Below, one piece after another: positions 1-64,000 of a DNA stretch of 64,000 bases. Source of the DNA: an uncultured Planctomycetales bacterium. GTDB lineage: Bacteria; Planctomycetota; UBA1135; CAZZHK01. Below the pieces are notes generated by a model. It ran no database searches. It saw only the letters and a program-made list of their open reading frames with translations, and was not told where the DNA came from. The stretch spans positions 95,832 to 159,831 of the forward strand of contig CAZZHK010000004.1 in NCBI GenBank assembly GCA_964653725.1, read 5' to 3'. The translations under genes were made by a program, and so were the position numbers. Within the stretch, counting starts at the first letter, position 1. Every line of letters starts with the position of its first letter.

Positions 1-2
1 TC

Positions 3-686
<684 letters not shown>

Positions 687-698
687 AATGGCGTGTGG

Positions 699-1140
699 AT
701 GATCACGCTCCAGGCGATTCTGGCGGCCGCGGTCCTGCAGAAACCGGCCGTCCTCTAAACGCCGACCGAACATCCCGAACCGCAGAGCCAATCACGGTGG
801 AACAACGCGGTCGCGCTGGGCGATTTCGACGGTGACAGACGGGTGGACATCGCTGCCGGCGCGCCGCGCCAGGGCCATGCCGCCGCCTCCGGAAAGGAGG
901 GCGTCGCGTAGGTCTTCTGGGGGCGTGCCGGGCCGCACGGTCCAGGGACTGCCGGTCGCCGGCGAGGTCATCATGTTCAAGTTCGGCGGCGGGCCGACGG
1001 CCTCACACCCCGAATGGACCGCCGCGTCCTGGTCTCCAGCCCTGGGTGCCCCATTCGGGGCCACCCTGGCGGCCGGCGGGCTCAGGCGCCCATTCCGAGG
1101 AGGGCATGGACTTCGGCCAACGCCATCCCGGCGGACGTGA
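699..1140 (+). pseudogene. Disrupted FG-GAP (integrin-alpha repeat) secreted protein remnant
   Basis: From ATG 699: MITLQAILAAAVLQKPAVL*TPTEHPEPQSQSRWNNAVALGDFDGDRRVDIAAGAPRQG..EGVA*VFWG, with in-frame TAA 756-758 and TAG 909-911. Further FG-GAP-like pieces (AGEVIMF, FGATLAAG) continue in another frame. Confidence 0.7.
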
Positions 1141-1211
1141 GGTGGTGGTGCTGGGAGAACGGGACTACCAGGGAGGGACGGTACGGGTGGTCATCGCCGT
1201 CCGGCCCTGAT

Positions 1212-2318
1212 TCAGGTGCGTTTTACGTAGGTCTCGCCGGTTTCCACCTCGCGGATGGCCAGGTGGCAGTCGCGGCAGACCTGGGGCGGGTCGCCCTCGG
1301 CCAGGGATCTGCGCAGTTCGGTGTAGGCCGCGCCGTTCCAGATCTCGCTGAACGGCAGCTCCGCCACCGAGCCCATCTTGTCCGTGTAGGCCACATTGCA
1401 GCACGGACTGACCGTGCCGTCGTAGCCGATCCATGTCTCGCTCCAGACATAGGGGCACCGCACCCTGCCAGCGGTGACCGGACCGTCGGGCGGGGGGGCA
1501 TCGGTGGCGGCAGGCTGGTCGGAGGTCGGCGGCTCCGATGTCTCGTCCGTCAAATACGGCGGCGGCAGTCGCAATGCCACGCCGCATTCCTCGGCGACCG
1601 CTGCGGCCTCCGCCATGCGGGCGTTGCAGCCCGCCCGATCGTGAATGCACGAGGGCGACGTGTCGAAGTCCGGAACCACGATGTGGTCCACGCCCAGCGT
1701 CTCGACACCCAGGTCCGTCATCAGACGCACCCAGTCCGGCAGCTCATCGACGTTGTCCTTCTGCAGGACGGTCATTGCGGCGAGCAGCGGCCCATGGCCC
1801 GCAGCCGCCTTCGCGTCCGCGAAGGAGCGCACCGCTGCCGTTGCCTTCTCGAATTTCCCGCCCTGGCGAATCTTCTCGTAGGTGGCCGCCGTCGCCCCGT
1901 CGAACGAGATGGTCAGGACACTGCAATGGTCCAAGAGAAGCCCCGTGAGCGGCTCGCGGCCCAGCATCAGGCCGTTGGTGGTGATCTCGTAGGTGACGCC
2001 GAACTCGCCCCCGATGGCCAGTTCCTGCTCGATGTTCTCGCTGACCAGGGCGTCCCCGGAGACAGTCAGCGTCACCCGGTCGGCAGTGCCGAAGGCGTCC
2101 TGCGCGATGCCGCGGAACATCTCCAGGGGCATCGTCGGATACGACATGTTGTGCCCCTCCTCGTAGTGCTTGAAGCACATGGGACAGTCCAGGTTGCACT
2201 TGTGCGTGTTGCCGACAGTCAGATGAACCGGCCGCGCCTCGCAGACCGCGGGCTCCTGCGCCCGTTCGCGGTCCGACGTCTCGCGGTTGCGGGTCTTGGC
2301 TGTCTCGTGATCGGCCAT
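1212..2318 (-). CDS. Radical SAM protein with C-terminal SPASM/twitch domain
   Basis: CNLDCPMC (CxxxCxxC), ITTNG, ISFDG..TYEKIR, C-terminal CPYVW..GTVSPCC..SEIWN..CRDC. Start placed at MADHE. Confidence 0.88.
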   Translation of the reverse strand: MADHETAKTRNRETSDRERAQEPAVCEARPVHLTVGNTHKCNLDCPMCFKHYEEGHNMSYPTMPLEMFRGIAQDAFGTADRVTLTVSGDALVSENIEQELAIGGEFGVTYEITTNGLMLGREPLTGLLLDHCSVLTISFDGATAATYEKIRQGGKFEKATAAVRSFADAKAAAGHGPLLAAMTVLQKDNVDELPDWVRLMTDLGVETLGVDHIVVPDFDTSPSCIHDRAGCNARMAEAAAVAEECGVALRLPPPYLTDETSEPPTSDQPAATDAPPPDGPVTAGRVRCPYVWSETWIGYDGTVSPCCNVAYTDKMGSVAELPFSEIWNGAAYTELRRSLAEGDPPQVCRDCHLAIREVETGETYVKRT

Positions 2319-2382
2319 GTCAGTCTCGTGTCCCGTTCCCTTGGGCAGTCTATCCCGCCGGGACGCGGTTAGAGTGTCGCGC

Positions 2383-3525
2383 ATGAGCGCTCTGCAACCA
2401 GCCCTTCTCTGGTGGACCGTGGACAACGGCGACACGCCGCCGCTGGGCGACCAGATCCGCGGCCTGATCGACATCACCTCTCCCGCCGACATGGCGACCG
2501 CCGTGGCAGCGGTCGTGGGCGGCATTGTCGTGGGCGTCATCCTGGCCGGGCTCTTCAAGGGCCGGCTGAGGCGCATGGCAGAGAAGAGCGACACGCCGCT
2601 CGACGACATCCTGCTGCGCACGCTGACCAAGCCCCTGGTCCTGTTCACCGCCGCCGGCGGGATAGCGGTCGCCTCCGGCACCCTCTACTGGGAGCCGGCA
2701 CCTTCGATCGAGGCCTTCCTGGGCGGCGTGGTGACGATCCTGTCGATCGTCGCCGTCACATGGTTCGCCAGCTCCTTCACCGTGGACCTGATCGGCACCT
2801 ACCTGGGGCAATGGGCCGACAAGACAGAAACCGACAGCGACGACGTACTGGTGCCCGTCCTGCAGAGGGTCGCGCGGATCCTGATCATCACCATGGGGAT
2901 CATCACCCTGTTGCTCGAACTGGACGTCAACCTGGTGGGCGTCCTGTCGGGCCTCGGAGTCGGCGGCGTCGCGATGGGCTTCGCGGCCAAGGACATCTTC
3001 GCGCACTGGTTCGGCGGGGCGACGGTCATGGTGGACCGTCACGTCAAGGTTGGCGACACGGTCAACGTCTCGGGGATCCGCGGGACGATCCAGCAGATGG
3101 GGCTTCGCACCACCACGGTCGAGTCCTACGACGGCACGAAGCTGGTGGTGCCGAACGCGGAAATGTCCAACGCCATCGTCGAGAACATCTCCTCGCGCGT
3201 GGCCCGACGCTTCGTCGTGACCCTGGGCCTGGTCTACGGCACCCCGGCGGCCAGGATGGAGCGCGCCTGCGAGATCCTCATCGAGATCTGCACCGCGACC
3301 GACGGGGTGCGGGATGACTGCTTTGCCACCTTTGCGGCCTATGGACCGTCGTCGATGGACATCGAGTTCGTTTTCTGGGCCTCCGACATGGACGCCTGGC
3401 GGCAGATCCGCCACAACGTGAACATGGCGATCCTCGAACGCTTCGAGGCCGAAGGCCTCGAGTTCGCGTTCCCGACCCAGACCCTGTTCATCGAGCAGGA
3501 CGCCGCCGCCCCGACCGCCACGTGA
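2383..3525 (+). CDS. mscS: Small-conductance mechanosensitive channel (MscS family)
   Basis: TM helices, GLGVGGVAMGFAAKDIFAHWFGG, VGDTV..G.I..MGLRTT, VPN, GLEFAFPTQ. Confidence 0.9.
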   Translation: MSALQPALLWWTVDNGDTPPLGDQIRGLIDITSPADMATAVAAVVGGIVVGVILAGLFKGRLRRMAEKSDTPLDDILLRTLTKPLVLFTAAGGIAVASGTLYWEPAPSIEAFLGGVVTILSIVAVTWFASSFTVDLIGTYLGQWADKTETDSDDVLVPVLQRVARILIITMGIITLLLELDVNLVGVLSGLGVGGVAMGFAAKDIFAHWFGGATVMVDRHVKVGDTVNVSGIRGTIQQMGLRTTTVESYDGTKLVVPNAEMSNAIVENISSRVARRFVVTLGLVYGTPAARMERACEILIEICTATDGVRDDCFATFAAYGPSSMDIEFVFWASDMDAWRQIRHNVNMAILERFEAEGLEFAFPTQTLFIEQDAAAPTAT

Positions 3526-4406
3526 CGGCCTTCGGGCTCGACCTCGGCGGCACAAACCTGAAGGGCGTCGCGGTGGACACCGAGGGCAGCGTCCTGGCGA
3601 GTGACCAGCGGCCTGCCGACACACGCCGGGCGAGCGATGCGGAACTGTCGGCGGTCGTGGCGGAGTGCCTGGCCCACCTGCGAGAAACGATCGGGGAGGA
3701 CGCCCCCCTGGGCGTCTGCCTGCCCGGCTTCGAGGACCGCGAAACGGGTCTGCTGCGCGGAGCCAACAACGTCGCAGCCATGAAGGAAACCCCGCTCATC
3801 GCCTGGTTCGAGGAGGCCTGCGGGGTGCGCCCCCGCTTCCTCAACGACGCCACCGCCGCCGCCTGGGGCGAGGCCTGGACCGGGGCCGCCCAGGGGCTGG
3901 ACGACTTCCTTCTCTGCACCCTCGGCACAGGAGTCGGAGGCGGCGCCGTGGTGGGCGGCCGGCTGCTGGTCGGCGCGCAGCGACAGGGGGCGGAGTTCGG
4001 CCACCAGGTCGTGGATCCGGCCGGACCGATATGCCCCTGCGGCCGTCGCGGCTGCGTCGAGGCCTATGCCAGCGCCCGCGCCCTGCAAAGAGACACCGGC
4101 TTCGATCCCGAGACCCTCGCCGACCGTGCCCGGTCGGGCGACGCGGACGCGGCCGCGGCGTGGTCACGCGCCGGCCACGCCCTGGGGCTGGGCTTCAGCC
4201 AAGCGGCGCGCCTCCTGGATGTGGACACCCTGGTGGTCGGAGGCGGGATGGCGCCGGCGCTTGACCTGCTTGAGCCCGCCCTGCGGAGAGTCACCGACGA
4301 GCGCATTCCCTGTGCCGTGACCGTGGCTCCGGCCGCCCTGGTGCCGTGGTCAGGAGCCGTGGGCGCCGCCCGCTGGGCTGCGGAGCGGGCGCAACCGACC
4401 GACTAG
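3522..4406 (+). CDS. ROK family sugar kinase (glucokinase-like)
   Basis: GLDLGGT, NDATAAAWGE, TLGTGVGGG, EFGH, CPCGRRGCVE Zn motif. Confidence 0.9.
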   Translation: MTAFGLDLGGTNLKGVAVDTEGSVLASDQRPADTRRASDAELSAVVAECLAHLRETIGEDAPLGVCLPGFEDRETGLLRGANNVAAMKETPLIAWFEEACGVRPRFLNDATAAAWGEAWTGAAQGLDDFLLCTLGTGVGGGAVVGGRLLVGAQRQGAEFGHQVVDPAGPICPCGRRGCVEAYASARALQRDTGFDPETLADRARSGDADAAAAWSRAGHALGLGFSQAARLLDVDTLVVGGGMAPALDLLEPALRRVTDERIPCAVTVAPAALVPWSGAVGAARWAAERAQPTD

Positions 4407-5140
4407 GGAAGGCGCAGCCGCATGCCCGGCATCAGGGCATCGGCCGAATCCAGGCGATCGCGGTTGACCTCCAGGATGCTCTCCCAGAGCGCCCCGGAGC
4501 CCATTTCGCGTGATGCAATCCGCCACAGGCTGTCGCCGTCGAGAACGACGATCTCGCGCAGGCGGGCATCCGGCGCCGCGCCGCCGTCGAGGGCCGGAAG
4601 AAGCTCCCTCACCGGCAGGGTCAACAGGAGACCCGCTGCCAGATCCAGCGGATCCACGTCCTCGTTGAGCTTGGCAATCTCGTCTGCGTAGCGCTCGTCG
4701 CCCAGCTCGACCTCGGCGATGGACGCGAAGGTGTCGCGCTGCCGCACCCGGTAGGGCCTGTAGCCGGTCACCTGTCCGGTCTCATCCGGGACGGTGGCCG
4801 GCAAGACCACCTCAGGTGCGCTGGAAGCGGCGGGCAGGGGCCGTGCGTCTCCCGGCGGGTACGGACCTGCGTCCACGACGACCGCCTCCGGATCCTCTTC
4901 CGGCACAGCGGCGCTCAACGGCACCGGCCTGGCCTCGGCCCCTGCCACGGCCTCCGCCACCACCGACGCCGGAACCCCCGCGCCCGTGTCGACCGCGACA
5001 TGAACCCGCGGCTCCGCGCCGACGGGACCGGCCTCGGTCCAGAAGATGGAGACCGTGAGGATCATCATCACGACCCCCAGGACACCCAGAACCATCACTT
5101 TTTCGAGTTTGCCCACTGATTGCGCCTCAATTGATGTCAT
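4403..5140 (-). CDS. Membrane-anchored LysM peptidoglycan-binding protein (two LysM domains)
   Basis: N-terminal hydrophobic helix, then YRVRQRDTFASIA..LN..LAAGLLLTLP and VVLDGDSLWRIA..ILEVN..LMPGMRLRLP. Start may be GTG 5116. Confidence 0.85.
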   Translation of the reverse strand: MTSIEAQSVGKLEKVMVLGVLGVVMMILTVSIFWTEAGPVGAEPRVHVAVDTGAGVPASVVAEAVAGAEARPVPLSAAVPEEDPEAVVVDAGPYPPGDARPLPAASSAPEVVLPATVPDETGQVTGYRPYRVRQRDTFASIAEVELGDERYADEIAKLNEDVDPLDLAAGLLLTLPVRELLPALDGGAAPDARLREIVVLDGDSLWRIASREMGSGALWESILEVNRDRLDSADALMPGMRLRLP

Positions 5141-5258
5141 TGATCGCCGCACCGAAGCGCCCCTGCGTCACGCCAAACGCAGGGTCCTAACCGCCCATGT
5201 GCCGCGCCCCTAGTGTTTGGCCCCGACGGCGGTGAATCAACGGTTTTCTGGCCCAACG

Positions 5259-5272
5259 CACAAGATCTTGTG
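5259..5272. promoter_or_regulatory. Perfect 14-bp palindrome CACAAGATCTTGTG in a divergent promoter region (resembles an NrdR box)
   Basis: Exact inverted repeat in the AT-richer gap between the LysM and GT-C genes. Confidence 0.35.
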
Positions 5273-5342
5273 GTTTCGAACCGTTCGTGACGCAACACCT
5301 GGGATCTCCTTTGAGCGGCTCTAGGCCGTACGATGCCACGCC

Positions 5343-7757
5343 GTGGGGACCGCATCCGTCTTCAACCGCCATCGCTGGTACTCGCTGCTGACCGGGCGCT
5401 GGCTGCCGATCGCGGTCGCGCTGGCCTTCCAGCTCATCGCCCTGGCGCGGCTGGACGGCTACATGAACGGCGATGCGGTCGAGTATCTGGACCGCGCGGC
5501 CCGTTTCGTCGAGGGCCACCCGCCCGACCCTTCCACTTCGCGGACCTTCACCCTGTCCGCCTTCCTGACGCCTCTGTTCGCCGTGGCCCGGGTCCTGGGC
5601 ATCGAGGACCTGAGATGGGCACCCTGGGCCGGCCGGCTGCTCCAGATGCTGGTCGCCTGCTTCCTCGTCGATCGGTCGCGGGCGCTGACCGCGCGTCTCT
5701 TCGGGACCCGGGCGGCAATCCTGGCGGCATGGCTCCTGGCCTGTTCACCGCTGCTGCACCGCTGGGACACGTCCATCGTCAGCGGCATTCCCTCGGCCCT
5801 GGCCCTCGTCCTGGCCCTCCTTGCCTGGCTCCCGACGGAGAACAAGCCGGCCGCCTACCGGGAAGGGGGCCGGGCCAGACGGCAGGTTCAGGCCGGCGCC
5901 TGGCTGGGGCTGGCGGTCCTCATCAAGTACCAGCTGGTGGTCTCCGCTGCCGTCCTCCTCGTGTGCCTCCCCCTCCTGGAATCGCGTATGGGCAACCGGG
6001 GTCGCCGAGCGGCTGCCCGTGCCCTGGCCGGGTTCCTGCCGTGCCTCCTTCTGCAGTGCCTGGTCGACCAATGGGCCTACGGCACCTTCGGCAGCACGCT
6101 GCTCCCCTACCTGAAGGCGAATTTCGGGCCGCCGGTCATCGGTCTCATGCATCCGATCCTGCCGGCCGCCTGGACCGACGCCCTGGTCCGCGTGCTGTAT
6201 CCCCCTGTCGAGGTGGTCGGCCAGGCGGCGACGGTGAGCCTGCGCTCACTGACTGGACCGGGGTGGTATTTCACCGAAGCCGGCCGCGCGTTCACCGGGG
6301 CGGAGGTGGCCCTGTTCGTCCTGGGCGGCCTGGCTCTGCTGCCGGGCCGTCGTCCCGCCTCATGGACCCTGCTCGTCCTCCTGGCCGTCAACATCGCGGC
6401 CCTGAGCCTCAAGTCCAGCAAGGAGTTCAGGCTCTGGCTGCCGTTCCTGCCGCTGCTCTATGCGGCAGCCGGCTACGGAGCGGTGCGGCTGGGCGAGATG
6501 ATCAGCCGACGCCTGCTGCGGATCTCATGGGTCGTGCCGCTGGGCCTCCTCCTCGCCTGGTCCGCCGCCAGGACTCTGGCTGTCGATCTCCGGCCGCACG
6601 GCGACTACTCCGCCGCCATCCGGCGTGTCGCCGTCCTGAGCGAAGGCCGGAACGGTGTGGTGCTGTCCGGCTTTCCCTGGGCCATCGCCTTTCAGGCGCC
6701 CCCCGGACTGGAGGTGCTGAAGCCGGAGGGACCCATGCACATGTTCGGCCGGCTGCTGGACGCGGAGCGGGAGGAGATCCTCGCCTTCCTGGCGCCCCGC
6801 AGCCGCGTGCTGTTCGATCCTGGAGCGCTGACTGCCGAGCAGTGGGGCCCTGACGGCCCGGAGCGTGAGGCCCGCATCCACTCCCTGGTCACTGGCGCTG
6901 GCGGCACCCATGTCCGTGAGGTCTGGCACCACGGGCGGCTCGCGTGGGCCGCCTGGGGCCCTCCCGAGGCCCTGGAGTCGATGCGTGCCGGCCTCGATGA
7001 CCTGGCCCCCTTCGACAGCAGACTGGTCCAGGCTGACTGGGTGATCCTGCACCGGCAGATGCTCGCCGACTATCCGAACCTCGCCGCCCCCCTCATCGAC
7101 ACCTATGAAATCGTCGATGCGTTTCATCGGCCCGGCAGCGAGGAGAGGCTGGATGTGGTCTATCTGATGGCCCCGGACGGCGCCTTGAACAGGGCCTGGC
7201 CGATCCTCGAGGCCGGTCCGGAGGGGCCCGAGCGCAAGGTGCCGGTGTCCTTCGACGCCGGAGCAGTCGGAACGGTCGAGTTCCTGGGATGGTCCGTGGA
7301 TCGGCGCTACGAGGACCGCGGGTGGCCCGTCGTGAGCACCTGGTGGCGGCTGCCGCCGAACCTGGAGGACCACTGGCGGCCGATGGCGCGACTGGTATGG
7401 GTCCGGCCCGGGGTGACCTCGCTGGCGGCCGTCTGGAAGGCCGGCGAGGGTCTGTTGGACCGGGACGGGGATCTGGTGCGGTGGCGCCACCTGGTGGTTC
7501 CCCATGCCGCCCCGCCCCCGGCTCCGCAGCCCCTGGCCAGGACCTCACCTGACGATCCCGGCGACCTGATGCGCATGCGCCTCGAGATCGGGGTTCTCCG
7601 GACCGATGACGACGGCCATGCGGTCGCCGGCAGCATGCCCGTGAGCCACGGGGAACCGTTGCGCCGCGCCACGGACCCCGGCATGACGATTCTCCAGGTG
7701 GGCAGCTTCGATTTCCGTCCTCCTGACGCCGACAGGGCAAGGCCGCATCCGGAATAG
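5343..7757 (+). CDS. Polytopic membrane glycosyltransferase of GT-C type (ArnT/PMT/PIG-B-like) with a C-terminal soluble domain
   Basis: N-terminal TM followed by GDAVEY acidic loop, many TM segments, GLAVLIKYQ, KEFRLWLPFLP motif typical of GT-C enzymes. Confidence 0.7.
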   Translation: MGTASVFNRHRWYSLLTGRWLPIAVALAFQLIALARLDGYMNGDAVEYLDRAARFVEGHPPDPSTSRTFTLSAFLTPLFAVARVLGIEDLRWAPWAGRLLQMLVACFLVDRSRALTARLFGTRAAILAAWLLACSPLLHRWDTSIVSGIPSALALVLALLAWLPTENKPAAYREGGRARRQVQAGAWLGLAVLIKYQLVVSAAVLLVCLPLLESRMGNRGRRAAARALAGFLPCLLLQCLVDQWAYGTFGSTLLPYLKANFGPPVIGLMHPILPAAWTDALVRVLYPPVEVVGQAATVSLRSLTGPGWYFTEAGRAFTGAEVALFVLGGLALLPGRRPASWTLLVLLAVNIAALSLKSSKEFRLWLPFLPLLYAAAGYGAVRLGEMISRRLLRISWVVPLGLLLAWSAARTLAVDLRPHGDYSAAIRRVAVLSEGRNGVVLSGFPWAIAFQAPPGLEVLKPEGPMHMFGRLLDAEREEILAFLAPRSRVLFDPGALTAEQWGPDGPEREARIHSLVTGAGGTHVREVWHHGRLAWAAWGPPEALESMRAGLDDLAPFDSRLVQADWVILHRQMLADYPNLAAPLIDTYEIVDAFHRPGSEERLDVVYLMAPDGALNRAWPILEAGPEGPERKVPVSFDAGAVGTVEFLGWSVDRRYEDRGWPVVSTWWRLPPNLEDHWRPMARLVWVRPGVTSLAAVWKAGEGLLDRDGDLVRWRHLVVPHAAPPPAPQPLARTSPDDPGDLMRMRLEIGVLRTDDDGHAVAGSMPVSHGEPLRRATDPGMTILQVGSFDFRPPDADRARPHPE

Positions 7758-7777
7758 CTCCTGTCCTGGGGCAGCGC

Positions 7778-8383
7778 TCAGTGCGGGTGGAAGATCCACA
7801 GGCGTCGCAGCAGGGCGTGGCGGCGGGCCATTCGGCGTTCCGCCTCGCTGGTCCGCTCCGGCCACCACTGGACCTTCACCTTGAGGACGCCGGACCGGTC
7901 CACCCAGCTGAAGAGCCTGGTCCATGGGCCGGTGAGGACCGCTGCCCCGACGTCCACCACGCCGGGCAGCCCGTTGCGCCGGACCAGCACGTTGCGGCGA
8001 CCGCGCAGGTCCAGGTGCACCACCCCGCGCGCGTGGATCGATGCCACAAGCGAAGCCAGCTGCTCGGGGTAGTCGGCAACCGCCCGGGCGCGGTTTGCGG
8101 CCGACAGCGGTTCGCCGTCCACCACGGTCATCGCGAAGGCGTCGGGGCCTCGCCACTCGATCAGCCGCGGCAGGCCCTCGATGCCGTCCAGGCGCCGCAG
8201 CGCCCGGACCTCGCGGGCCAGGAGCCGACGGCCCAGCAGCCGCCGGGTCCAGACCGGAGTGTGGACGATGGACTTGACCACCTCTGGACGCCCGAAGCGG
8301 TCGCGGGCCAGCACCACCAGCGGCTTGCTGCTGCGCACCTTGCCGAGCGGCAAGGCACCGGCAGGGATCTCGACCTCGGACAT
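7778..8383 (-). CDS. Protein-kinase-like phosphotransferase (LPS/Kdo kinase or RIO-like)
   Basis: VVK, REVRAL, HARGVVHLDLRGRRNVLV catalytic loop, VDVG (DFG-like). Confidence 0.75.
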   Translation of the reverse strand: MSEVEIPAGALPLGKVRSSKPLVVLARDRFGRPEVVKSIVHTPVWTRRLLGRRLLAREVRALRRLDGIEGLPRLIEWRGPDAFAMTVVDGEPLSAANRARAVADYPEQLASLVASIHARGVVHLDLRGRRNVLVRRNGLPGVVDVGAAVLTGPWTRLFSWVDRSGVLKVKVQWWPERTSEAERRMARRHALLRRLWIFHPH

Positions 8384-8389
8384 TGAGGT

Positions 8390-8962
8390 CTAGAAGGGCA
8401 GGTCGCCGCGCCGCGCGATGGCCGCGAACACGGCAATGATCAGCAGATCCATCGGCGGCTCGTGGTTGGACCACACCAGGGACCAGCGGAACCGGCGGTC
8501 GTCGCCGGAATGCCAGGCCCGCACGCGCGGCAGGAAATCGTTGACTGCGCCGTCGTAGCGGTCGAAGGCCTCGCCGAAGCGCTCCCGGAGGCGGTTCTTC
8601 TCCACCCGATACTTTCGTGGCAGGTAGTAGACGTAGAAGCCCAGGACGTAGATGGGGAGCAGCCCGAAGAGAATCCACCGGCCGGTGCCCTCGGTGGAGG
8701 AGGCGGCCAGCAGGAATCCCGTCATGCAGCAAAGGGTCCCCAGATAGAGCGGGTTCTTCACATGTGCGTACGGACCGGTGGTGACCACCAGCAGATTCTT
8801 CTCCAGGTGGCCGCAGCCCCAGATCCGGACCGCGATCCCCACCACGACCATGCCCAGTCCCACCGTCACCAGGGTCTGCTGGGGATCGGCCCACCACACG
8901 ATCAGGAGGACAGCTCCGTACGAGGCGAACTTGCGGGCGAATTTCAGCAGCGCGGCGGCCAT
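8390..8962 (-). CDS. Isoprenylcysteine carboxyl methyltransferase / phospholipid methyltransferase family membrane protein
   Basis: LVVTTGPYAHVKNPLYLG, E..L.ERFGEAFDRY...V..FLP. Confidence 0.85.
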   Translation of the reverse strand: MAAALLKFARKFASYGAVLLIVWWADPQQTLVTVGLGMVVVGIAVRIWGCGHLEKNLLVVTTGPYAHVKNPLYLGTLCCMTGFLLAASSTEGTGRWILFGLLPIYVLGFYVYYLPRKYRVEKNRLRERFGEAFDRYDGAVNDFLPRVRAWHSGDDRRFRWSLVWSNHEPPMDLLIIAVFAAIARRGDLPF

Positions 8963-9008
8963 GGGCGGGAGGGTAGCCGCCCGGGCGGGCCTCCGGGTAG
9001 GATCGTCC

Positions 9009-9529
9009 GTGCGCCGCTCTTGGACGACCCCTCCGGGCCTCTCCGGCCTTGTCCTCGCCGCCCTCGGTCCCGCCTGCGTCATCGGTGGATTCCAGGCCCC
9101 CCCTGACATGCTGGCAGAGGCGACTCCTGCCTTGCTGCGCTACGAGGATCCGGACCACGGGACGGCTCTCGAGATGCGCAACGAGGCCCACACACCGCGT
9201 CTGGATTTCTACAGCCAGCCCCGGGACGGAGGGAGCGTGAAGATCGCTGAGGATGACCGCATGTGGGCCACCATCCAGGCCCTCGCCGCCTGCGGTTTCT
9301 TCGACCAGGAGAGGACCTCACACCCCGCCCTGCGACCGGGCAGCGAGTCCATCACCTTGCAAGCCGCAGGCCGCACATGGGTGAGGCGCGCCTGGGACAC
9401 CAATCCCAGTCCGTTCCCTGTCTTTCTCGAAGTTCTGAGGGCCGCCTACGACTCGACCCCACAGAACCAGGCCATGTCCTCCACCGCCACCCAGGATCTC
9501 TTGCGGCGTGCCGCCCAGGGAGGCCTCCG

Positions 9530-9533
<4 letters not shown>
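9009..9533 (+). CDS. Hypothetical protein, possible lipoprotein
   Basis: Coding-like ORF whose stop overlaps the kdsB start; hydrophobic LSGLVLAALGPAC lipobox-like segment; TAGGAT 5 nt upstream of GTG 9009. Confidence 0.55.
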
Positions 9534-12215
<2,682 letters not shown>

Positions 12216-12320
12216 GCCCGTCTAGTCCTCCCCCCTTTCCGGGTGAGTTCCCCCCGTGTCGTCGCGGGTGCCATCCCAAGTCAAGGAGGCAAAACGTGCG
12301 CATTGCCGCCCTCGCCGCCT

Positions 12321-12505
12321 AGAGAAGAAAAGAGGGGCGCCCCTCCCCGGTTACCCCGAACCCCCCGGTTCCTTCCTTGGGACACCCTGATTGGAGGTGT
12401 ACGCGCCCGAATGCGGCCGGGGTCTGGCGAGTCCAGCCAAAGGCGCGTACAGCCCTCCGCGTACTTTTGTATCGCGAAGGGACCCCTGAACGTTACAGGA
12501 AAATT
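12321..12505 (-). ncRNA. Structured non-coding RNA candidate, possibly 6S RNA (ssrS)
   Basis: Lies in a 377-bp gap between convergent genes. The minus strand folds by eye into a closing stem (GGUCCCUUC/GAAGGAACC), a ~17-nt central bubble with an A-rich side, and a long terminal stem (GGAGG..UGUACGCGCC/GGCGCGUACACCUCC), followed by GAGGGGCGCCCCUC plus a U-rich tail. Confidence 0.4.
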
Positions 12506-12563
12506 GACTGTTTCCCAAGCTTCCTGAGGGCGCCTGCCAGGCGCCCGGCCGAATGAGGGCCAC

Positions 12564-12592
12564 ACGGGACAGCCAATACAGGCTGGTCCCGT
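12564..12592 (-). terminator. Stem-loop immediately after the acyl-CoA dehydrogenase stop
   Basis: ACGGGAC-AGCC-aataca-GGCT-g-GTCCCGT inverted repeat abutting the stop codon; no U-tract. Confidence 0.4.
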
Positions 12593-13765
12593 CTAGCGAA
12601 AGGCGGACTGGCCGGTGGCGGCTGCGCCCAGGGCCAGGGTGTGGATGTCGTGGGTACCCTCGTATGTCTTCACCGTCTCGAGGTTCATCAGGTGGCGCCC
12701 GACCTGGTATTCCAGGCTGATGCCGTTGGCGCCGAGCATGTCGCGGCAGGTCCGCGCGATCTCGAGCGCCTTCTCCACGTTGTTGCGTTTCGCCATCGAC
12801 ACCATGTCGGGCGTCATGGCACCCTCGTCCTTCAGCCGGCCGAGCCGCAGTGCGATCAGCTGGCCCAGCGTGATGTCGGTCAGCATCTGGGCGATCTTGG
12901 TCTGCGGGATCTGGAACGAGGACAGGGGCCGCTCGAACACGATGCGCTCGCCGGCGTAGGACAGGGCCTCGTCGTAGCAGGCCATGGCGGCACCCAGCAC
13001 CCCCCAGGCGATGCCGTAGCGGGCCTGCGTCAGGCACGACAGCGGAGCGCGAAGCCCCTCGGCGCCGGGCAGACGGGCGCTGTCCGGCACGCGCACCCCG
13101 TCCAGCACGAGCTCGCTGGTCACCGACGAGCGCAGGCTCCATTTGTGCTTCTGCTCGGGGGCGTCTAAGCCGGGCAGCGTCGTGTCCACCACGAAGCCAC
13201 GGATCCCGTCGTCGGTCCGCGCCCAGACGATCCCCACATCGGCCACCGAGCCGTTCGTGATCCACATCTTGCGGCCCGTGATCAGCCAGTCGTCGCCGTC
13301 GCGCGCCGCGCGCGTCTTCATGGCGCCGGGGTCCGAGCCGGCGTCGGGCTCGGTGAGGCCGAAGCAGCCGATGGCCTCACCGGTCGCCAGCCGCGGCAGC
13401 CACTCGTCCTTCTGCTCGTCCGACCCGAATGCATGGATCGGCCACATGACCAGGCTGCCCTGGACGCTGGCGAACGACCGGAGCCCCGAGTCGCCGCGCT
13501 CAAGCTCCTGGCAGATCAGCCCGTAGGCGACGGCGCTCACCCCGGCGCAGCCGTAGCGCTCCGGCAGGGTGGGCCCGTAGAGGCCCAGCTCGCCCATCGG
13601 TGCGATCAGCTCCTCGGGGAATGACCCCTCCTCGTAGCGGGCACCGGCGCCGGGGATCACCCGGTCGGTCACGAAGGCCCGGACCTGGGAACGGATCTCG
13701 ACTTCCTCCGGGGTCAGCAGGGCGTCCAGACCCAAGAAATCCGGCGCTGAGAAGGGCGTGGGCAT
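12593..13765 (-). CDS. gcdH: Acyl-CoA dehydrogenase, glutaryl-CoA dehydrogenase type
   Basis: YGLICQELERGDSGLRSFASVQGSLVMWPI, FGLTEPDAGSDP, KMWITNG, LGANGI..EY...RH..NLETVKTYEGTHDIH. Confidence 0.88.
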   Translation of the reverse strand: MPTPFSAPDFLGLDALLTPEEVEIRSQVRAFVTDRVIPGAGARYEEGSFPEELIAPMGELGLYGPTLPERYGCAGVSAVAYGLICQELERGDSGLRSFASVQGSLVMWPIHAFGSDEQKDEWLPRLATGEAIGCFGLTEPDAGSDPGAMKTRAARDGDDWLITGRKMWITNGSVADVGIVWARTDDGIRGFVVDTTLPGLDAPEQKHKWSLRSSVTSELVLDGVRVPDSARLPGAEGLRAPLSCLTQARYGIAWGVLGAAMACYDEALSYAGERIVFERPLSSFQIPQTKIAQMLTDITLGQLIALRLGRLKDEGAMTPDMVSMAKRNNVEKALEIARTCRDMLGANGISLEYQVGRHLMNLETVKTYEGTHDIHTLALGAAATGQSAFR

Positions 13766-13801
13766 GGGGGAGGGATCCTAGCGCCACTACACTCGCCCGC
13801 C
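13766..13801. promoter_or_regulatory. Bidirectional leaderless-type promoter (back-to-back -10 boxes)
   Basis: 36-bp gap: TAGGAT (minus strand, 13775-13780) 9 nt before the gcdH ATG, and TACACT (13788-13793) 8 nt before the metG ATG; no Shine-Dalgarno on either side. Confidence 0.6.
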
Positions 13802-15517
13802 ATGTCCGCTAGGACCCTCGTCACCTCGGCGCTTCCCTACGCCAACGGCCCGATCCACCTCGGCCACCTGATCGGCGCCTACCTGCCCGCCGACGTCTAC
13901 GTCCGCCACCTTCGGATGCGCGGCGACGACGAGGTCCTGTTCGTCTGCGGCACGGACGAGCACGGGGTCGCCATCACTCTCGGCGCCGAGAAGGACGGCG
14001 GCGGCACCGACTTCCAGGCCTATGTGGACCGCTGGCACGACGACATCGACACCACCTTCCAGCGGTTCGGGATCGATTTCGACGTGTTCTCGGGCACCAG
14101 CGCCGAACGCAACCCGCTCCACGCACCGCTGGCCCGCGCCTTCTATCTGAGACTGCGCGAGAACGGGTTCCTGGTCCGCAAGGCCGAGGACCAGTGGTTC
14201 TGCAGCGGCTGCCAGAGGTTCCTGGCCGACCGCTACGTGTCGGGCACTTGCCCCTCGTGCGGCGCCGACGGCTGCCGCGGCGACGAATGCCCCACCTGCG
14301 GCACCTGGGTGGACGTCGCCGAGATCACGCAGGCGGTGTGCGGCGTCTGCCAGGCCTCGCCGGACTTGCGCCCGGCCGAGCACGACTATCTGGACCTGCC
14401 CGCCCTGGCCGAGGACCGGATCGCCGTATGGCTCGCCGAGCGCGGCGAGCACGGCTGGAAGCCCAACGTGGTCAAGTTCGTGGAGGGGATGCTGGGCGAC
14501 TTGCGCCCGCGGCCGATCACGCGTGACCTGCCCTGGGGCGTGCCGGTGCCGACCGCCGACGGGCAGGGCGACGAGGCGGAGAACCGCGTTCTCTACGTCT
14601 GGTTCGACGCCCCCATCGGCTACGTCTCTGCCACCCAGGAGCTGCTGGCGGACCGCGGCGAGCCAGCCGACGCCTGGGAGAAGTGGTGGAAGGACGAGGA
14701 CACCCGCCTGGTCCACTTCATCGGCAAGGACAACATCGCCTTCCACGCGCTGGTCTTCCCCTCGATGCTTCACGGCCAGGGCGAGGGGTGGGTGCTGCCC
14801 TCGGAGATCCCGGCGATGGAGTTCTACAACCTCGAGGGCGGCAAGTTCTCGACCTCGGAGAACCGCACCATCGACCTGGCCGACTTCCTGGAGCGCCACC
14901 CGGTCGACACGCTGCGTTGGACGCTGCTGGCGACCGCGCCCGAGACCGCCGACTCGGAGTTCACCTTTGCAGAGTTCCAGCGGCGCGTGAACGATGAGTT
15001 GAACGACGTGATCGGCAATCTCGCCAGCCGGGTCACCAAGTTCGTCGCCAAGAGGTTCGACGGCGCGTGGCCCGATGGCCCGGAGGACCTGCCGCCCGAG
15101 GCGGCCGACCTCCTGGACGCCGACCCGGTGGGAGGCGCGATCCGCGGCTTCCGGTTCCGCCGCTCCACCGAGGCCCTGCTGGAGGTCGCCCGGGCCGGCA
15201 ACCGCTTCTTCGACGCCGCCGAGCCGTGGAAGGTCGTCAAGCAGGACCCGGCCGCCGCCGGCCAAGTGATGCTGTCATGCGGCGCCCTGCTGCGAACGAT
15301 CGCGCACCATATGGCGCCGATGCTCCCCGGGTCGGCCGATCGCCTGCTGGCCATGCTGGGCTGCGAGGGCGCACTCGGCCCCTGGGAACCCGCCGCCCAC
15401 GCCCCTCTCCACCCCCTCGCCGGCCGTGCGCTGGGAGACCTCGGCGCCAACCTCTTCACCAAGATCGACGACGACGCCATCGCCCTCGAGCAGCAGCGCC
15501 TGGCCGGCGCGGACTAG
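13802..15517 (+). CDS. metG: Methionine--tRNA ligase (short form without C-terminal tRNA-binding appendix)
   Basis: TSALPYANGPIHLGH, GTDEHG, Zn-knuckle CxxC pairs, YVWFDAPIGY, FIGKDNI, KFSTS. Confidence 0.96.
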   Translation: MSARTLVTSALPYANGPIHLGHLIGAYLPADVYVRHLRMRGDDEVLFVCGTDEHGVAITLGAEKDGGGTDFQAYVDRWHDDIDTTFQRFGIDFDVFSGTSAERNPLHAPLARAFYLRLRENGFLVRKAEDQWFCSGCQRFLADRYVSGTCPSCGADGCRGDECPTCGTWVDVAEITQAVCGVCQASPDLRPAEHDYLDLPALAEDRIAVWLAERGEHGWKPNVVKFVEGMLGDLRPRPITRDLPWGVPVPTADGQGDEAENRVLYVWFDAPIGYVSATQELLADRGEPADAWEKWWKDEDTRLVHFIGKDNIAFHALVFPSMLHGQGEGWVLPSEIPAMEFYNLEGGKFSTSENRTIDLADFLERHPVDTLRWTLLATAPETADSEFTFAEFQRRVNDELNDVIGNLASRVTKFVAKRFDGAWPDGPEDLPPEAADLLDADPVGGAIRGFRFRRSTEALLEVARAGNRFFDAAEPWKVVKQDPAAAGQVMLSCGALLRTIAHHMAPMLPGSADRLLAMLGCEGALGPWEPAAHAPLHPLAGRALGDLGANLFTKIDDDAIALEQQRLAGAD

Positions 15518-15789
15518 GCGCCGACGCACTCGCGCAGGTGCTTGCCGGGCCGGAACCGGATCGACTTTCCGGCCGGGATCGTGATGGCCTCACCCGTCTG
15601 CGGGTTGCGGCCGCGCCGCTCGGCCCGCTGGCGCACCTGGAAGGTCCCGAAGCCCACCACCGCCACGCCTTCGTCGCTGGACAGTCCGTGTCCGATCGCC
15701 GCAAGGACGGAGTCCACGATCGTTTCCGCCGAGAGCTTCGATGTCATGAGATCCTCGGCCACGTGTCCCACCAGGTCCGCCTTGTTCAA
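15514..15789 (-). CDS. hup: HU family DNA-binding protein
   Basis: MNKADLV, GFGTF.V..R..R.GRNPQTGE.I.IPA...RFRPGK.L; TTG start. Confidence 0.95.
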   Translation of the reverse strand: MNKADLVGHVAEDLMTSKLSAETIVDSVLAAIGHGLSSDEGVAVVGFGTFQVRQRAERRGRNPQTGEAITIPAGKSIRFRPGKHLRECVGA

Positions 15790-15902
15790 GAGAATGTGCC
15801 CCTCCCAGGGCCGGTGTTGGTTCCATTTCGCCGGTGTGTACCCGTATGTTCGCGTATCGGAGGGCCAATTCCAATGCCCAGTCTCGACCCAGGAATCCCA
15901 GC

Positions 15903-16778
15903 GTGAAACAGGTCACCATCAAGGTCCCCCACCCCCAGGACTCCGGTGACACGCTAGATCTGGCCGTGTGGGAGGGTGGGTCCGGACCCGTCATCCTGGC
16001 CGTGCACGGCATGTGTGACTCGAAATCGACTTGGAGGTCCATTTTTGAGCCCCTGGTATCACTGGGATACCGCGTGGCCGCCATTGACATGCCTGGCATT
16101 GGCGACAGCGACATCCCCGACGACCCTTCCTTCTACCGGGGGAAGAACCAGACGGCCGTCCTGCTGTCGCTCATGAATATCCTCTCCGAGGAGCCCATCG
16201 TCCTCATGGGGTCCTCGTTGGGGACGATCTACTGCGCCGCCGCGGCCCAGGCACATCCGGAACGGGTCGCCGCCCTGATCCTGATTGGTCCCCCCGGACG
16301 GTCGACAAGGGTGCCGCCGTTCTCGCTGGTAGCCTCCTGGGTCCGGCGCCTTGGTCCCGGTATGGACCGATTTGTTCCCTGGGAACGCCTTGTGCGCATG
16401 ACTTACCGGATCGTCTTCCACGACACACGGAGGGTTCCTCCAGAGGCCATTGCGGAGAGCAAGCGCCTGATCGGCAGCCTCAAGCGTCGGGCCGCCATGA
16501 CCTCCATCGCCAACGAGATCCGGCTCAACTCGACCGGCAAGCACAGCTTCTTCGATGACGTGTGGCGCGCTCTGTCGCTGACCGAGGTCCCCACCCTAGT
16601 GCTCACCGGCGACCACGACCGCGTCTGCAGCGCGGAGGGAGGGCGCGCCGTGGCGCACCAGATGCCCGACGCCGTCTTCAAGATCATCGAGTCGTGCGGC
16701 CATCTGCCCCATCTGGAGCAGCCGCAAGCGACGATGGCGCGGCTGGAGACATTCCTTGCCGGGATCCGGCGCGCCTAG
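15903..16778 (+). CDS. Alpha/beta hydrolase
   Basis: VHG, DMPGIGDS, GSSLG nucleophile elbow, GDHD, GHLPHLEQP. Confidence 0.88.
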   Translation: MKQVTIKVPHPQDSGDTLDLAVWEGGSGPVILAVHGMCDSKSTWRSIFEPLVSLGYRVAAIDMPGIGDSDIPDDPSFYRGKNQTAVLLSLMNILSEEPIVLMGSSLGTIYCAAAAQAHPERVAALILIGPPGRSTRVPPFSLVASWVRRLGPGMDRFVPWERLVRMTYRIVFHDTRRVPPEAIAESKRLIGSLKRRAAMTSIANEIRLNSTGKHSFFDDVWRALSLTEVPTLVLTGDHDRVCSAEGGRAVAHQMPDAVFKIIESCGHLPHLEQPQATMARLETFLAGIRRA

Positions 16779-17086
16779 AACGCGGCGGAGTCGACCGTTT
16801 CGGTCTCGATCGGTGCGGCTTCGACCGCGGTCGGTTCAGGCTGCGGCTTGAGCGTCTGACCGGGCCGCTGGATCGGGCCTTTGGACAGGCAGCGCGTGCA
16901 AATCTTCATCCGCCGCGTGTGGCCGTTCACGACCACCCGCAGCTTCTGGATGTTCGGCTTGAAGGTGCGCTTGTTGCGGCCGGTGGTATTGAGACCGACG
17001 CCGCCCTTGGCCTTCGGGATGCCACGTCGGGCGATCTTCATTCCGGTGCGGGTGTGCTTGCCGCAGATTTCACAGACTCGTGCCAT
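16775..17086 (-). CDS. rpmB: 50S ribosomal protein L28 (Zn-ribbon form, acidic C-terminal tail)
   Basis: MARVCEICGK..RRG..K.KGGVG..TG..KRTFKPNIQK..ICTRCL. Confidence 0.95.
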   Translation of the reverse strand: MARVCEICGKHTRTGMKIARRGIPKAKGGVGLNTTGRNKRTFKPNIQKLRVVVNGHTRRMKICTRCLSKGPIQRPGQTLKPQPEPTAVEAAPIETETVDSAAF

Positions 17087-17191
17087 GGCGATTGCGGCGA
17101 AGAGTCTAGTGGGCGCCGTGCCGCCCGGCAAGCGGCAGGGGGGCGTGTTGTCGGCCCCCCACAGGGGGGCTAATGTCTGCGACCCCCAGCC

Positions 17192-18316
17192 ATGGACCGT
17201 ACGACCCCGCTCAGCCACATGCACGAAACGGCCGGCGCCCGCATGGTGCCGTTCGCGGGCTGGAGCATGCCCATCCAGTACCGCTCCATCCTCGAGGAGG
17301 CTCTAGTCGTCCGGAGCGCCGTCGGGCTGTTCGACCTGACCCATATGGGCCGGTTCCGGTTCGAGGGCGAGGACGCGGCCGCGCTGCTGGACCGGGTGAC
17401 CACCCACCAGGCCAGCGCCATGGCGCCGGGCCGGGTCCGCTACGGGCTGCTCTGCCAGGAGGACGGCGGGGTGCGCGACGACGTCCTGGTCTACCGCGAG
17501 GCGGACGGGGAGACGTGGTGGCTGGTGGTGAACGCCTCCAACGCGGACGCCGACGCGGCGTGGATCCGCGAGCAGGCAGGGGCCTCCGGCTTCGACGCAT
17601 CGCTGGTGGACGAGACCGGCGCCCTGGCCATGATCGCGCTGCAGGGGCCCCGATCGACCGAAACCCTGGCGCCCCACACCGACTGCGCCCTGGACGCGCT
17701 CGGCTACTACATGTGCGACCGAGCCGATGCGTTCGGCCTGGAGAACATGTTCGTGAGCCGCACCGGCTACACCGGCGAGGACGGCTTCGAGATTTTCGTT
17801 CCGTGGGCGGATGCGCCGCGCGTGTGGGAGGCGCTGATCGAGTCCGGCCGGCCCCACGGGCTGGAGCCCATCGGCCTGGGCGCCAGGGACACGCTGCGGC
17901 TCGAGGCAGGCATGCCCCTCTACGGCCACGAACTGGGCACCGACATCAACCCCATCGAGGCGGGCCAGGGCTGGGCGCTGCGCTGGGCCGACGGCCACGA
18001 CTTCATCGGGAGGGCCGCCCTGGAGGGCGTGCGCGCGACCGGCCCCGAAAAGTCGCTGTGGGGCTTCACCTCCGAGACCAGGCGGGTGCCCCGCCAGGGC
18101 ACGCCGGTCGAGGAGGGCGGCCAGGTCGTGGGCGAGGTCGCTTCCGGCAGCCCCTCGCCCACCCTGGGCCTGTCCATCGGGACCTGCTTCCTCCAGAATG
18201 GCTCGCTGCCGTCGGGTGCCGCCGCCGCCCCCGGCCACGACATCGAACTCGACATCCGCGGCGAGAAAACACCCGCGACCCTGTGTACGCTCCCGTTCTA
18301 CAAGCGAGAGAAGTGA
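17192..18316 (+). CDS. gcvT: Glycine cleavage system aminomethyltransferase T
   Basis: MVPFAGWSMPIQY, FDLTHMG, VVNASN, ALQGP, SRTGYTGEDGFE, GLGARDTLRLEAG. Confidence 0.96.
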   Translation: MDRTTPLSHMHETAGARMVPFAGWSMPIQYRSILEEALVVRSAVGLFDLTHMGRFRFEGEDAAALLDRVTTHQASAMAPGRVRYGLLCQEDGGVRDDVLVYREADGETWWLVVNASNADADAAWIREQAGASGFDASLVDETGALAMIALQGPRSTETLAPHTDCALDALGYYMCDRADAFGLENMFVSRTGYTGEDGFEIFVPWADAPRVWEALIESGRPHGLEPIGLGARDTLRLEAGMPLYGHELGTDINPIEAGQGWALRWADGHDFIGRAALEGVRATGPEKSLWGFTSETRRVPRQGTPVEEGGQVVGEVASGSPSPTLGLSIGTCFLQNGSLPSGAAAAPGHDIELDIRGEKTPATLCTLPFYKREK

Positions 18317-18322
18317 TCCCCC

Positions 18323-18712
18323 ATGTCTGACAGACCGAACGACCGCCAATACACGCACACCCACGAGTGGGTCCGCATCGATGACGACGGCACCGCCGAA
18401 GTGGGCCTGACCGACTACGCGGTCGAGCAGCTGGGCGACCTGGTCTTCCTCGACCTGCCCGCCGAAGGCGCTGCGGTCGAGGCGGGCTCCGCCTGCGGCG
18501 AGGTGGAGAGTGTGAAGGCGGTCAGCGACCTGTACAGCCCGGTCTCTGGCACGGTGACCGCCTTCAACCAGGATGTGCTTGACGACCCCGGGGCGATCGG
18601 GGCCGACCCCTTCGCAAGCGGGTGGCTGTTCCGGGTCGAGGGCGCGACCGCCGTCGACGGGCTGGTCGATGCCGAGGGCTACGCTTCGGTGGTGGCCGAG
18701 GAAGCCCACTAG
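18323..18712 (+). CDS. gcvH: Glycine cleavage system H protein
   Basis: THEWV, GLTDYA..LGDLVF, VESVKAVSD lipoyl-lysine motif. Confidence 0.96.
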   Translation: MSDRPNDRQYTHTHEWVRIDDDGTAEVGLTDYAVEQLGDLVFLDLPAEGAAVEAGSACGEVESVKAVSDLYSPVSGTVTAFNQDVLDDPGAIGADPFASGWLFRVEGATAVDGLVDAEGYASVVAEEAH

Positions 18713-18736
18713 GACCGCCCCCTCCACTTCCCTCCC

Positions 18737-20089
18737 GTGCCCTACGTCCCGCACACACCCGAGGACGTCCGCGAGATGCTCGAGGTCGTGGGCGCTGAGT
18801 CGCTCGACGCCCTGTTCGAGGACATTCCCGAGGGCCTGCGGCTGGACGCCCTCGATCTGGATTCGGGGCTGTCCGAGGAGGACACCCTGCGGGTCATGGG
18901 CGATCTGGCTGCCGCCAATCATGCGGGCGGCGCGGATTTCCTGGGCGGCGGGATCGAGCATCACCTGATCCCGCGCGTGGTCGATGAGGTCCAGGGCCGC
19001 AGCGAGTTCTGGACCGCCTACACGCCCTACCAGCCCGAGGCCAGCCAGGGGACGCTGGCGGCCTTTTTCGAGTTCCAGACCATGATCGCGCGGCTGTGCG
19101 GGATGGACGTGGCCCAGTCCTCGCTCTACGACGGCGCCGGGGCCGTGGTCGAGGCGGTGGTGTTCGCGGTGAAGGTCACCGACCGCTCCACCGTGTGGCT
19201 CGGCGGCGGCCTGTCGCCCGAGACGCGCCGTGTGGTGGCCACGGTGACAGCCCACATGGACCTCACCGTGCGGACATGGCCGCTCGGTCCCGACGGCCGC
19301 AGTCTGGCCCCTGGCACCGACGGCGCTCCAACGTTGGACGACTCGGCCGCCTGCCTGGTGGTCGCCAGCCCCAACGACCTGGGCGTGATCGAGGACCTGG
19401 CGCCGTTCGCCGAGGCCGCGCACGCCGCCGGCGCCATGGCGGTGGCGGTCGCCCACCCGCTGACCCTGGGCGTCCTGGCGCCGCCCGGCGACTGCGGCTT
19501 CGACGTCGCCGTGGGCGACGGACAGACCCTCGGCGTGCCGCCCCAGTTCGGCGGCCCCGGCTTCGGGTTCTTCGCGTGCCGCGAGGACCAGGTCCGGTCC
19601 ATGCCGGGCCGCATCGTGGGCGAGACGATCGACGGCGAAGGCAGGCGCGGCTTCGTCCTGACGTTCCAGACCCGCGAACAGCACATCCGGCGCGAGAAGG
19701 CCACCAGCAACATCTGCACCAACAACGCCCTGATGGCGCTGCGCGGTGCGGTGCACATGGCCGCTCTGGGGCCGGAGGGCCTGGCCGAGACCGGCCGCCG
19801 CATGTACACGATGGGCCACGAGACCGCCGACCGGGTCTTTGCCCTGGACGGCTACGGACCGGCCTGCAGCGCCCCGTTCTTCCACGAGTTCCTGGTCCGC
19901 TGCCCGGGCGGAGCGGACGGGGCGCAGGCCGTACACGACGCCCTGACCTCTGCGGGGGTCCGGGTGGGCGCGCCGCTGGCCGACCGGGGCGCGGGCTTTG
20001 CCGATTGCCTGCGGATCTGCGCCACCGAGGCCACGCGCGTGGCCGACATCGACACGCTCGTCGCCGGGCTCGAGGAGGCCCAAGCGTGA
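18737..20089 (+). CDS. gcvPA: Glycine dehydrogenase (decarboxylating) subunit 1
   Basis: TAYTPYQPEASQGTL..FEFQT, GGPGFGF, TREQHIRREKATSNICTN. Confidence 0.96.
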   Translation: MPYVPHTPEDVREMLEVVGAESLDALFEDIPEGLRLDALDLDSGLSEEDTLRVMGDLAAANHAGGADFLGGGIEHHLIPRVVDEVQGRSEFWTAYTPYQPEASQGTLAAFFEFQTMIARLCGMDVAQSSLYDGAGAVVEAVVFAVKVTDRSTVWLGGGLSPETRRVVATVTAHMDLTVRTWPLGPDGRSLAPGTDGAPTLDDSAACLVVASPNDLGVIEDLAPFAEAAHAAGAMAVAVAHPLTLGVLAPPGDCGFDVAVGDGQTLGVPPQFGGPGFGFFACREDQVRSMPGRIVGETIDGEGRRGFVLTFQTREQHIRREKATSNICTNNALMALRGAVHMAALGPEGLAETGRRMYTMGHETADRVFALDGYGPACSAPFFHEFLVRCPGGADGAQAVHDALTSAGVRVGAPLADRGAGFADCLRICATEATRVADIDTLVAGLEEAQA

Positions 20090-21543
20090 GCGCGCGGCTC
20101 CTGTTCGACGTGTCGCGGCCGGGCCGCCGCGCCTGGCACCTCCCCGCACCGGAGGTCGCGGACCGTGATCCGGCCGCGGATCTGGACGCCGATCTGCTGC
20201 GCAAGACGCCGCCGGGATTGCCGGAGGTGTCCGAGCTGGACCTGGTGCGCCACTACACGCGGCTCAGCCGCCTGAACATCGCCATCACGACGTCCTTCTA
20301 TCCGCTCGGCTCGTGCACGATGAAATACAACCCGGTCATCAACGAGCAGGTGGCATCCCTGCCCGGTTTCGCCGACCTGCACCCGGGCGCCGACGCGTCC
20401 GACGCCCAGGGCACGCTGGAAGTCTGGTGGCGGCTCGAGCGGATCCTGGCCGAGGTCTCGGGCCTGCCCGCGATCAGCCTGCAGCCCTCCGCCGGCGCCC
20501 AGGGCGAGTTCACCGCGCTCCTGGTGGCCCAGGCCCACTTCGAAGCGCAGGGCGAAGAGCGCCACATCGTGCTGATCCCCGACACCGCCCACGGCACCAA
20601 CCCCGCCAGCGTGGCGATGGCGGGCCTCACCCCGCGCGTCGTGGCGTCCGGAGACGACGGGCTGGTGGACCTGGCCGCCCTGGCGGCCGCCCTGGACGAG
20701 GTGGGAGACGACGTGGCAGCCATGATGATCACCAACCCCAACACCCTGGGGCTGTTCGAGACCGACATCACCGCCATCGCGGACCGGCTGCATGCGTGCG
20801 GCGCATTGCTCTACATCGACGGCGCCAACCTGAACGCCATCCTGGGGCGCACGCGGCCCGGCGACTGGGGTGCCGACATGATGCACTTCAACCTGCACAA
20901 GACCTTCTCGACGCCGCACGGCGGCGGCGGGCCCGGTTCGGGGCCGATCGGCGTCACCGAGGAGCTCGCTGTCTTCCTGCCGGTGCCGCGGGTCGTGCGG
21001 GGCGAGGACGGGCGATTTTCCGTCACGTCCGACGCGCCGGAATCGATCGGCCGCGTGCGTTCGAATTTCGGCAACTTCGGCATGTGGGTGCGCGCGCTGA
21101 CCTACGCCCTGCGCCACGGCGCCGAGGGCCTGCGGCGAATCGCCGACCACGCAGTGCTGAACGCCAACTACCTGCGGGCGCGCCTCTCGGACGCCTATTA
21201 CGTCCCCCACAACCGCACCTGCATGCACGAGTTCGTGGCCACCTCGCGCCACCAGCGCGAGCACGGCGTCAAGGCCGGCGACATCGCCAAGTGCCTGATC
21301 GACCACGGCATCCACCCGCCCACGATTTCCTTCCCGATTCCCGAGGCGCTCATGATCGAGCCCACCGAGACCGAGTCGAAGGAGACCCTGGACGAGTTCG
21401 TGGAGGCCATGGAGGCCATTGCGGCGCTGGCCGCCTCGGACCCGGACGCCTGCCGCGCGGCCCCGACGACCACGCCGGTGGGCCGGCTTGACGAAGTGCG
21501 CGCCGTTCGCAGCCCGTGCCTCTGCGCGCCGATAAGCGAGTGA
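20086..21543 (+). CDS. gcvPB: Glycine dehydrogenase (decarboxylating) subunit 2
   Basis: YPLGSCTMKYNP, AHGTNPAS, TNPNTLG, HFNLHKTFSTPHGGGGPG, MIEPTETE. Confidence 0.96.
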   Translation: MSARLLFDVSRPGRRAWHLPAPEVADRDPAADLDADLLRKTPPGLPEVSELDLVRHYTRLSRLNIAITTSFYPLGSCTMKYNPVINEQVASLPGFADLHPGADASDAQGTLEVWWRLERILAEVSGLPAISLQPSAGAQGEFTALLVAQAHFEAQGEERHIVLIPDTAHGTNPASVAMAGLTPRVVASGDDGLVDLAALAAALDEVGDDVAAMMITNPNTLGLFETDITAIADRLHACGALLYIDGANLNAILGRTRPGDWGADMMHFNLHKTFSTPHGGGGPGSGPIGVTEELAVFLPVPRVVRGEDGRFSVTSDAPESIGRVRSNFGNFGMWVRALTYALRHGAEGLRRIADHAVLNANYLRARLSDAYYVPHNRTCMHEFVATSRHQREHGVKAGDIAKCLIDHGIHPPTISFPIPEALMIEPTETESKETLDEFVEAMEAIAALAASDPDACRAAPTTTPVGRLDEVRAVRSPCLCAPISE

Positions 21544-22223
21544 CCACCCGCCCGGTCCGCCTGCTGGACACCGGCCCCGGTGCGCCGGCCTGGAACATGG
21601 CCCTCGACGAGGCGCTGCTGGCGGGGGACGACACGACCATGCGCTTCTACTCCTGGGACCCGGTCGGGATCAGCCTGGGCCGGTGGCAGGACATCGCGGC
21701 CTTCACTCATCGGCCCGAGCCGGTCGTGCGACGCCTGACCGGCGGCGGAGCCATCCTTCACTCGGACGCCCTGACGATTTCGCTGACTGTTCCCATGTCG
21801 GACCCTCTCTACACCGGCTCCGTCGCGGCCTCCTACGCGCGCGTCCACGGCTGGATCACGGCCGCCCTGGGCGCGGCGGGCCTGGCGGTCACCCCGGTCG
21901 GCGCGGCAGGCGACGAGACCGACCCGTGGTGCTTCGAGCGCCGCTCGGCCGCCGACCTGGTGGCCGCAGACGGGTCCAAGATCGTCGGCTCCGCCCAGCG
22001 CCGGCGCGGCGGCCGTGTGCTGCACCACGCATCGATCCAGGTGGAGGGCGTGGACGGGGGCGACCTGGCGGCTCATCTGGCGGACCACCTGGGGATCCTG
22101 GATCTCGAACCGCGTCCCGGGGCGCCCACGAGAGCCGAGACAGCCGAAGCCGACCGCCTCGCGTTGGGTCGATACGGCCCCGACACCACCTGGACGCGTG
22201 AAACGAATCGCCCCGCCCCGTAG
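21540..22223 (+). CDS. Lipoate-protein ligase / octanoyltransferase family (BPL_LplA_LipB)
   Basis: NMALDEALL, RFYSW, VRRLTGGGAILH, KIVGSAQRR; directly after the gcv genes. Confidence 0.88.
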   Translation: MTTRPVRLLDTGPGAPAWNMALDEALLAGDDTTMRFYSWDPVGISLGRWQDIAAFTHRPEPVVRRLTGGGAILHSDALTISLTVPMSDPLYTGSVAASYARVHGWITAALGAAGLAVTPVGAAGDETDPWCFERRSAADLVAADGSKIVGSAQRRRGGRVLHHASIQVEGVDGGDLAAHLADHLGILDLEPRPGAPTRAETAEADRLALGRYGPDTTWTRETNRPAP

Positions 22224-22233
22224 ATTGGGGGCA

Positions 22234-23985
22234 ATGCTCCCGCAACGCGCGGCCCTCTGTCTTTGCGCCCTGCTCATGGCGCCCGCCGCCTGGAGTCAGG
22301 CCCCTCCCGGTGAATGGTGGCAGGGCGACCCGTTCGCTTTCGCCGCGTACGGCGCCGCAGTGACGGCGATTGACAACCTGGACCGCGACGGGCTGGACGA
22401 CATGGTGGTCGGGGCCCCGTTCGCGAACACGTCCGCCGGCCCCGACTCGGGCCGTATCCACGCCGTTTCCGCAGCAGACGGTCGGCTCCTGTGGACCCTG
22501 GGAGCCGAGGCCGAGGGAGAGCGGTTCGGCTCTGCCCTGGCACGCATCGGTGACGTGGACCGCGACGGCGTCTGTGATCTGGCGGTCGGCGCCTGGCGCC
22601 ACGGCCCTGACTGGTCGGGACGCGTCTATCTGGTCAGCGGACATGGCCGGGCCCTCTGGGCCGTGGACGGCGTCGGCGTGAACGAGGAGTTCGGCCGTGT
22701 CCTGTGCGGTCCCGGTGACCTGAACGGCGACGGGATCCCTGATGTGGCGGTCGGTGCGTGGCTGCACGACGGCGAGGCCGGCGAGAACGCCGGCCGTGTG
22801 GTGCTCTTGTCAGGCCACGGATTCGAGATCTCCCACCTGGACGGTCAGGCCCAGGGCGACTGGTTCGGGGCGTCGCTGGCTGCACCGGGCGACCTGGACG
22901 GCGACGGACTCGCGGATCTGCTGGTCGGCACGCCCCAGGCAGACGGTCCAGAGGGTCTCTGGAACGCCGGACGAGCCCAGGCCTTCTCGGGACTCGGCCA
23001 TGAGATCTTGCGCATGGACGGCCCGCTTCGGCGCGGTCGGCTGGGCACATCCGTCGCGGCGCTCGGCGACCTGGACAATGACGGCCGCTCCGAGACCGCT
23101 ATCGGCGCACCGGGTGCCGCCTACGGCGCCGGTCTTGTCGTCGTCGTAGACGCCCACGGCATGCCGCTGTGGACGCTTGCCGGAGGTGCGGAGGACGAGG
23201 CGCTCGGCAGCGCCCTGGCGGGCGGCGGGGACCTGGACGGCGACGGGCTGCCCGACCTGCTCGCCGGCGGACGCGAACTCGTCCGCGCCTTGACGGGGAC
23301 GGGCAATCCCCTCTGGACGGCGTCAGGTCCCGGCAGCGGCACCGGCTTCGGCAAGGCGCTGGCGATCCTGGACGACGTCAACGGCGACAACACCGCCGAG
23401 GCGGCACTCGGGGCGCCCTTCAGTGATGACCCCGCCTCGCTGCGGCCCCGCTCAGGCGTGCTGGAACTGCGCGCGGGCCAGGGTCCGCGCCTGTGGACTG
23501 CCGACGGTTCCTCCTGGGTGGCCGCCACGGCAGGCTGGGAGCCGCCGCCCACCGCCACAGCGGAGCCCGCCGACGACGGCGTGCGCCGCTACGGCCACGG
23601 CTGCTGGAACCTGGCCGCCACATGGCGCAACTCGCCCAACGTTTCCACCGACCACTTCGAGATCGGACTGCGAGGTGCGCCGCCCTTCGCCCCCGCCTTC
23701 CTTCTGGTCGGCGCCAGCGACTCCTTCTGGGGCGAGCACCCCCTGCCCCTGGATCTGGGCGCGATGGGCCGCATGCCGAGGGGCTGCGTCCTGTTCGCCG
23801 ACCCCGCCCTGCTGATCCCGATCACCACCGACGAGGACGGCCGCGCCGCCGCCCACATCCGCGTCTCGTCCGAGCCCTGGCTGGTCGGCGTCACGCACTA
23901 CGCCCAGTGGGCGGTGCGCATGCCCTGGCCCCACGCGTGGGGCTGGGCGCTCTCCGACGCCCTCCAAGTCACCGTCCGTCCGTAG
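22234..23985 (+). CDS. Secreted FG-GAP (integrin-alpha) repeat beta-propeller protein with a C-terminal beta domain
   Basis: Signal peptide ..APAAWS-Q; seven GD(L/V)(D/N)GDG..DL.VGA repeats; distinct ~130-aa C-terminal domain. Confidence 0.88.
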   Translation: MLPQRAALCLCALLMAPAAWSQAPPGEWWQGDPFAFAAYGAAVTAIDNLDRDGLDDMVVGAPFANTSAGPDSGRIHAVSAADGRLLWTLGAEAEGERFGSALARIGDVDRDGVCDLAVGAWRHGPDWSGRVYLVSGHGRALWAVDGVGVNEEFGRVLCGPGDLNGDGIPDVAVGAWLHDGEAGENAGRVVLLSGHGFEISHLDGQAQGDWFGASLAAPGDLDGDGLADLLVGTPQADGPEGLWNAGRAQAFSGLGHEILRMDGPLRRGRLGTSVAALGDLDNDGRSETAIGAPGAAYGAGLVVVVDAHGMPLWTLAGGAEDEALGSALAGGGDLDGDGLPDLLAGGRELVRALTGTGNPLWTASGPGSGTGFGKALAILDDVNGDNTAEAALGAPFSDDPASLRPRSGVLELRAGQGPRLWTADGSSWVAATAGWEPPPTATAEPADDGVRRYGHGCWNLAATWRNSPNVSTDHFEIGLRGAPPFAPAFLLVGASDSFWGEHPLPLDLGAMGRMPRGCVLFADPALLIPITTDEDGRAAAHIRVSSEPWLVGVTHYAQWAVRMPWPHAWGWALSDALQVTVRP

Positions 23986-24066
23986 CGCGAAGAGGTCCCT
24001 GCCGCTGCTGGCCGTTTGGCCCTTTCGAGGGCCCGCGAGAGCCTGTCTCGAGGCCCTTTGTTTCGC

Positions 24067-26811
24067 TTAAACGCCAGCAGGTGCAGAGGGCGTCGATTCT
24101 GGGTCGAGCCGGTAGGCGGCGGGGGTGGGCTTCAGGGGCCGCAGGAAGTGGAGGGGTCGGCGCAGGCCGCCGGGGCCGGGCGCGGGCTTCGTGTCGCGCC
24201 TCCACTGCTCATAGACCGCGCGCGACTTGGCGGTGTCGACCGACACGTCGCCCGGCTTGTCGCCGGACTGTGCGGGCGTCACCACCACCTTCTGGTGCCA
24301 GCAGTGCATGCCGCTGATCGGGTCGGGGTGGACCGGGAAGGTGAGGTTCTGGTGGACACCGCCGTCGGTCCAGAAGACCCGCGAGGAGTCGGGGTCATCG
24401 GACTTGTAGGCGCCCGGTCCGCGCCGGACGCGCAGGCTCACCCGGCTGCCCTTGCGCGACAGGTCCACCTCGCTGGACGACCAGCTCTGGGCCTGTGGGC
24501 CGCCCTTCAGCCTCCAGCGCCCCAGGTGATGGCTGCAGGCGACCACACCCGGCCGCAGGCCTTCCGTGACCCAGACCGGCACCACGAAGTGGCCGATGTC
24601 GGTGGCGACGCGCGCGGCGTCCCCCGTCGCCACACCGATCCGCTCGGCGTCTTGCGGGTGCAGCCACAGCGGGTTGGTGTGGCTGATCTCGTAGAGCCAC
24701 TTGGCGTTGCCCGACCGCGTGTGGATCAGGTTCGGCAGCCGGAAGGTCGGCAGCAGCAGGTATTCGCTCTTGCCTGAGTCGATCTTCGAAGGATGCACAT
24801 GGCTCTCGATGTAGCCCGGCAGGGTCTGATCCTCCCACCCCCACTCGGCCATGGTGGACGAGTAGATCTCGAGGCGGCCGCTGGGCGTCTCGAAGCCGCG
24901 CCGTCGCGTGCCGTCCCCCATGTCCACGCCGCCGCCGTCATCGACCTCCTCCTCGTGGCGCATCGTCGTCTCGCCCGGCACCGCGAACGCGCCCACGCGC
25001 CGCATGTATTCCAGCGGCTCCATGCCCTCGGCGGCGGCCGCCTCCGGCAGCCCCGGCACCGAGTTCTCGAACATCCACCGGTAGTGCTCGCTCGCGGTGA
25101 TGCGCTCCCCCTCGCGGTAGGGCGATTCGAAGTGCTGCCGGATGCCGCGCTCGCCGTCCGGGTCCATCCGCCAGGACAGCTCGGTCCAGAACTCGTCCTC
25201 CTCCCACACCTCGCCGGGATTGGTCTCGCTAGTGCGGTCGAACGATTCGCCCGCGCGCTCGCGATGCACCCGCATCACCGGCTGCCGGAAGCCGATCCAG
25301 CGGCCGGCGTGGGTCTCCTGGCTCATCAGGTCGTGGCGCTCGGTCGAGTGCCCCATCGGCAGCACGTAGTCGGCGAAGAACGCGGTCTCGTTCCAGGTCG
25401 GCGTCAGCGCCACGTGGCAGCCCACTTGGTCCTCGTCGGCCAGCATCTCCAGCCAGGAGCCGCCGTCGGGATTGGTCCAGACCGGGTTGTAGACGCGCGT
25501 GAAGTAGGTATCGATGCGGCGGCCCTGCTCGCGCAGCAGGTGCGGCAGCAGGAAGGAGAGTTCGTGGTGGCTGAGCGGCCACTGCTTCGGCCAGATCACC
25601 TCGTTCCAGCGCGAGTGCGGGGGCGGCTCGTTGGCCGCCTTCGGCACGAACTTGTTCCAGCGGTTGGGGGCCACGCCGCCCACCGTCCCCACCGCGCCCA
25701 TCAGGACCTGCAGGAAGTAGAGGCATCGCGCCACCTGCCAGCCGCCCAGGTTGCCCGAGGCCGCCGAGCGCCAGACGTGAGACGAGAAGGCCGTGCCAGC
25801 GTCACAGATCCCGTCCGCCACCTCGCGCAATTGCGCCGCTGGCACGCCTGACTCCGCCTCGGCGGTCTCGGGCGTCCACTCGCGGTACTGCTCGCGCAGC
25901 AGGTCCAGGAAGGCGGGAAAGGTCCGAGGGCCCTCGGGGCGGGCCGACGCCAGCCACTGTTCCCAATTGACCCACCGCTCTAGGAATTCACGGTTCTCGG
26001 CCTCGCGGCTGAGAATCTCGTGGGCGATCGCGAGCAGCATGGCCGCCTCGGTGCCCGGCCACGGCGCCAGCCAGTGGTCCGCCATCGACGCGGTGTTGGA
26101 GAGCCGCGCGTCGACCACGGCAATCTTGGCGCCCGCCGACTTGGCATCCATGATCCGCTGGGCGTGGGGGTTGAAGTAGTGGCCGGTCTCCAAGTGCGCG
26201 CTGATCAGCAGCATGAAGCGCGCGTTCTCGTAGTCGGGGCTCGGCCGGTCGTCGCCCGACCAGAGCGAGTAGCCCAGCCGCGCCGCGCCCGAGCAGACGT
26301 TGGTGTGCGAGTTGTGGCCATCGATCCCCCAGGCCTTCAGCACCCGGTCCATGGTGCCGTCGTGGCCCGGCCGGCCCACGTGGTACATCACTTCGTCGTG
26401 GCGGCCCTCGTCGAAGGCGGTCGTGATGCGGCCGGCCAGGTCATCCAGGACCTCGTCCCAGCCCACCTCCTCGAACTTGCCCGCGCCGCGTTTCCCGACC
26501 CGCTTCAGCGGATGGAGGATGCGGTCGGGGTCCTCCAGTTGGCTGAGCGTGGCCGGGCCCTTGGCGCAGTTGCGGCCGCGCGAGCCCGGGTGGCGGGGAT
26601 TGCCCTCGATCCGCGAGATCTGCCCCGTCTCGTGGTCCACGTAGCAGAGGAGCCCGCAGCCAGCCTCGCAGTTGAAGCAGATCGTCGGATGGAGCGAGTA
26701 GGTCCTCTCGACCTTTTCGGGCCACTTCTTCGCGTCCCACTCGCTCCATTCCCCCCACTCCTCGAAGGGCGGGTAGGCCGACAGTTCGCCGTCGTTGCTG
26801 GCCTGCGTCAC
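24067..26811 (-). CDS. Molybdopterin (bis-MGD) oxidoreductase catalytic subunit, Psr/Ttr/Arr-like; no TAT signal
   Basis: ICFNCEAGCG..NCAKG 4Fe-4S motif, DRILHPLKR, HTNVC, ADYVLP, GFETPSGRLE, C-terminal MGD-binding HP.DA..G domain. Confidence 0.9.
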   Translation of the reverse strand: MTQASNDGELSAYPPFEEWGEWSEWDAKKWPEKVERTYSLHPTICFNCEAGCGLLCYVDHETGQISRIEGNPRHPGSRGRNCAKGPATLSQLEDPDRILHPLKRVGKRGAGKFEEVGWDEVLDDLAGRITTAFDEGRHDEVMYHVGRPGHDGTMDRVLKAWGIDGHNSHTNVCSGAARLGYSLWSGDDRPSPDYENARFMLLISAHLETGHYFNPHAQRIMDAKSAGAKIAVVDARLSNTASMADHWLAPWPGTEAAMLLAIAHEILSREAENREFLERWVNWEQWLASARPEGPRTFPAFLDLLREQYREWTPETAEAESGVPAAQLREVADGICDAGTAFSSHVWRSAASGNLGGWQVARCLYFLQVLMGAVGTVGGVAPNRWNKFVPKAANEPPPHSRWNEVIWPKQWPLSHHELSFLLPHLLREQGRRIDTYFTRVYNPVWTNPDGGSWLEMLADEDQVGCHVALTPTWNETAFFADYVLPMGHSTERHDLMSQETHAGRWIGFRQPVMRVHRERAGESFDRTSETNPGEVWEEDEFWTELSWRMDPDGERGIRQHFESPYREGERITASEHYRWMFENSVPGLPEAAAAEGMEPLEYMRRVGAFAVPGETTMRHEEEVDDGGGVDMGDGTRRRGFETPSGRLEIYSSTMAEWGWEDQTLPGYIESHVHPSKIDSGKSEYLLLPTFRLPNLIHTRSGNAKWLYEISHTNPLWLHPQDAERIGVATGDAARVATDIGHFVVPVWVTEGLRPGVVACSHHLGRWRLKGGPQAQSWSSSEVDLSRKGSRVSLRVRRGPGAYKSDDPDSSRVFWTDGGVHQNLTFPVHPDPISGMHCWHQKVVVTPAQSGDKPGDVSVDTAKSRAVYEQWRRDTKPAPGPGGLRRPLHFLRPLKPTPAAYRLDPESTPSAPAGV

Positions 26812-26922
26812 AGCGGCATCCTAAGCGCTGGGACGGACCGTTTCCCCGCACCAAACAACACCCTCGTTCCATCCTGCACCAAGTCGTTCCGGTTAGGATG
26901 TTGGACTGGCAAGGACAAAGAG

Positions 26923-28626
26923 ATGAAGACCATTTCCCTGGGAACTGTCGCCGGCATCGCCGTCTGGGTCGCCACAACGGCTGGCGCGCAGAGCGTCCTG
27001 CACGTCATGCACGGCGAGACGGACTACGACAACCTGGGCCAGTCGGTCGCCGGTGCGGGCGACGTGAATGGCGATGGCTTCGCCGACTTCATCGTCGGCG
27101 TGCATCTGGATGACAACAACGGCAACAGCTCGGGCAGCGCCCGGGTCATGTCAGGCCGTACCGGCTCCCTGATCTGGATTTTCAACGGAGATTCGGTCGG
27201 CGACCAGTTCGGCTGGTCGGTCGATGGCGCAGGAGATGCAAACGGCGACGGACACGCCGACCTGATCGTCGGGGCCAGGAACGACGATCCGAACGGGAGC
27301 AACTCGGGCATGGCCCGCGTGTTCTCGGGCCAGGACAACTCCATCCTCTACTCCTTCGCCGGCGACAGCGGCGGCGACACGTTTGGCTGGTCGGTGGCCG
27401 GTGCCGGGGACGTCGATGCGGACGGATTCTCCGATCTGATCGTCGGTGCCAACGGGGACGACAACAACGGATCCAAGTCCGGAAGCGCCCGTGTCCTCTC
27501 GGGCCTCACAGGCAGCGTCCTCTATACATTCAGCGGGGATTCAGCGGGAGACGAGTTCGGCTACTCGGTGGACGGACTTGGCGACGTCAACGGGGATGGC
27601 TTCGGGGATGTCGTGGCGGGGGCGCCGGATGACGACAACCTGCTCTCCAATTCGGGCTCCATCCGGGTCCATTCGGGATTCGACGGATCCGTCCTGTACA
27701 TGATCGACGGCGACGTGCCTACGCAGACCAAGGGCGACCAGTTCGGCTTCGCGGTGGCCGGCACGGGTGACGTGAACGGCGACGGGGTGCCCGACCTGGT
27801 CGTGGGTGCTCCCTACGACGACAACAACGGCGACGCTTCGGGCAGCGCATGGGTGCTGTCCGGAGTGAACGGAGCGGCCCTGTTCGTGTTCGACGGCGAT
27901 TCGAGCGGCGACCACTTCGGCCGGGCCGTAGGCGGAGCCGGCGACGTGGACGGGGACGGCCTGGCGGATTTCGTCGTCGGCGCCAAGTACGACAGCATCG
28001 GTGGCCTCAACAACGGGAGCGCGCGCGTGATCTCGGCGCTCGGCTCCGAACTCTTCACGCTGACGGGCCCCACGGACTTCGACAATCTGGGCCACTCGGT
28101 GAGCGGCGCGGGGGACACCAACGGGGACGGCTTCGACGACGTCATCGTGGCAGCCCACCTGGCCGGCGAGACCGGCACCAACACCGGCAGCGCCTGGGTG
28201 CACTCAGGTGCGGGCCACGTGGCGACCAGCGGTTGGGGCTGCAACGGCTTCACGGCCAGCTGGCTGCACACCCCGCAGCTGCCGTCCGGCGACTTCACCT
28301 TCGTTTGCCGGTCCGAAACGGACATCAGCTTCTATGGCTTCACGATCAACATCGCCTTCAAGCCTCCGCTCGGCGGGCCGCTGGACCTGACGATCATCGG
28401 TGCGCCCGGCTGCACGCTCTGGGCCAATTTTCCCGGATCGTGGCTGTTCCCGGGCAACCCGGTCAGCACCACACAGGCGGAGACGATCGTGCCGTTGCCC
28501 GTCGACCCCTGGCTGGACGGGGCGGGTCCGTTCCTCGCCCAGTGGCTCATCATCCACCCCTTCGCGGGCTTCAATTCGTTGAAAGCGTCGCTCTCCGACC
28601 AGGTGTTGTTCACCCTGCATCTGTAG
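26923..28626 (+). CDS. Secreted FG-GAP repeat beta-propeller protein with a C-terminal beta domain
   Basis: Signal peptide ..TTAGA-Q; seven repeats FG.SV.GAGDVNGDG..D.IVGA..DD.NG..SGSARV.SG; C-terminal PLDL..GAPGC.L domain. Confidence 0.9.
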   Translation: MKTISLGTVAGIAVWVATTAGAQSVLHVMHGETDYDNLGQSVAGAGDVNGDGFADFIVGVHLDDNNGNSSGSARVMSGRTGSLIWIFNGDSVGDQFGWSVDGAGDANGDGHADLIVGARNDDPNGSNSGMARVFSGQDNSILYSFAGDSGGDTFGWSVAGAGDVDADGFSDLIVGANGDDNNGSKSGSARVLSGLTGSVLYTFSGDSAGDEFGYSVDGLGDVNGDGFGDVVAGAPDDDNLLSNSGSIRVHSGFDGSVLYMIDGDVPTQTKGDQFGFAVAGTGDVNGDGVPDLVVGAPYDDNNGDASGSAWVLSGVNGAALFVFDGDSSGDHFGRAVGGAGDVDGDGLADFVVGAKYDSIGGLNNGSARVISALGSELFTLTGPTDFDNLGHSVSGAGDTNGDGFDDVIVAAHLAGETGTNTGSAWVHSGAGHVATSGWGCNGFTASWLHTPQLPSGDFTFVCRSETDISFYGFTINIAFKPPLGGPLDLTIIGAPGCTLWANFPGSWLFPGNPVSTTQAETIVPLPVDPWLDGAGPFLAQWLIIHPFAGFNSLKASLSDQVLFTLHL

Positions 28627-28632
28627 CGGGGG

Positions 28633-30207
28633 TCAGCTGAGGGGGGGATCCTGGCCGGCGCAGATCCAGAGGTGTTCGTGGATCAGCAGGCCGGCGAGGG
28701 CGCAGCCGGCACCCCAGAGGGCCGCGGTGTCGAAAGAACCGCTGACCAGGACCAGCAGGATCGCGGCCACGTGACCAAGGCCGACCGAACCGAGCCAGAA
28801 GGGGATGCGGCCGGGCCCGTGGGTGACCCACGAGGCGGCGCGGCGCGCGTCGGGCGTCCCGCGATGCATCTGCCGCTCGCCGAGGCCGATCACCACCGCG
28901 TCCAGGACCAGGGCAAAGACCAGGACCTTGCCCAGGAACGGTGCGAGCTCCTCGGCGGCTGGCACCCAGGGCGAGGCCAGAAGCAGCGCGGCAGCGCCGG
29001 CAAATACCGACTGGACAGCCAGGTGCGGCGCCAGCAACGCGCTCTGCCAGTAGTCGCGCCCGCGCGCCTGATGGAACAGGAAGGCTGTGTAGACCGCGGT
29101 AGCGAGCGCGAATGCACTCAACGGCCAGAGCAGTGCCGCCGCCGCTCGCGACGCCCCCACCGCGCCCAAAGCCAGCACAGCGGTCAGCAGCGCGCCGTAG
29201 CCGGAGATGATCACCGCGCCGCGCACCAGCCAGGACTTCCACTGTGGACGGGTCAGGATGCGCAGGAAGCGCGCCGGCTGCTTCAGGTCACCCACCAGCA
29301 GCGCGCCGGTCAGCCCGAGGAACAGGACGCCGAGGCCGGCCGCCGCCGCCATGAACCCGTCGCCCTCCGTGCTCCCTCCCACCATCCGCACCAGGGCCGC
29401 CACCAGAACGACACCGGCCGAAATCCCCTTGGTCCAGATATAGGCGGAGACCCGCCAGCCCCAGGGCCGTTCGTGTGGCACGTCGTAGGTGACGCGCGCA
29501 TCTGCCAATGCCCGGGCCTCGTCCAGGTGTTTCCCCGAGGCCTTGGTCCACAGGCCCGCCGCGCCGATCGCCTGGCGGCCGCGGCGCTCCGCCGCGCGCT
29601 GACCCTGCTCCTGCGCCGCCATGTAGCCGGTCCCGCGATCGGCGGCGCCGGGATCCAGGTTCTGGGGGGCGGCCTCTTTGTAGAAGACCTTCGGCTGGGT
29701 GCCCTTCTCGGGCTTGCGCACGGTGACCGCCTCGCGCTCGATGAACTTCGAGATCGCGCTCTCAGGCTCGTCCAGGTCGCCCGACAGGATCGCCTGCTCG
29801 GGGCACACCACCTCGCAGGCGGGCTTCAGGCCCCGGTCCACCCTGTGTGAGCAGTAGTGGCACTTGGCGGCGGTCTGGGTGGCCGGATCGATGTAGAGCG
29901 CGTCGTAGGGACACGCCTGCATGCAGGCCTTGCAGCCGATGCACTCCTTGCCGTCGAAGTCGACGATCCCGGTGTCGCGCCGGAACAGCGCCGCCGTCGG
30001 ACAGATGTCCATGCAGGGCGCGTCCTCGCACTGGTTGCAGCGCAGAACTGAAAACGTGCGCTTGGCGTCAGGGAAAGCCCCCGTCTCCACGTACTTGACC
30101 CAGGTCCGGTAGACGCCCAGGGGAACGTCGTTCTCCTCCTTGCACGCCACCGAGCAGGCGTGGCAGCCGATGCAGCGGCTGTGATCGATGGCAAACCCGT
30201 AGCGCAA
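28633..30207 (-). CDS. Fused 4Fe-4S ferredoxin (NrfC/PsrB/DmsB) and NrfD/PsrC membrane anchor
   Basis: (M)RYGFAIDHSRCIGCHACSVAC, CNQCEDAPCMDICP, CIGCKACMQACP, KCHYC..PACEVVCP, then PWGW.V..Y and DL.QP.RF plus about 8 TM. TTG start at 30207 supported by TAGGCT 8 nt upstream. Confidence 0.9.
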   Translation of the reverse strand: MRYGFAIDHSRCIGCHACSVACKEENDVPLGVYRTWVKYVETGAFPDAKRTFSVLRCNQCEDAPCMDICPTAALFRRDTGIVDFDGKECIGCKACMQACPYDALYIDPATQTAAKCHYCSHRVDRGLKPACEVVCPEQAILSGDLDEPESAISKFIEREAVTVRKPEKGTQPKVFYKEAAPQNLDPGAADRGTGYMAAQEQGQRAAERRGRQAIGAAGLWTKASGKHLDEARALADARVTYDVPHERPWGWRVSAYIWTKGISAGVVLVAALVRMVGGSTEGDGFMAAAAGLGVLFLGLTGALLVGDLKQPARFLRILTRPQWKSWLVRGAVIISGYGALLTAVLALGAVGASRAAAALLWPLSAFALATAVYTAFLFHQARGRDYWQSALLAPHLAVQSVFAGAAALLLASPWVPAAEELAPFLGKVLVFALVLDAVVIGLGERQMHRGTPDARRAASWVTHGPGRIPFWLGSVGLGHVAAILLVLVSGSFDTAALWGAGCALAGLLIHEHLWICAGQDPPLS

Positions 30208-30244
30208 GGATGGCGAGCCTAGCGAGCCGCTAGGATCTTCCGCC
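30208..30244. promoter_or_regulatory. Bidirectional leaderless-type promoter (back-to-back -10 boxes)
   Basis: 37-bp gap: TAGGCT (minus strand, 30216-30221) 8 nt before TTG 30207, and TAGGAT (30231-30236) 8 nt before ATG 30245. Confidence 0.6.
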
Positions 30245-30886
30245 ATGCACACGACTCGCCGAATCCTGATGCTCCTGCTGCTGGCTGGGTGCGCCGGCCA
30301 GGAGACGCCCATGGACAGCGATTCCCCCTGGGGGAATCCGAACCCCATGGAACCTAGGGTCCTGTGGAATGGCGGTGATGCGGCAGGTTGGAGGCAGTGC
30401 GGGCCGGGCTCCTTCGAGGTCGTGGACGGGGCACTGGTGGCCCGCGGCGGCATGGGAATGCTCTGGTATGCGGAGGAGTCCTACGCTGACTTCACACTCA
30501 GCCTGGAGTGGAAGGTGACCAGGCCCGAGGACAACTCGGGCATCTTCGTGCGCTTCCCCGACCCCGGCGGCGACCCGTGGGTGGCGGTGAACGGCGGGTA
30601 CGAGATTCAGATCTGCGACACCGCCGACGACAAGCACAACACCGGCTCGATCTATTCATTCCAGGGGCCGAGCAAAGTGCCCACTAGGGCTGTCGGCGAG
30701 TGGAACCACATGGAGATCTTCGTTTCCGGCCAGCACTACCGGATCAGCGTGAACGGGCTAGTCGTTAACGAGTATGTGGGTGACCGGACGCTGGAGGGCT
30801 TCATCGGCATCCAGAACCATGATGACGGCTCGCCGGTCCACTACCGCAACATCCGCGTCCACGAGCACCAGTCGGCCACCAAGTGA
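30245..30886 (+). CDS. DUF1080 / 3-keto-glycoside hydrolase-like lipoprotein
   Basis: Lipobox LLAGC; LWNG....GW, Y.DF.L.LEWK, NSGIF.R, GYEIQI.D, TGSIY, GEWN.MEI, G.IGIQNH, V.YRNIRV. Confidence 0.88.
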   Translation: MHTTRRILMLLLLAGCAGQETPMDSDSPWGNPNPMEPRVLWNGGDAAGWRQCGPGSFEVVDGALVARGGMGMLWYAEESYADFTLSLEWKVTRPEDNSGIFVRFPDPGGDPWVAVNGGYEIQICDTADDKHNTGSIYSFQGPSKVPTRAVGEWNHMEIFVSGQHYRISVNGLVVNEYVGDRTLEGFIGIQNHDDGSPVHYRNIRVHEHQSATK

Positions 30887-32184
30887 CCGGCGACACGCCG
30901 CGCCACGGCGCGCTGGGCCTGCGGCTCGGTGTGATGATGCTGCTCCAGTACATGGTCTGGGGCGCTTGGCTGCCGCTGGCGGCACGCTACCTGTCAGCGT
31001 CCATCGAGAGCGGTGGCCTTGGCTTCACCGGTGGCGAGATCGGAATGATCCTCGGGCTCGCAGGATCGATCGGCGCGATCAGTGCGCCCTTCATCGCCGG
31101 CCAGCTGGCGGACCGCCTGTTCCGGACCGAGCGGGTCCTGGCCTGCCTGCTCGCGATGGGTGCCGTCGTCAAGTGGGTGACGGCGTCGCAGACCTCGGTC
31201 AACTCCTGGCTGTGGCTGTCGATCCTCTACAGCGTCCTCTACATGCCGACCCTGGCGCTGTCCAACTCGCTCGCATTCTCGCACCTGCGCGATCCGGACG
31301 CCGAATTCCCGCGCGTCCGCGTGTGGGGCACGATCGGCTGGATCGCCGCCTCATGGATCTTCCCCATGCTGTGGCTCCAGCAGGACCTAGTGGCTGGATG
31401 GATGCCGCCCTTCCTGACCGGCCCGGAGGTGGAGGGGGTCACCGCACGGCTGGCCGACAGCCTGCGCTTCTCCGGCGTCATTTCCGTCCTCTACGCGGCC
31501 TACTGCATGAGCCTGCCGGCCACCCGCCCGAACAAGGACGATGGCGACTCGCTGGCGTTCAAGGGCGCCTTCGGCCTGCTGCGCCGGCCGTCGTTTGCGG
31601 TCATGGTCTGCGCCAGCCTGCTGGTCAGCTCGATCCACCAGGTCTATTTCCTCCAGGCGGGCCCATTCCTGTCAGCCATCGGCCTGACCGATAGCCAGAT
31701 CGGCCCCGCCATGACGGTCGGCCAGTTCTCCGAGCTGGCGGCGATGGCGCTGCTGGGATGGATGCTCAAGACCCTGGGCTTCCGCCGCGTGCTGACCATT
31801 GGCACCATCTGCTACGCGCTGCGCTACTGCGTCTGGTCGATGGTCGACCTGCCGACGGAGATCCTTGTAGCCAGCCAGTTCCTGCACGGCTTCTGCTACG
31901 CCTGTTTCTTTGCGGCCGCCTACATCTACGTGGACCGGATCGCACCTCCCGATCTGCGCCACAGCGCCCAAACCGTGTTCGGAATCATCATCCTGGGCGG
32001 CGGGCCGGTGATCGGCGGCTGGATGTCGGGTGCCCTGCAGGAGACGGTGATGATCGGCGACGAGATGACCCTGGCCGCCTTCTCGCCCCTGTGGCGCGTG
32101 CTCTCCCTGATCGGCGCCGGTGCCACCCTGCTGATAGCCCTCTGCTTCCGCGACGAGACGCAATCCCCCGCGGCGACCGACTAG
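30883..32184 (+). CDS. MFS transporter, nucleoside:H+ symporter (NupG/XapB/YegT) family
   Basis: LQYMVWGAW, G.LADR.F..ERVL, YMPTLALSNS, FPRVRVWGTIGW, GQFSE, LHGFCY. Confidence 0.88.
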   Translation: MTGDTPRHGALGLRLGVMMLLQYMVWGAWLPLAARYLSASIESGGLGFTGGEIGMILGLAGSIGAISAPFIAGQLADRLFRTERVLACLLAMGAVVKWVTASQTSVNSWLWLSILYSVLYMPTLALSNSLAFSHLRDPDAEFPRVRVWGTIGWIAASWIFPMLWLQQDLVAGWMPPFLTGPEVEGVTARLADSLRFSGVISVLYAAYCMSLPATRPNKDDGDSLAFKGAFGLLRRPSFAVMVCASLLVSSIHQVYFLQAGPFLSAIGLTDSQIGPAMTVGQFSELAAMALLGWMLKTLGFRRVLTIGTICYALRYCVWSMVDLPTEILVASQFLHGFCYACFFAAAYIYVDRIAPPDLRHSAQTVFGIIILGGGPVIGGWMSGALQETVMIGDEMTLAAFSPLWRVLSLIGAGATLLIALCFRDETQSPAATD

Positions 32185-32194
32185 AATCCCCGCC

Positions 32195-33442
32195 ATGTCA
32201 CTGCGGATCGGCTTCGTCGGCGCGGGCTTCAACACCCGATTCCACATCCAGTCCCTGGTGGAGGTCCGCAACTGCGAGGTCGCCGGCGTCGCGAGCCGCA
32301 CCCTCGCGTCCGCGGAGTCCGCTGCGGGTCTGGCGCACGAGCTCGGCCTAGGTGAGGCGCACACCTTCGAAGACGTCGAAGAGATGGCCGCGGACGAGGG
32401 CATCGATGCCATCTGGATCAATGCGCCCAACGACTCCCGCGTCGCGGTGATGGAGTCAATTCAGGCCGGCAACGCCGGCCGCGACACGCCGTTGCTGGGC
32501 ATCGCCTGCGAGAAGCCGCTGGCGCGCAACTGCGTGGAGGCCGCCCGGGTGGCGGAAATCGCAGCCCAGATGGGCGTGCCGACCGGCTACCTCGAGAACC
32601 AGGTCTTCAGCCCCGCCGTCGAGCGCGGCAAGGAGGTGATCTGGGGCCGAGCGGTGCCGCTGACCGGGCGCCCCTACCTGGCGCGCGCCGCCGAGGAACA
32701 TTCCGGTCCCCACGCGCCGTGGTTCTGGCAGGGGCGGCTGCAGGGCGGCGGCGTTCTGAACGACATGATGTGCCACTCGGTCGAGACGGCGCGCTACCTG
32801 CTGACCGCGCCCGGCGCCCCGCGCTCCTCGCTGACCCCCGTGTCGGTCAGCGCGCAGATCGCGTCCCTCAAGTGGTCGCGCCCCGAATACGTCGAGCGCC
32901 TGAAGGCCGAGCACGGCGACGAGATTGACTACGCGAAGGCGCCCTCCGAGGACTTTGCCAGCGCGACCTTCACCTACGCGGACGAGGACGGACGCACCGT
33001 GATCAGCGAGGTCACGACCTCGTGGTCGTTCGTGGGTGCCGGCCTGCGCCTGTCCTTTGAACTGCTCGGTCCCGAATACTCGATGCGCGCCAACAGCCTG
33101 GACACCGGGCTCGAGGTCTTCCTCAGCAGGCGTGTGGCCGGCGACACCGGCGAGGATCTGGTGGAGAAGCAGAACGCCGAACAGGGCGTGATGCCGGTGG
33201 TGCCCGACGAGGCCTCGGCCTACGGCTACGCCGCGGAGAACCGCCACATGGTGCACGCCTTCCTCGCGGGCGAGGCTCCGCGGTTGACCTTCGACGACGG
33301 CGTGGCGGTGGTGCGGATGCTGATGGCCGCCTACCGCTCCGCCGAGACACAGGCCGCCGTCGACCCGCGCGACGATGGCCTTGCTGACTTCGTCCCCGCC
33401 GTCGCGCAGGGGACCTGGAACCCAAAGGATGGAAACGAATGA
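32195..33442 (+). CDS. Gfo/Idh/MocA family oxidoreductase (cytoplasmic)
   Basis: IGFVGAGF Rossmann fold, CEKPL, GGGVLNDMMCH. Confidence 0.88.
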   Translation: MSLRIGFVGAGFNTRFHIQSLVEVRNCEVAGVASRTLASAESAAGLAHELGLGEAHTFEDVEEMAADEGIDAIWINAPNDSRVAVMESIQAGNAGRDTPLLGIACEKPLARNCVEAARVAEIAAQMGVPTGYLENQVFSPAVERGKEVIWGRAVPLTGRPYLARAAEEHSGPHAPWFWQGRLQGGGVLNDMMCHSVETARYLLTAPGAPRSSLTPVSVSAQIASLKWSRPEYVERLKAEHGDEIDYAKAPSEDFASATFTYADEDGRTVISEVTTSWSFVGAGLRLSFELLGPEYSMRANSLDTGLEVFLSRRVAGDTGEDLVEKQNAEQGVMPVVPDEASAYGYAAENRHMVHAFLAGEAPRLTFDDGVAVVRMLMAAYRSAETQAAVDPRDDGLADFVPAVAQGTWNPKDGNE

Positions 33443-34692
33443 CGACGACGCGACGCACCTTCCTCAAGACCACGGGCGCCGCAGCCGCGGCCGCCTCCCT
33501 GCCTGCCAGCGCCTACGCGCGCGTGATGGGCGCGAACGAGCGCATCCACATCGGGGTCATCGGCACCGGTGGGATGGGGACCGGCCACGTGGACGCCTTC
33601 AGCCGCTGGCACAGCCTGGGCCACGGCGACGTGGACGTGACGGCACTGGCCGACGTCTGCCGCCCCCACCTGCAGCACGCGCACAGCGTCGCGACCGGCA
33701 ACCAGGAGGGTGCAGAAGTCGCCACCCACCGCGACTATCGCGAACTGCTGGACCGCAGCGACGTCGACGGCGTGGTCATCGCCTCGCCGGAGCACTGGCA
33801 TGCCCAGATGTCGATCGACGCGATGGCAGCGGGCAAGGACGTGTACTGCGAGAAGCCGATGACGTTCCACCTGTCGGACGCCATCCGGGTCCTGGATGCG
33901 GCGAAGGACGGCAGCCAGGTGTTCCAGGTCGGCACCCAGCACGTGAACCAGCGCAAGTACCACGCGGCGAAGGAGATCGTGGACTCGGGCGCCGCCGGAC
34001 CGCTGGTCTGGAGCCAGACGTCCTACTGCCGCAACAACCCGACCGGTGAGTGGCTCTACTACGCCATCGACCCCACGGTGGTGCCAGGCCCGGAGCTGGA
34101 CTGGAAGGCCTGGTGCGGTCCGCAGGGCGAGGTCCCCTTCGACACCAACATCTATCACCGCTGGCGGCGCTACAGCGCCTGGTCCACCGGGATCATCGGC
34201 GACCTGCTGGTACACGTCGTCACCCCGATGGTCTGGGCGATGGGCCTCGGCTGGCCGACGCGCATCCAGGCCACCGGCGGCCACTACGTCGACAAGGTGA
34301 TGGACAACTTCGACCAGGTGAACCTGACCGTCCAGTGGGGCGACCGCCACACGATGATCGTGGCGGGCTCGACCTCCAACGAGCGCGGCCTCGAGCCCAT
34401 GATCCGCGGCCACAAGGCCAACATCTTCCTGCAGGGCAAGGACGTGGTGGTGCGGCCCGAGCGCGTCTACGCGGATGACGTCGACGAGCAGCGCATCGAC
34501 TGCGAGCCGGTGAGCGACCATCTCGAACACCGCAAGCACTGGCTGAACTGCATGCGCGAGAGGACCGAGCCCCTCTCGAACGCCGAGTTGGGCGCCCAGT
34601 TGATGGTCATGGTGGACTTGGCCGCCCGCTCCATGTGGGAGGGCCATACCTTCGCCTTCGATCCCGAGTCGCGCACCGCGAAGGCCCTCTGA
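33439..34692 (+). CDS. TAT-exported Gfo/Idh/MocA family oxidoreductase
   Basis: TRRTFLK twin-arginine signal, GVIGTGGMG, IASPEHWH, DVYCEKP, QVGTQ, DLLVH. Confidence 0.9.
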   Translation: MTTTRRTFLKTTGAAAAAASLPASAYARVMGANERIHIGVIGTGGMGTGHVDAFSRWHSLGHGDVDVTALADVCRPHLQHAHSVATGNQEGAEVATHRDYRELLDRSDVDGVVIASPEHWHAQMSIDAMAAGKDVYCEKPMTFHLSDAIRVLDAAKDGSQVFQVGTQHVNQRKYHAAKEIVDSGAAGPLVWSQTSYCRNNPTGEWLYYAIDPTVVPGPELDWKAWCGPQGEVPFDTNIYHRWRRYSAWSTGIIGDLLVHVVTPMVWAMGLGWPTRIQATGGHYVDKVMDNFDQVNLTVQWGDRHTMIVAGSTSNERGLEPMIRGHKANIFLQGKDVVVRPERVYADDVDEQRIDCEPVSDHLEHRKHWLNCMRERTEPLSNAELGAQLMVMVDLAARSMWEGHTFAFDPESRTAKAL

Positions 34693-34754
34693 GCCGGACC
34701 GCCGCAACCCAGGCGGTCGGCGACCGAACGGTCGTACGGCTGGCGCGCGCGGCC

Positions 34755-35567
34755 ATGGCCACGCGATTCGAGTTCGTGCTGGTCGGCACCGACGGCTCGC
34801 AGCTGCGAGCGGCCGGCGAGCGGGCGCTCGACGAGGTGGCGGCCTGGGAGGGCCTGCTGAGCCCCTTCCTGCACGGCTCATGGGTGTCGCGCCTGAACCG
34901 CGACGCAGTGGCGGGCCCGGTCACGGTCCCGGCAGAGGTGTTCGCATTCCTGCATCGGTCTGTCGAGTTGTGGAGGGAGACAAGCGGCGCCTTCGACCCC
35001 ACCGTCGGACCGTTGATGGCGGCCTGGGGGCTGCGTGGTGCGGACGAGGCGAACGAGGAGGCCCGTGCCGCCGCTGCCGCCTCCGTCGGCATGGACGGGG
35101 TGGTCCTCGACACGGCCACACGGACGGTGGCGTACACGCGGCCGAACATGGCGCTGGACGTGGGCGGGGTGGCCAAGGGCTGGGCGCTGGACCGGGCCGC
35201 CGAGGCCATCCGGGAATCCGATGCGGTCGTGAACGGCTTCCTGCTGCACGGGGGGACCTCGACGGTGGTTGCAGCCGGTCGCGACGCCGAAGGCCGCCCG
35301 TGGCGAGTGGGCGTGGCCTCTCCGGCAGATCCGCAGACAGTGACCGAGACAGTGGATCTCGCCGACAGTTCCCTGTCCGTCTCGGCACCCCACGGACGCA
35401 CATCAAGCACGGGCCACCCGCATGTGATGGATCCCCGCTCCGGCCGGCCGGCTGAGGCCTGTCCGCTTGCGGTCGTGACCGCCCGCGACGCCACAACAGC
35501 CGATGCACACTCGACCGCGCTGCTGGTGGCCGGCGGAAGCGAGGCCGCTAGATTGGACCTCGCATGA
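34755..35567 (+). CDS. apbE: FAD:protein FMN transferase (ApbE family), no obvious signal peptide
   Basis: GAFDPTVGPL..W, DVGGVAKG, LSVS, HVMDPRSG, ADAHSTA. The frame is open back to ~34689, so the start is uncertain. Confidence 0.85.
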   Translation: MATRFEFVLVGTDGSQLRAAGERALDEVAAWEGLLSPFLHGSWVSRLNRDAVAGPVTVPAEVFAFLHRSVELWRETSGAFDPTVGPLMAAWGLRGADEANEEARAAAAASVGMDGVVLDTATRTVAYTRPNMALDVGGVAKGWALDRAAEAIRESDAVVNGFLLHGGTSTVVAAGRDAEGRPWRVGVASPADPQTVTETVDLADSSLSVSAPHGRTSSTGHPHVMDPRSGRPAEACPLAVVTARDATTADAHSTALLVAGGSEAARLDLA

Positions 35568-36829
35568 GTGACTCCGGCATGAGCGGATTCGGCGTTGACC
35601 GCCGCACGTTCCTTACCCATGCAGCCACCGGCCTGGCCGCCGTGGCACTGTCGCCTGATCTGGCAGCGCTGCTGCCGCCGCGGCCGCGTGGCAAGCAGGT
35701 CGGCATCGGACTTGTCGGCTGCGGCCGCCAGGGCCGCAAGATTCTTCGCGAACTTGCCAAGATCGAGGGCTGCCGCGTGGCTGCGGTCTGCGATACGGAC
35801 GGCCGACGCCTGAAGCGGGCCGGCCAGATCGCGGGCGACGGCGCAGAGTCGTTTGCCGACGCCGCCGCCATGCTCGCGGACGCCAAGGGCGTGGACGCGG
35901 TGGTCATCGCCACGCCGACCCACAAGCACCTGGAAGTCACCCTCGCCGCCATCGAGGCCGGGCGCGCGGTGTACATCGAGACACCGCTAGAGAACACCAA
36001 TGAGCGAGCCGGCGCCCTGGCCCAGGCTGCCGCATCCGCCGGTGCGCCGGTCGCGGCCGGAGCCACCGCCCGCACCAACCCTGTCTACAAGCTGGCCCGA
36101 TCGTTCCGCCGCTCCGGCGCCATCGAGGACGTGGTCAGCGTTCGCGCCCAGTGGATGGACAAGACTTCATGGCGCACGGCCGCCGGCGATCCGGTCCGCG
36201 ACAAGGCCCTCAACTGGAAACTGGACCAGGACGTCAGCCTGGGGCTGCCAGGCGAGATGGGCTGCCACGCGTTCGACCTGCTGCACTGGTTCTGCGGCAT
36301 CCAGCCGACCGCGGTCACAGGCGGCAGCGCCGTGGTCTTCCACCACGACGGCCGCAAGGTCGCCGACACCGCCCATCTGAGCCTGTCCCTGCCTCGAGGG
36401 GCGCACATGACCTGGGAGGCAAGCCTGGCCAACTCATACGACGGGGAACTGGCGGTGATCCGGGGCACGGGCGGCACCTTCCGCCTGGCGGAAACCCATG
36501 CGTGGCTCTTCAAGGAGGCCGACTCCCCCACCCAGGGCTGGGAGGTTTACGCCCACCGCGAGATGGTCGGCAAGGAGCAGGGCATCGTCCTGATCGCCGA
36601 CGCCACCAAGTTGGCGGCGCGATCCAAGCTGGAGGAGGGGATCGGTCTGCCGCATCCGCCGCTCTACTACGCGCTCCACGCCTTTGTCACCGCAGTGGCC
36701 GAGGGCGGCGAACCCGGCTGCACGGTGGTGGACGCCCTGCCGGCGACATCCGTGTCGGTGTGGGCGGCCCACGCCGCCCGATCGGGCGAGCGGATCCCGC
36801 TCGGCCCTGGACCCGAGGGGCCCAAGTGA
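35564..36829 (+). CDS. TAT-exported Gfo/Idh/MocA family protein with altered EKP motif
   Basis: DRRTFL twin-arginine signal, GLVGCGRQG, IATPTHKH, YIETPL, EMGCH. Confidence 0.85.
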   Translation: MSDSGMSGFGVDRRTFLTHAATGLAAVALSPDLAALLPPRPRGKQVGIGLVGCGRQGRKILRELAKIEGCRVAAVCDTDGRRLKRAGQIAGDGAESFADAAAMLADAKGVDAVVIATPTHKHLEVTLAAIEAGRAVYIETPLENTNERAGALAQAAASAGAPVAAGATARTNPVYKLARSFRRSGAIEDVVSVRAQWMDKTSWRTAAGDPVRDKALNWKLDQDVSLGLPGEMGCHAFDLLHWFCGIQPTAVTGGSAVVFHHDGRKVADTAHLSLSLPRGAHMTWEASLANSYDGELAVIRGTGGTFRLAETHAWLFKEADSPTQGWEVYAHREMVGKEQGIVLIADATKLAARSKLEEGIGLPHPPLYYALHAFVTAVAEGGEPGCTVVDALPATSVSVWAAHAARSGERIPLGPGPEGPK

Positions 36830-37599
36830 TCCGCAGAGCCCTCCCTGCTGCCGCCCTCCTGCTCGGCGCCTGCACGGCGCAGGAGCCCATCGCGGCAGAA
36901 CCCACCCGTGTGCTGGTCTACGTCCAGTCGGCGGGCTACGAGCACGGCGTCGCCAAGCGCGCGGAGCAGGACGGCCTGAGCCTGGTCGAGCGCCAGTGGC
37001 AGGCCTGGGGTGGCGAGGACGACCGCCTTGCGGTGACTTGCTGGGATCCGGCCACCCCGTTCACAGCCGAGAGGCTGGAGCGCTTCGACGCGGTCTTCTT
37101 CTACACGACCGGCGAACTGCCTGTCCCGATGGAGAGCCGCCAGGCGCTGCTCGCCTGGGTGGACTCCGGCGGCGCCTTCACCGGTGCCCACTGCGCCACC
37201 GACACCTATTACGAGTGGGCACCCTGGGGCGACCTGATCGGCGCCTACTTCGATGGCCACCCCTGGCACGAGGAAGTCCGGGTCACCGTCGAGGACGGCG
37301 CCCACCCCTCGACCACACATCTGGGGGACTCGTTCGCCATCACCGACGAGATCTACCAGTTCAAGTCGCCCTACGCGCGCGACCGCCTGCACGTACTGCT
37401 GACTCTCGACACGTCGTCCGTGTCCCTCGACAAGCCAACTGTCAAGCGCACGGACGGTGACTTCGCGATCAGCTGGACGCGTGAGCAGGGCGAGGGCCGC
37501 GTCTTCTACACGGCCATGGGCCACCGCCCCGACGTCTGGCAGGACCCCCGTTTTCGGCGCCATCTCATTGAAGGCGTCCTCTGGGCTGCTCGCCGATAG
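36826..37599 (+). CDS. ThuA-like (trehalose utilisation) domain lipoprotein
   Basis: Lipobox LLGAC; GYEH, FYTTGE, GG.F.G.H.ATDT, FDGHP, DEIYQF, GRVFYTAMGH. Confidence 0.85.
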   Translation: MIRRALPAAALLLGACTAQEPIAAEPTRVLVYVQSAGYEHGVAKRAEQDGLSLVERQWQAWGGEDDRLAVTCWDPATPFTAERLERFDAVFFYTTGELPVPMESRQALLAWVDSGGAFTGAHCATDTYYEWAPWGDLIGAYFDGHPWHEEVRVTVEDGAHPSTTHLGDSFAITDEIYQFKSPYARDRLHVLLTLDTSSVSLDKPTVKRTDGDFAISWTREQGEGRVFYTAMGHRPDVWQDPRFRRHLIEGVLWAARR

Positions 37600-37650
37600 C
37601 GGGGCTCCGGTAGGGTGGGGAAGGACCCAAGGCCATTCCAGGAGGATGCC

Positions 37651-39354
37651 ATGCCGCTGTTCTTCGCCGCCCTTCCCCTCTTCATCCCGCAGCAACCGCT
37701 TGCCGAGCGGACCGTCGCCATCACCACGCCCGCAGGCGTTTTCTACCGGAACGATGCGGCTGGCACACCGTCAGCGCACCGGACACCGCCGTTGCTGCCG
37801 GTTACCGCGCCCGGTCTGCGGTGGACCGAGTACGACAACGGGCTCTCATGGATCTGCCGCTCGGTCGGGATCAGTGACGACGGGCAATCCGCCTGGCTGG
37901 GCAAATACCTCAACAACGAGGAATTGACGTTGTCGGGCATCCGAGACTTCTCGGCTGTCCAGCCGGTCTGGGCCGACGTGGACCCGGGCCTCTTGTACAC
38001 ATCCGTCTGGCAGAACGTGGACGGGGCACGAGGTGGTGACGGCGCCATTGTCGGCGTGTGGCAGCAGCAACTGGGCACCGCTGGCCCGCCTCCGTTTGCG
38101 GAGATTCGTCTCTACCGGCGAGGCTCGAGCACACCCGTGGCCGCTTACCAACCGAATGCGCCCTGGGACGATCAACTGCCGGACGTCGGGATCTCTCGTG
38201 ACGGATCGCTCGCCGTTGCAGGAATGGGAGTCTATGGAGGATCCCTGTCCACCTCGGACATCTGGGTCTTCGAGCCCCTGTCGTCCTCGCCCGGGATTCC
38301 CATCCTTCAGTTCTCTGTCCCGGGAAGCAGCAGTCTTCGCGAACTCGACCTGTCGGAAGACGGCACCAGGCTGCTCGTGGCGAGCGGCAATACGGTCACG
38401 GTGGCCGACACCGCCACGGGCGCCGCACTCCATTCGTACGGGACGGTGGGCATTGACGCGCATGCAATCGACTACGACGGCGACACTGCGGTTCGCGGCG
38501 GTTTTGACGTCGAGGCCTGGCGAGAAACGAGTTCCGGATCCTGGACCAAGATCCTCGACTGGACGACGGCCGAGACGCCCGTCGGCATTTGGGTCTACGA
38601 CGCGATCGACGTCTCTCCGGACGGCATGACCATGGTTGTTACCGGCCGTATGTCCTCGAATTCGTCGCGTGTCCGCGTGTGGGGCTTCGACCTGTCGGGC
38701 ACAGTCAGCAGCCCGGCCTGGGAATGGAAGAGCGACGGATTCGGTGGCTACCAGGATGTACCGGTGGCCGTGGCTTCGGATGCCGAGGGGAACTCCTTCG
38801 CCGTCGGGTTCTGGGGCGACGAGTTCAACGCACACGAGGAAGTCATGGTCTTCGACGGTGCACTCGGGACGGTTCTGCAAACGCTCGACACCCCCGGCTC
38901 TGTCTTCGATCTCGAAATGTCGCTCGACGGCCAATTCATTGCCGTTGGCACAAAGGCCGTGCATGCCAACACCTTTGGCAACGGAGGCGAGGCGTACTCG
39001 CTGGATGCCGGCGGCCGGGACCTGACGATCCGCGGCGCCACGGCGCTGGGGCGGACGGTCCAATTCGAAGTGGACGGACCCACTGGCGATTTCGCGGTCC
39101 TGCTGACCGGGGCGCCAATGGCACCGTTGCCTCTCTCCGGGATCTCCGGGACCCTCGAGGTGGACCCCGGCATCATGAAGATGATCGCGCTCGGTCCGCT
39201 GCCCGCAGGCGGGCTCGTCCTACCGGTGACGGTACCCGCAGGCGACATGTCCCTCGTGGGCGGATCCACCATCCACTGCCAGACCTTGCTAATCGCGGGC
39301 AACCTATCCGCGGCCTCACTGACGAACGCGATCCCGGTCGTCTTCTACCCCTAG
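37651..39354 (+). CDS. Secreted WD40/YVTN-like beta-propeller protein with a C-terminal beta domain
   Basis: AGGAGG SD upstream; short signal ending PQQ; repeats ISDDG, ISRDG, LSEDG, VSPDG, MSLDG; C-terminal domain ending LTNAIPVVFYP. Confidence 0.75.
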   Translation: MPLFFAALPLFIPQQPLAERTVAITTPAGVFYRNDAAGTPSAHRTPPLLPVTAPGLRWTEYDNGLSWICRSVGISDDGQSAWLGKYLNNEELTLSGIRDFSAVQPVWADVDPGLLYTSVWQNVDGARGGDGAIVGVWQQQLGTAGPPPFAEIRLYRRGSSTPVAAYQPNAPWDDQLPDVGISRDGSLAVAGMGVYGGSLSTSDIWVFEPLSSSPGIPILQFSVPGSSSLRELDLSEDGTRLLVASGNTVTVADTATGAALHSYGTVGIDAHAIDYDGDTAVRGGFDVEAWRETSSGSWTKILDWTTAETPVGIWVYDAIDVSPDGMTMVVTGRMSSNSSRVRVWGFDLSGTVSSPAWEWKSDGFGGYQDVPVAVASDAEGNSFAVGFWGDEFNAHEEVMVFDGALGTVLQTLDTPGSVFDLEMSLDGQFIAVGTKAVHANTFGNGGEAYSLDAGGRDLTIRGATALGRTVQFEVDGPTGDFAVLLTGAPMAPLPLSGISGTLEVDPGIMKMIALGPLPAGGLVLPVTVPAGDMSLVGGSTIHCQTLLIAGNLSAASLTNAIPVVFYP

Positions 39355-39390
39355 ACGGCCCGCCGCCATTTCTCGGGGCACCACCAGCCC

Positions 39391-40872
39391 CTAGGGCTGG
39401 TAAGTCTCGACATCGAGCGGGCCGCCACCCACCAGCATCACCGTGCCGTCGGGCAGGGTATGGCAGAGCGGGCCGAGGCGCGGCCAAGCCATCGAGCCGG
39501 TCGGGCTCCAGGCGTCGTTCTGCAGCACGTCGCAGGTCTCCGACACGACATACACGGACGCCAGGGGATCGCTGGCATCGAAGTAGAGATCCAGGCCGCC
39601 CACGACGAGCGCCCCGCCTCCGGGCAGGGGAGCCAGGCCCGCCAGGGTCCGCCCACTGGACATGCCCGCCACCGTCTGGAAACTGCCAAAGAAGCCGTCC
39701 GTGTAGATCTCGCCATCGTCACGGGTCTCGACTACCACCTGGGTCAAATCGCCCGATGTGATGACTCCGCTCAAGTCTAGACCCAGGCCGCCCACCACCA
39801 GGGCCCGCCCATCATCAAGCGCCACAGCCGAGTGCATGAAGCGCGGCGCTGCCATCAGCTTCGGCAAACTCCAAGTCCCGAAGGTCGGGTTATAGATGTA
39901 CGCGGTATTCGACACCGTCGGCAGATTGATGAACGGAATGAGGGTGATGCCCCCGGCCACCATGACCTTGCCGCCTGTCAACGTGGTCTGGGTGTGCATG
40001 GCACGCGGCTCCAGCATCAATCCGCCGCCCGAAAACGAGTCGGTGGAAGGATTGAATATCTCTGCAGAAGCCTGGACGCCCGATAGGAACGCAAGGACAT
40101 CCGTCAGGTCAAAGACCGAGAAGCCTCCGGTCACCAGCACGCGCCCGTCATTCATCAAAGAGGCGGCATGGCCAGCCCGAGGTGCCGCCATCTGGATGAT
40201 CGTTGTCAGCCCGGTATCCGGGTCAAACAGGGCGGCCTCAGCGGCCGGCGCGCCGTCCAAGCCGATGCCGCCCGCAAAAAGGATGCGGCCATCGGCGAGC
40301 ACCGTCGCCGTGGACAGGGCCCCCGCCCCGATGCTGATGCCCACGTCCTCGAAGTCCTCCAGCCAGGGCAGGTAGCGGCGCACCAGAAGGCCCGAGCCGC
40401 CGGCAATGATGACGCTGCCGTCCGGCTGGGTGGAGGCCGCACCGGCCCCGAGCGGGACAATCGGCAAGTTCAGGATGCGGGTGACCGTCCCGGGCGCAGC
40501 AGGCGTCACGCGGCAGAGGTTGCTGACCGCGTCTAGCCCCGCCCCCTGGATGGCCTGGAAGGACAGCACCACCTGGGCCAGGGTCGGGTCGTCGGGAAGG
40601 GCAACGATCCCGCTTGCCTGGCCGCCCCCGTCAAGGAATCCGAAGAAGCCGGGCAGCATGAACGTGAAGTCCAGGAAATCCAGATTGACTTCCAACGTCA
40701 CCCCCGGCGCGATGGGGGTCTGTTCCTCCTCGATCGCGCCCACGATCAGGTAGAGTTCGCCAGCCTCCCCCGTGACTTCCAACGTGGTGGCACCAGGCAA
40801 CGCTCCTCCCACGTGCCGCAACTCCAGACCCTGCGCCAGGACTCCAGCCAGGATCAGCGAGACAGCGTTCAT
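39391..40872 (-). CDS. Secreted Kelch-repeat (galactose-oxidase-like) beta-propeller protein with an N-terminal beta domain
   Basis: Signal MNAVSLILAGVLAQ; repeats PR..H.A..L.DGRVLV.GG, AE.F.P. Confidence 0.82.
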   Translation of the reverse strand: MNAVSLILAGVLAQGLELRHVGGALPGATTLEVTGEAGELYLIVGAIEEEQTPIAPGVTLEVNLDFLDFTFMLPGFFGFLDGGGQASGIVALPDDPTLAQVVLSFQAIQGAGLDAVSNLCRVTPAAPGTVTRILNLPIVPLGAGAASTQPDGSVIIAGGSGLLVRRYLPWLEDFEDVGISIGAGALSTATVLADGRILFAGGIGLDGAPAAEAALFDPDTGLTTIIQMAAPRAGHAASLMNDGRVLVTGGFSVFDLTDVLAFLSGVQASAEIFNPSTDSFSGGGLMLEPRAMHTQTTLTGGKVMVAGGITLIPFINLPTVSNTAYIYNPTFGTWSLPKLMAAPRFMHSAVALDDGRALVVGGLGLDLSGVITSGDLTQVVVETRDDGEIYTDGFFGSFQTVAGMSSGRTLAGLAPLPGGGALVVGGLDLYFDASDPLASVYVVSETCDVLQNDAWSPTGSMAWPRLGPLCHTLPDGTVMLVGGGPLDVETYQP

Positions 40873-40895
40873 TACCGTAATCCTACCGCGCAGAG

Positions 40896-40970
40896 TGGTT
40901 ACCCGGCGAGGACTTGAACCTCGACTGACAGGACCAAAACCTGTTGTGCTACCAATTACACCACCGGGTA
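40896..40970 (-). tRNA. tRNA-Gln (anticodon TTG), CCA encoded
   Basis: Reverse complement TACCCGG-TG-GTGTAATTGGTAGCAC-A-ACAGG-TTTTGGT-CCTGT-CAGT-CGAGGTTCAAGTCCTCG-CCGGGTA-ACCA forms a cloverleaf. Confidence 0.96.
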
Positions 40971-41004
40971 TCGCTGCCTAGCGCGGTGAGGATAGCGGGC
41001 GGAC

Positions 41005-41508
41005 TCAGGAGCGCACAGCCTCGGCAACCAGCGAGAGCAGGCCCTCGGCGGAGGCGACGCGGATCTGTCCCCGGTCCTCGAGGCCGGTCAGGTCGAGGAG
41101 GCGCGCCTGGCAGGACAGGCCGCTGGTCACCGCCACCCAGACGGTGCCGACCGGCTTGCCCGGCGTGCCGCCCGAGGGGCCCGCGACGCCTGTGACGGCG
41201 GCCCCGATATCGGCGTCCAGGCGGGCCGCCGCGCCCTCGGCAAGGGCCACCGCGACCTCCTCGCTGACCGAGCCGTGCCGGTCGATCAGGTCACTGCGAA
41301 CGCCGGCCAGCTCGCACTTGGCCGCGTCCGCATAGGCCACGACGCCGCCCCGATAGACCGCGGAGATGCCCGGCACGCTGACCAGTGCGGCGGACACCAG
41401 GCCTCCGGTGCAGGACTCGGCAAGGGCCAGGGTGCGGCCGGATTCCAGCAGCGCCATGCCGGCCTCGGCGGCCGCGCGGGAGAGGGCGTCAGCGGCGGGG
41501 TCGGTCAT
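41005..41508 (-). CDS. pncC: CinA C-terminal domain protein / nicotinamide mononucleotide deamidase
   Basis: LALAESCTGGL, PG.S....GGVVAY, HGSVS, TGVAGPSGG..KPVGTV. Confidence 0.9.
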   Translation of the reverse strand: MTDPAADALSRAAAEAGMALLESGRTLALAESCTGGLVSAALVSVPGISAVYRGGVVAYADAAKCELAGVRSDLIDRHGSVSEEVAVALAEGAAARLDADIGAAVTGVAGPSGGTPGKPVGTVWVAVTSGLSCQARLLDLTGLEDRGQIRVASAEGLLSLVAEAVRS

Positions 41509-42527
41509 CAGACGCTGAACCTCACGTGCAGGATGTCGCCGTCGGAGACGACCGCGGTGCGCTCCTCGAGGCGGATCACGCCGGCCGCCTTGGCCTCGCG
41601 TTCGCCGCCGGCGGCGGCCATCTGCTCCCAGGTGCACATCTCGGCACGGATGAAGCCGCGTGCCAGGTCCGAGTGGATCTCGCCGGCCGCCTCGACTGCG
41701 GTCGCGCCTGCCGCCACCGGCCAGGCGCGGACCTCGTCCTCGCCGACGGTGAAGAAGCAGATCAGACCCAGCGCCCCCAGGGACGCTCGCACGAGCCGGT
41801 CCACCGCAGGCTCGTCCAGGCCGAAGCCTGCCAGGAATTCGGCCCGCTCCGCATCAGCGGCCTCCAGCCCGGCGATCTCCGCCTCGATCTCCAGGCACAG
41901 CGCGACCGCGCCCGGCACACCCGCGTCCTCGGCGGTGGTGGCCGGATCCGATGTGTTCACCACCACGATGCGCGGCTTCTCGGTCAGGAAGCGGAAGCCG
42001 GACAGTGCCTTGCGCTCTTCCGCGCTCATTTCGACCTCGCTGACCGGGCGCAGGTCCGCCTCCATGGCGCCGTGGATGCGCTCCAGCACCGCCGTCTCGC
42101 GCTCCTCGTCGGCGCGCTCGGACTTGGCCGTCTTGGAGTGGCGCAGGCGCTCCAGCCGCCCGCTCAGGACCTCGAAGTCGGCCAGCAGGAACTCCTCCTC
42201 CAGTCCGGCCAGGGTGGCGGCGGGATCGTCCGTCCCGGTGAACGCGTCCAGGACGATCACCAGGGCGTCCGCGTCCCGGACGCGGCCCACGCGCTCCGCC
42301 TTGCCCGCTGCGCCGTCACCCTCGGGCAACCCGGGCAGGTCCAGGTACTCGGCGCGCGCTGGCGTGAACTTCTTGGGCCGGAACAGGTCGCGCATCGCCT
42401 CCAGGCGCGGATCGCGGACCGGCGTCGAAACCCGGGCCTCGCCGCCCGCCGGATCGGGCGTTCCGCCGAGCGCCGTCAGCAGCGTGCTGCGGCCCGCGAA
42501 GGGACGGCCGACCAGGCCGAGTTTCAT
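41508..42527 (-). CDS. YchF-like protein (DUF933/TGS C-terminus) with degenerate P-loop
   Basis: MKLGLVG.P..GRSTL, DPRL, DLPGL, FFTVGEDEVRAW, AAGEIHSDLARGFIRAE, DGDI..RFSV. Confidence 0.85.
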   Translation of the reverse strand: MKLGLVGRPFAGRSTLLTALGGTPDPAGGEARVSTPVRDPRLEAMRDLFRPKKFTPARAEYLDLPGLPEGDGAAGKAERVGRVRDADALVIVLDAFTGTDDPAATLAGLEEEFLLADFEVLSGRLERLRHSKTAKSERADEERETAVLERIHGAMEADLRPVSEVEMSAEERKALSGFRFLTEKPRIVVVNTSDPATTAEDAGVPGAVALCLEIEAEIAGLEAADAERAEFLAGFGLDEPAVDRLVRASLGALGLICFFTVGEDEVRAWPVAAGATAVEAAGEIHSDLARGFIRAEMCTWEQMAAAGGEREAKAAGVIRLEERTAVVSDGDILHVRFSV

Positions 42528-43291
42528 GCCGTCGCCTGTTCCTGCGCCGTGCGCTTGCGGTCCGCCAGCACCGACAGCCAGATGCCGAGTTCGTAGAGCA
42601 GCAGCATGGGGATGCCCATCATGACCTGCGTCACCACGTCCGGCGGCGTCAGCATCGCAGCGAGCAGGAAGGCTCCGGCGATGAAGTAGCGGCGGCCGGT
42701 CTTCCAGGCTTTCGGCCCCACCATGCCGACCCGGCTCAGGACCTGCATCACGACCGGGATCTGGAACACGATGCCGAGCGCCAGGGTCAGCGACACGAAC
42801 AGGCTGAAGTACTCCGCCAGCTTCGGCGTGTAGGTCAGCAGCCCGGCGCGGATCAGGTCCTCGCTCATCATGGTCAGCATCCGCAGACCGAACGGGATGA
42901 ACACGAAGTAGCCGAAAGACACCGCGCCGGCCAGCAGCACCAGGCTGAGCGGCACGAAGCGCAGCACCACCCGGCGCTCCTTGCGGTAGAGGCCGGCTCC
43001 GATGAAGGCCCACATCTGCCAGAGGATCACCGGGCTGGACAGGAACAGCGCCCCGTAGAGCGCCATCCGCAGGTAGTAGAAGACCGGCTCCTGGTAGGAC
43101 AGCGCCTGCAGCGCTTCCGGCATGTGGATGCCCTCGGCAACGAGGGCGGCGGCGGCAGCGCGGTGCGGGCCCATGATCACATCCGAGATCTGGTCGCGGA
43201 AAGCCAGGCAGACGAAGAACGCCGCCGCCAGCGCCAGCACGCACCGGCCGAGCCGCATCCGCAGCTCTTCCAGATGTTCCCCGATCGACAT
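42524..43291 (-). CDS. tatC: Twin-arginine translocase subunit TatC
   Basis: MSIGEHLEELRMRL, Q.W.FI..GLY..ER, FGYF, FQIP, AAMLTPPD..Q....PM.LLYE. Confidence 0.95.
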   Translation of the reverse strand: MSIGEHLEELRMRLGRCVLALAAAFFVCLAFRDQISDVIMGPHRAAAAALVAEGIHMPEALQALSYQEPVFYYLRMALYGALFLSSPVILWQMWAFIGAGLYRKERRVVLRFVPLSLVLLAGAVSFGYFVFIPFGLRMLTMMSEDLIRAGLLTYTPKLAEYFSLFVSLTLALGIVFQIPVVMQVLSRVGMVGPKAWKTGRRYFIAGAFLLAAMLTPPDVVTQVMMGIPMLLLYELGIWLSVLADRKRTAQEQATA

Positions 43292-43325
43292 GCGTCGGGG
43301 ATCCTGTTCGGCAGGGGTCAGGGTG

Positions 43326-44606
43326 CTAGAAGAAGGAGAGGACTTCCTTGATGGCCACAATGCGGACGCCGCGCCGCTGTGCCTGCTGGAACTGCTCCGT
43401 TTCCTCCGCCCGCTTGGCCTCAGCGTCGGGATCCTGGAAGCCCAGGATCAACAGGTCCGTCTCGGGCGTGATGCCCTCCTGAACGACGACGCCGACGGTG
43501 TCGAGCATCGCGGCCAGGGACTGCCGGTCGTAGCGGCCGGAGAAGAACGACTTGTCGTGCAGCACCGCGTAGAGCGTCTGCTCGGGATCGAACAGCGCGT
43601 TGACGATCAGGTCGCCCGAGACGAGCGGATCGAACCGGTCGTCGATGGCCAGGACGCGGACCTCGGAGAAGCGCTCCTGGACCGCCGTCACCTCGATACG
43701 GCCCTTGTGCGGCCGCTCGGGGCCGGAGCCGTAGACGTCGAACTTCATGCCGCGGCGCACCCGGTGCGGTGTGCCGAGGTCGATGTAGGCCAGCGGCAGC
43801 TTTTCGCTGACCGATAGTATCTCGCCGTCCACGTTGTCCGGCTCCTTCTGCCATTCGAGCTTCCGCGACAGCGCGGCGATCGTGTTGTTGAAGGTACGAA
43901 CCTCCTCCACGTGGTCGGCCGTCGTCTTGGTGGCGGCCGACTTGTGGGACTGGATCTCGTCCTTGAGCTCACGATTCTGGCGGCGGAGACCTGCGATCTG
44001 GTCCTCGAACTGGCTGGCCTGGCGGGCGGAGTTCTCCTGGGCGTCGCTGATCTCGCGGCGCAGGTCGCCCTTCTCGCGGTCGTTGGTGCTGACCAGCTCG
44101 CTCTTGTCGCGCAACGCCTGGCTGAGCTCGCTCTCGAGGTCGGCCACGCGTGTCTGCAGGGTGCGCTGGGAGGTTCTCAGGCCGGACAGGGCGACGGAAA
44201 CCACCGGGACAGCCCCTTCCAGGGTGTTCACGCTGGCGCCCAGCCCGCCGGCTCCGGCACTGTCCAGCGCGTCGCCGATCGTGGCCAGAGCGGTCTTGGC
44301 CCCATCGGGGTTGCTGTAGGACCGCACGTCGGTCTTGTCGGCCTGGAAGCCCATCGCCTCCGTGATGGCCCCCAGCTCGTTGTTCAGGAGCACGATGCGG
44401 CCGGTCGTGGGGTCGGTGTAGGTGACCAGTTCGGTCTCGGCCACGATCGCGCGCTGCTCCATCTTGGTGGCTTCGTCCGCCATCAGGAAAGACGCTCCGA
44501 TGGCCACCAGCAGAAGGACCAGAAGGACGATCGGCCAGAGGATGTTCACGGCGGCCGCGCCGGACTGGCTGGAGAACGGTGCGCTGCGGTTGGATCTGAG
44601 GGTCAT
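43326..44606 (-). CDS. Membrane-anchored coiled-coil protein with a beta domain and C-terminal BRCT-like domain
   Basis: Single N-terminal TM; long heptad region; IDLG....V..GM.F.V...G.IEV..V...S beta domain; R..L..ML...G..V...I...TD.LILG..AQ..GV.I BRCT pattern. Confidence 0.7.
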   Translation of the reverse strand: MTLRSNRSAPFSSQSGAAAVNILWPIVLLVLLLVAIGASFLMADEATKMEQRAIVAETELVTYTDPTTGRIVLLNNELGAITEAMGFQADKTDVRSYSNPDGAKTALATIGDALDSAGAGGLGASVNTLEGAVPVVSVALSGLRTSQRTLQTRVADLESELSQALRDKSELVSTNDREKGDLRREISDAQENSARQASQFEDQIAGLRRQNRELKDEIQSHKSAATKTTADHVEEVRTFNNTIAALSRKLEWQKEPDNVDGEILSVSEKLPLAYIDLGTPHRVRRGMKFDVYGSGPERPHKGRIEVTAVQERFSEVRVLAIDDRFDPLVSGDLIVNALFDPEQTLYAVLHDKSFFSGRYDRQSLAAMLDTVGVVVQEGITPETDLLILGFQDPDAEAKRAEETEQFQQAQRRGVRIVAIKEVLSFF

Positions 44607-44643
44607 GGGTTTCACTTGTGGGGTCTCTCGATGCTCCGTACCC

Positions 44644-44676
44644 CGTGTCCTCGACACGTTAGGTGTCCTAGACACG
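44644..44676. promoter_or_regulatory. Tandem palindromic operator-like sites GTGTC-N3-GACAC x2
   Basis: CGTGTCCTCGACACG (44644-44658) and GGTGTCCTAGACACG (44662-44676), 18-bp period, in the divergent gap before coaE. Confidence 0.45.
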
Positions 44677-44829
44677 CGGGACGCGCTGGTCACGGCCCCC
44701 CATCGTCGCCGTCCGGCGCCGAGGGTCAAGGGGGCAGTCCGATTGCCCTCGCCGGGCCTGATTCAGGCTAATGTGGGAGCTTGGCGGGCATCTCCCAGGC
44801 CCGCGCGCCGCTCGGCGCAACCTGTTTCC

Positions 44830-45405
44830 ATGCCCTCCCCCCCTGTCATCGGCCTCCTGGGCGGCGTTGCCGCGGGCAAATCCACCGCCGCGGCCTGCCT
44901 GGCGCGGCGCGGCGCTCACATTCTGGACGCGGACGCCTACGCCGCCGAGGCCCTGGCGGCCTCTGCGGACCGGGTGGAGGAGGCCCTCGGCACAATCGAC
45001 CGCGAGGAACTCGCCGAAATCGTGTTCCGCGACGAGCACGCCCGAGGAACGCTGGAGTCGATCCTCCACCCGCTCGTCCGCGCGGCCCTGGAGGCCGACC
45101 TGGCAGGCATCCGCACGGGCGCCACGGCGGTCCTGGATGTTCCCCTCCTGCTGGAGCGCGGCTTGATCGAGCGCTGCGACAGGGTCATCTTCGTGGACGC
45201 GCCAGAGGCGGCCCGGCGCGAGCGCTCAGGCGCCCGTGGATGGACCGCGGACGACTGGGCGCGCCGCGAGTCGGCGCAGGCCGACCTGGCGACCAAGCGA
45301 GAGGCGGCCACCCATGTGGTCGCCAACGACGGATCTCCCGAGGACCTGGACCGCCGCATCGGCGAGATCTGGGACCACTGGCAAGCAGAGGACAACCACG
45401 AGTGA
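44830..45405 (+). CDS. coaE: Dephospho-CoA kinase
   Basis: IGLLGGVAAGKS, DAD, IDR..LA..VF, LE.ILHP.V, DVPLL.E. Confidence 0.92.
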   Translation: MPSPPVIGLLGGVAAGKSTAAACLARRGAHILDADAYAAEALAASADRVEEALGTIDREELAEIVFRDEHARGTLESILHPLVRAALEADLAGIRTGATAVLDVPLLLERGLIERCDRVIFVDAPEAARRERSGARGWTADDWARRESAQADLATKREAATHVVANDGSPEDLDRRIGEIWDHWQAEDNHE

Positions 45406-46712
45406 CTGCCACAGAGACCGACAGCAACACCGACGCGATGCCGGATTTCTCCCCGGAGACATCCCTGCGCGCCATCCAGGCGCTCGACCTGCCTGAACTG
45501 ATCGAGGCAGCCGAGGCTGAGGGGCTCGAGGACGCACGTGGCCGCGACCGTGACGGTCTGGTCCACGAGATCCTGATGCGCCGGGTGGAGCGGCTGGGCG
45601 GTGTCTGGGGGCACGGCGTCCTGGAGATCCTGCCCGACGGCTTCGGCTTCCTGCGGTCGGTCGAGAACTCGTTCACGCCCTCCTACGACGACATCTACGT
45701 GTCCCCCACCCAGGTGCGGCGCTCCGGCCCCCGGCCCGGCCACGGGATCCTCGGCCCGGCCCGGCCCGCCAATCCCGGCGAGAAGTATGCGGCGCTCGCC
45801 CGCATCGACGAGGTCGGAGGCCGCGACCCCGAGGAGCTGTCGGCGCGGACGCCGTTCGAGGGCCTGACCCCCGTCTATCCGAGCGAGCGCCTTCTGCTCG
45901 AGCATCACGAAGGCACGACGGAGATGCGCGTGATGGACCTGCTGACGCCCGTCGGCATGGGACAGCGCGGCTTGATCACCAGCCCGCCCAGGGCCGGCAA
46001 GACGATCCTGCTCAAGCAGCTGGGCCAGGCCATCCTGCACAATCACCCCGACGTGCACCTGATCGTCCTGCTGGTGGACGAGCGCCCCGAGGAGGTCACG
46101 GACATGGTCCGGTCCCTGGGCGGGGAGATCATCAGTTCGTGCTTCGACGAGGCCGGTCGCCGCCATATCCAGGTCGCGGACCTGGTCCTGGAGCGCGCCA
46201 AGCGGCTGGTGGAGAGCGGCCGGGACGTGGTCATCCTGCTGGACTCGATCACCCGCCTGGCGCGCGCCAACAACTCGGAGACCCCCCACAGCGGCAAGAT
46301 CCTGTCGGGCGGCCTCGACGCCGGCGCCCTGCTGCGCCCCAAGCGGTTCTTCGGTTCGGCCCGCAACACCGAGGAGGCAGGCTCGCTCACCATCATCGGC
46401 ACCGCCCTGGTCGAAACCGGCTCCAGGATGGACGAGGTGATCTTCGAGGAGTTCAAGGGCACGGGAAACATGGAGCTGGTCCTGGACCGGCAGCTGGCGG
46501 ACCGCCGCCTGTTCCCCGCGATCGACATTGCGCTCTCCGGCACCCGCAAGGAGGACCTGCTCTACACGCCGGAGGAACTCGCCGTGGTGACCGACCTGCA
46601 CCGGCTGCTCACCTCGATCAGCGATCCGGTCGAGGCGCTGGAGACCCTGCTGAAGAAGATCGACAAGACGGGCTCCAACGCCGAGCTGCTGCTGGACCTG
46701 CACAACGACTGA
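45402..46712 (+). CDS. rho: Transcription termination factor Rho
   Basis: [65 protein letters not shown]. Confidence 0.96.
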
Positions 46713-46811
46713 CGGGGGATTCGGGGATTGACGCGGCAGGCGGAAGAGGTGGAAGATGGGGGGCTCGCAGGGGGACGAGGGGTGCCGGGAAACCGCAGAC
46801 GAGCAGAATTC

Positions 46812-48947
<2,136 letters not shown>

Positions 48948-49052
48948 GTTTCCGGTCTCCTAGGGCTGGATCACGGAGTCCAGGGCGACGAGGCGCGCGA
49001 TCCCCAAGGGCGACATCCGAACCGCCCCTGGTTCCTTGCGGGAAACCCTCTC

Positions 49053-49817
49053 CTATCCCATCCAGGAGCCGTTGTTGAGGTCGAGCGCCTGCCCGGTGAA
49101 GGAGGCGCCCCCTTCCCCGACCAGGAAGGCGACCGCGGCTGCCACCTCCCCGGGGGTTGCCATCTTGCCGAGCGGGACTTCGCGGGAGGCCTCGGCCCAT
49201 GCGCCGTCGCGGTCCGTGTCCATGGCCGTGGCCATCGCGTCCAGCCCCTGCCAGGCCATGTCCGTGTCGACCCAGCCGGGGCAGATCGCGTTGACGCGCG
49301 TCCCGTCCGGGGCCAGTTCCATCGCCAGGGCACGGGTCAAGCCCAGCATGCCCGCCTTCGAGGCACAGTAGGCGGTGTAGCCCGGCACGCCGATGCGGCC
49401 CAGGATCGAGGAGATCATCACGATGTGGCGCGGTTCGGGCCCCGGCGCCCAGCGCCCCAGCGCAGCCCTGCTCACCCGGTAGGCCCCGGTCAGGTTGGTG
49501 TCCAGGATGTCGTCCCATCGGTCCCCTTCACCCCCCGTATTGGGCCCCCCGACCCCCGCGTTGTTGACCAGGACATGGAGGTCGCCCAGGGCGTCGGCCG
49601 CCGCCGCCACGGCCTCCTTCACGGACGCCGCGTCACGCACATCCATGGGCGCCGCCACCGCGCCGATGCGTTTCGCTTCGCTCTCGAGCCGTTCAGCGGC
49701 GCGGCCGCTGATGGCGACGCCGGCGCCGTCGTGGATCAGGCGCTCCGCCACGGCCAGTCCGATGCCTGTGGCCCCGCCGGTCACCAGGCACACCCTTCCG
49801 TCGAGGGCGCCCACCAC
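49053..49817 (-). CDS. SDR family NAD(P)-dependent oxidoreductase
   Basis: TGGATGIG, VNNAG, YCASK, NAICPG.V.T. Confidence 0.92.
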   Translation of the reverse strand: MVGALDGRVCLVTGGATGIGLAVAERLIHDGAGVAISGRAAERLESEAKRIGAVAAPMDVRDAASVKEAVAAAADALGDLHVLVNNAGVGGPNTGGEGDRWDDILDTNLTGAYRVSRAALGRWAPGPEPRHIVMISSILGRIGVPGYTAYCASKAGMLGLTRALAMELAPDGTRVNAICPGWVDTDMAWQGLDAMATAMDTDRDGAWAEASREVPLGKMATPGEVAAAVAFLVGEGGASFTGQALDLNNGSWMG

Positions 49818-50773
49818 TAGTCCTCGAAGACCGGGCCGCGGTGTCCGCCGGACAGGAATGCCTCGGCCTCCAAGGCCGCGGCACAGCCGGAACCGGCAGC
49901 TGTCACCGCCTGGCGCCAGTAGCGGTCCTGGACGTCGCCCGCTGCAAAGACGCCGGGGATGTTCGTGCAGGGGCTGTCCGGTTTCGTGTTGATGAGACCT
50001 GCCTCGTCCAGGTCAAGGACGCCCTCGAACAGTTCGGTGTTCGGGATGTGGCCCAGCGCCAGGAACACGGCGCCGGCATGAAACTCGCCCGCCTCGCCGC
50101 TGTTGACGTTTTCGATGCCCACCCCGGCGACCTTGCCGTCCTCTTCCAGATAGCCGGTCAGGACGGTGTCCCACATGAATTCGATCTTGTCGTTCGCCTG
50201 GGCCCGGTCAGCCATGATCGGGCTGGCGCGAAGGGCGTCGCGGCGGTGGATCACCGTGACCTTGGTCGCGAAGCGCGTCAGGAAGATCGCCTCCTCCATG
50301 GCGCTGTCACCGCCGCCGACGATCACCATCTCCTGGTCCTTGAAGAACGCACCGTCGCAGGTCGCGCACGTGGACAGTCCGTGCCCCATCAGCCGGTCTT
50401 CGCCGTCAAGCCCAAGCAAACGTGGGCTGGAGCCCGTCGAAATGATGACCGTGTCCGCCATGACCTCGCGCCCCGGCGACGCCACCCGATGCGGCGGGCC
50501 GGAAAAGTCGATCTCGGTGACCCGGTCGAACAGGTATTCGGTGCCGAACCGCTCTGCCTGGGCCTTCATCGCCACCATCAGGTCCGGCCCCATGATCCCG
50601 TCGGGGAACCCGGGGTAGTTCTCGACGTCGGTGGTGATGGTCAACAAGCCGCCAGGCATCATCCCCTCGAATACCAGCGGCTCGAGGGCTGAACGGGCGG
50701 CGTAAAGGGCGGCGGTGTGGCCCGCGCACCCCGAACCGATGATCACGACCTTGCGATTCTCTGTTTCAGGCAT
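49817..50773 (-). CDS. trxB: Thioredoxin-disulfide reductase
   Basis: IIGSG.AG.TAA, VENYPGF, CATCDG, GGGDSAMEEA, HRRD, GVFAAGDV, QAVTAAG.GC. Confidence 0.96.
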   Translation of the reverse strand: MPETENRKVVIIGSGCAGHTAALYAARSALEPLVFEGMMPGGLLTITTDVENYPGFPDGIMGPDLMVAMKAQAERFGTEYLFDRVTEIDFSGPPHRVASPGREVMADTVIISTGSSPRLLGLDGEDRLMGHGLSTCATCDGAFFKDQEMVIVGGGDSAMEEAIFLTRFATKVTVIHRRDALRASPIMADRAQANDKIEFMWDTVLTGYLEEDGKVAGVGIENVNSGEAGEFHAGAVFLALGHIPNTELFEGVLDLDEAGLINTKPDSPCTNIPGVFAAGDVQDRYWRQAVTAAGSGCAAALEAEAFLSGGHRGPVFED

Positions 50774-50817
50774 TGGGGGCGAGATCCTATCCCCCCCCGC
50801 ACAAATCCATCCACGCC

Positions 50818-51378
50818 CTAGAGGAGGCGCTCTTCAAGTTGCACATCGGCGCCGTTGTGGTAGCCACGCAGCTCCCAGAACCCGAGGCGGTCTCGCTCAA
50901 GGAATTCGATCCGGCCCAGCCACTTGATCTGCTTCGCCCCATAGCGGGACGGGACAATCATTCGCACCGGGCCGCCGTGCTCATCGGGAACAGGCGCGTC
51001 GTCCAAGCCGTCCGCCACCAGCCCCTCGGCGAGGCAGAGGTCGAGCGGCAGGCTGGTGTCGTGGCCGTCCACAGCGATGAATCGAACGAAACGAGCAGTC
51101 GGATCGACCTTCGCCTGCCCGGCAAGCTCCGCGAACGGGACACCGCGCCACTGGAGGCCGAGGGCGCTCCAGCGTTCCACACAGTGCATGTCCGCGGTGA
51201 CATCCTCGTGCGGCAATCCAGCCAGATCACCGAACGAAAGGTCCAGCGGATGGTCCACGAGGCCGTCCAAAGTGAGCCGCCACGCATTGCGATCCACACG
51301 GGGTGCCCGCCCGGTGGTCGTGACCGGGAAACCGTCCACGGCCCTCTGGCCCGGAGGGAGACGATCTGCAGCGGCCAC
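50818..51378 (-). CDS. Sulfite-oxidase-family molybdopterin-binding protein (short cytoplasmic YuiH/MsrP-like)
   Basis: LPPGQ, W.L.LDGLV, DMHCV..WS, W.GV, EHGGPVR.IVP..YG.K..KW, GFWE.RGYH. Confidence 0.88.
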   Translation of the reverse strand: MAAADRLPPGQRAVDGFPVTTTGRAPRVDRNAWRLTLDGLVDHPLDLSFGDLAGLPHEDVTADMHCVERWSALGLQWRGVPFAELAGQAKVDPTARFVRFIAVDGHDTSLPLDLCLAEGLVADGLDDAPVPDEHGGPVRMIVPSRYGAKQIKWLGRIEFLERDRLGFWELRGYHNGADVQLEERLL

Positions 51379-51513
51379 GCGGCCATCCTAACCATCGACA
51401 GGAAGTGGTCAAAAACAGCCCGCAGCCTTATCCTCTGCCAACAGCGCGGCCCGCCGCGCCGTATCTGCCTGAAGCGGGGGATGTTCCCCGCGACCGCCCC
51501 ACCGAGGAAATTG

Positions 51514-52569
51514 ATGATGAATCGCCTGACCGCCATGGTCCCCGCCACCCTCGTCGCACTGGTTGCGCCGCTGGGCGTGGGCCACAATCTCGCCGAGGAA
51601 TTCAGAACCGGCGACAAGACCGCCCACCGCTTCACGCTCAGCATGGAGGGGGGCCTCGACAACATGGAAATGTCCATGAACGGGGAGTCCTTCCCCATGG
51701 AAATGGACATGGCGATCGCCGGCGAGGCGGAAGTCAACTGGACCGAGGAGGTCCTGCGCACGGACGCCGAAACCGGCAGCCCGACGGCCATCCGGCTCAC
51801 ATTCGGCACACTTCAGCTGGACGGTGAAGCCGAGATGGAAATGTCCATCATGGGCGGCAACGAGAGCGAATCCGAAACGTTCGAGTCCACCGGGCCGCTG
51901 GAGGACGCCATCGTCGAAGTCCGCAGGGATGAGGACGGCGAGATCGTTCGCGAGGTCATCGACGGCAACGACGTAGACGAGGAGATCCTCGAATACCTGG
52001 ATCTGGACAGCCTCTTTGCCGGCCTGCTTCCCGGACGTGACGTCGACATCGACGACTCCTGGGAACTCGAGGACGCGGCCGCCATCGGACGGCTGTTCGC
52101 CGTCTTCGGCCTGGCCATCGATCCCGACGAGATGGGCGACGAAGGGGACTTTCCTGGCAGCGACAGCGACTTCGGCGACATCCTCACAGACAGCCTTACC
52201 TCCGGCCTGGAAATCACCTGCACCCTGATCTCCGTCGAAGACGGCGTTGCCGAAATCTCGATCGAGATCGAGGGCGACCTGAGCCTGGACGACCTGGACA
52301 TCATGGACCTCGCCGGCGAGGACATTCCCGAGGAGATGGGCGACATCGAGATCGACATGGCCCTCTCCGGCAACGTCAGCGCCGAAGGCACCATGAATTG
52401 GTCCCTGGAGCGCAACCGCCTCCAGGATCTGGACCTCTCAGGCGAAATGGGCGTGTCCTACGAGATGAGCACGTTGATGGTGGACCAGGGCATGGAACAG
52501 GAGATGGCCATGGATTTCAGCATGGATCTCGAAATGCACGCCGAATGCGGCGCGCCCTCCGACGACTAG
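51514..52569 (+). CDS. Secreted, extremely acidic, Met-rich hypothetical protein
   Basis: N-terminal signal-like segment, D/E-rich beta-strand pattern, LLP...V...DSWEL motif. Confidence 0.7.
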   Translation: MMNRLTAMVPATLVALVAPLGVGHNLAEEFRTGDKTAHRFTLSMEGGLDNMEMSMNGESFPMEMDMAIAGEAEVNWTEEVLRTDAETGSPTAIRLTFGTLQLDGEAEMEMSIMGGNESESETFESTGPLEDAIVEVRRDEDGEIVREVIDGNDVDEEILEYLDLDSLFAGLLPGRDVDIDDSWELEDAAAIGRLFAVFGLAIDPDEMGDEGDFPGSDSDFGDILTDSLTSGLEITCTLISVEDGVAEISIEIEGDLSLDDLDIMDLAGEDIPEEMGDIEIDMALSGNVSAEGTMNWSLERNRLQDLDLSGEMGVSYEMSTLMVDQGMEQEMAMDFSMDLEMHAECGAPSDD

Positions 52570-52588
52570 TTCGCGGCTCCCGGCCAAC

Positions 52589-53605
52589 ATGCGCCCTTTT
52601 CACGCTGCTGCGGCAGCGCTGTTGTGCCTTCCGTCAGGCACGGTTGGCGGCCTGAGCACCGCCTACGCCGAGGACCTGGTCCTCGTGCTCCGCAACGAGT
52701 CGACCCTGGTTCAGGCCATTCGCAGAACGGTCGCCCTGGAAGGGATCGAAGTCCCGATCAAGGGGGGCGACGACATGGTCGTCACGTTCCACCGGTCCCG
52801 CACCCAGACCGACCACTTTCTGGAGGTGGACGAGGGGAGGCCGGTCGTGGTGCGGCGGGTCTTCGGCGAGATCACCCAGGACCTCAGCATCGCCATGGGC
52901 GAGTCGGGCGAGGAGAACGAGGAGACCATGACCGGCGTCGTGGAGGGCCTGACACTGCTGATCGAGGCGGACGAGGACGACGAGACCACGGCCACGGTCG
53001 AGGACGGGGATGTCGAGGAGCGCTACCTGGAGCACTTCCTCATCGCCTACGAGACCGACCTCCTGGCACCAGTCGGAGAGGCCGAAGAGGGCGATTCCTG
53101 GGAACTGGATACGGAGGCCCTCGAGCGGCTGTTCGGCCTGCTGCCGAGCGCAACCTATTTCGAGCCGGACCGGGAGCAGGGCGAGACGGACATTGAGCAG
53201 GCCTTTCGAGACGCGACCCGGGAAGCGGCCGACCTGGAGGGTGAGGTGACCTGGGAGGCCACCGAGGACCGGGACGGCCTGTCCTGCGCGCTCCTCACTT
53301 TCGAGATGTCCATGGAAACGGACGACTTTGACGCTTCCGAATTCGCCCCGGCCATGTTCGGCATGCGTGACGGCATCGCGGTCCATGACGCCACCGCGCA
53401 GGTCGTCTTCGAGACCGAAGGGTCGTTCTGGTTCGCGCTCGAGGAGATGCGCCCGGTGGCCCTGGAGAGCCAGGGGGCTGGCACGGTGATCCTGTCAGTC
53501 GATACGGCCGGCCCCAAGGGCGAACACAGCGTCACGTTCGGCCTCGAGATCGAGCAGGAGGAGTCGGGCGCCGACACCTGGTCGGCTCCCCACGACGAGG
53601 ACTAG
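52589..53605 (+). CDS. Secreted acidic hypothetical protein, paralogue of the upstream gene
   Basis: Signal-like N-terminus, LLAP......GDSWEL....L.RLF shared with the upstream gene, similar length. Confidence 0.7.
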   Translation: MRPFHAAAAALLCLPSGTVGGLSTAYAEDLVLVLRNESTLVQAIRRTVALEGIEVPIKGGDDMVVTFHRSRTQTDHFLEVDEGRPVVVRRVFGEITQDLSIAMGESGEENEETMTGVVEGLTLLIEADEDDETTATVEDGDVEERYLEHFLIAYETDLLAPVGEAEEGDSWELDTEALERLFGLLPSATYFEPDREQGETDIEQAFRDATREAADLEGEVTWEATEDRDGLSCALLTFEMSMETDDFDASEFAPAMFGMRDGIAVHDATAQVVFETEGSFWFALEEMRPVALESQGAGTVILSVDTAGPKGEHSVTFGLEIEQEESGADTWSAPHDED

Positions 53606-55026
53606 GCCGGCGCGGTCAGCGCCTGGAAGGCGGACAGGTCCGCCTGGTCCTCCAGCGCGAAGATCGCGTCCCAGAGCCGCCCGCGCGCGTCCTCGTCCAG
53701 GACGCTTCCCGCGCAGGCATCGAACTTGGCCCGCAGATCCTCGTCGGTCAGGGGATCCCGTGGGTCGCCCTTCGGCCAGTCGACCTGGCGGTCCAGGGTG
53801 CGGCCGTCGGTGGTGGTGATCTCGACGCGGCAGCGCTGGACTCCCGGGAACAGGGCCTCGATCTCCGGATCGGCCAGGACCTTGATCTTGTTCAGCTGGG
53901 CGCGGATGCGCGGATCGAAGATGGCGTCCTCGTGGAACTCCGCAGGCGTGACCCGGCCGCGGGCGATCGCCGCCGACAGGCAGTAGGGCAGGCTGTGGTC
54001 GGCCGTCTCGTGGGTCTGAGGGTCGTATTTCGACGGGTCGGACAGGATGTCGGCAGCCCTGGCCAGGGTGTGGACGGTGACCTTGTCGACCTCGTCGGCA
54101 TCCAGATCGTTGTCCGCCATCACGTGCAGGACGCACGAGATCGGCGCGTGGGTCAGAGCCTCGGTCGGGAACGCCTTCATGCCGCACTTGACGATCCGCC
54201 AATCGCTCTGGGGAATGCCCTCCAGCGACGGTCCTCCCGGCTCGCCGCCGGTGCCCGGCAGGCCGGCAGTCAGGACATCCGCGTCCCACTCGGGCCCCAG
54301 CGCGTCCATCAGGCCCTCTTTGCCCTCGAAGACCTCAACCGGGCCGGTGATGCCGGCGGCGGCCAGGCGGCAGGCCCAGACGCCGTTGCGCACCGCCATC
54401 GGGTCGGCCACGCCCTTCATCATCGACAGATGGCCGGCGACCACGCCGCCCAGGGTGCAGGACGAGGATCCAGAGATGCCCGCAGCGGCCACGATCACGT
54501 CCGGATCGAGCCCCAGCATGCGGCCGGTGGCGAACGGCATGGCCAGCGCGGTGAGCGTGGCGTGATGCCACTTGCGCTCCCGGATGCCCGGCTGCGCGAA
54601 CTCGCAGAGCCGCATCTCGACCTCGTAGGCGATGGCGATCCCCAGCGCGGCCTGGATCCCGTCCAGGTGCTTCGCCTCGGCGGCGGCCAGCACGCCCGGG
54701 ATCAGGTCGCTGGGGTGGCTGGGGTCCTGCTGCCAATAGATGTCGTTGTAGTCCTGGGCACGAGCGGCCAGAGAGTTGAGAAACGCGGCCTCCTCCATCG
54801 AGGTGGTCCAGCCGACCCCCCACACGGTGGCCTCGGGCTGGTTGCCGCCCTCGGTCGCAACCTGGCGGGCTGCGGTGGGGCCGGGCGTGTCCAGCCCGCC
54901 CAGCGCGCAGCCGATCGTGTCCAGCAGGAAGCGCTTGACCGCGGCCAGCGCCGCGTCGTCCAAGTGCTTGGGACGGGTCTCGGCCGCCCAGTCGGCGATC
55001 AGGCCCGACAGGCTGCGCCCGGCCAC
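53602..55026 (-). CDS. prpD: MmgE/PrpD family protein (2-methylcitrate dehydratase-like)
   Basis: LLDTIGCALG, AAFLN...R..DYND, SHPSD, AYE, HLSMMK, EGKEG, K.FP.E, ETADHSLPY, PKGDP. Confidence 0.88.
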   Translation of the reverse strand: MAGRSLSGLIADWAAETRPKHLDDAALAAVKRFLLDTIGCALGGLDTPGPTAARQVATEGGNQPEATVWGVGWTTSMEEAAFLNSLAARAQDYNDIYWQQDPSHPSDLIPGVLAAAEAKHLDGIQAALGIAIAYEVEMRLCEFAQPGIRERKWHHATLTALAMPFATGRMLGLDPDVIVAAAGISGSSSCTLGGVVAGHLSMMKGVADPMAVRNGVWACRLAAAGITGPVEVFEGKEGLMDALGPEWDADVLTAGLPGTGGEPGGPSLEGIPQSDWRIVKCGMKAFPTEALTHAPISCVLHVMADNDLDADEVDKVTVHTLARAADILSDPSKYDPQTHETADHSLPYCLSAAIARGRVTPAEFHEDAIFDPRIRAQLNKIKVLADPEIEALFPGVQRCRVEITTTDGRTLDRQVDWPKGDPRDPLTDEDLRAKFDACAGSVLDEDARGRLWDAIFALEDQADLSAFQALTAPA

Positions 55027-55028
55027 GC

Positions 55029-56150
55029 TCAGCCGTCCAGTCGCGCGGCAACCGCCGCGGCCATCTGCTCGGTCGTGGCGTCGCCGCTCATGTCCCTGGT
55101 GCGGACTTCGCCGTCCCGGACGACCGACCGGATGGCCTCCATCAGGCGCGTGGCCTTGTCCGCTTCCCCGAGCCACTCGAGCATCAGCTGTGCGGTCAGC
55201 ATCATCGCGCAGGGGTTGGCAATGCCCTTGCCGGCGTACTTCGGCGCCGAGCCGTGAGTCGGCTCGAACACCGCATAGTCGCTGCCGACATTGCCGGCGG
55301 CGGCGAAGCCGAGGCCCCCCACCAGCTGGGCGGCCAGGTCGCTGAGCACGTCGCCAAACAGGTTGGACGCCACCAACACGCCGTAGTCCTCGGGGTTCTT
55401 CACCAGCCACATGCACTGGGCGTCGATGTTGGTCTCCCACATCTCTATTCCCGCGTAGTCGGCCGCCACCTCGCGCGCGGTGCGGACCATCAGGCCGGAG
55501 GTTTCGCGCAGGACATTGGGCTTCTCGACCAGCGTCACGGTCGGGTATCCATGCTTCTGCGCGTATTCGAAGGCGGCGCGCACGATCCGGGTTGCCCCGG
55601 CCTTGGTGATCAGCCGGCACGACATCGCCATCTCCTGCTCGGGCACGTCGGCGAACCGGGCGAAGCGGGGATTGGCGTCCGACAGCGCCGAGCGGACGCT
55701 CTCGGGCACAGGGAAGAACTCGACGCCGCAGTAGAGGCCTTCGGTGTTCTCCCGGAAAACGACCAGGTCGATGCCGTCGCGGTAGTTGAGCGGGTTGCCC
55801 GGGAGCGCCCGGCAGGGCCGGAAGTTGACGCCCAGGTCGCACTCCTGGCGCAGCCGCACGATGGGCGAGCGGTAGGAGAGCCCCTTGTCCTGCAGCTCCG
55901 GCGACAGCTCCGCCAGCGCCTCGTCGGCTGGCTTGGACGTGATGGCCCCGAACAGCGCCGCGTCGGTGGACTTCAGAATGTCCAGCGTGCGCTGCGGCAG
56001 CGGGTCGCCCTCGGAGCACCAGTACTCCCAGCCGATGTCGCCATGGACGTATTCGGCGTCAAATTCGAGGGCGTCGAGGACCAGACGTGTGGCGTCCATG
56101 ACGTCCACGCCGATTCCGTCACCGGGCATCCAGGCAATTTTGTGAGTCAT
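55029..56150 (-). CDS. Isocitrate/isopropylmalate/homoisocitrate dehydrogenase family protein
   Basis: MPGDGIG, LFGAI, RENTEGLY, EKPNVL, NLFGDVLSDL, GGLG, FEPTHGSAPKYAG. Confidence 0.92.
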   Translation of the reverse strand: MTHKIAWMPGDGIGVDVMDATRLVLDALEFDAEYVHGDIGWEYWCSEGDPLPQRTLDILKSTDAALFGAITSKPADEALAELSPELQDKGLSYRSPIVRLRQECDLGVNFRPCRALPGNPLNYRDGIDLVVFRENTEGLYCGVEFFPVPESVRSALSDANPRFARFADVPEQEMAMSCRLITKAGATRIVRAAFEYAQKHGYPTVTLVEKPNVLRETSGLMVRTAREVAADYAGIEMWETNIDAQCMWLVKNPEDYGVLVASNLFGDVLSDLAAQLVGGLGFAAAGNVGSDYAVFEPTHGSAPKYAGKGIANPCAMMLTAQLMLEWLGEADKATRLMEAIRSVVRDGEVRTRDMSGDATTEQMAAAVAARLDG

Positions 56151-56311
56151 TCGTCCTCGTCCGTGGAAAGTTCGTTCTTGGCAAGCACCTGTGTGTAGCA
56201 CCACACCACGATGCACAGCACCAGCGTCCAGATCACCAGCATGAAGGCGAGACCCGCCGAGGTCAGGGATTCGGGCTCCGAAGCGCTCTCCTGGATGACG
56301 GCCCAGATCAT
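56147..56311 (-). CDS. Small single-TM protein, probable small subunit (MetS-like) of the adjacent NSS transporter
   Basis: 54 aa MIWAVIQ..SAGLAFMLVIWTLVLCIVVWCYTQVL..; ATGA overlaps with both neighbours. Confidence 0.65.
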   Translation of the reverse strand: MIWAVIQESASEPESLTSAGLAFMLVIWTLVLCIVVWCYTQVLAKNELSTDEDE

Positions 56312-57876
56312 GCGTCGCTCCTCTTGCTCCAGGTCGCGGCGATCACCGCAGTGGCTGCCGTCGCCAGCGACCCGATCAGCATCCAGACGCCGCTCGGGGT
56401 CCTGGCCAGGTAGCCCGAGAATGCGCTGGCGTGGTAGCGCTCGCGCAGCGCCTCGAGCCCGGTAGACGTGGTCTCGAAGTCGCCCAGTTCGAAGAACTGG
56501 CTCACCAGGATCACGGCGACCAGCACCGGCGCCACCGTCGACATGCACCACCGGAAGAACACCGGGACCTGCAGATCTGCGCCGTGGTGCATGTCCTCCC
56601 AGCCGCGGGCGACTCCGTAGACGAAGGCCCACAGCACGATCTCGATGAACGCGAAGACCACCAGAGCGAAGGTGCCGGTCCAGAAGTCGATCGTGTCGAC
56701 CCACTCCTGGCCGCCGAGCACCACGGTGGCGCCGCAGACCGCCACCCCGGCGCCGATCAAGAGCGCTGCGTTCTTCTGTTCGATGCCGAAGCGCTCGCGC
56801 AGGAACGCGATGATCGGCTGCGCCATCGCCAGGCTGGACGTGATGCCGGCGAAGAACAGCAGCAGGAAGAAGGCGCAGCCCAGCCCCCGGCCGGTCAACC
56901 CGCCGATCTGGGCGAAGATGGCCGGGAAGGCGTTGAAGCCGAAGCCGAAGGTCCCGAAAGTGATCGCCGTGCCGGCGCCGAAGAAGACGAAGGCGGCCGG
57001 CAGGGCGATGGTGCCGCCGATCACGACCTCGCAGGTCTCGTTGGTCATCGAGGTGGCGAGGCCGGTCAGGGTCACGTCGTCCTTGCGCGACAGATAGGAC
57101 GAATAGCAGTGGATCGAGCCCATTCCGAGGCTCAGGGTGAAGAAGACCTGGCCGGCCGCTGCCAACCACGTCTTGGCATTCCAGATGTCGTCGAAGTTCA
57201 GGTTCCAGAGATAGCCCAGCCCCTGGCTGACCGAGTGGCCCCCCTCGCGCGGATCGAGGTTGAGGACATAGATCATCAGGACGACGGCGATCCCGATCAA
57301 CGCGGGCATCGCGAACAGCGCCATCTTCTCGATGCCCGCCGCAAGGCCGCGGCGCAGCACCAGGACATTGGCCACCAGGGTCACCGCGAAGAACGCGATG
57401 GCGGTGCCGCGGCTCTCGAAGTAGCTGCCGCTGGCATCGCCGACGTACTCGTTCAGGAACGCGGTCATCTCGCCGGGTCCCACCCGGCCGGCCTCGATGT
57501 AGTCGCCGGTCAGCGAGAACCACGCGTAACCGAGCGTCCACGACTCGATGTAGGTGTAGTAGATGAGGATCCCGGCCGGGATCACCAGGGTCAGGCCGCC
57601 CAGGTACTTGGCCAGTTTGGATTTCCAGAGCATCTGGAACATCCCCGGCATCGTGTGGTGGCCCTCCTCGCCGCCGCGGCGGCCGATCGACCACTCGATC
57701 CACATGAGCGGGATGCCCAGCACCACCAGGCAGATGAAGTAGGGCACCAGGAACGAGGCCCCGCCGTTGGCGGCCGCCTGTCCCGGAAACCGGAGGAAGT
57801 TGCCCAGCCCGACGGCGTTCCCCGCCATCGCGAGCACCAGCCCGACGCGGCTGCCCCAGCGTTCCTGCTTGGCCAT
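56308..57876 (-). CDS. Sodium-dependent transporter, neurotransmitter:sodium symporter (NSS/SNF) family
   Basis: ERWGSR.G..LA.AGNAVGLGNFLRFP, NGG..F..PY, W..A.GQVFFTLSLG.G, FFAGITS. Confidence 0.93.
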   Translation of the reverse strand: MAKQERWGSRVGLVLAMAGNAVGLGNFLRFPGQAAANGGASFLVPYFICLVVLGIPLMWIEWSIGRRGGEEGHHTMPGMFQMLWKSKLAKYLGGLTLVIPAGILIYYTYIESWTLGYAWFSLTGDYIEAGRVGPGEMTAFLNEYVGDASGSYFESRGTAIAFFAVTLVANVLVLRRGLAAGIEKMALFAMPALIGIAVVLMIYVLNLDPREGGHSVSQGLGYLWNLNFDDIWNAKTWLAAAGQVFFTLSLGMGSIHCYSSYLSRKDDVTLTGLATSMTNETCEVVIGGTIALPAAFVFFGAGTAITFGTFGFGFNAFPAIFAQIGGLTGRGLGCAFFLLLFFAGITSSLAMAQPIIAFLRERFGIEQKNAALLIGAGVAVCGATVVLGGQEWVDTIDFWTGTFALVVFAFIEIVLWAFVYGVARGWEDMHHGADLQVPVFFRWCMSTVAPVLVAVILVSQFFELGDFETTSTGLEALRERYHASAFSGYLARTPSGVWMLIGSLATAATAVIAATWSKRSDA

Positions 57877-57923
57877 GGACCGCAGAGGCTAGGGGCGCGG
57901 AGCGCCGCGATCCAGTCCCCGGG

Positions 57924-59243
57924 TCATTCCCTGCCGGCCATGCGTCGGCAGATCCACTTCCACACGCCGAAGTCGCCGCGCTGCAGCACCAGCGTCTTGA
58001 CCAGCCCCACTCCCGAGATGCGCCGGTAGATGACCAGCGTGGAGACCGCCACCAGGGCGCTGGCGGCCGCGTGGGCAACGCCGGCGCCTACGATGCCCAT
58101 CCTCGGGATCAGCAGCAGATCGAGCCCCACCACCACCACCAGGGCCATCCCATCCAGCTTCATCGGCAGGTCGGGCCGTCCGCGGCCCTGCAGGTCAGCG
58201 AACAGCACCCGCGCCACGCCCATCGGCACGGTTCCCAGGAGCAGCCAGCGAAAGGTCTCCAGGCTGGCCAGATAGGAGTCGTTCAGGAAGACGATCAGCG
58301 GCGGCAGGGCCAGCACCAGACCGCAAGCCGCCACCACGCTTACGAGCGCCATGTGGCGGCTGACCATCGGGGTCAACTCTCGCTTGCCCTCGTCCGACTC
58401 GCGGGAGAATCGCGCGAAGAACACGGGAGCCACCTGATCGGGCAGCATCACCAGCAGTTCCGCCATGCCCAGAGCGAAGGAATAGAGTCCGACAGCGGCG
58501 GCGTCGCGCGTCAGCGCTGCCACCAGGAAGATGTCCATGCGCTGGCTGGCGATCCGCAGGATCCAGGTCAGGTAGTAGGACAGGCCGTGGGGCATGGCCT
58601 GGGCCAGCCAGCCGCGGTCGAGGGACATCGACAGCGGGGCCGACTGGCGCAGGAGGACGGCCGCAGTGATCGCTCCCAGCCAGATGGCCAGGAACTTGCA
58701 CAGGACGGCCGCCTCCAGCGCTTCCACCCCGAGAAGGAGAGCCGTGCCCAGAAGCGCCAGAAACAGCACCTCGGGGGTGAACAGAACCGCGTTGTAGGAC
58801 TTGACCCGGTTCTGGGCCAGGTGGATCGCATTGGCTCCTATGCCGTAGAGCCTGGGCGGGATGCACCAGATCATGGCCAGCAGCAGCACATAGGGGATGC
58901 CGGCCAGCGGGCCGGTCGGATCCGGTGCATCGCCGCCGAACTGCCAGATCACTAGGCTCAGGACTCCCGCCATAAGCAGCCCGACTCCGGTCTGCGTCCC
59001 GAGCAGGGCCTTCGTTGTCCTCCATGTCCCCGTTTCCTCGCGCCCCATCAGGTAGATGGCCGCGTTGTGCAGGCCCAGGCTGCCGAAGACCTGGCCGAAG
59101 AAGCACACCTGGACCATCAGGTCGAACGGTCCCTTCTGCTCGGGGTCCAGAAGGTGGACCAGGAGCAGGCCGGCAGCGAATCCGACCACGCGGGTCGCCC
59201 CGAACCCCAACAGCGTCCAGGCGGTGCCCTTGATCAGGCTCAT
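57924..59243 (-). CDS. Polysaccharide flippase (Wzx/MATE-like)
   Basis: About 12 TM, R.D.F.V..., AVGLYS.A, LLIPRMGIVGA..A. Confidence 0.85.
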   Translation of the reverse strand: MSLIKGTAWTLLGFGATRVVGFAAGLLLVHLLDPEQKGPFDLMVQVCFFGQVFGSLGLHNAAIYLMGREETGTWRTTKALLGTQTGVGLLMAGVLSLVIWQFGGDAPDPTGPLAGIPYVLLLAMIWCIPPRLYGIGANAIHLAQNRVKSYNAVLFTPEVLFLALLGTALLLGVEALEAAVLCKFLAIWLGAITAAVLLRQSAPLSMSLDRGWLAQAMPHGLSYYLTWILRIASQRMDIFLVAALTRDAAAVGLYSFALGMAELLVMLPDQVAPVFFARFSRESDEGKRELTPMVSRHMALVSVVAACGLVLALPPLIVFLNDSYLASLETFRWLLLGTVPMGVARVLFADLQGRGRPDLPMKLDGMALVVVVGLDLLLIPRMGIVGAGVAHAAASALVAVSTLVIYRRISGVGLVKTLVLQRGDFGVWKWICRRMAGRE

Positions 59244-60382
59244 CAGCCGCGCTCGAGGAACTCCAGGTAGAGCGACTCGTAGGCCGACGCGGCGTTCTCG
59301 AGCGTGAACTCGGACAGGACCATTTCGCGCCCGCCCGCCGCCATGGCCTTGGCAGAGCCCGGGTCGGCCAGCAGGCCGGTCACCGCTGCGGCCAGGGCGT
59401 CTGGATCTCCGGGAGGCACACACACGCCGGCATCACCGAGCATCTCGGGAATGCCGCCGACCCCCGGTGCCACCACCGGCAGACAGTGGGTCAGGGCCTC
59501 GAGAATCACCATGGGCATGCCCTCGGACAGCGACGACATTGCGAAGACGTCGATCGCGCCGTAGTAATCGCCCGGCTTGCCCTGAAGGCCGCAGAAGTGG
59601 ATCGCCCCGTGCAAGCCGGCCGCAGCCGCCTGGCGCTCCAGCGCGGCGCGGTCGGGGCCCTCGCCGACCAGCCAAAGGCGCGCCTCGGGAATTCGTTCAC
59701 GGACCAGCGCGAACGCCTCGATCAGCAGGGACAGGTTCTTGTTCGGGTCCATGCGGCCGACATAGCCGACCACGGGGGCGTCCGCCGGCGTTTCCTCCGC
59801 GGCGCGGACCTCGTCTCGAGAGAGTCCAGGCGCCACGCGTCCGGGGTCGACGCCGTTCTTGATCACCCGCACGGTGCCGGGACCGGCCCACCCGTCGCCC
59901 TCCATGCGATCACGGACATCCTCGCACACGGCCACCACCGGACCGATCCCGCGCGACAGCCGCCTAAGGACCCACTTCAGCTTGGCGCTGGCGGGCCCGA
60001 CATTGTGGAGCGTCGCCACCATGACGGAGGTGTGTGCGATGCGGACGGCCAACGCCCCGTAGAAGAGCGCGGTGTCGTTGTGGGTGTGCAGCACATCCAC
60101 ATCCCACTGCCGCAGCACACGGCCGAGCCGAAAGGCGTAGTGCCAGTCCACGCCCTGCTTGCGACGCACGGACGCCCAGGGGATCTCCTCCTTGTCCAAC
60201 GCAGCCGACAGCGGACCCGGGGCGTCGTAGACGATGACGCGCCGATCCCACCGGTTCGGATCGAGCGCCGTGAGCCAGTCCACTGCGGTGCGCTCCATGC
60301 CTCCTACCTGGAGGCCCTGGAGCAGGTGCACGAGGACCGGCCGGCCGCCTGGTGACCGGCTGGCGGTGGGCGGGGGACTCAA
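59243..60382 (-). CDS. Glycosyltransferase family 4 (GT-B)
   Basis: GGMER, DVLHTH, I.NGVD, VGR....KN...LI.AF, D.F..SS..EG.P...LEA....P. Confidence 0.92.
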   Translation of the reverse strand: MSPPPTASRSPGGRPVLVHLLQGLQVGGMERTAVDWLTALDPNRWDRRVIVYDAPGPLSAALDKEEIPWASVRRKQGVDWHYAFRLGRVLRQWDVDVLHTHNDTALFYGALAVRIAHTSVMVATLHNVGPASAKLKWVLRRLSRGIGPVVAVCEDVRDRMEGDGWAGPGTVRVIKNGVDPGRVAPGLSRDEVRAAEETPADAPVVGYVGRMDPNKNLSLLIEAFALVRERIPEARLWLVGEGPDRAALERQAAAAGLHGAIHFCGLQGKPGDYYGAIDVFAMSSLSEGMPMVILEALTHCLPVVAPGVGGIPEMLGDAGVCVPPGDPDALAAAVTGLLADPGSAKAMAAGGREMVLSEFTLENAASAYESLYLEFLERG

Positions 60383-60924
60383 CCCCCGAGGACCTCGAAG
60401 TCGGTGAAATCCGCGTGGTGGAAGATGAGCGCCTCGGGTGTGCGCGCCACGTGATCGCCCTCCTTCGAGTGCACGGCGATGATGTGCATGACCTCCTGCG
60501 GGATGCCCTCCTCATAGCAGAGGCCCACACCCTGGAAGGGGTGGCGCAGCATCTGGCCCTTATGGCCCTTCACGACTTCGCCATCGACCTCCTCGAACTC
60601 GATCAGCTTGCCCACGTCGGCCAGGAAGGCCCCGGCGATCAGGTGGTCGCGGTTGAGGTCCAGGCGGTCGCCGTAGGCGTCGGTCATCAGGTCGCACATG
60701 GCGATGCACATTCGCGCGACGGTGCGGACATGCTCGGGAAAGGTCACGTTGGTGCCGCCCTTGATCAGCAGGGTGAACGGGATCCTGTGGAGGTCGGACG
60801 GCTGCCAGCCGCCGGCGCCAAGCGCCTTCTCGTAGACCGAGAGGGTCGCGTTCCGCAGCCCCTCGTCGGCGATCTCGTTGATCTCGGGGTAGATCTCCAG
60901 GACTTCTGCGCGCACGTCGGTCAT
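60379..60924 (-). CDS. HD-domain (HDIG-like) protein
   Basis: EH..TV, LIAGAFLADVGK..E, LRHP..G, HII..HS.EG, RT.EA...HHADF; the canonical HD is replaced by AD. Confidence 0.78.
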   Translation of the reverse strand: MTDVRAEVLEIYPEINEIADEGLRNATLSVYEKALGAGGWQPSDLHRIPFTLLIKGGTNVTFPEHVRTVARMCIAMCDLMTDAYGDRLDLNRDHLIAGAFLADVGKLIEFEEVDGEVVKGHKGQMLRHPFQGVGLCYEEGIPQEVMHIIAVHSKEGDHVARTPEALIFHHADFTDFEVLGG

Positions 60925-60941
60925 CGGTGGTCTCTTTCTTC

Positions 60942-61709
60942 TCAGTCGTCGGTGGACTCGCGGTCCAGGACGCGGGGGCCAGGGCCATCGTAGCCGTGGT
61001 CGGTCGGGTGAATGCGGCGCATGAGCCGCTGGGCGCCCTGCTCCTCGAGCACGTGGGCCCACAGTCCCGCCACACGGGGCAGAACGAAGAAGAGGTTGCC
61101 CGCCTCCGGCGGGATGCCGAGGTCCGCCAGCACGGCCGCCACCGCGCCGTCCACGTTGAGCGGCAGGGCGCGGCCCGTCTGCTCTTCCAGTTGCGCCTCG
61201 ACCGCCTTCGCGGCCTCGACGTGGGCGCCCGCCTTGCCGTGGGTCTGCGCGATCTCGAGGAGCCGCGCGGTGCGCGGGTCGGCCTTGTGGAGTCGGTGGC
61301 CGAAGCCGGGAACGCGCCGCTTGGCGTCGCGGGCCGCACTGACCGCCTGCTCCGCCCCGGTCTCGACCGCACCTGCCAGGAAGCGCATGCAGCCTGCGAT
61401 CGCCCCGCCGTGGGAGTCGTTGATCGTCAGGATTCCGGCCGCCACGGCCGCGTTGGTCGCCGCGCCGGTCGACGCGCTGGTGCGCGCCGCCAGTGTCGAC
61501 GGCGTGCCCGGGCCGTGGTCGATGGCCGCCACCAGGATCGCCTCAAGCACAGTTGCCGTTCCTTCGTCCGGCGCCTCGCCGGTCAGCAGCAGGCCCACCG
61601 CGCCGCCCAGCGTGGTGCGGCCCATCAGCTCGTCGATCAATACGCCCCTCACGCGCACCTCGTCGGGCGCCACCGAGGTCAGGGATGTGGTCCAGTGCAG
61701 GTCGGTCAT
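60942..61709 (-). CDS. Citryl-CoA lyase (citrate-synthase-like C-terminal domain protein)
   Basis: W.T.L..V....V.VRG..I.EL.G, DHG...PS..AAR, HGGA, PGFGHR.H..DPR, LNVDG.VA, R..G..AH..EE. Confidence 0.85.
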   Translation of the reverse strand: MTDLHWTTSLTSVAPDEVRVRGVLIDELMGRTTLGGAVGLLLTGEAPDEGTATVLEAILVAAIDHGPGTPSTLAARTSASTGAATNAAVAAGILTINDSHGGAIAGCMRFLAGAVETGAEQAVSAARDAKRRVPGFGHRLHKADPRTARLLEIAQTHGKAGAHVEAAKAVEAQLEEQTGRALPLNVDGAVAAVLADLGIPPEAGNLFFVLPRVAGLWAHVLEEQGAQRLMRRIHPTDHGYDGPGPRVLDRESTDD

Positions 61710-61759
61710 GGACCCAAGATCCTAGCCCGCGCCTGCCCGATGCTGTCGACCGAGCGCTA

Positions 61760-62390
61760 GACCTGCCAGCCGCCCGTCTGTGAGGCTGGCAGCAGTTCCC
61801 CGTGCTGCCCGCGTTGGCCCCGTTCCCCTCCAGCACCCCTCCTTCTCCGCCGCCAATGCCATTGCCGGCGGAACCGGTCATCCCCAGTCCTCCCACACTT
61901 CCGGCACCGCCAACCCCTGCAGTCGGAGCCTTCGTGCCACCGGCGGCCCCACCTTGGCCGGGGATCGAGGCGTCACCACCCTTGCCGCCTGCTCCGGCTG
62001 GGCCCGATTTGCCGTCACCGCCCGAGCCGCCGGGTCCCGGGGGACTGCAGCACGCAGGCGCTGGGCCGCTCGCCTGTCCGTCTCTCGCTGCACCGTTGCC
62101 GCCCCGTCCGCCGACGCCTCCGGGCCCCCCAACCGCTCTGCCTCCGTTCGCTCCCTTCACACCTGGCGGGCAGTCACCGTCGATGACAACCTCACCCGAG
62201 GCCACAATCCTGAAATCGTCGGCCACTGGGCAGACAAGCCCTGCGGGAAGGGAGACCGCATCTGCCATCACCTCGCTCAAGATGGGCTCCGAGCCGGGCG
62301 TCACATCCCCTGCTTCGGATTCCCAATGCCGACATGACCGACCCAACCAGCCAAGCAACCCTCAATCAACACTCCTCCAATCCGAACCAT
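61760..62390 (-). pseudogene. Frameshifted/truncated glycine-rich (PE-PGRS-like) secreted protein remnant
   Basis: AAGGAGG SD then ATG 62390 (MVRIGGVLIEGCLAGW..) stops after 29 codons; another frame continues into IVASGEVVIDG and GGxGGxGG repeats with CC pairs; codon usage is atypical. Confidence 0.5.
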
Positions 62391-62534
62391 GTTGAATCCT
62401 CCTTCGTTCAAACTCCAGGGACTCCTGCGCCCCTCCAGAGAGGCTCAGTACACGCATCCGGAGGAGTCCCTAAACAGACAATTTCAGGGGACGATCAACC
62501 CACGCGTCGACGCTGCCCCCCATGGCATCGCTCC

Positions 62535-63473
62535 CTAGGACGTTCTCGTGGCTGAGTCGTAGGCGAGCGGGATGCCAGAGCGCTCGAGGACCTTGGCCGT
62601 GGCGACCGGCAGGTCGCCGAAGTCGTCCACCACGGTGGCGCCGGCCTCGGCCAGGGCCGTGACCTTGCCCTCGTGGGTGCCGCGGCCGCCCTCGATGATG
62701 GCGCCGGCGTGGCTGAAGCGGGTGCCCTCCTTGGCCGCCTTGCCGCCCACGTAGGCGATCAGCGGCTTTGTCACGCGGCCGGTCGCGATCAGGTCAGCGA
62801 CGCGCTCCTCCTGGGTGCCGCCGATCTCGCCGAACATGACGATGGCCTTCGTGTCGGGGTCGTCCTGGAATTGGAGCACCGCCGCCGGGTGGTCGACACC
62901 CACAACCGGGTCGCCGCCCACGTGGCAGAGAGTGGTCGCGCCGACGCCCTGTTGGCCCAAGTAGAAGCCGATCGAAGACGTGATCCCGCCCGAGCGCGAG
63001 CAGATCCCCACCGGGCCGGGTCTGAACCACTCGCGGGCGGATTCGGCGCGCCCGCCGATCATGCCCAGCACCGCCTTGCCGACCGACAAGATCCCGAGCG
63101 TGTTGGGGCCCAAAAACCGTGCGCCGTTCGCCTCCGCCGCCGCGGCGATCTCCAGAACGTCGTGGACCGGCACGCGGTCGGGGACGATCACCAGGAACGG
63201 CACGCCAGCCTCGATCGCCTCGATGGCACCGCCCTTGACCAGCGGCGCGGGGATGAAGAGCACGCTGGCGTCCAGGCCGCCGCACGCCTCCACCGCCTCC
63301 ACCACGGCCGAATAGACCGGCACGCCCTCGACCTCCTGGCCGCCCTTCCCCGGCGTCACCCCAGCCACCACGTTCGTGCCGTAGCCGCGCATCAGGCGCG
63401 CGCGGGCGCGCCCCTCCCGGCCGGTGATCCCCTGCACCAGCACCTTCGAGTGTTCATCCACCAGGATGCTCAT
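62535..63473 (-). CDS. Succinyl-CoA/citryl-CoA synthetase alpha-like subunit
   Basis: MSILVD...VLVQGITGREG, VAGVTPGKGG, GPN.LG, SRSG, GGDP, FGEIGG, FSHAGAI phospho-His motif. Confidence 0.88.
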   Translation of the reverse strand: MSILVDEHSKVLVQGITGREGRARARLMRGYGTNVVAGVTPGKGGQEVEGVPVYSAVVEAVEACGGLDASVLFIPAPLVKGGAIEAIEAGVPFLVIVPDRVPVHDVLEIAAAAEANGARFLGPNTLGILSVGKAVLGMIGGRAESAREWFRPGPVGICSRSGGITSSIGFYLGQQGVGATTLCHVGGDPVVGVDHPAAVLQFQDDPDTKAIVMFGEIGGTQEERVADLIATGRVTKPLIAYVGGKAAKEGTRFSHAGAIIEGGRGTHEGKVTALAEAGATVVDDFGDLPVATAKVLERSGIPLAYDSATRTS

Positions 63474-64000
63474 GTGGTCACCTGGGCAGCGGCGGCGAGG
63501 CCCGCCATGGGCAGGAAGACGGTGCCGCCGTGGTTGCCGGTGTGGGCACACTCGACCTCGCAGGCAAGGCACTCGGTGCAGCCGCCCCTGGCGGCATCGG
63601 CCTCATCGATATTGAGAACCGGGACGCCGTCCTGCTCGGTGAGGATCTGGGGGACGCAGGAGGTGAGGCAGGGCTTGGCCTCGCACTCGAGGCAGGCGGC
63701 GTGGTCGAGCACGACCTCGCCGGTGAGGGTCGCGAAGCGGGTCTGGTTGGGTGATTCGGTCGGGCGTTCGGGCTCTTGTGATGCGCGGGCGAGGCTGCCG
63801 GCCGGCCCGTCGCCGTAGGGGCCCTCTTCGATGAGCGTCTCCATGCGCTCGGCGATGTGTGCCGGCGTGTCCGTCTTCCGATAACCCTCCACCGGTGCGG
63901 GCAGGTCGGCGCAATGGGTCTCGAGGATCTCGACTGCCAGGTCCTCGGCGTTGCCGCCCAGGCGCATGACCACCGGGATCGAGAGGCCGACCTCGCGGAA
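63470..64000 (-). CDS. C-terminal part of a succinyl/citryl-CoA synthetase beta-like subunit fused to a ferredoxin-like domain (5' end outside window)
   Basis: IPVVMRLGGN.E..A.EIL (SucC C-terminus), then CLECEAKPCLTSC and CTECLACEVEC; stop overlaps the alpha-subunit ATG. Confidence 0.75.
   Translation of the reverse strand, partial: FREVGLSIPVVMRLGGNAEDLAVEILETHCADLPAPVEGYRKTDTPAHIAERMETLIEEGPYGDGPAGSLARASQEPERPTESPNQTRFATLTGEVVLDHAACLECEAKPCLTSCVPQILTEQDGVPVLNIDEADAARGGCTECLACEVECAHTGNHGGTVFLPMAGLAAAAQVTT

Follow-up and report, generated by a model that had tools for sequence, protein, structure and literature searches.

Four exported proteins encoded in the window (the whole 64,000-nucleotide stretch of planctomycete DNA that was analysed) each carry at one end a copy of one large uncatalogued domain family, which is new to the catalogues in that no Pfam, NCBIfam or PDB entry matches it, and which marks, in certain planctomycete lineages, dozens to more than 100 exported proteins per genome that are otherwise unrelated. 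We infer that the domain is probably a shared localisation handle.

The four proteins and their terminal domain

The proteins (P1 to P4) and their domain copies (P1c, P2c, P3c and P4n) are listed below, and the reading frames of all four proteins are open at these coordinates.

22234..23985, + strand: P1, exported FG-GAP propeller of 583 aa (Pfam FG-GAP, 3e-33) with a signal-peptide-like N-terminus of Sec type
23551..23982, + strand: P1c, aa 440-583 of P1, copy of the core subfamily with both conserved cysteines, found by HMM
26923..28626, + strand: P2, exported FG-GAP propeller of 567 aa (Pfam FG-GAP, 3e-46) with a signal peptide
28189..28623, + strand: P2c, aa 423-567 of P2, C-terminal copy of the core subfamily with both cysteines
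37651..39354, + strand: P3, exported protein of 567 aa with sub-threshold WD40-type/propeller matches only
38938..39351, + strand: P3c, aa 430-567 of P3, divergent C-terminal copy without the cysteine pair, ending in ...VVFYP
39391..40872, - strand: P4, exported Kelch propeller of 493 aa (Pfam Kelch_4, 8e-14; Kelch_6, 4e-12)
40477..40869, - strand: P4n, aa 2-132 of P4 (an envelope that takes in the signal peptide), divergent N-terminal copy without the cysteine pair

The domain is C-terminal in P1 to P3, running in P1 to the final residue (chain end ...VTVRP), and in P4 it comes immediately behind the signal peptide. None of these proteins has a Pfam or NCBIfam match over its terminal ~130 aa. 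Their description in the earlier note as four unrelated propellers is loose, since P1 and P2 belong to one propeller type, FG-GAP, and the propeller of P3 is only weakly indicated; Pfam confirms the Kelch repeats of P4. P3 has no Pfam family at E ≤ 1e-4 and, judged by its sub-threshold matches, is probably a beta-propeller.

Pairwise similarity among the segments is weak and only profiles connect all four. P1c and P2c share 26% identity over 117 aa (33.9 bits, E 5e-7 in a database of only these four sequences), and every pairwise comparison with P3c or P4n gave an E-value of at least 0.15. An HMM built by iteration on six-frame ORFs of this genome scored P1c at E 7e-40 to 7e-36 and P2c at 1e-24 initially and 6e-23 in a later iteration. 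Searched with HMM filters off, P3c reached 25.6 bits (E 1.1e-5) before it entered the model and P4n 13.6 bits (i-E 0.058; best reversed-sequence decoy 9.3 bits), and after one further iteration P4n, still outside the model, rose to 23.8 bits (E 4.2e-5; best decoy 12.4 bits). Profile-profile alignment with hhalign placed P3c with the Cys-less C-terminal copies (79%, E 1.6e-5) and P4n with the N-terminal copies (82%, E 1.1e-5), and the three subfamily profiles of the domain matched one another at ~98%. P4n is the weakest family assignment of the four. A terminal domain common to the four proteins, which the earlier note had proposed by eye, is thus borne out by profile HMM, hhalign and the strand order of the AF2 models of P1c and P4n, and the motif given there agrees with the profile consensus.

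Sequence and predicted fold of the domain

The domain is ~125-140 aa long, with a median net charge of -6 and almost no lysine or arginine (K+R 1.5% vs 4.3% in adjoining cargo). Two cysteines, which presumably form a disulfide, are invariant in the core subfamily, and the loop motifs P..P.L.G then ..Q are kept across subfamilies at ~20% identity. Proline is the last residue in 25 of the 41 C-terminal copies in this genome vs 8.8% of other ORFs, the copies being paralogues and the counts therefore not independent.

AF2 models of P1c (pLDDT 93.1) and P4n (pLDDT 81.5) revealed Ig-like sandwiches of 8-9 strands plus a short helix with identical strand order, and 13 entries are common to their top-50 lists of PDB structures. 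The best structural match was 2vsd_A for P1c (Z 8.0, rmsd 2.6, 89 residues aligned, with 524 chains at Z ≥ 5) and 2pn5_A for P4n (Z 8.0, rmsd 2.8, 92 aligned); as a Z of ~8 is common among unrelated sandwiches, such matches indicate fold class and not kinship, and the predicted fold is that of a generic Ig-like beta-sandwich, two-sheeted and superposable on Ig, FN3 or MG domains. A PDB sequence profile search with the domain gave nothing better than E 0.09. The structural comparison envisaged in the earlier note supports a common fold for P1c and P4n, with PDB matches that are generic and none from Foldseek at E ≤ 1e-3.

Copies in this genome and beyond it

Searching the 2.25 Mb genome (89.5% complete) with the HMM returned 53 domain copies at i-E ≤ 1e-3, and no reversed decoy exceeded 12.4 bits. 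At an assumed gene per kb or so, the domain marks about 1 gene in 40. Each protein has one copy, nearly always terminal, with 41 of the 53 at the C-terminus, 9 at the N-terminus and 3 in an internal or unclear position. Copies of the core subfamily with its cysteine pair are C-terminal in 14/14 cases, and the N-terminal ones, all from divergent subfamilies that lack the cysteines, may differ in role. A signal-peptide-like N-terminus was called on 44/53 domain proteins by a crude heuristic. Signal-peptide calls on 583 of 1,456 candidate genes were too permissive for an estimate of the share of the secretome that carries the domain. Pfam matches to at least 17 families were found in 33 of the 53 proteins, the other 20 having none; the cargo includes propellers, proteases/metalloproteases, esterases, cupredoxin, cytochrome c, PQQ dehydrogenase and lysyl oxidase, and carbohydrate-active enzymes are few. 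These counts agree with the proposal in the earlier note that many diverse proteins with signal peptides share the domain, with a strong bias towards the termini. One protein, P0311 (615 aa, between domain genes of the sulfatase-rich island C7), appeared by eye to end in a divergent copy and was rejected at an hhalign probability of 0.3%.

Beyond this genome, a profile search of public data returned 33,902 protein clusters at E ≤ 1e-3 and 7,796 at E ≤ 1e-10. Among the best 149 database representatives the domain is C-terminal in 142 and N-terminal in 7, all 7 right behind the signal peptide. Of 31 genomes in the same order, 30 have the domain (12 to at least 138 matches each). It occurs in 17 of 81 genomes of a phylum-wide sample, where a genome has either no copy or at least 15, such that its phyletic pattern within the phylum is all-or-none with high copy number; genomes from other phyla had it in 0 of 5. 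A class-level sample, with a cut-off of 1e-25 that is too strict for presence counts, showed only that the sampled class consists of this one order. The domain is real, unnamed and lineage-restricted. A word-indexed search with the P1 domain matched only P1 itself, a literature search found no description of the domain and passages of PMC11685898 hold none, and database labels for its proteins follow the cargo only ('integrin alpha', 'hypothetical').

Candidate roles among known terminal modules

The reading we favour, tentatively, is a position-tolerant handle for surface retention or docking that would hold its cargo at the envelope non-covalently. Sec would first export cargo and domain together, the exported domain would then bind a common envelope component (a glycan or a protein receptor), and the cargo (propellers, proteases, esterases, redox proteins) would thereby be retained at the cell envelope; the domain would not be a cleaved C-terminal secretion signal. 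The N-terminal copies are easier to reconcile with a module for docking or anchoring than with a strictly C-terminal secretion signal, and the cargo that is not carbohydrate-active (cupredoxin, cytochrome c, PQQ dehydrogenase, proteases, lysyl oxidase) favours a general localisation handle over a substrate-binding module. The strong acidity of the domain lends no support to direct electrostatic binding to anionic envelope polymers. SLH domains and type I dockerins are found at the N- or C-terminus of exported proteins of many kinds, which they retain non-covalently at the cell surface; this is the behaviour suggested here, although the predicted beta-sandwich is unlike either fold and the Dockerin_1 and SLH models do not match the domain (Dockerin PF00404, 0/50 copies at E ≤ 10).

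Homologues of the DUF7948/SBBP cargo also point to a handle. Those of this genome carry the present domain at the very C-terminus, where Soli_cterm (TIGR03437) stands in 6/6 homologues examined elsewhere and a T9SS CTD in 2 proteins examined, and since these are known or suspected localisation domains the comparison counts for the handle. Soli_cterm (the Solibacter uncharacterized C-terminal domain, an NCBIfam 'paralog_domain') resembles our domain as a lineage-specific paralogous domain that ends many different exported proteins, but it spans 225 positions vs ~130, and no kinship was detected (TIGR03437 in 0/50 copies at E ≤ 10; hhalign against a six-segment alignment, 0.2%). Among the 120 DUF7948 homologues listed, 2 end in dockerin PF00404, and one of these 2 carries a Planctomycetota label. 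Among domain-negative planctomycetes, DUF7948 homologues were found in 1 of 5 genomes; one ends in LamG-type domains, and in a second Pfam recognises nothing downstream of the SBBP repeats.

It is possible, if rather unlikely, that the domain is instead the address tag of an as yet undescribed outer-membrane translocation or attachment system that works in the manner of the T9SS, with dedicated machinery that would recognise the domain, possibly remove it, and release the cargo or attach it covalently. The type A T9SS CTD of Bacteroidota (TIGR04183/PF18962) is likewise an Ig-like sandwich that forms the very C-terminus of Sec-exported proteins of many unrelated kinds, with a lineage-restricted distribution and tens to hundreds per genome, and an address tag would agree with the high copy number and all-or-none pattern of our domain, with its extreme C-terminal position in 41/53 copies here and 142/149 representatives, with a core subfamily that is always C-terminal and conserved in its end residues, and with the T9SS CTD on DUF7948/SBBP cargo elsewhere. 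However, 9/53 copies and 7/149 representatives lie N-terminally behind a signal peptide, and these N-terminal copies, including that of the Kelch protein P4, speak against the C-terminal export signal of T9SS or PEP-CTERM type to which the earlier note had likened the domain. In PMC11285876 the T9SS CTD is described as compact, with seven beta-strands in a 3+4 sandwich, whereas the present domain is longer, with 8-9 strands and a short helix. The CTD models TIGR04183, TIGR04131 and PF18962 matched 0/4 proteins and 0/50 copies at E ≤ 10, hhalign against two TIGR04183-positive tails gave a probability of 0.1% (a weak test with a small profile), and no T9SS CTD is among the top-ranked structural matches listed for P1c and P4n, which leaves room for a structural similarity to it.

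Machinery co-located with the domain genes, or co-occurring with them as anticipated in the earlier note, was not found in gene neighbourhoods or by searches for SprA and exosortase. The genes beside domain genes, in the window or in island C7, are ordinary and include no machinery genes. The T9SS search covered SprA only (PF14349): none of the 3 domain-rich genomes searched (this genome; G023, one 6.6 Mb contig; and G004) has a match, whereas both Bacteroidetes control MAGs do (E ~1e-41); an earlier SprA search found none in this genome, but also none in 14 control genomes. In its deployment on diverse cargo the domain does resemble the T9SS CTD. In PEP-CTERM tags, a short motif precedes a transmembrane helix, and a basic tail closes the chain. 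Our domain resembles them as a common terminal tag on many exported proteins with a patchy lineage distribution, but is a folded unit of 130 aa that ends in a beta-strand plus 0-3 residues, with no hydrophobic helix. Their partner exosortase (PF09721) is absent from this genome and does not track the domain, occurring in 31 of 81 genomes overall, 9/17 domain-positive (and hence missing from 8) vs 22/64 domain-negative.

An undiscovered sorting or attachment system, other than the T9SS, at the outer membrane of certain Planctomycetota lineages is about as doubtful. There the true tag would be the Cys-pair subfamily, whose free C-terminus is conserved and reads ...IQP-COOH in this genome, and copies without the cysteines, whether N- or C-terminal, would be derived binding modules. 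The strict C-terminal position of that subfamily (14/14), together with the ends in proline, would also fit a tag read from the free C-terminus.

Less probable is an outward-facing, ligand-binding module, carbohydrate-binding or adhesin-like, that tethers cargo to particles, algal polymers or other cells and not to the cell's own envelope. Its size, beta-sandwich and placement at either terminus resemble those of CBMs, in P1 a stretch rich in Pro and Thr leads into the domain, and weak structural neighbours of P1c include BhCBM56 (Z 6.7, rmsd 3.5, 88 residues aligned), the C-terminal domain of GH158 and adhesin Ig domains, but the structural matches are all generic (Z ≤ 8) and no Pfam CBM model matched in 50 copies. 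Domain genes of island C7 do lie among sulfatase genes, yet those sulfatases are without the domain, and the cargo as a whole is mostly not carbohydrate-active. Least probable, and in our view improbable outright, is a passive role with no specific partner, in which an Ig-like cap or spacer would lend exported proteins stability, for instance towards proteases: a generic sandwich fold, a scarcity of lysine and arginine that would resist trypsin-like proteases and the 3 internal or unclear copies would suit it, but a spacer is expected between domains or in tandem arrays and not as a single copy nearly always at the end, a plain stabiliser would not usually show an all-or-none pattern with 12 to at least 138 matches per genome, and the loop motifs persist across subfamilies at ~20% identity.

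How proteins are placed on or beyond the unusual envelope of Planctomycetota is poorly understood. The 33,902 clusters amount to a ready inventory of what uncultured marine lineages export, probably as surface-associated proteins, and the all-or-none pattern across 81 genomes provides a clean contrast for a partner search by phylogenetic profiling. Naming the domain would improve an annotation that is now based on cargo only.

A shared terminal domain in four exported proteins

The earlier note had grouped by eye the terminal segments of four genes in the window (~69% G+C), each of which proved to be an open reading frame as described there, and each of which begins with a hydrophobic, signal-peptide-like stretch (4/4):

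22234-23985 (+), P1, FG-GAP propeller protein, domain copy C-terminal
26923-28626 (+), P2, FG-GAP propeller protein, domain copy C-terminal
37651-39354 (+), P3, protein with sub-threshold WD40/propeller matches only (Pfam), domain copy C-terminal
39391-40872 (-), P4, Kelch propeller protein, domain copy N-terminal

No Pfam or NCBIfam model covered the final ~130-145 residues of P1-P3 or the initial ~130 of P4. Compared directly, the P1 and P2 copies aligned at 26% identity over 117 aa (33.9 bits, E 5e-7 in a database of the four sequences only), and every pair involving the P3 or P4 copy gave E 0.15 or worse. Against six-frame ORFs from all of the source genome (2.25 Mb, 27 contigs), the P1 copy as a lone query matched 13 other ORFs (E 3e-24 to 3e-7), always at the C-terminal end, with one match ending ~17 residues before the stop codon, and an iterated HMM converged at 36 ORFs. 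Scored with HMMER filters off and reversed-sequence decoys as control, the P3 copy reached 25.6 bits (E 1.1e-5) before any inclusion in the model and the P4 copy 13.6 bits (i-E 0.058), the best decoy for this HMM being 9.3 bits. After one more iteration the P4 copy, itself outside the model, rose to 23.8 bits (E 4.2e-5), and 53 ORFs were recovered at i-E<=1e-3, with decoys at 12.4 bits or below.

These copies fall into three subfamilies (Cys-pair C-terminal, Cys-less C-terminal and N-terminal) that match one another in profile-profile comparison at ~98% probability. The P3 copy alone matched the Cys-less C-terminal subfamily (79% probability) and the P4 copy alone the N-terminal subfamily (82%), with no match between P3 and P4 in direct profile-profile comparison. 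The by-eye grouping was thus correct, though its members are connected solely via intermediates, and the motifs described with it are the conserved blocks of the profile. At E<=10, no Pfam or NCBIfam match was common to any two of 50 copies, and the nearest ESM-Atlas clusters were 'hypothetical protein' clusters with no Pfam family, mostly from Planctomycetota. The domain is a real and very large family, uncatalogued in Pfam and NCBIfam.

Placement, cargo and predicted fold

In C-terminal copies (41/53) at most 6 residues separate the domain from the stop codon, N-terminal copies (9/53, among them P4 and both other Kelch proteins) start directly after the signal peptide, and 3/53 are internal or unclear. 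Both conserved cysteines occur in 14 copies, all of them C-terminal (14/14). A crude heuristic assigned signal-peptide-like starts to 44/53 proteins; P2 is one of its 9 misses, yet a signal peptide is visible in its translation. The domain is acidic (median net charge -6), with Lys+Arg at 1.5% vs 4.3% in adjacent cargo. Proline is the last residue in 25/41 C-terminal copies, typically as ...IQP (e.g. window 23980-23982), against 137/1,557 (8.8%) of other coding-like ORFs in the genome, a contrast that is not an independent-sample statistic because the copies are paralogues. Proline also closes 34 of the 149 best database representatives, with 28 ending in R and 15 in G, so within lineages the end of the chain is conserved.

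By Pfam the range of cargo is very wide, comprising FG-GAP (11 proteins), Kelch (3), and beta-helix, matrixin (M10), PETase/chlorophyllase-like and DUF7948 (2 each), together with eleven types found in one protein each (11 proteins in total: cupredoxin; EB_dh + cytochrome c; reprolysin + C-type lectin; GSDH; DUF2961; metallo-beta-lactamase + LTD; M28 peptidase; lysyl oxidase; sortilin/BNR; lactonase-type propeller; and sub-threshold PQQ_2) and 20 proteins without a Pfam match. Two adjacent paralogous genes, L023 and L029 (contig C18, 3761-4381 and 4759-5400), each encode a small protein of 203 aa in which a signal peptide and a ~70-aa stretch containing Cys precede a single copy of the domain; neither has a recognisable cargo. 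Many domain genes are found no more than a few kb from the end of a contig (C3:246, C16:2, C18:2, C11:4112, C15:3776, C19:3048, C7:3266, C20:34651, C26:3737), and the short ORFs L011, L043 and L046 hold a partial domain only. A possible cause is fragmentation of the assembly by paralogous copies, in which case 53 would be an undercount.

An AF2 model of the P1 copy, built with a 50-copy alignment (pLDDT 93.1, pTM 0.87), places four strands, a short helix and four strands in an order repeated in the P4 model (pLDDT 81.5). The fold as modelled is Ig-like. Foldseek returned no match at E<=1e-3, and VIA-align returned generic Ig, FN3 and macroglobulin-type sandwiches only, with a best Z of 8.0 for P1 and P4 alike, a level that the tool itself rates as common by chance, and 13 entries common to their top-50 lists. 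Profile searches of PDB sequences gave a best E no better than 0.09.

Surrounding genes and the search for machinery

Genes around P1-P4 are ordinary housekeeping and metabolic ones (glycine cleavage, MetRS, CTP synthase, TatC, Rho, an EF-G paralogue, GFO/IDH/MocA oxidoreductases, a molybdopterin oxidoreductase), and those flanking the four revealed no suggestive machinery. Some further features of the window:

1215-2684 (-), radical SAM/SPASM-domain protein at the start of the window
24067-26820 (-), molybdopterin oxidoreductase, 917 aa frame
28633-30480 (-), 4Fe-4S dicluster domain and NrfD-type membrane subunit fused in one protein, 615 aa frame
30203-36826 (+), sugar-oxidation-type run: 3-keto-disaccharide hydrolase, nucleoside/H+ symporter-family transporter, three GFO/IDH/MocA oxidoreductases, one with a TAT signal
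46728-48944 (+), EF-G-like protein

The plus-strand P2 gene sits between the minus-strand molybdopterin oxidoreductase and 4Fe-4S/NrfD genes, a pair resembling a Psr/ACIII-like module that this unrelated gene interrupts. The EF-G-like protein is probably a divergent EF-G paralogue; full-length matches reach at most ~54% identity among the 80 best loci (one genome per prokaryote species), which include a few shorter partial matches at 57-60%.

The densest island of domain genes (contig C7) likewise revealed no suggestive machinery among its sulfatases, arylsulfotransferase, further FG-GAP proteins and nitroreductase. SprA_N, the T9SS translocon family, was found in 0/3 domain-rich planctomycete genomes vs 2/2 Bacteroidetes controls. 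No exosortase was found in the source genome, and across 81 genomes exosortase and domain are unlinked in both directions (exosortase in 9/17 domain-positive vs 22/64 domain-negative genomes).

Distribution and possible role

Of 1.84 billion cluster representatives, 33,902 match the profile at E<=1e-3, and 7,796 still do so at E<=1e-10. The best 149 have the domain at the C-terminus in 142 cases and directly after a signal peptide in 7, where 300-660 residues without a Pfam match come after it. Source names of homologues reflect cargo alone ('integrin alpha', 'PQQ-dependent sugar dehydrogenase', 'S8 family serine peptidase', 'hypothetical'), and nearly all of them are labelled Planctomycetota or Planctomycetes bacterium, with one MAG protein labelled Neolewinella. 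Literature searches by listing and abstract, together with passages of PMC11685898, gave no description of the domain. Within the same order, 30/31 genomes were positive, with between 12 and 138 or more matches apiece, the sole negative being 91% complete; an even sample of the phylum gave 17/81 genomes with 15 to at least 52 matches and 64/81 with none, and five genomes from other phyla (two Myxococcales, Hydrogenedentota, Gemmatimonadota, a Fimbriimonadaceae MAG) gave 0/5. Distribution by lineage is all-or-none.

In other lineages, DUF7948/SBBP homologues have as their last domain either a T9SS type A domain (2 proteins checked) or, at their extreme end, the Solibacter C-terminal domain TIGR03437 (6/6 checked), and two others carry dockerin; the domain, which has no sequence kinship with any of these, therefore occupies the slot where other lineages put localisation-type modules. 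That it is a C-terminal sorting tag cleaved from its cargo would agree with the strictly C-terminal Cys-pair subfamily and its conserved last residues, and is rather unlikely given placement at either chain end and the absence of a T9SS or exosortase link. A substrate- or particle-binding module seems somewhat less likely still, and a passive stabilising cap improbable. On those same two observations, the reading that we tentatively prefer is a docking or retention handle that tolerates either position: the domain is attached, at a chain terminus, to highly diverse exported proteins, which it may serve to dock or retain.
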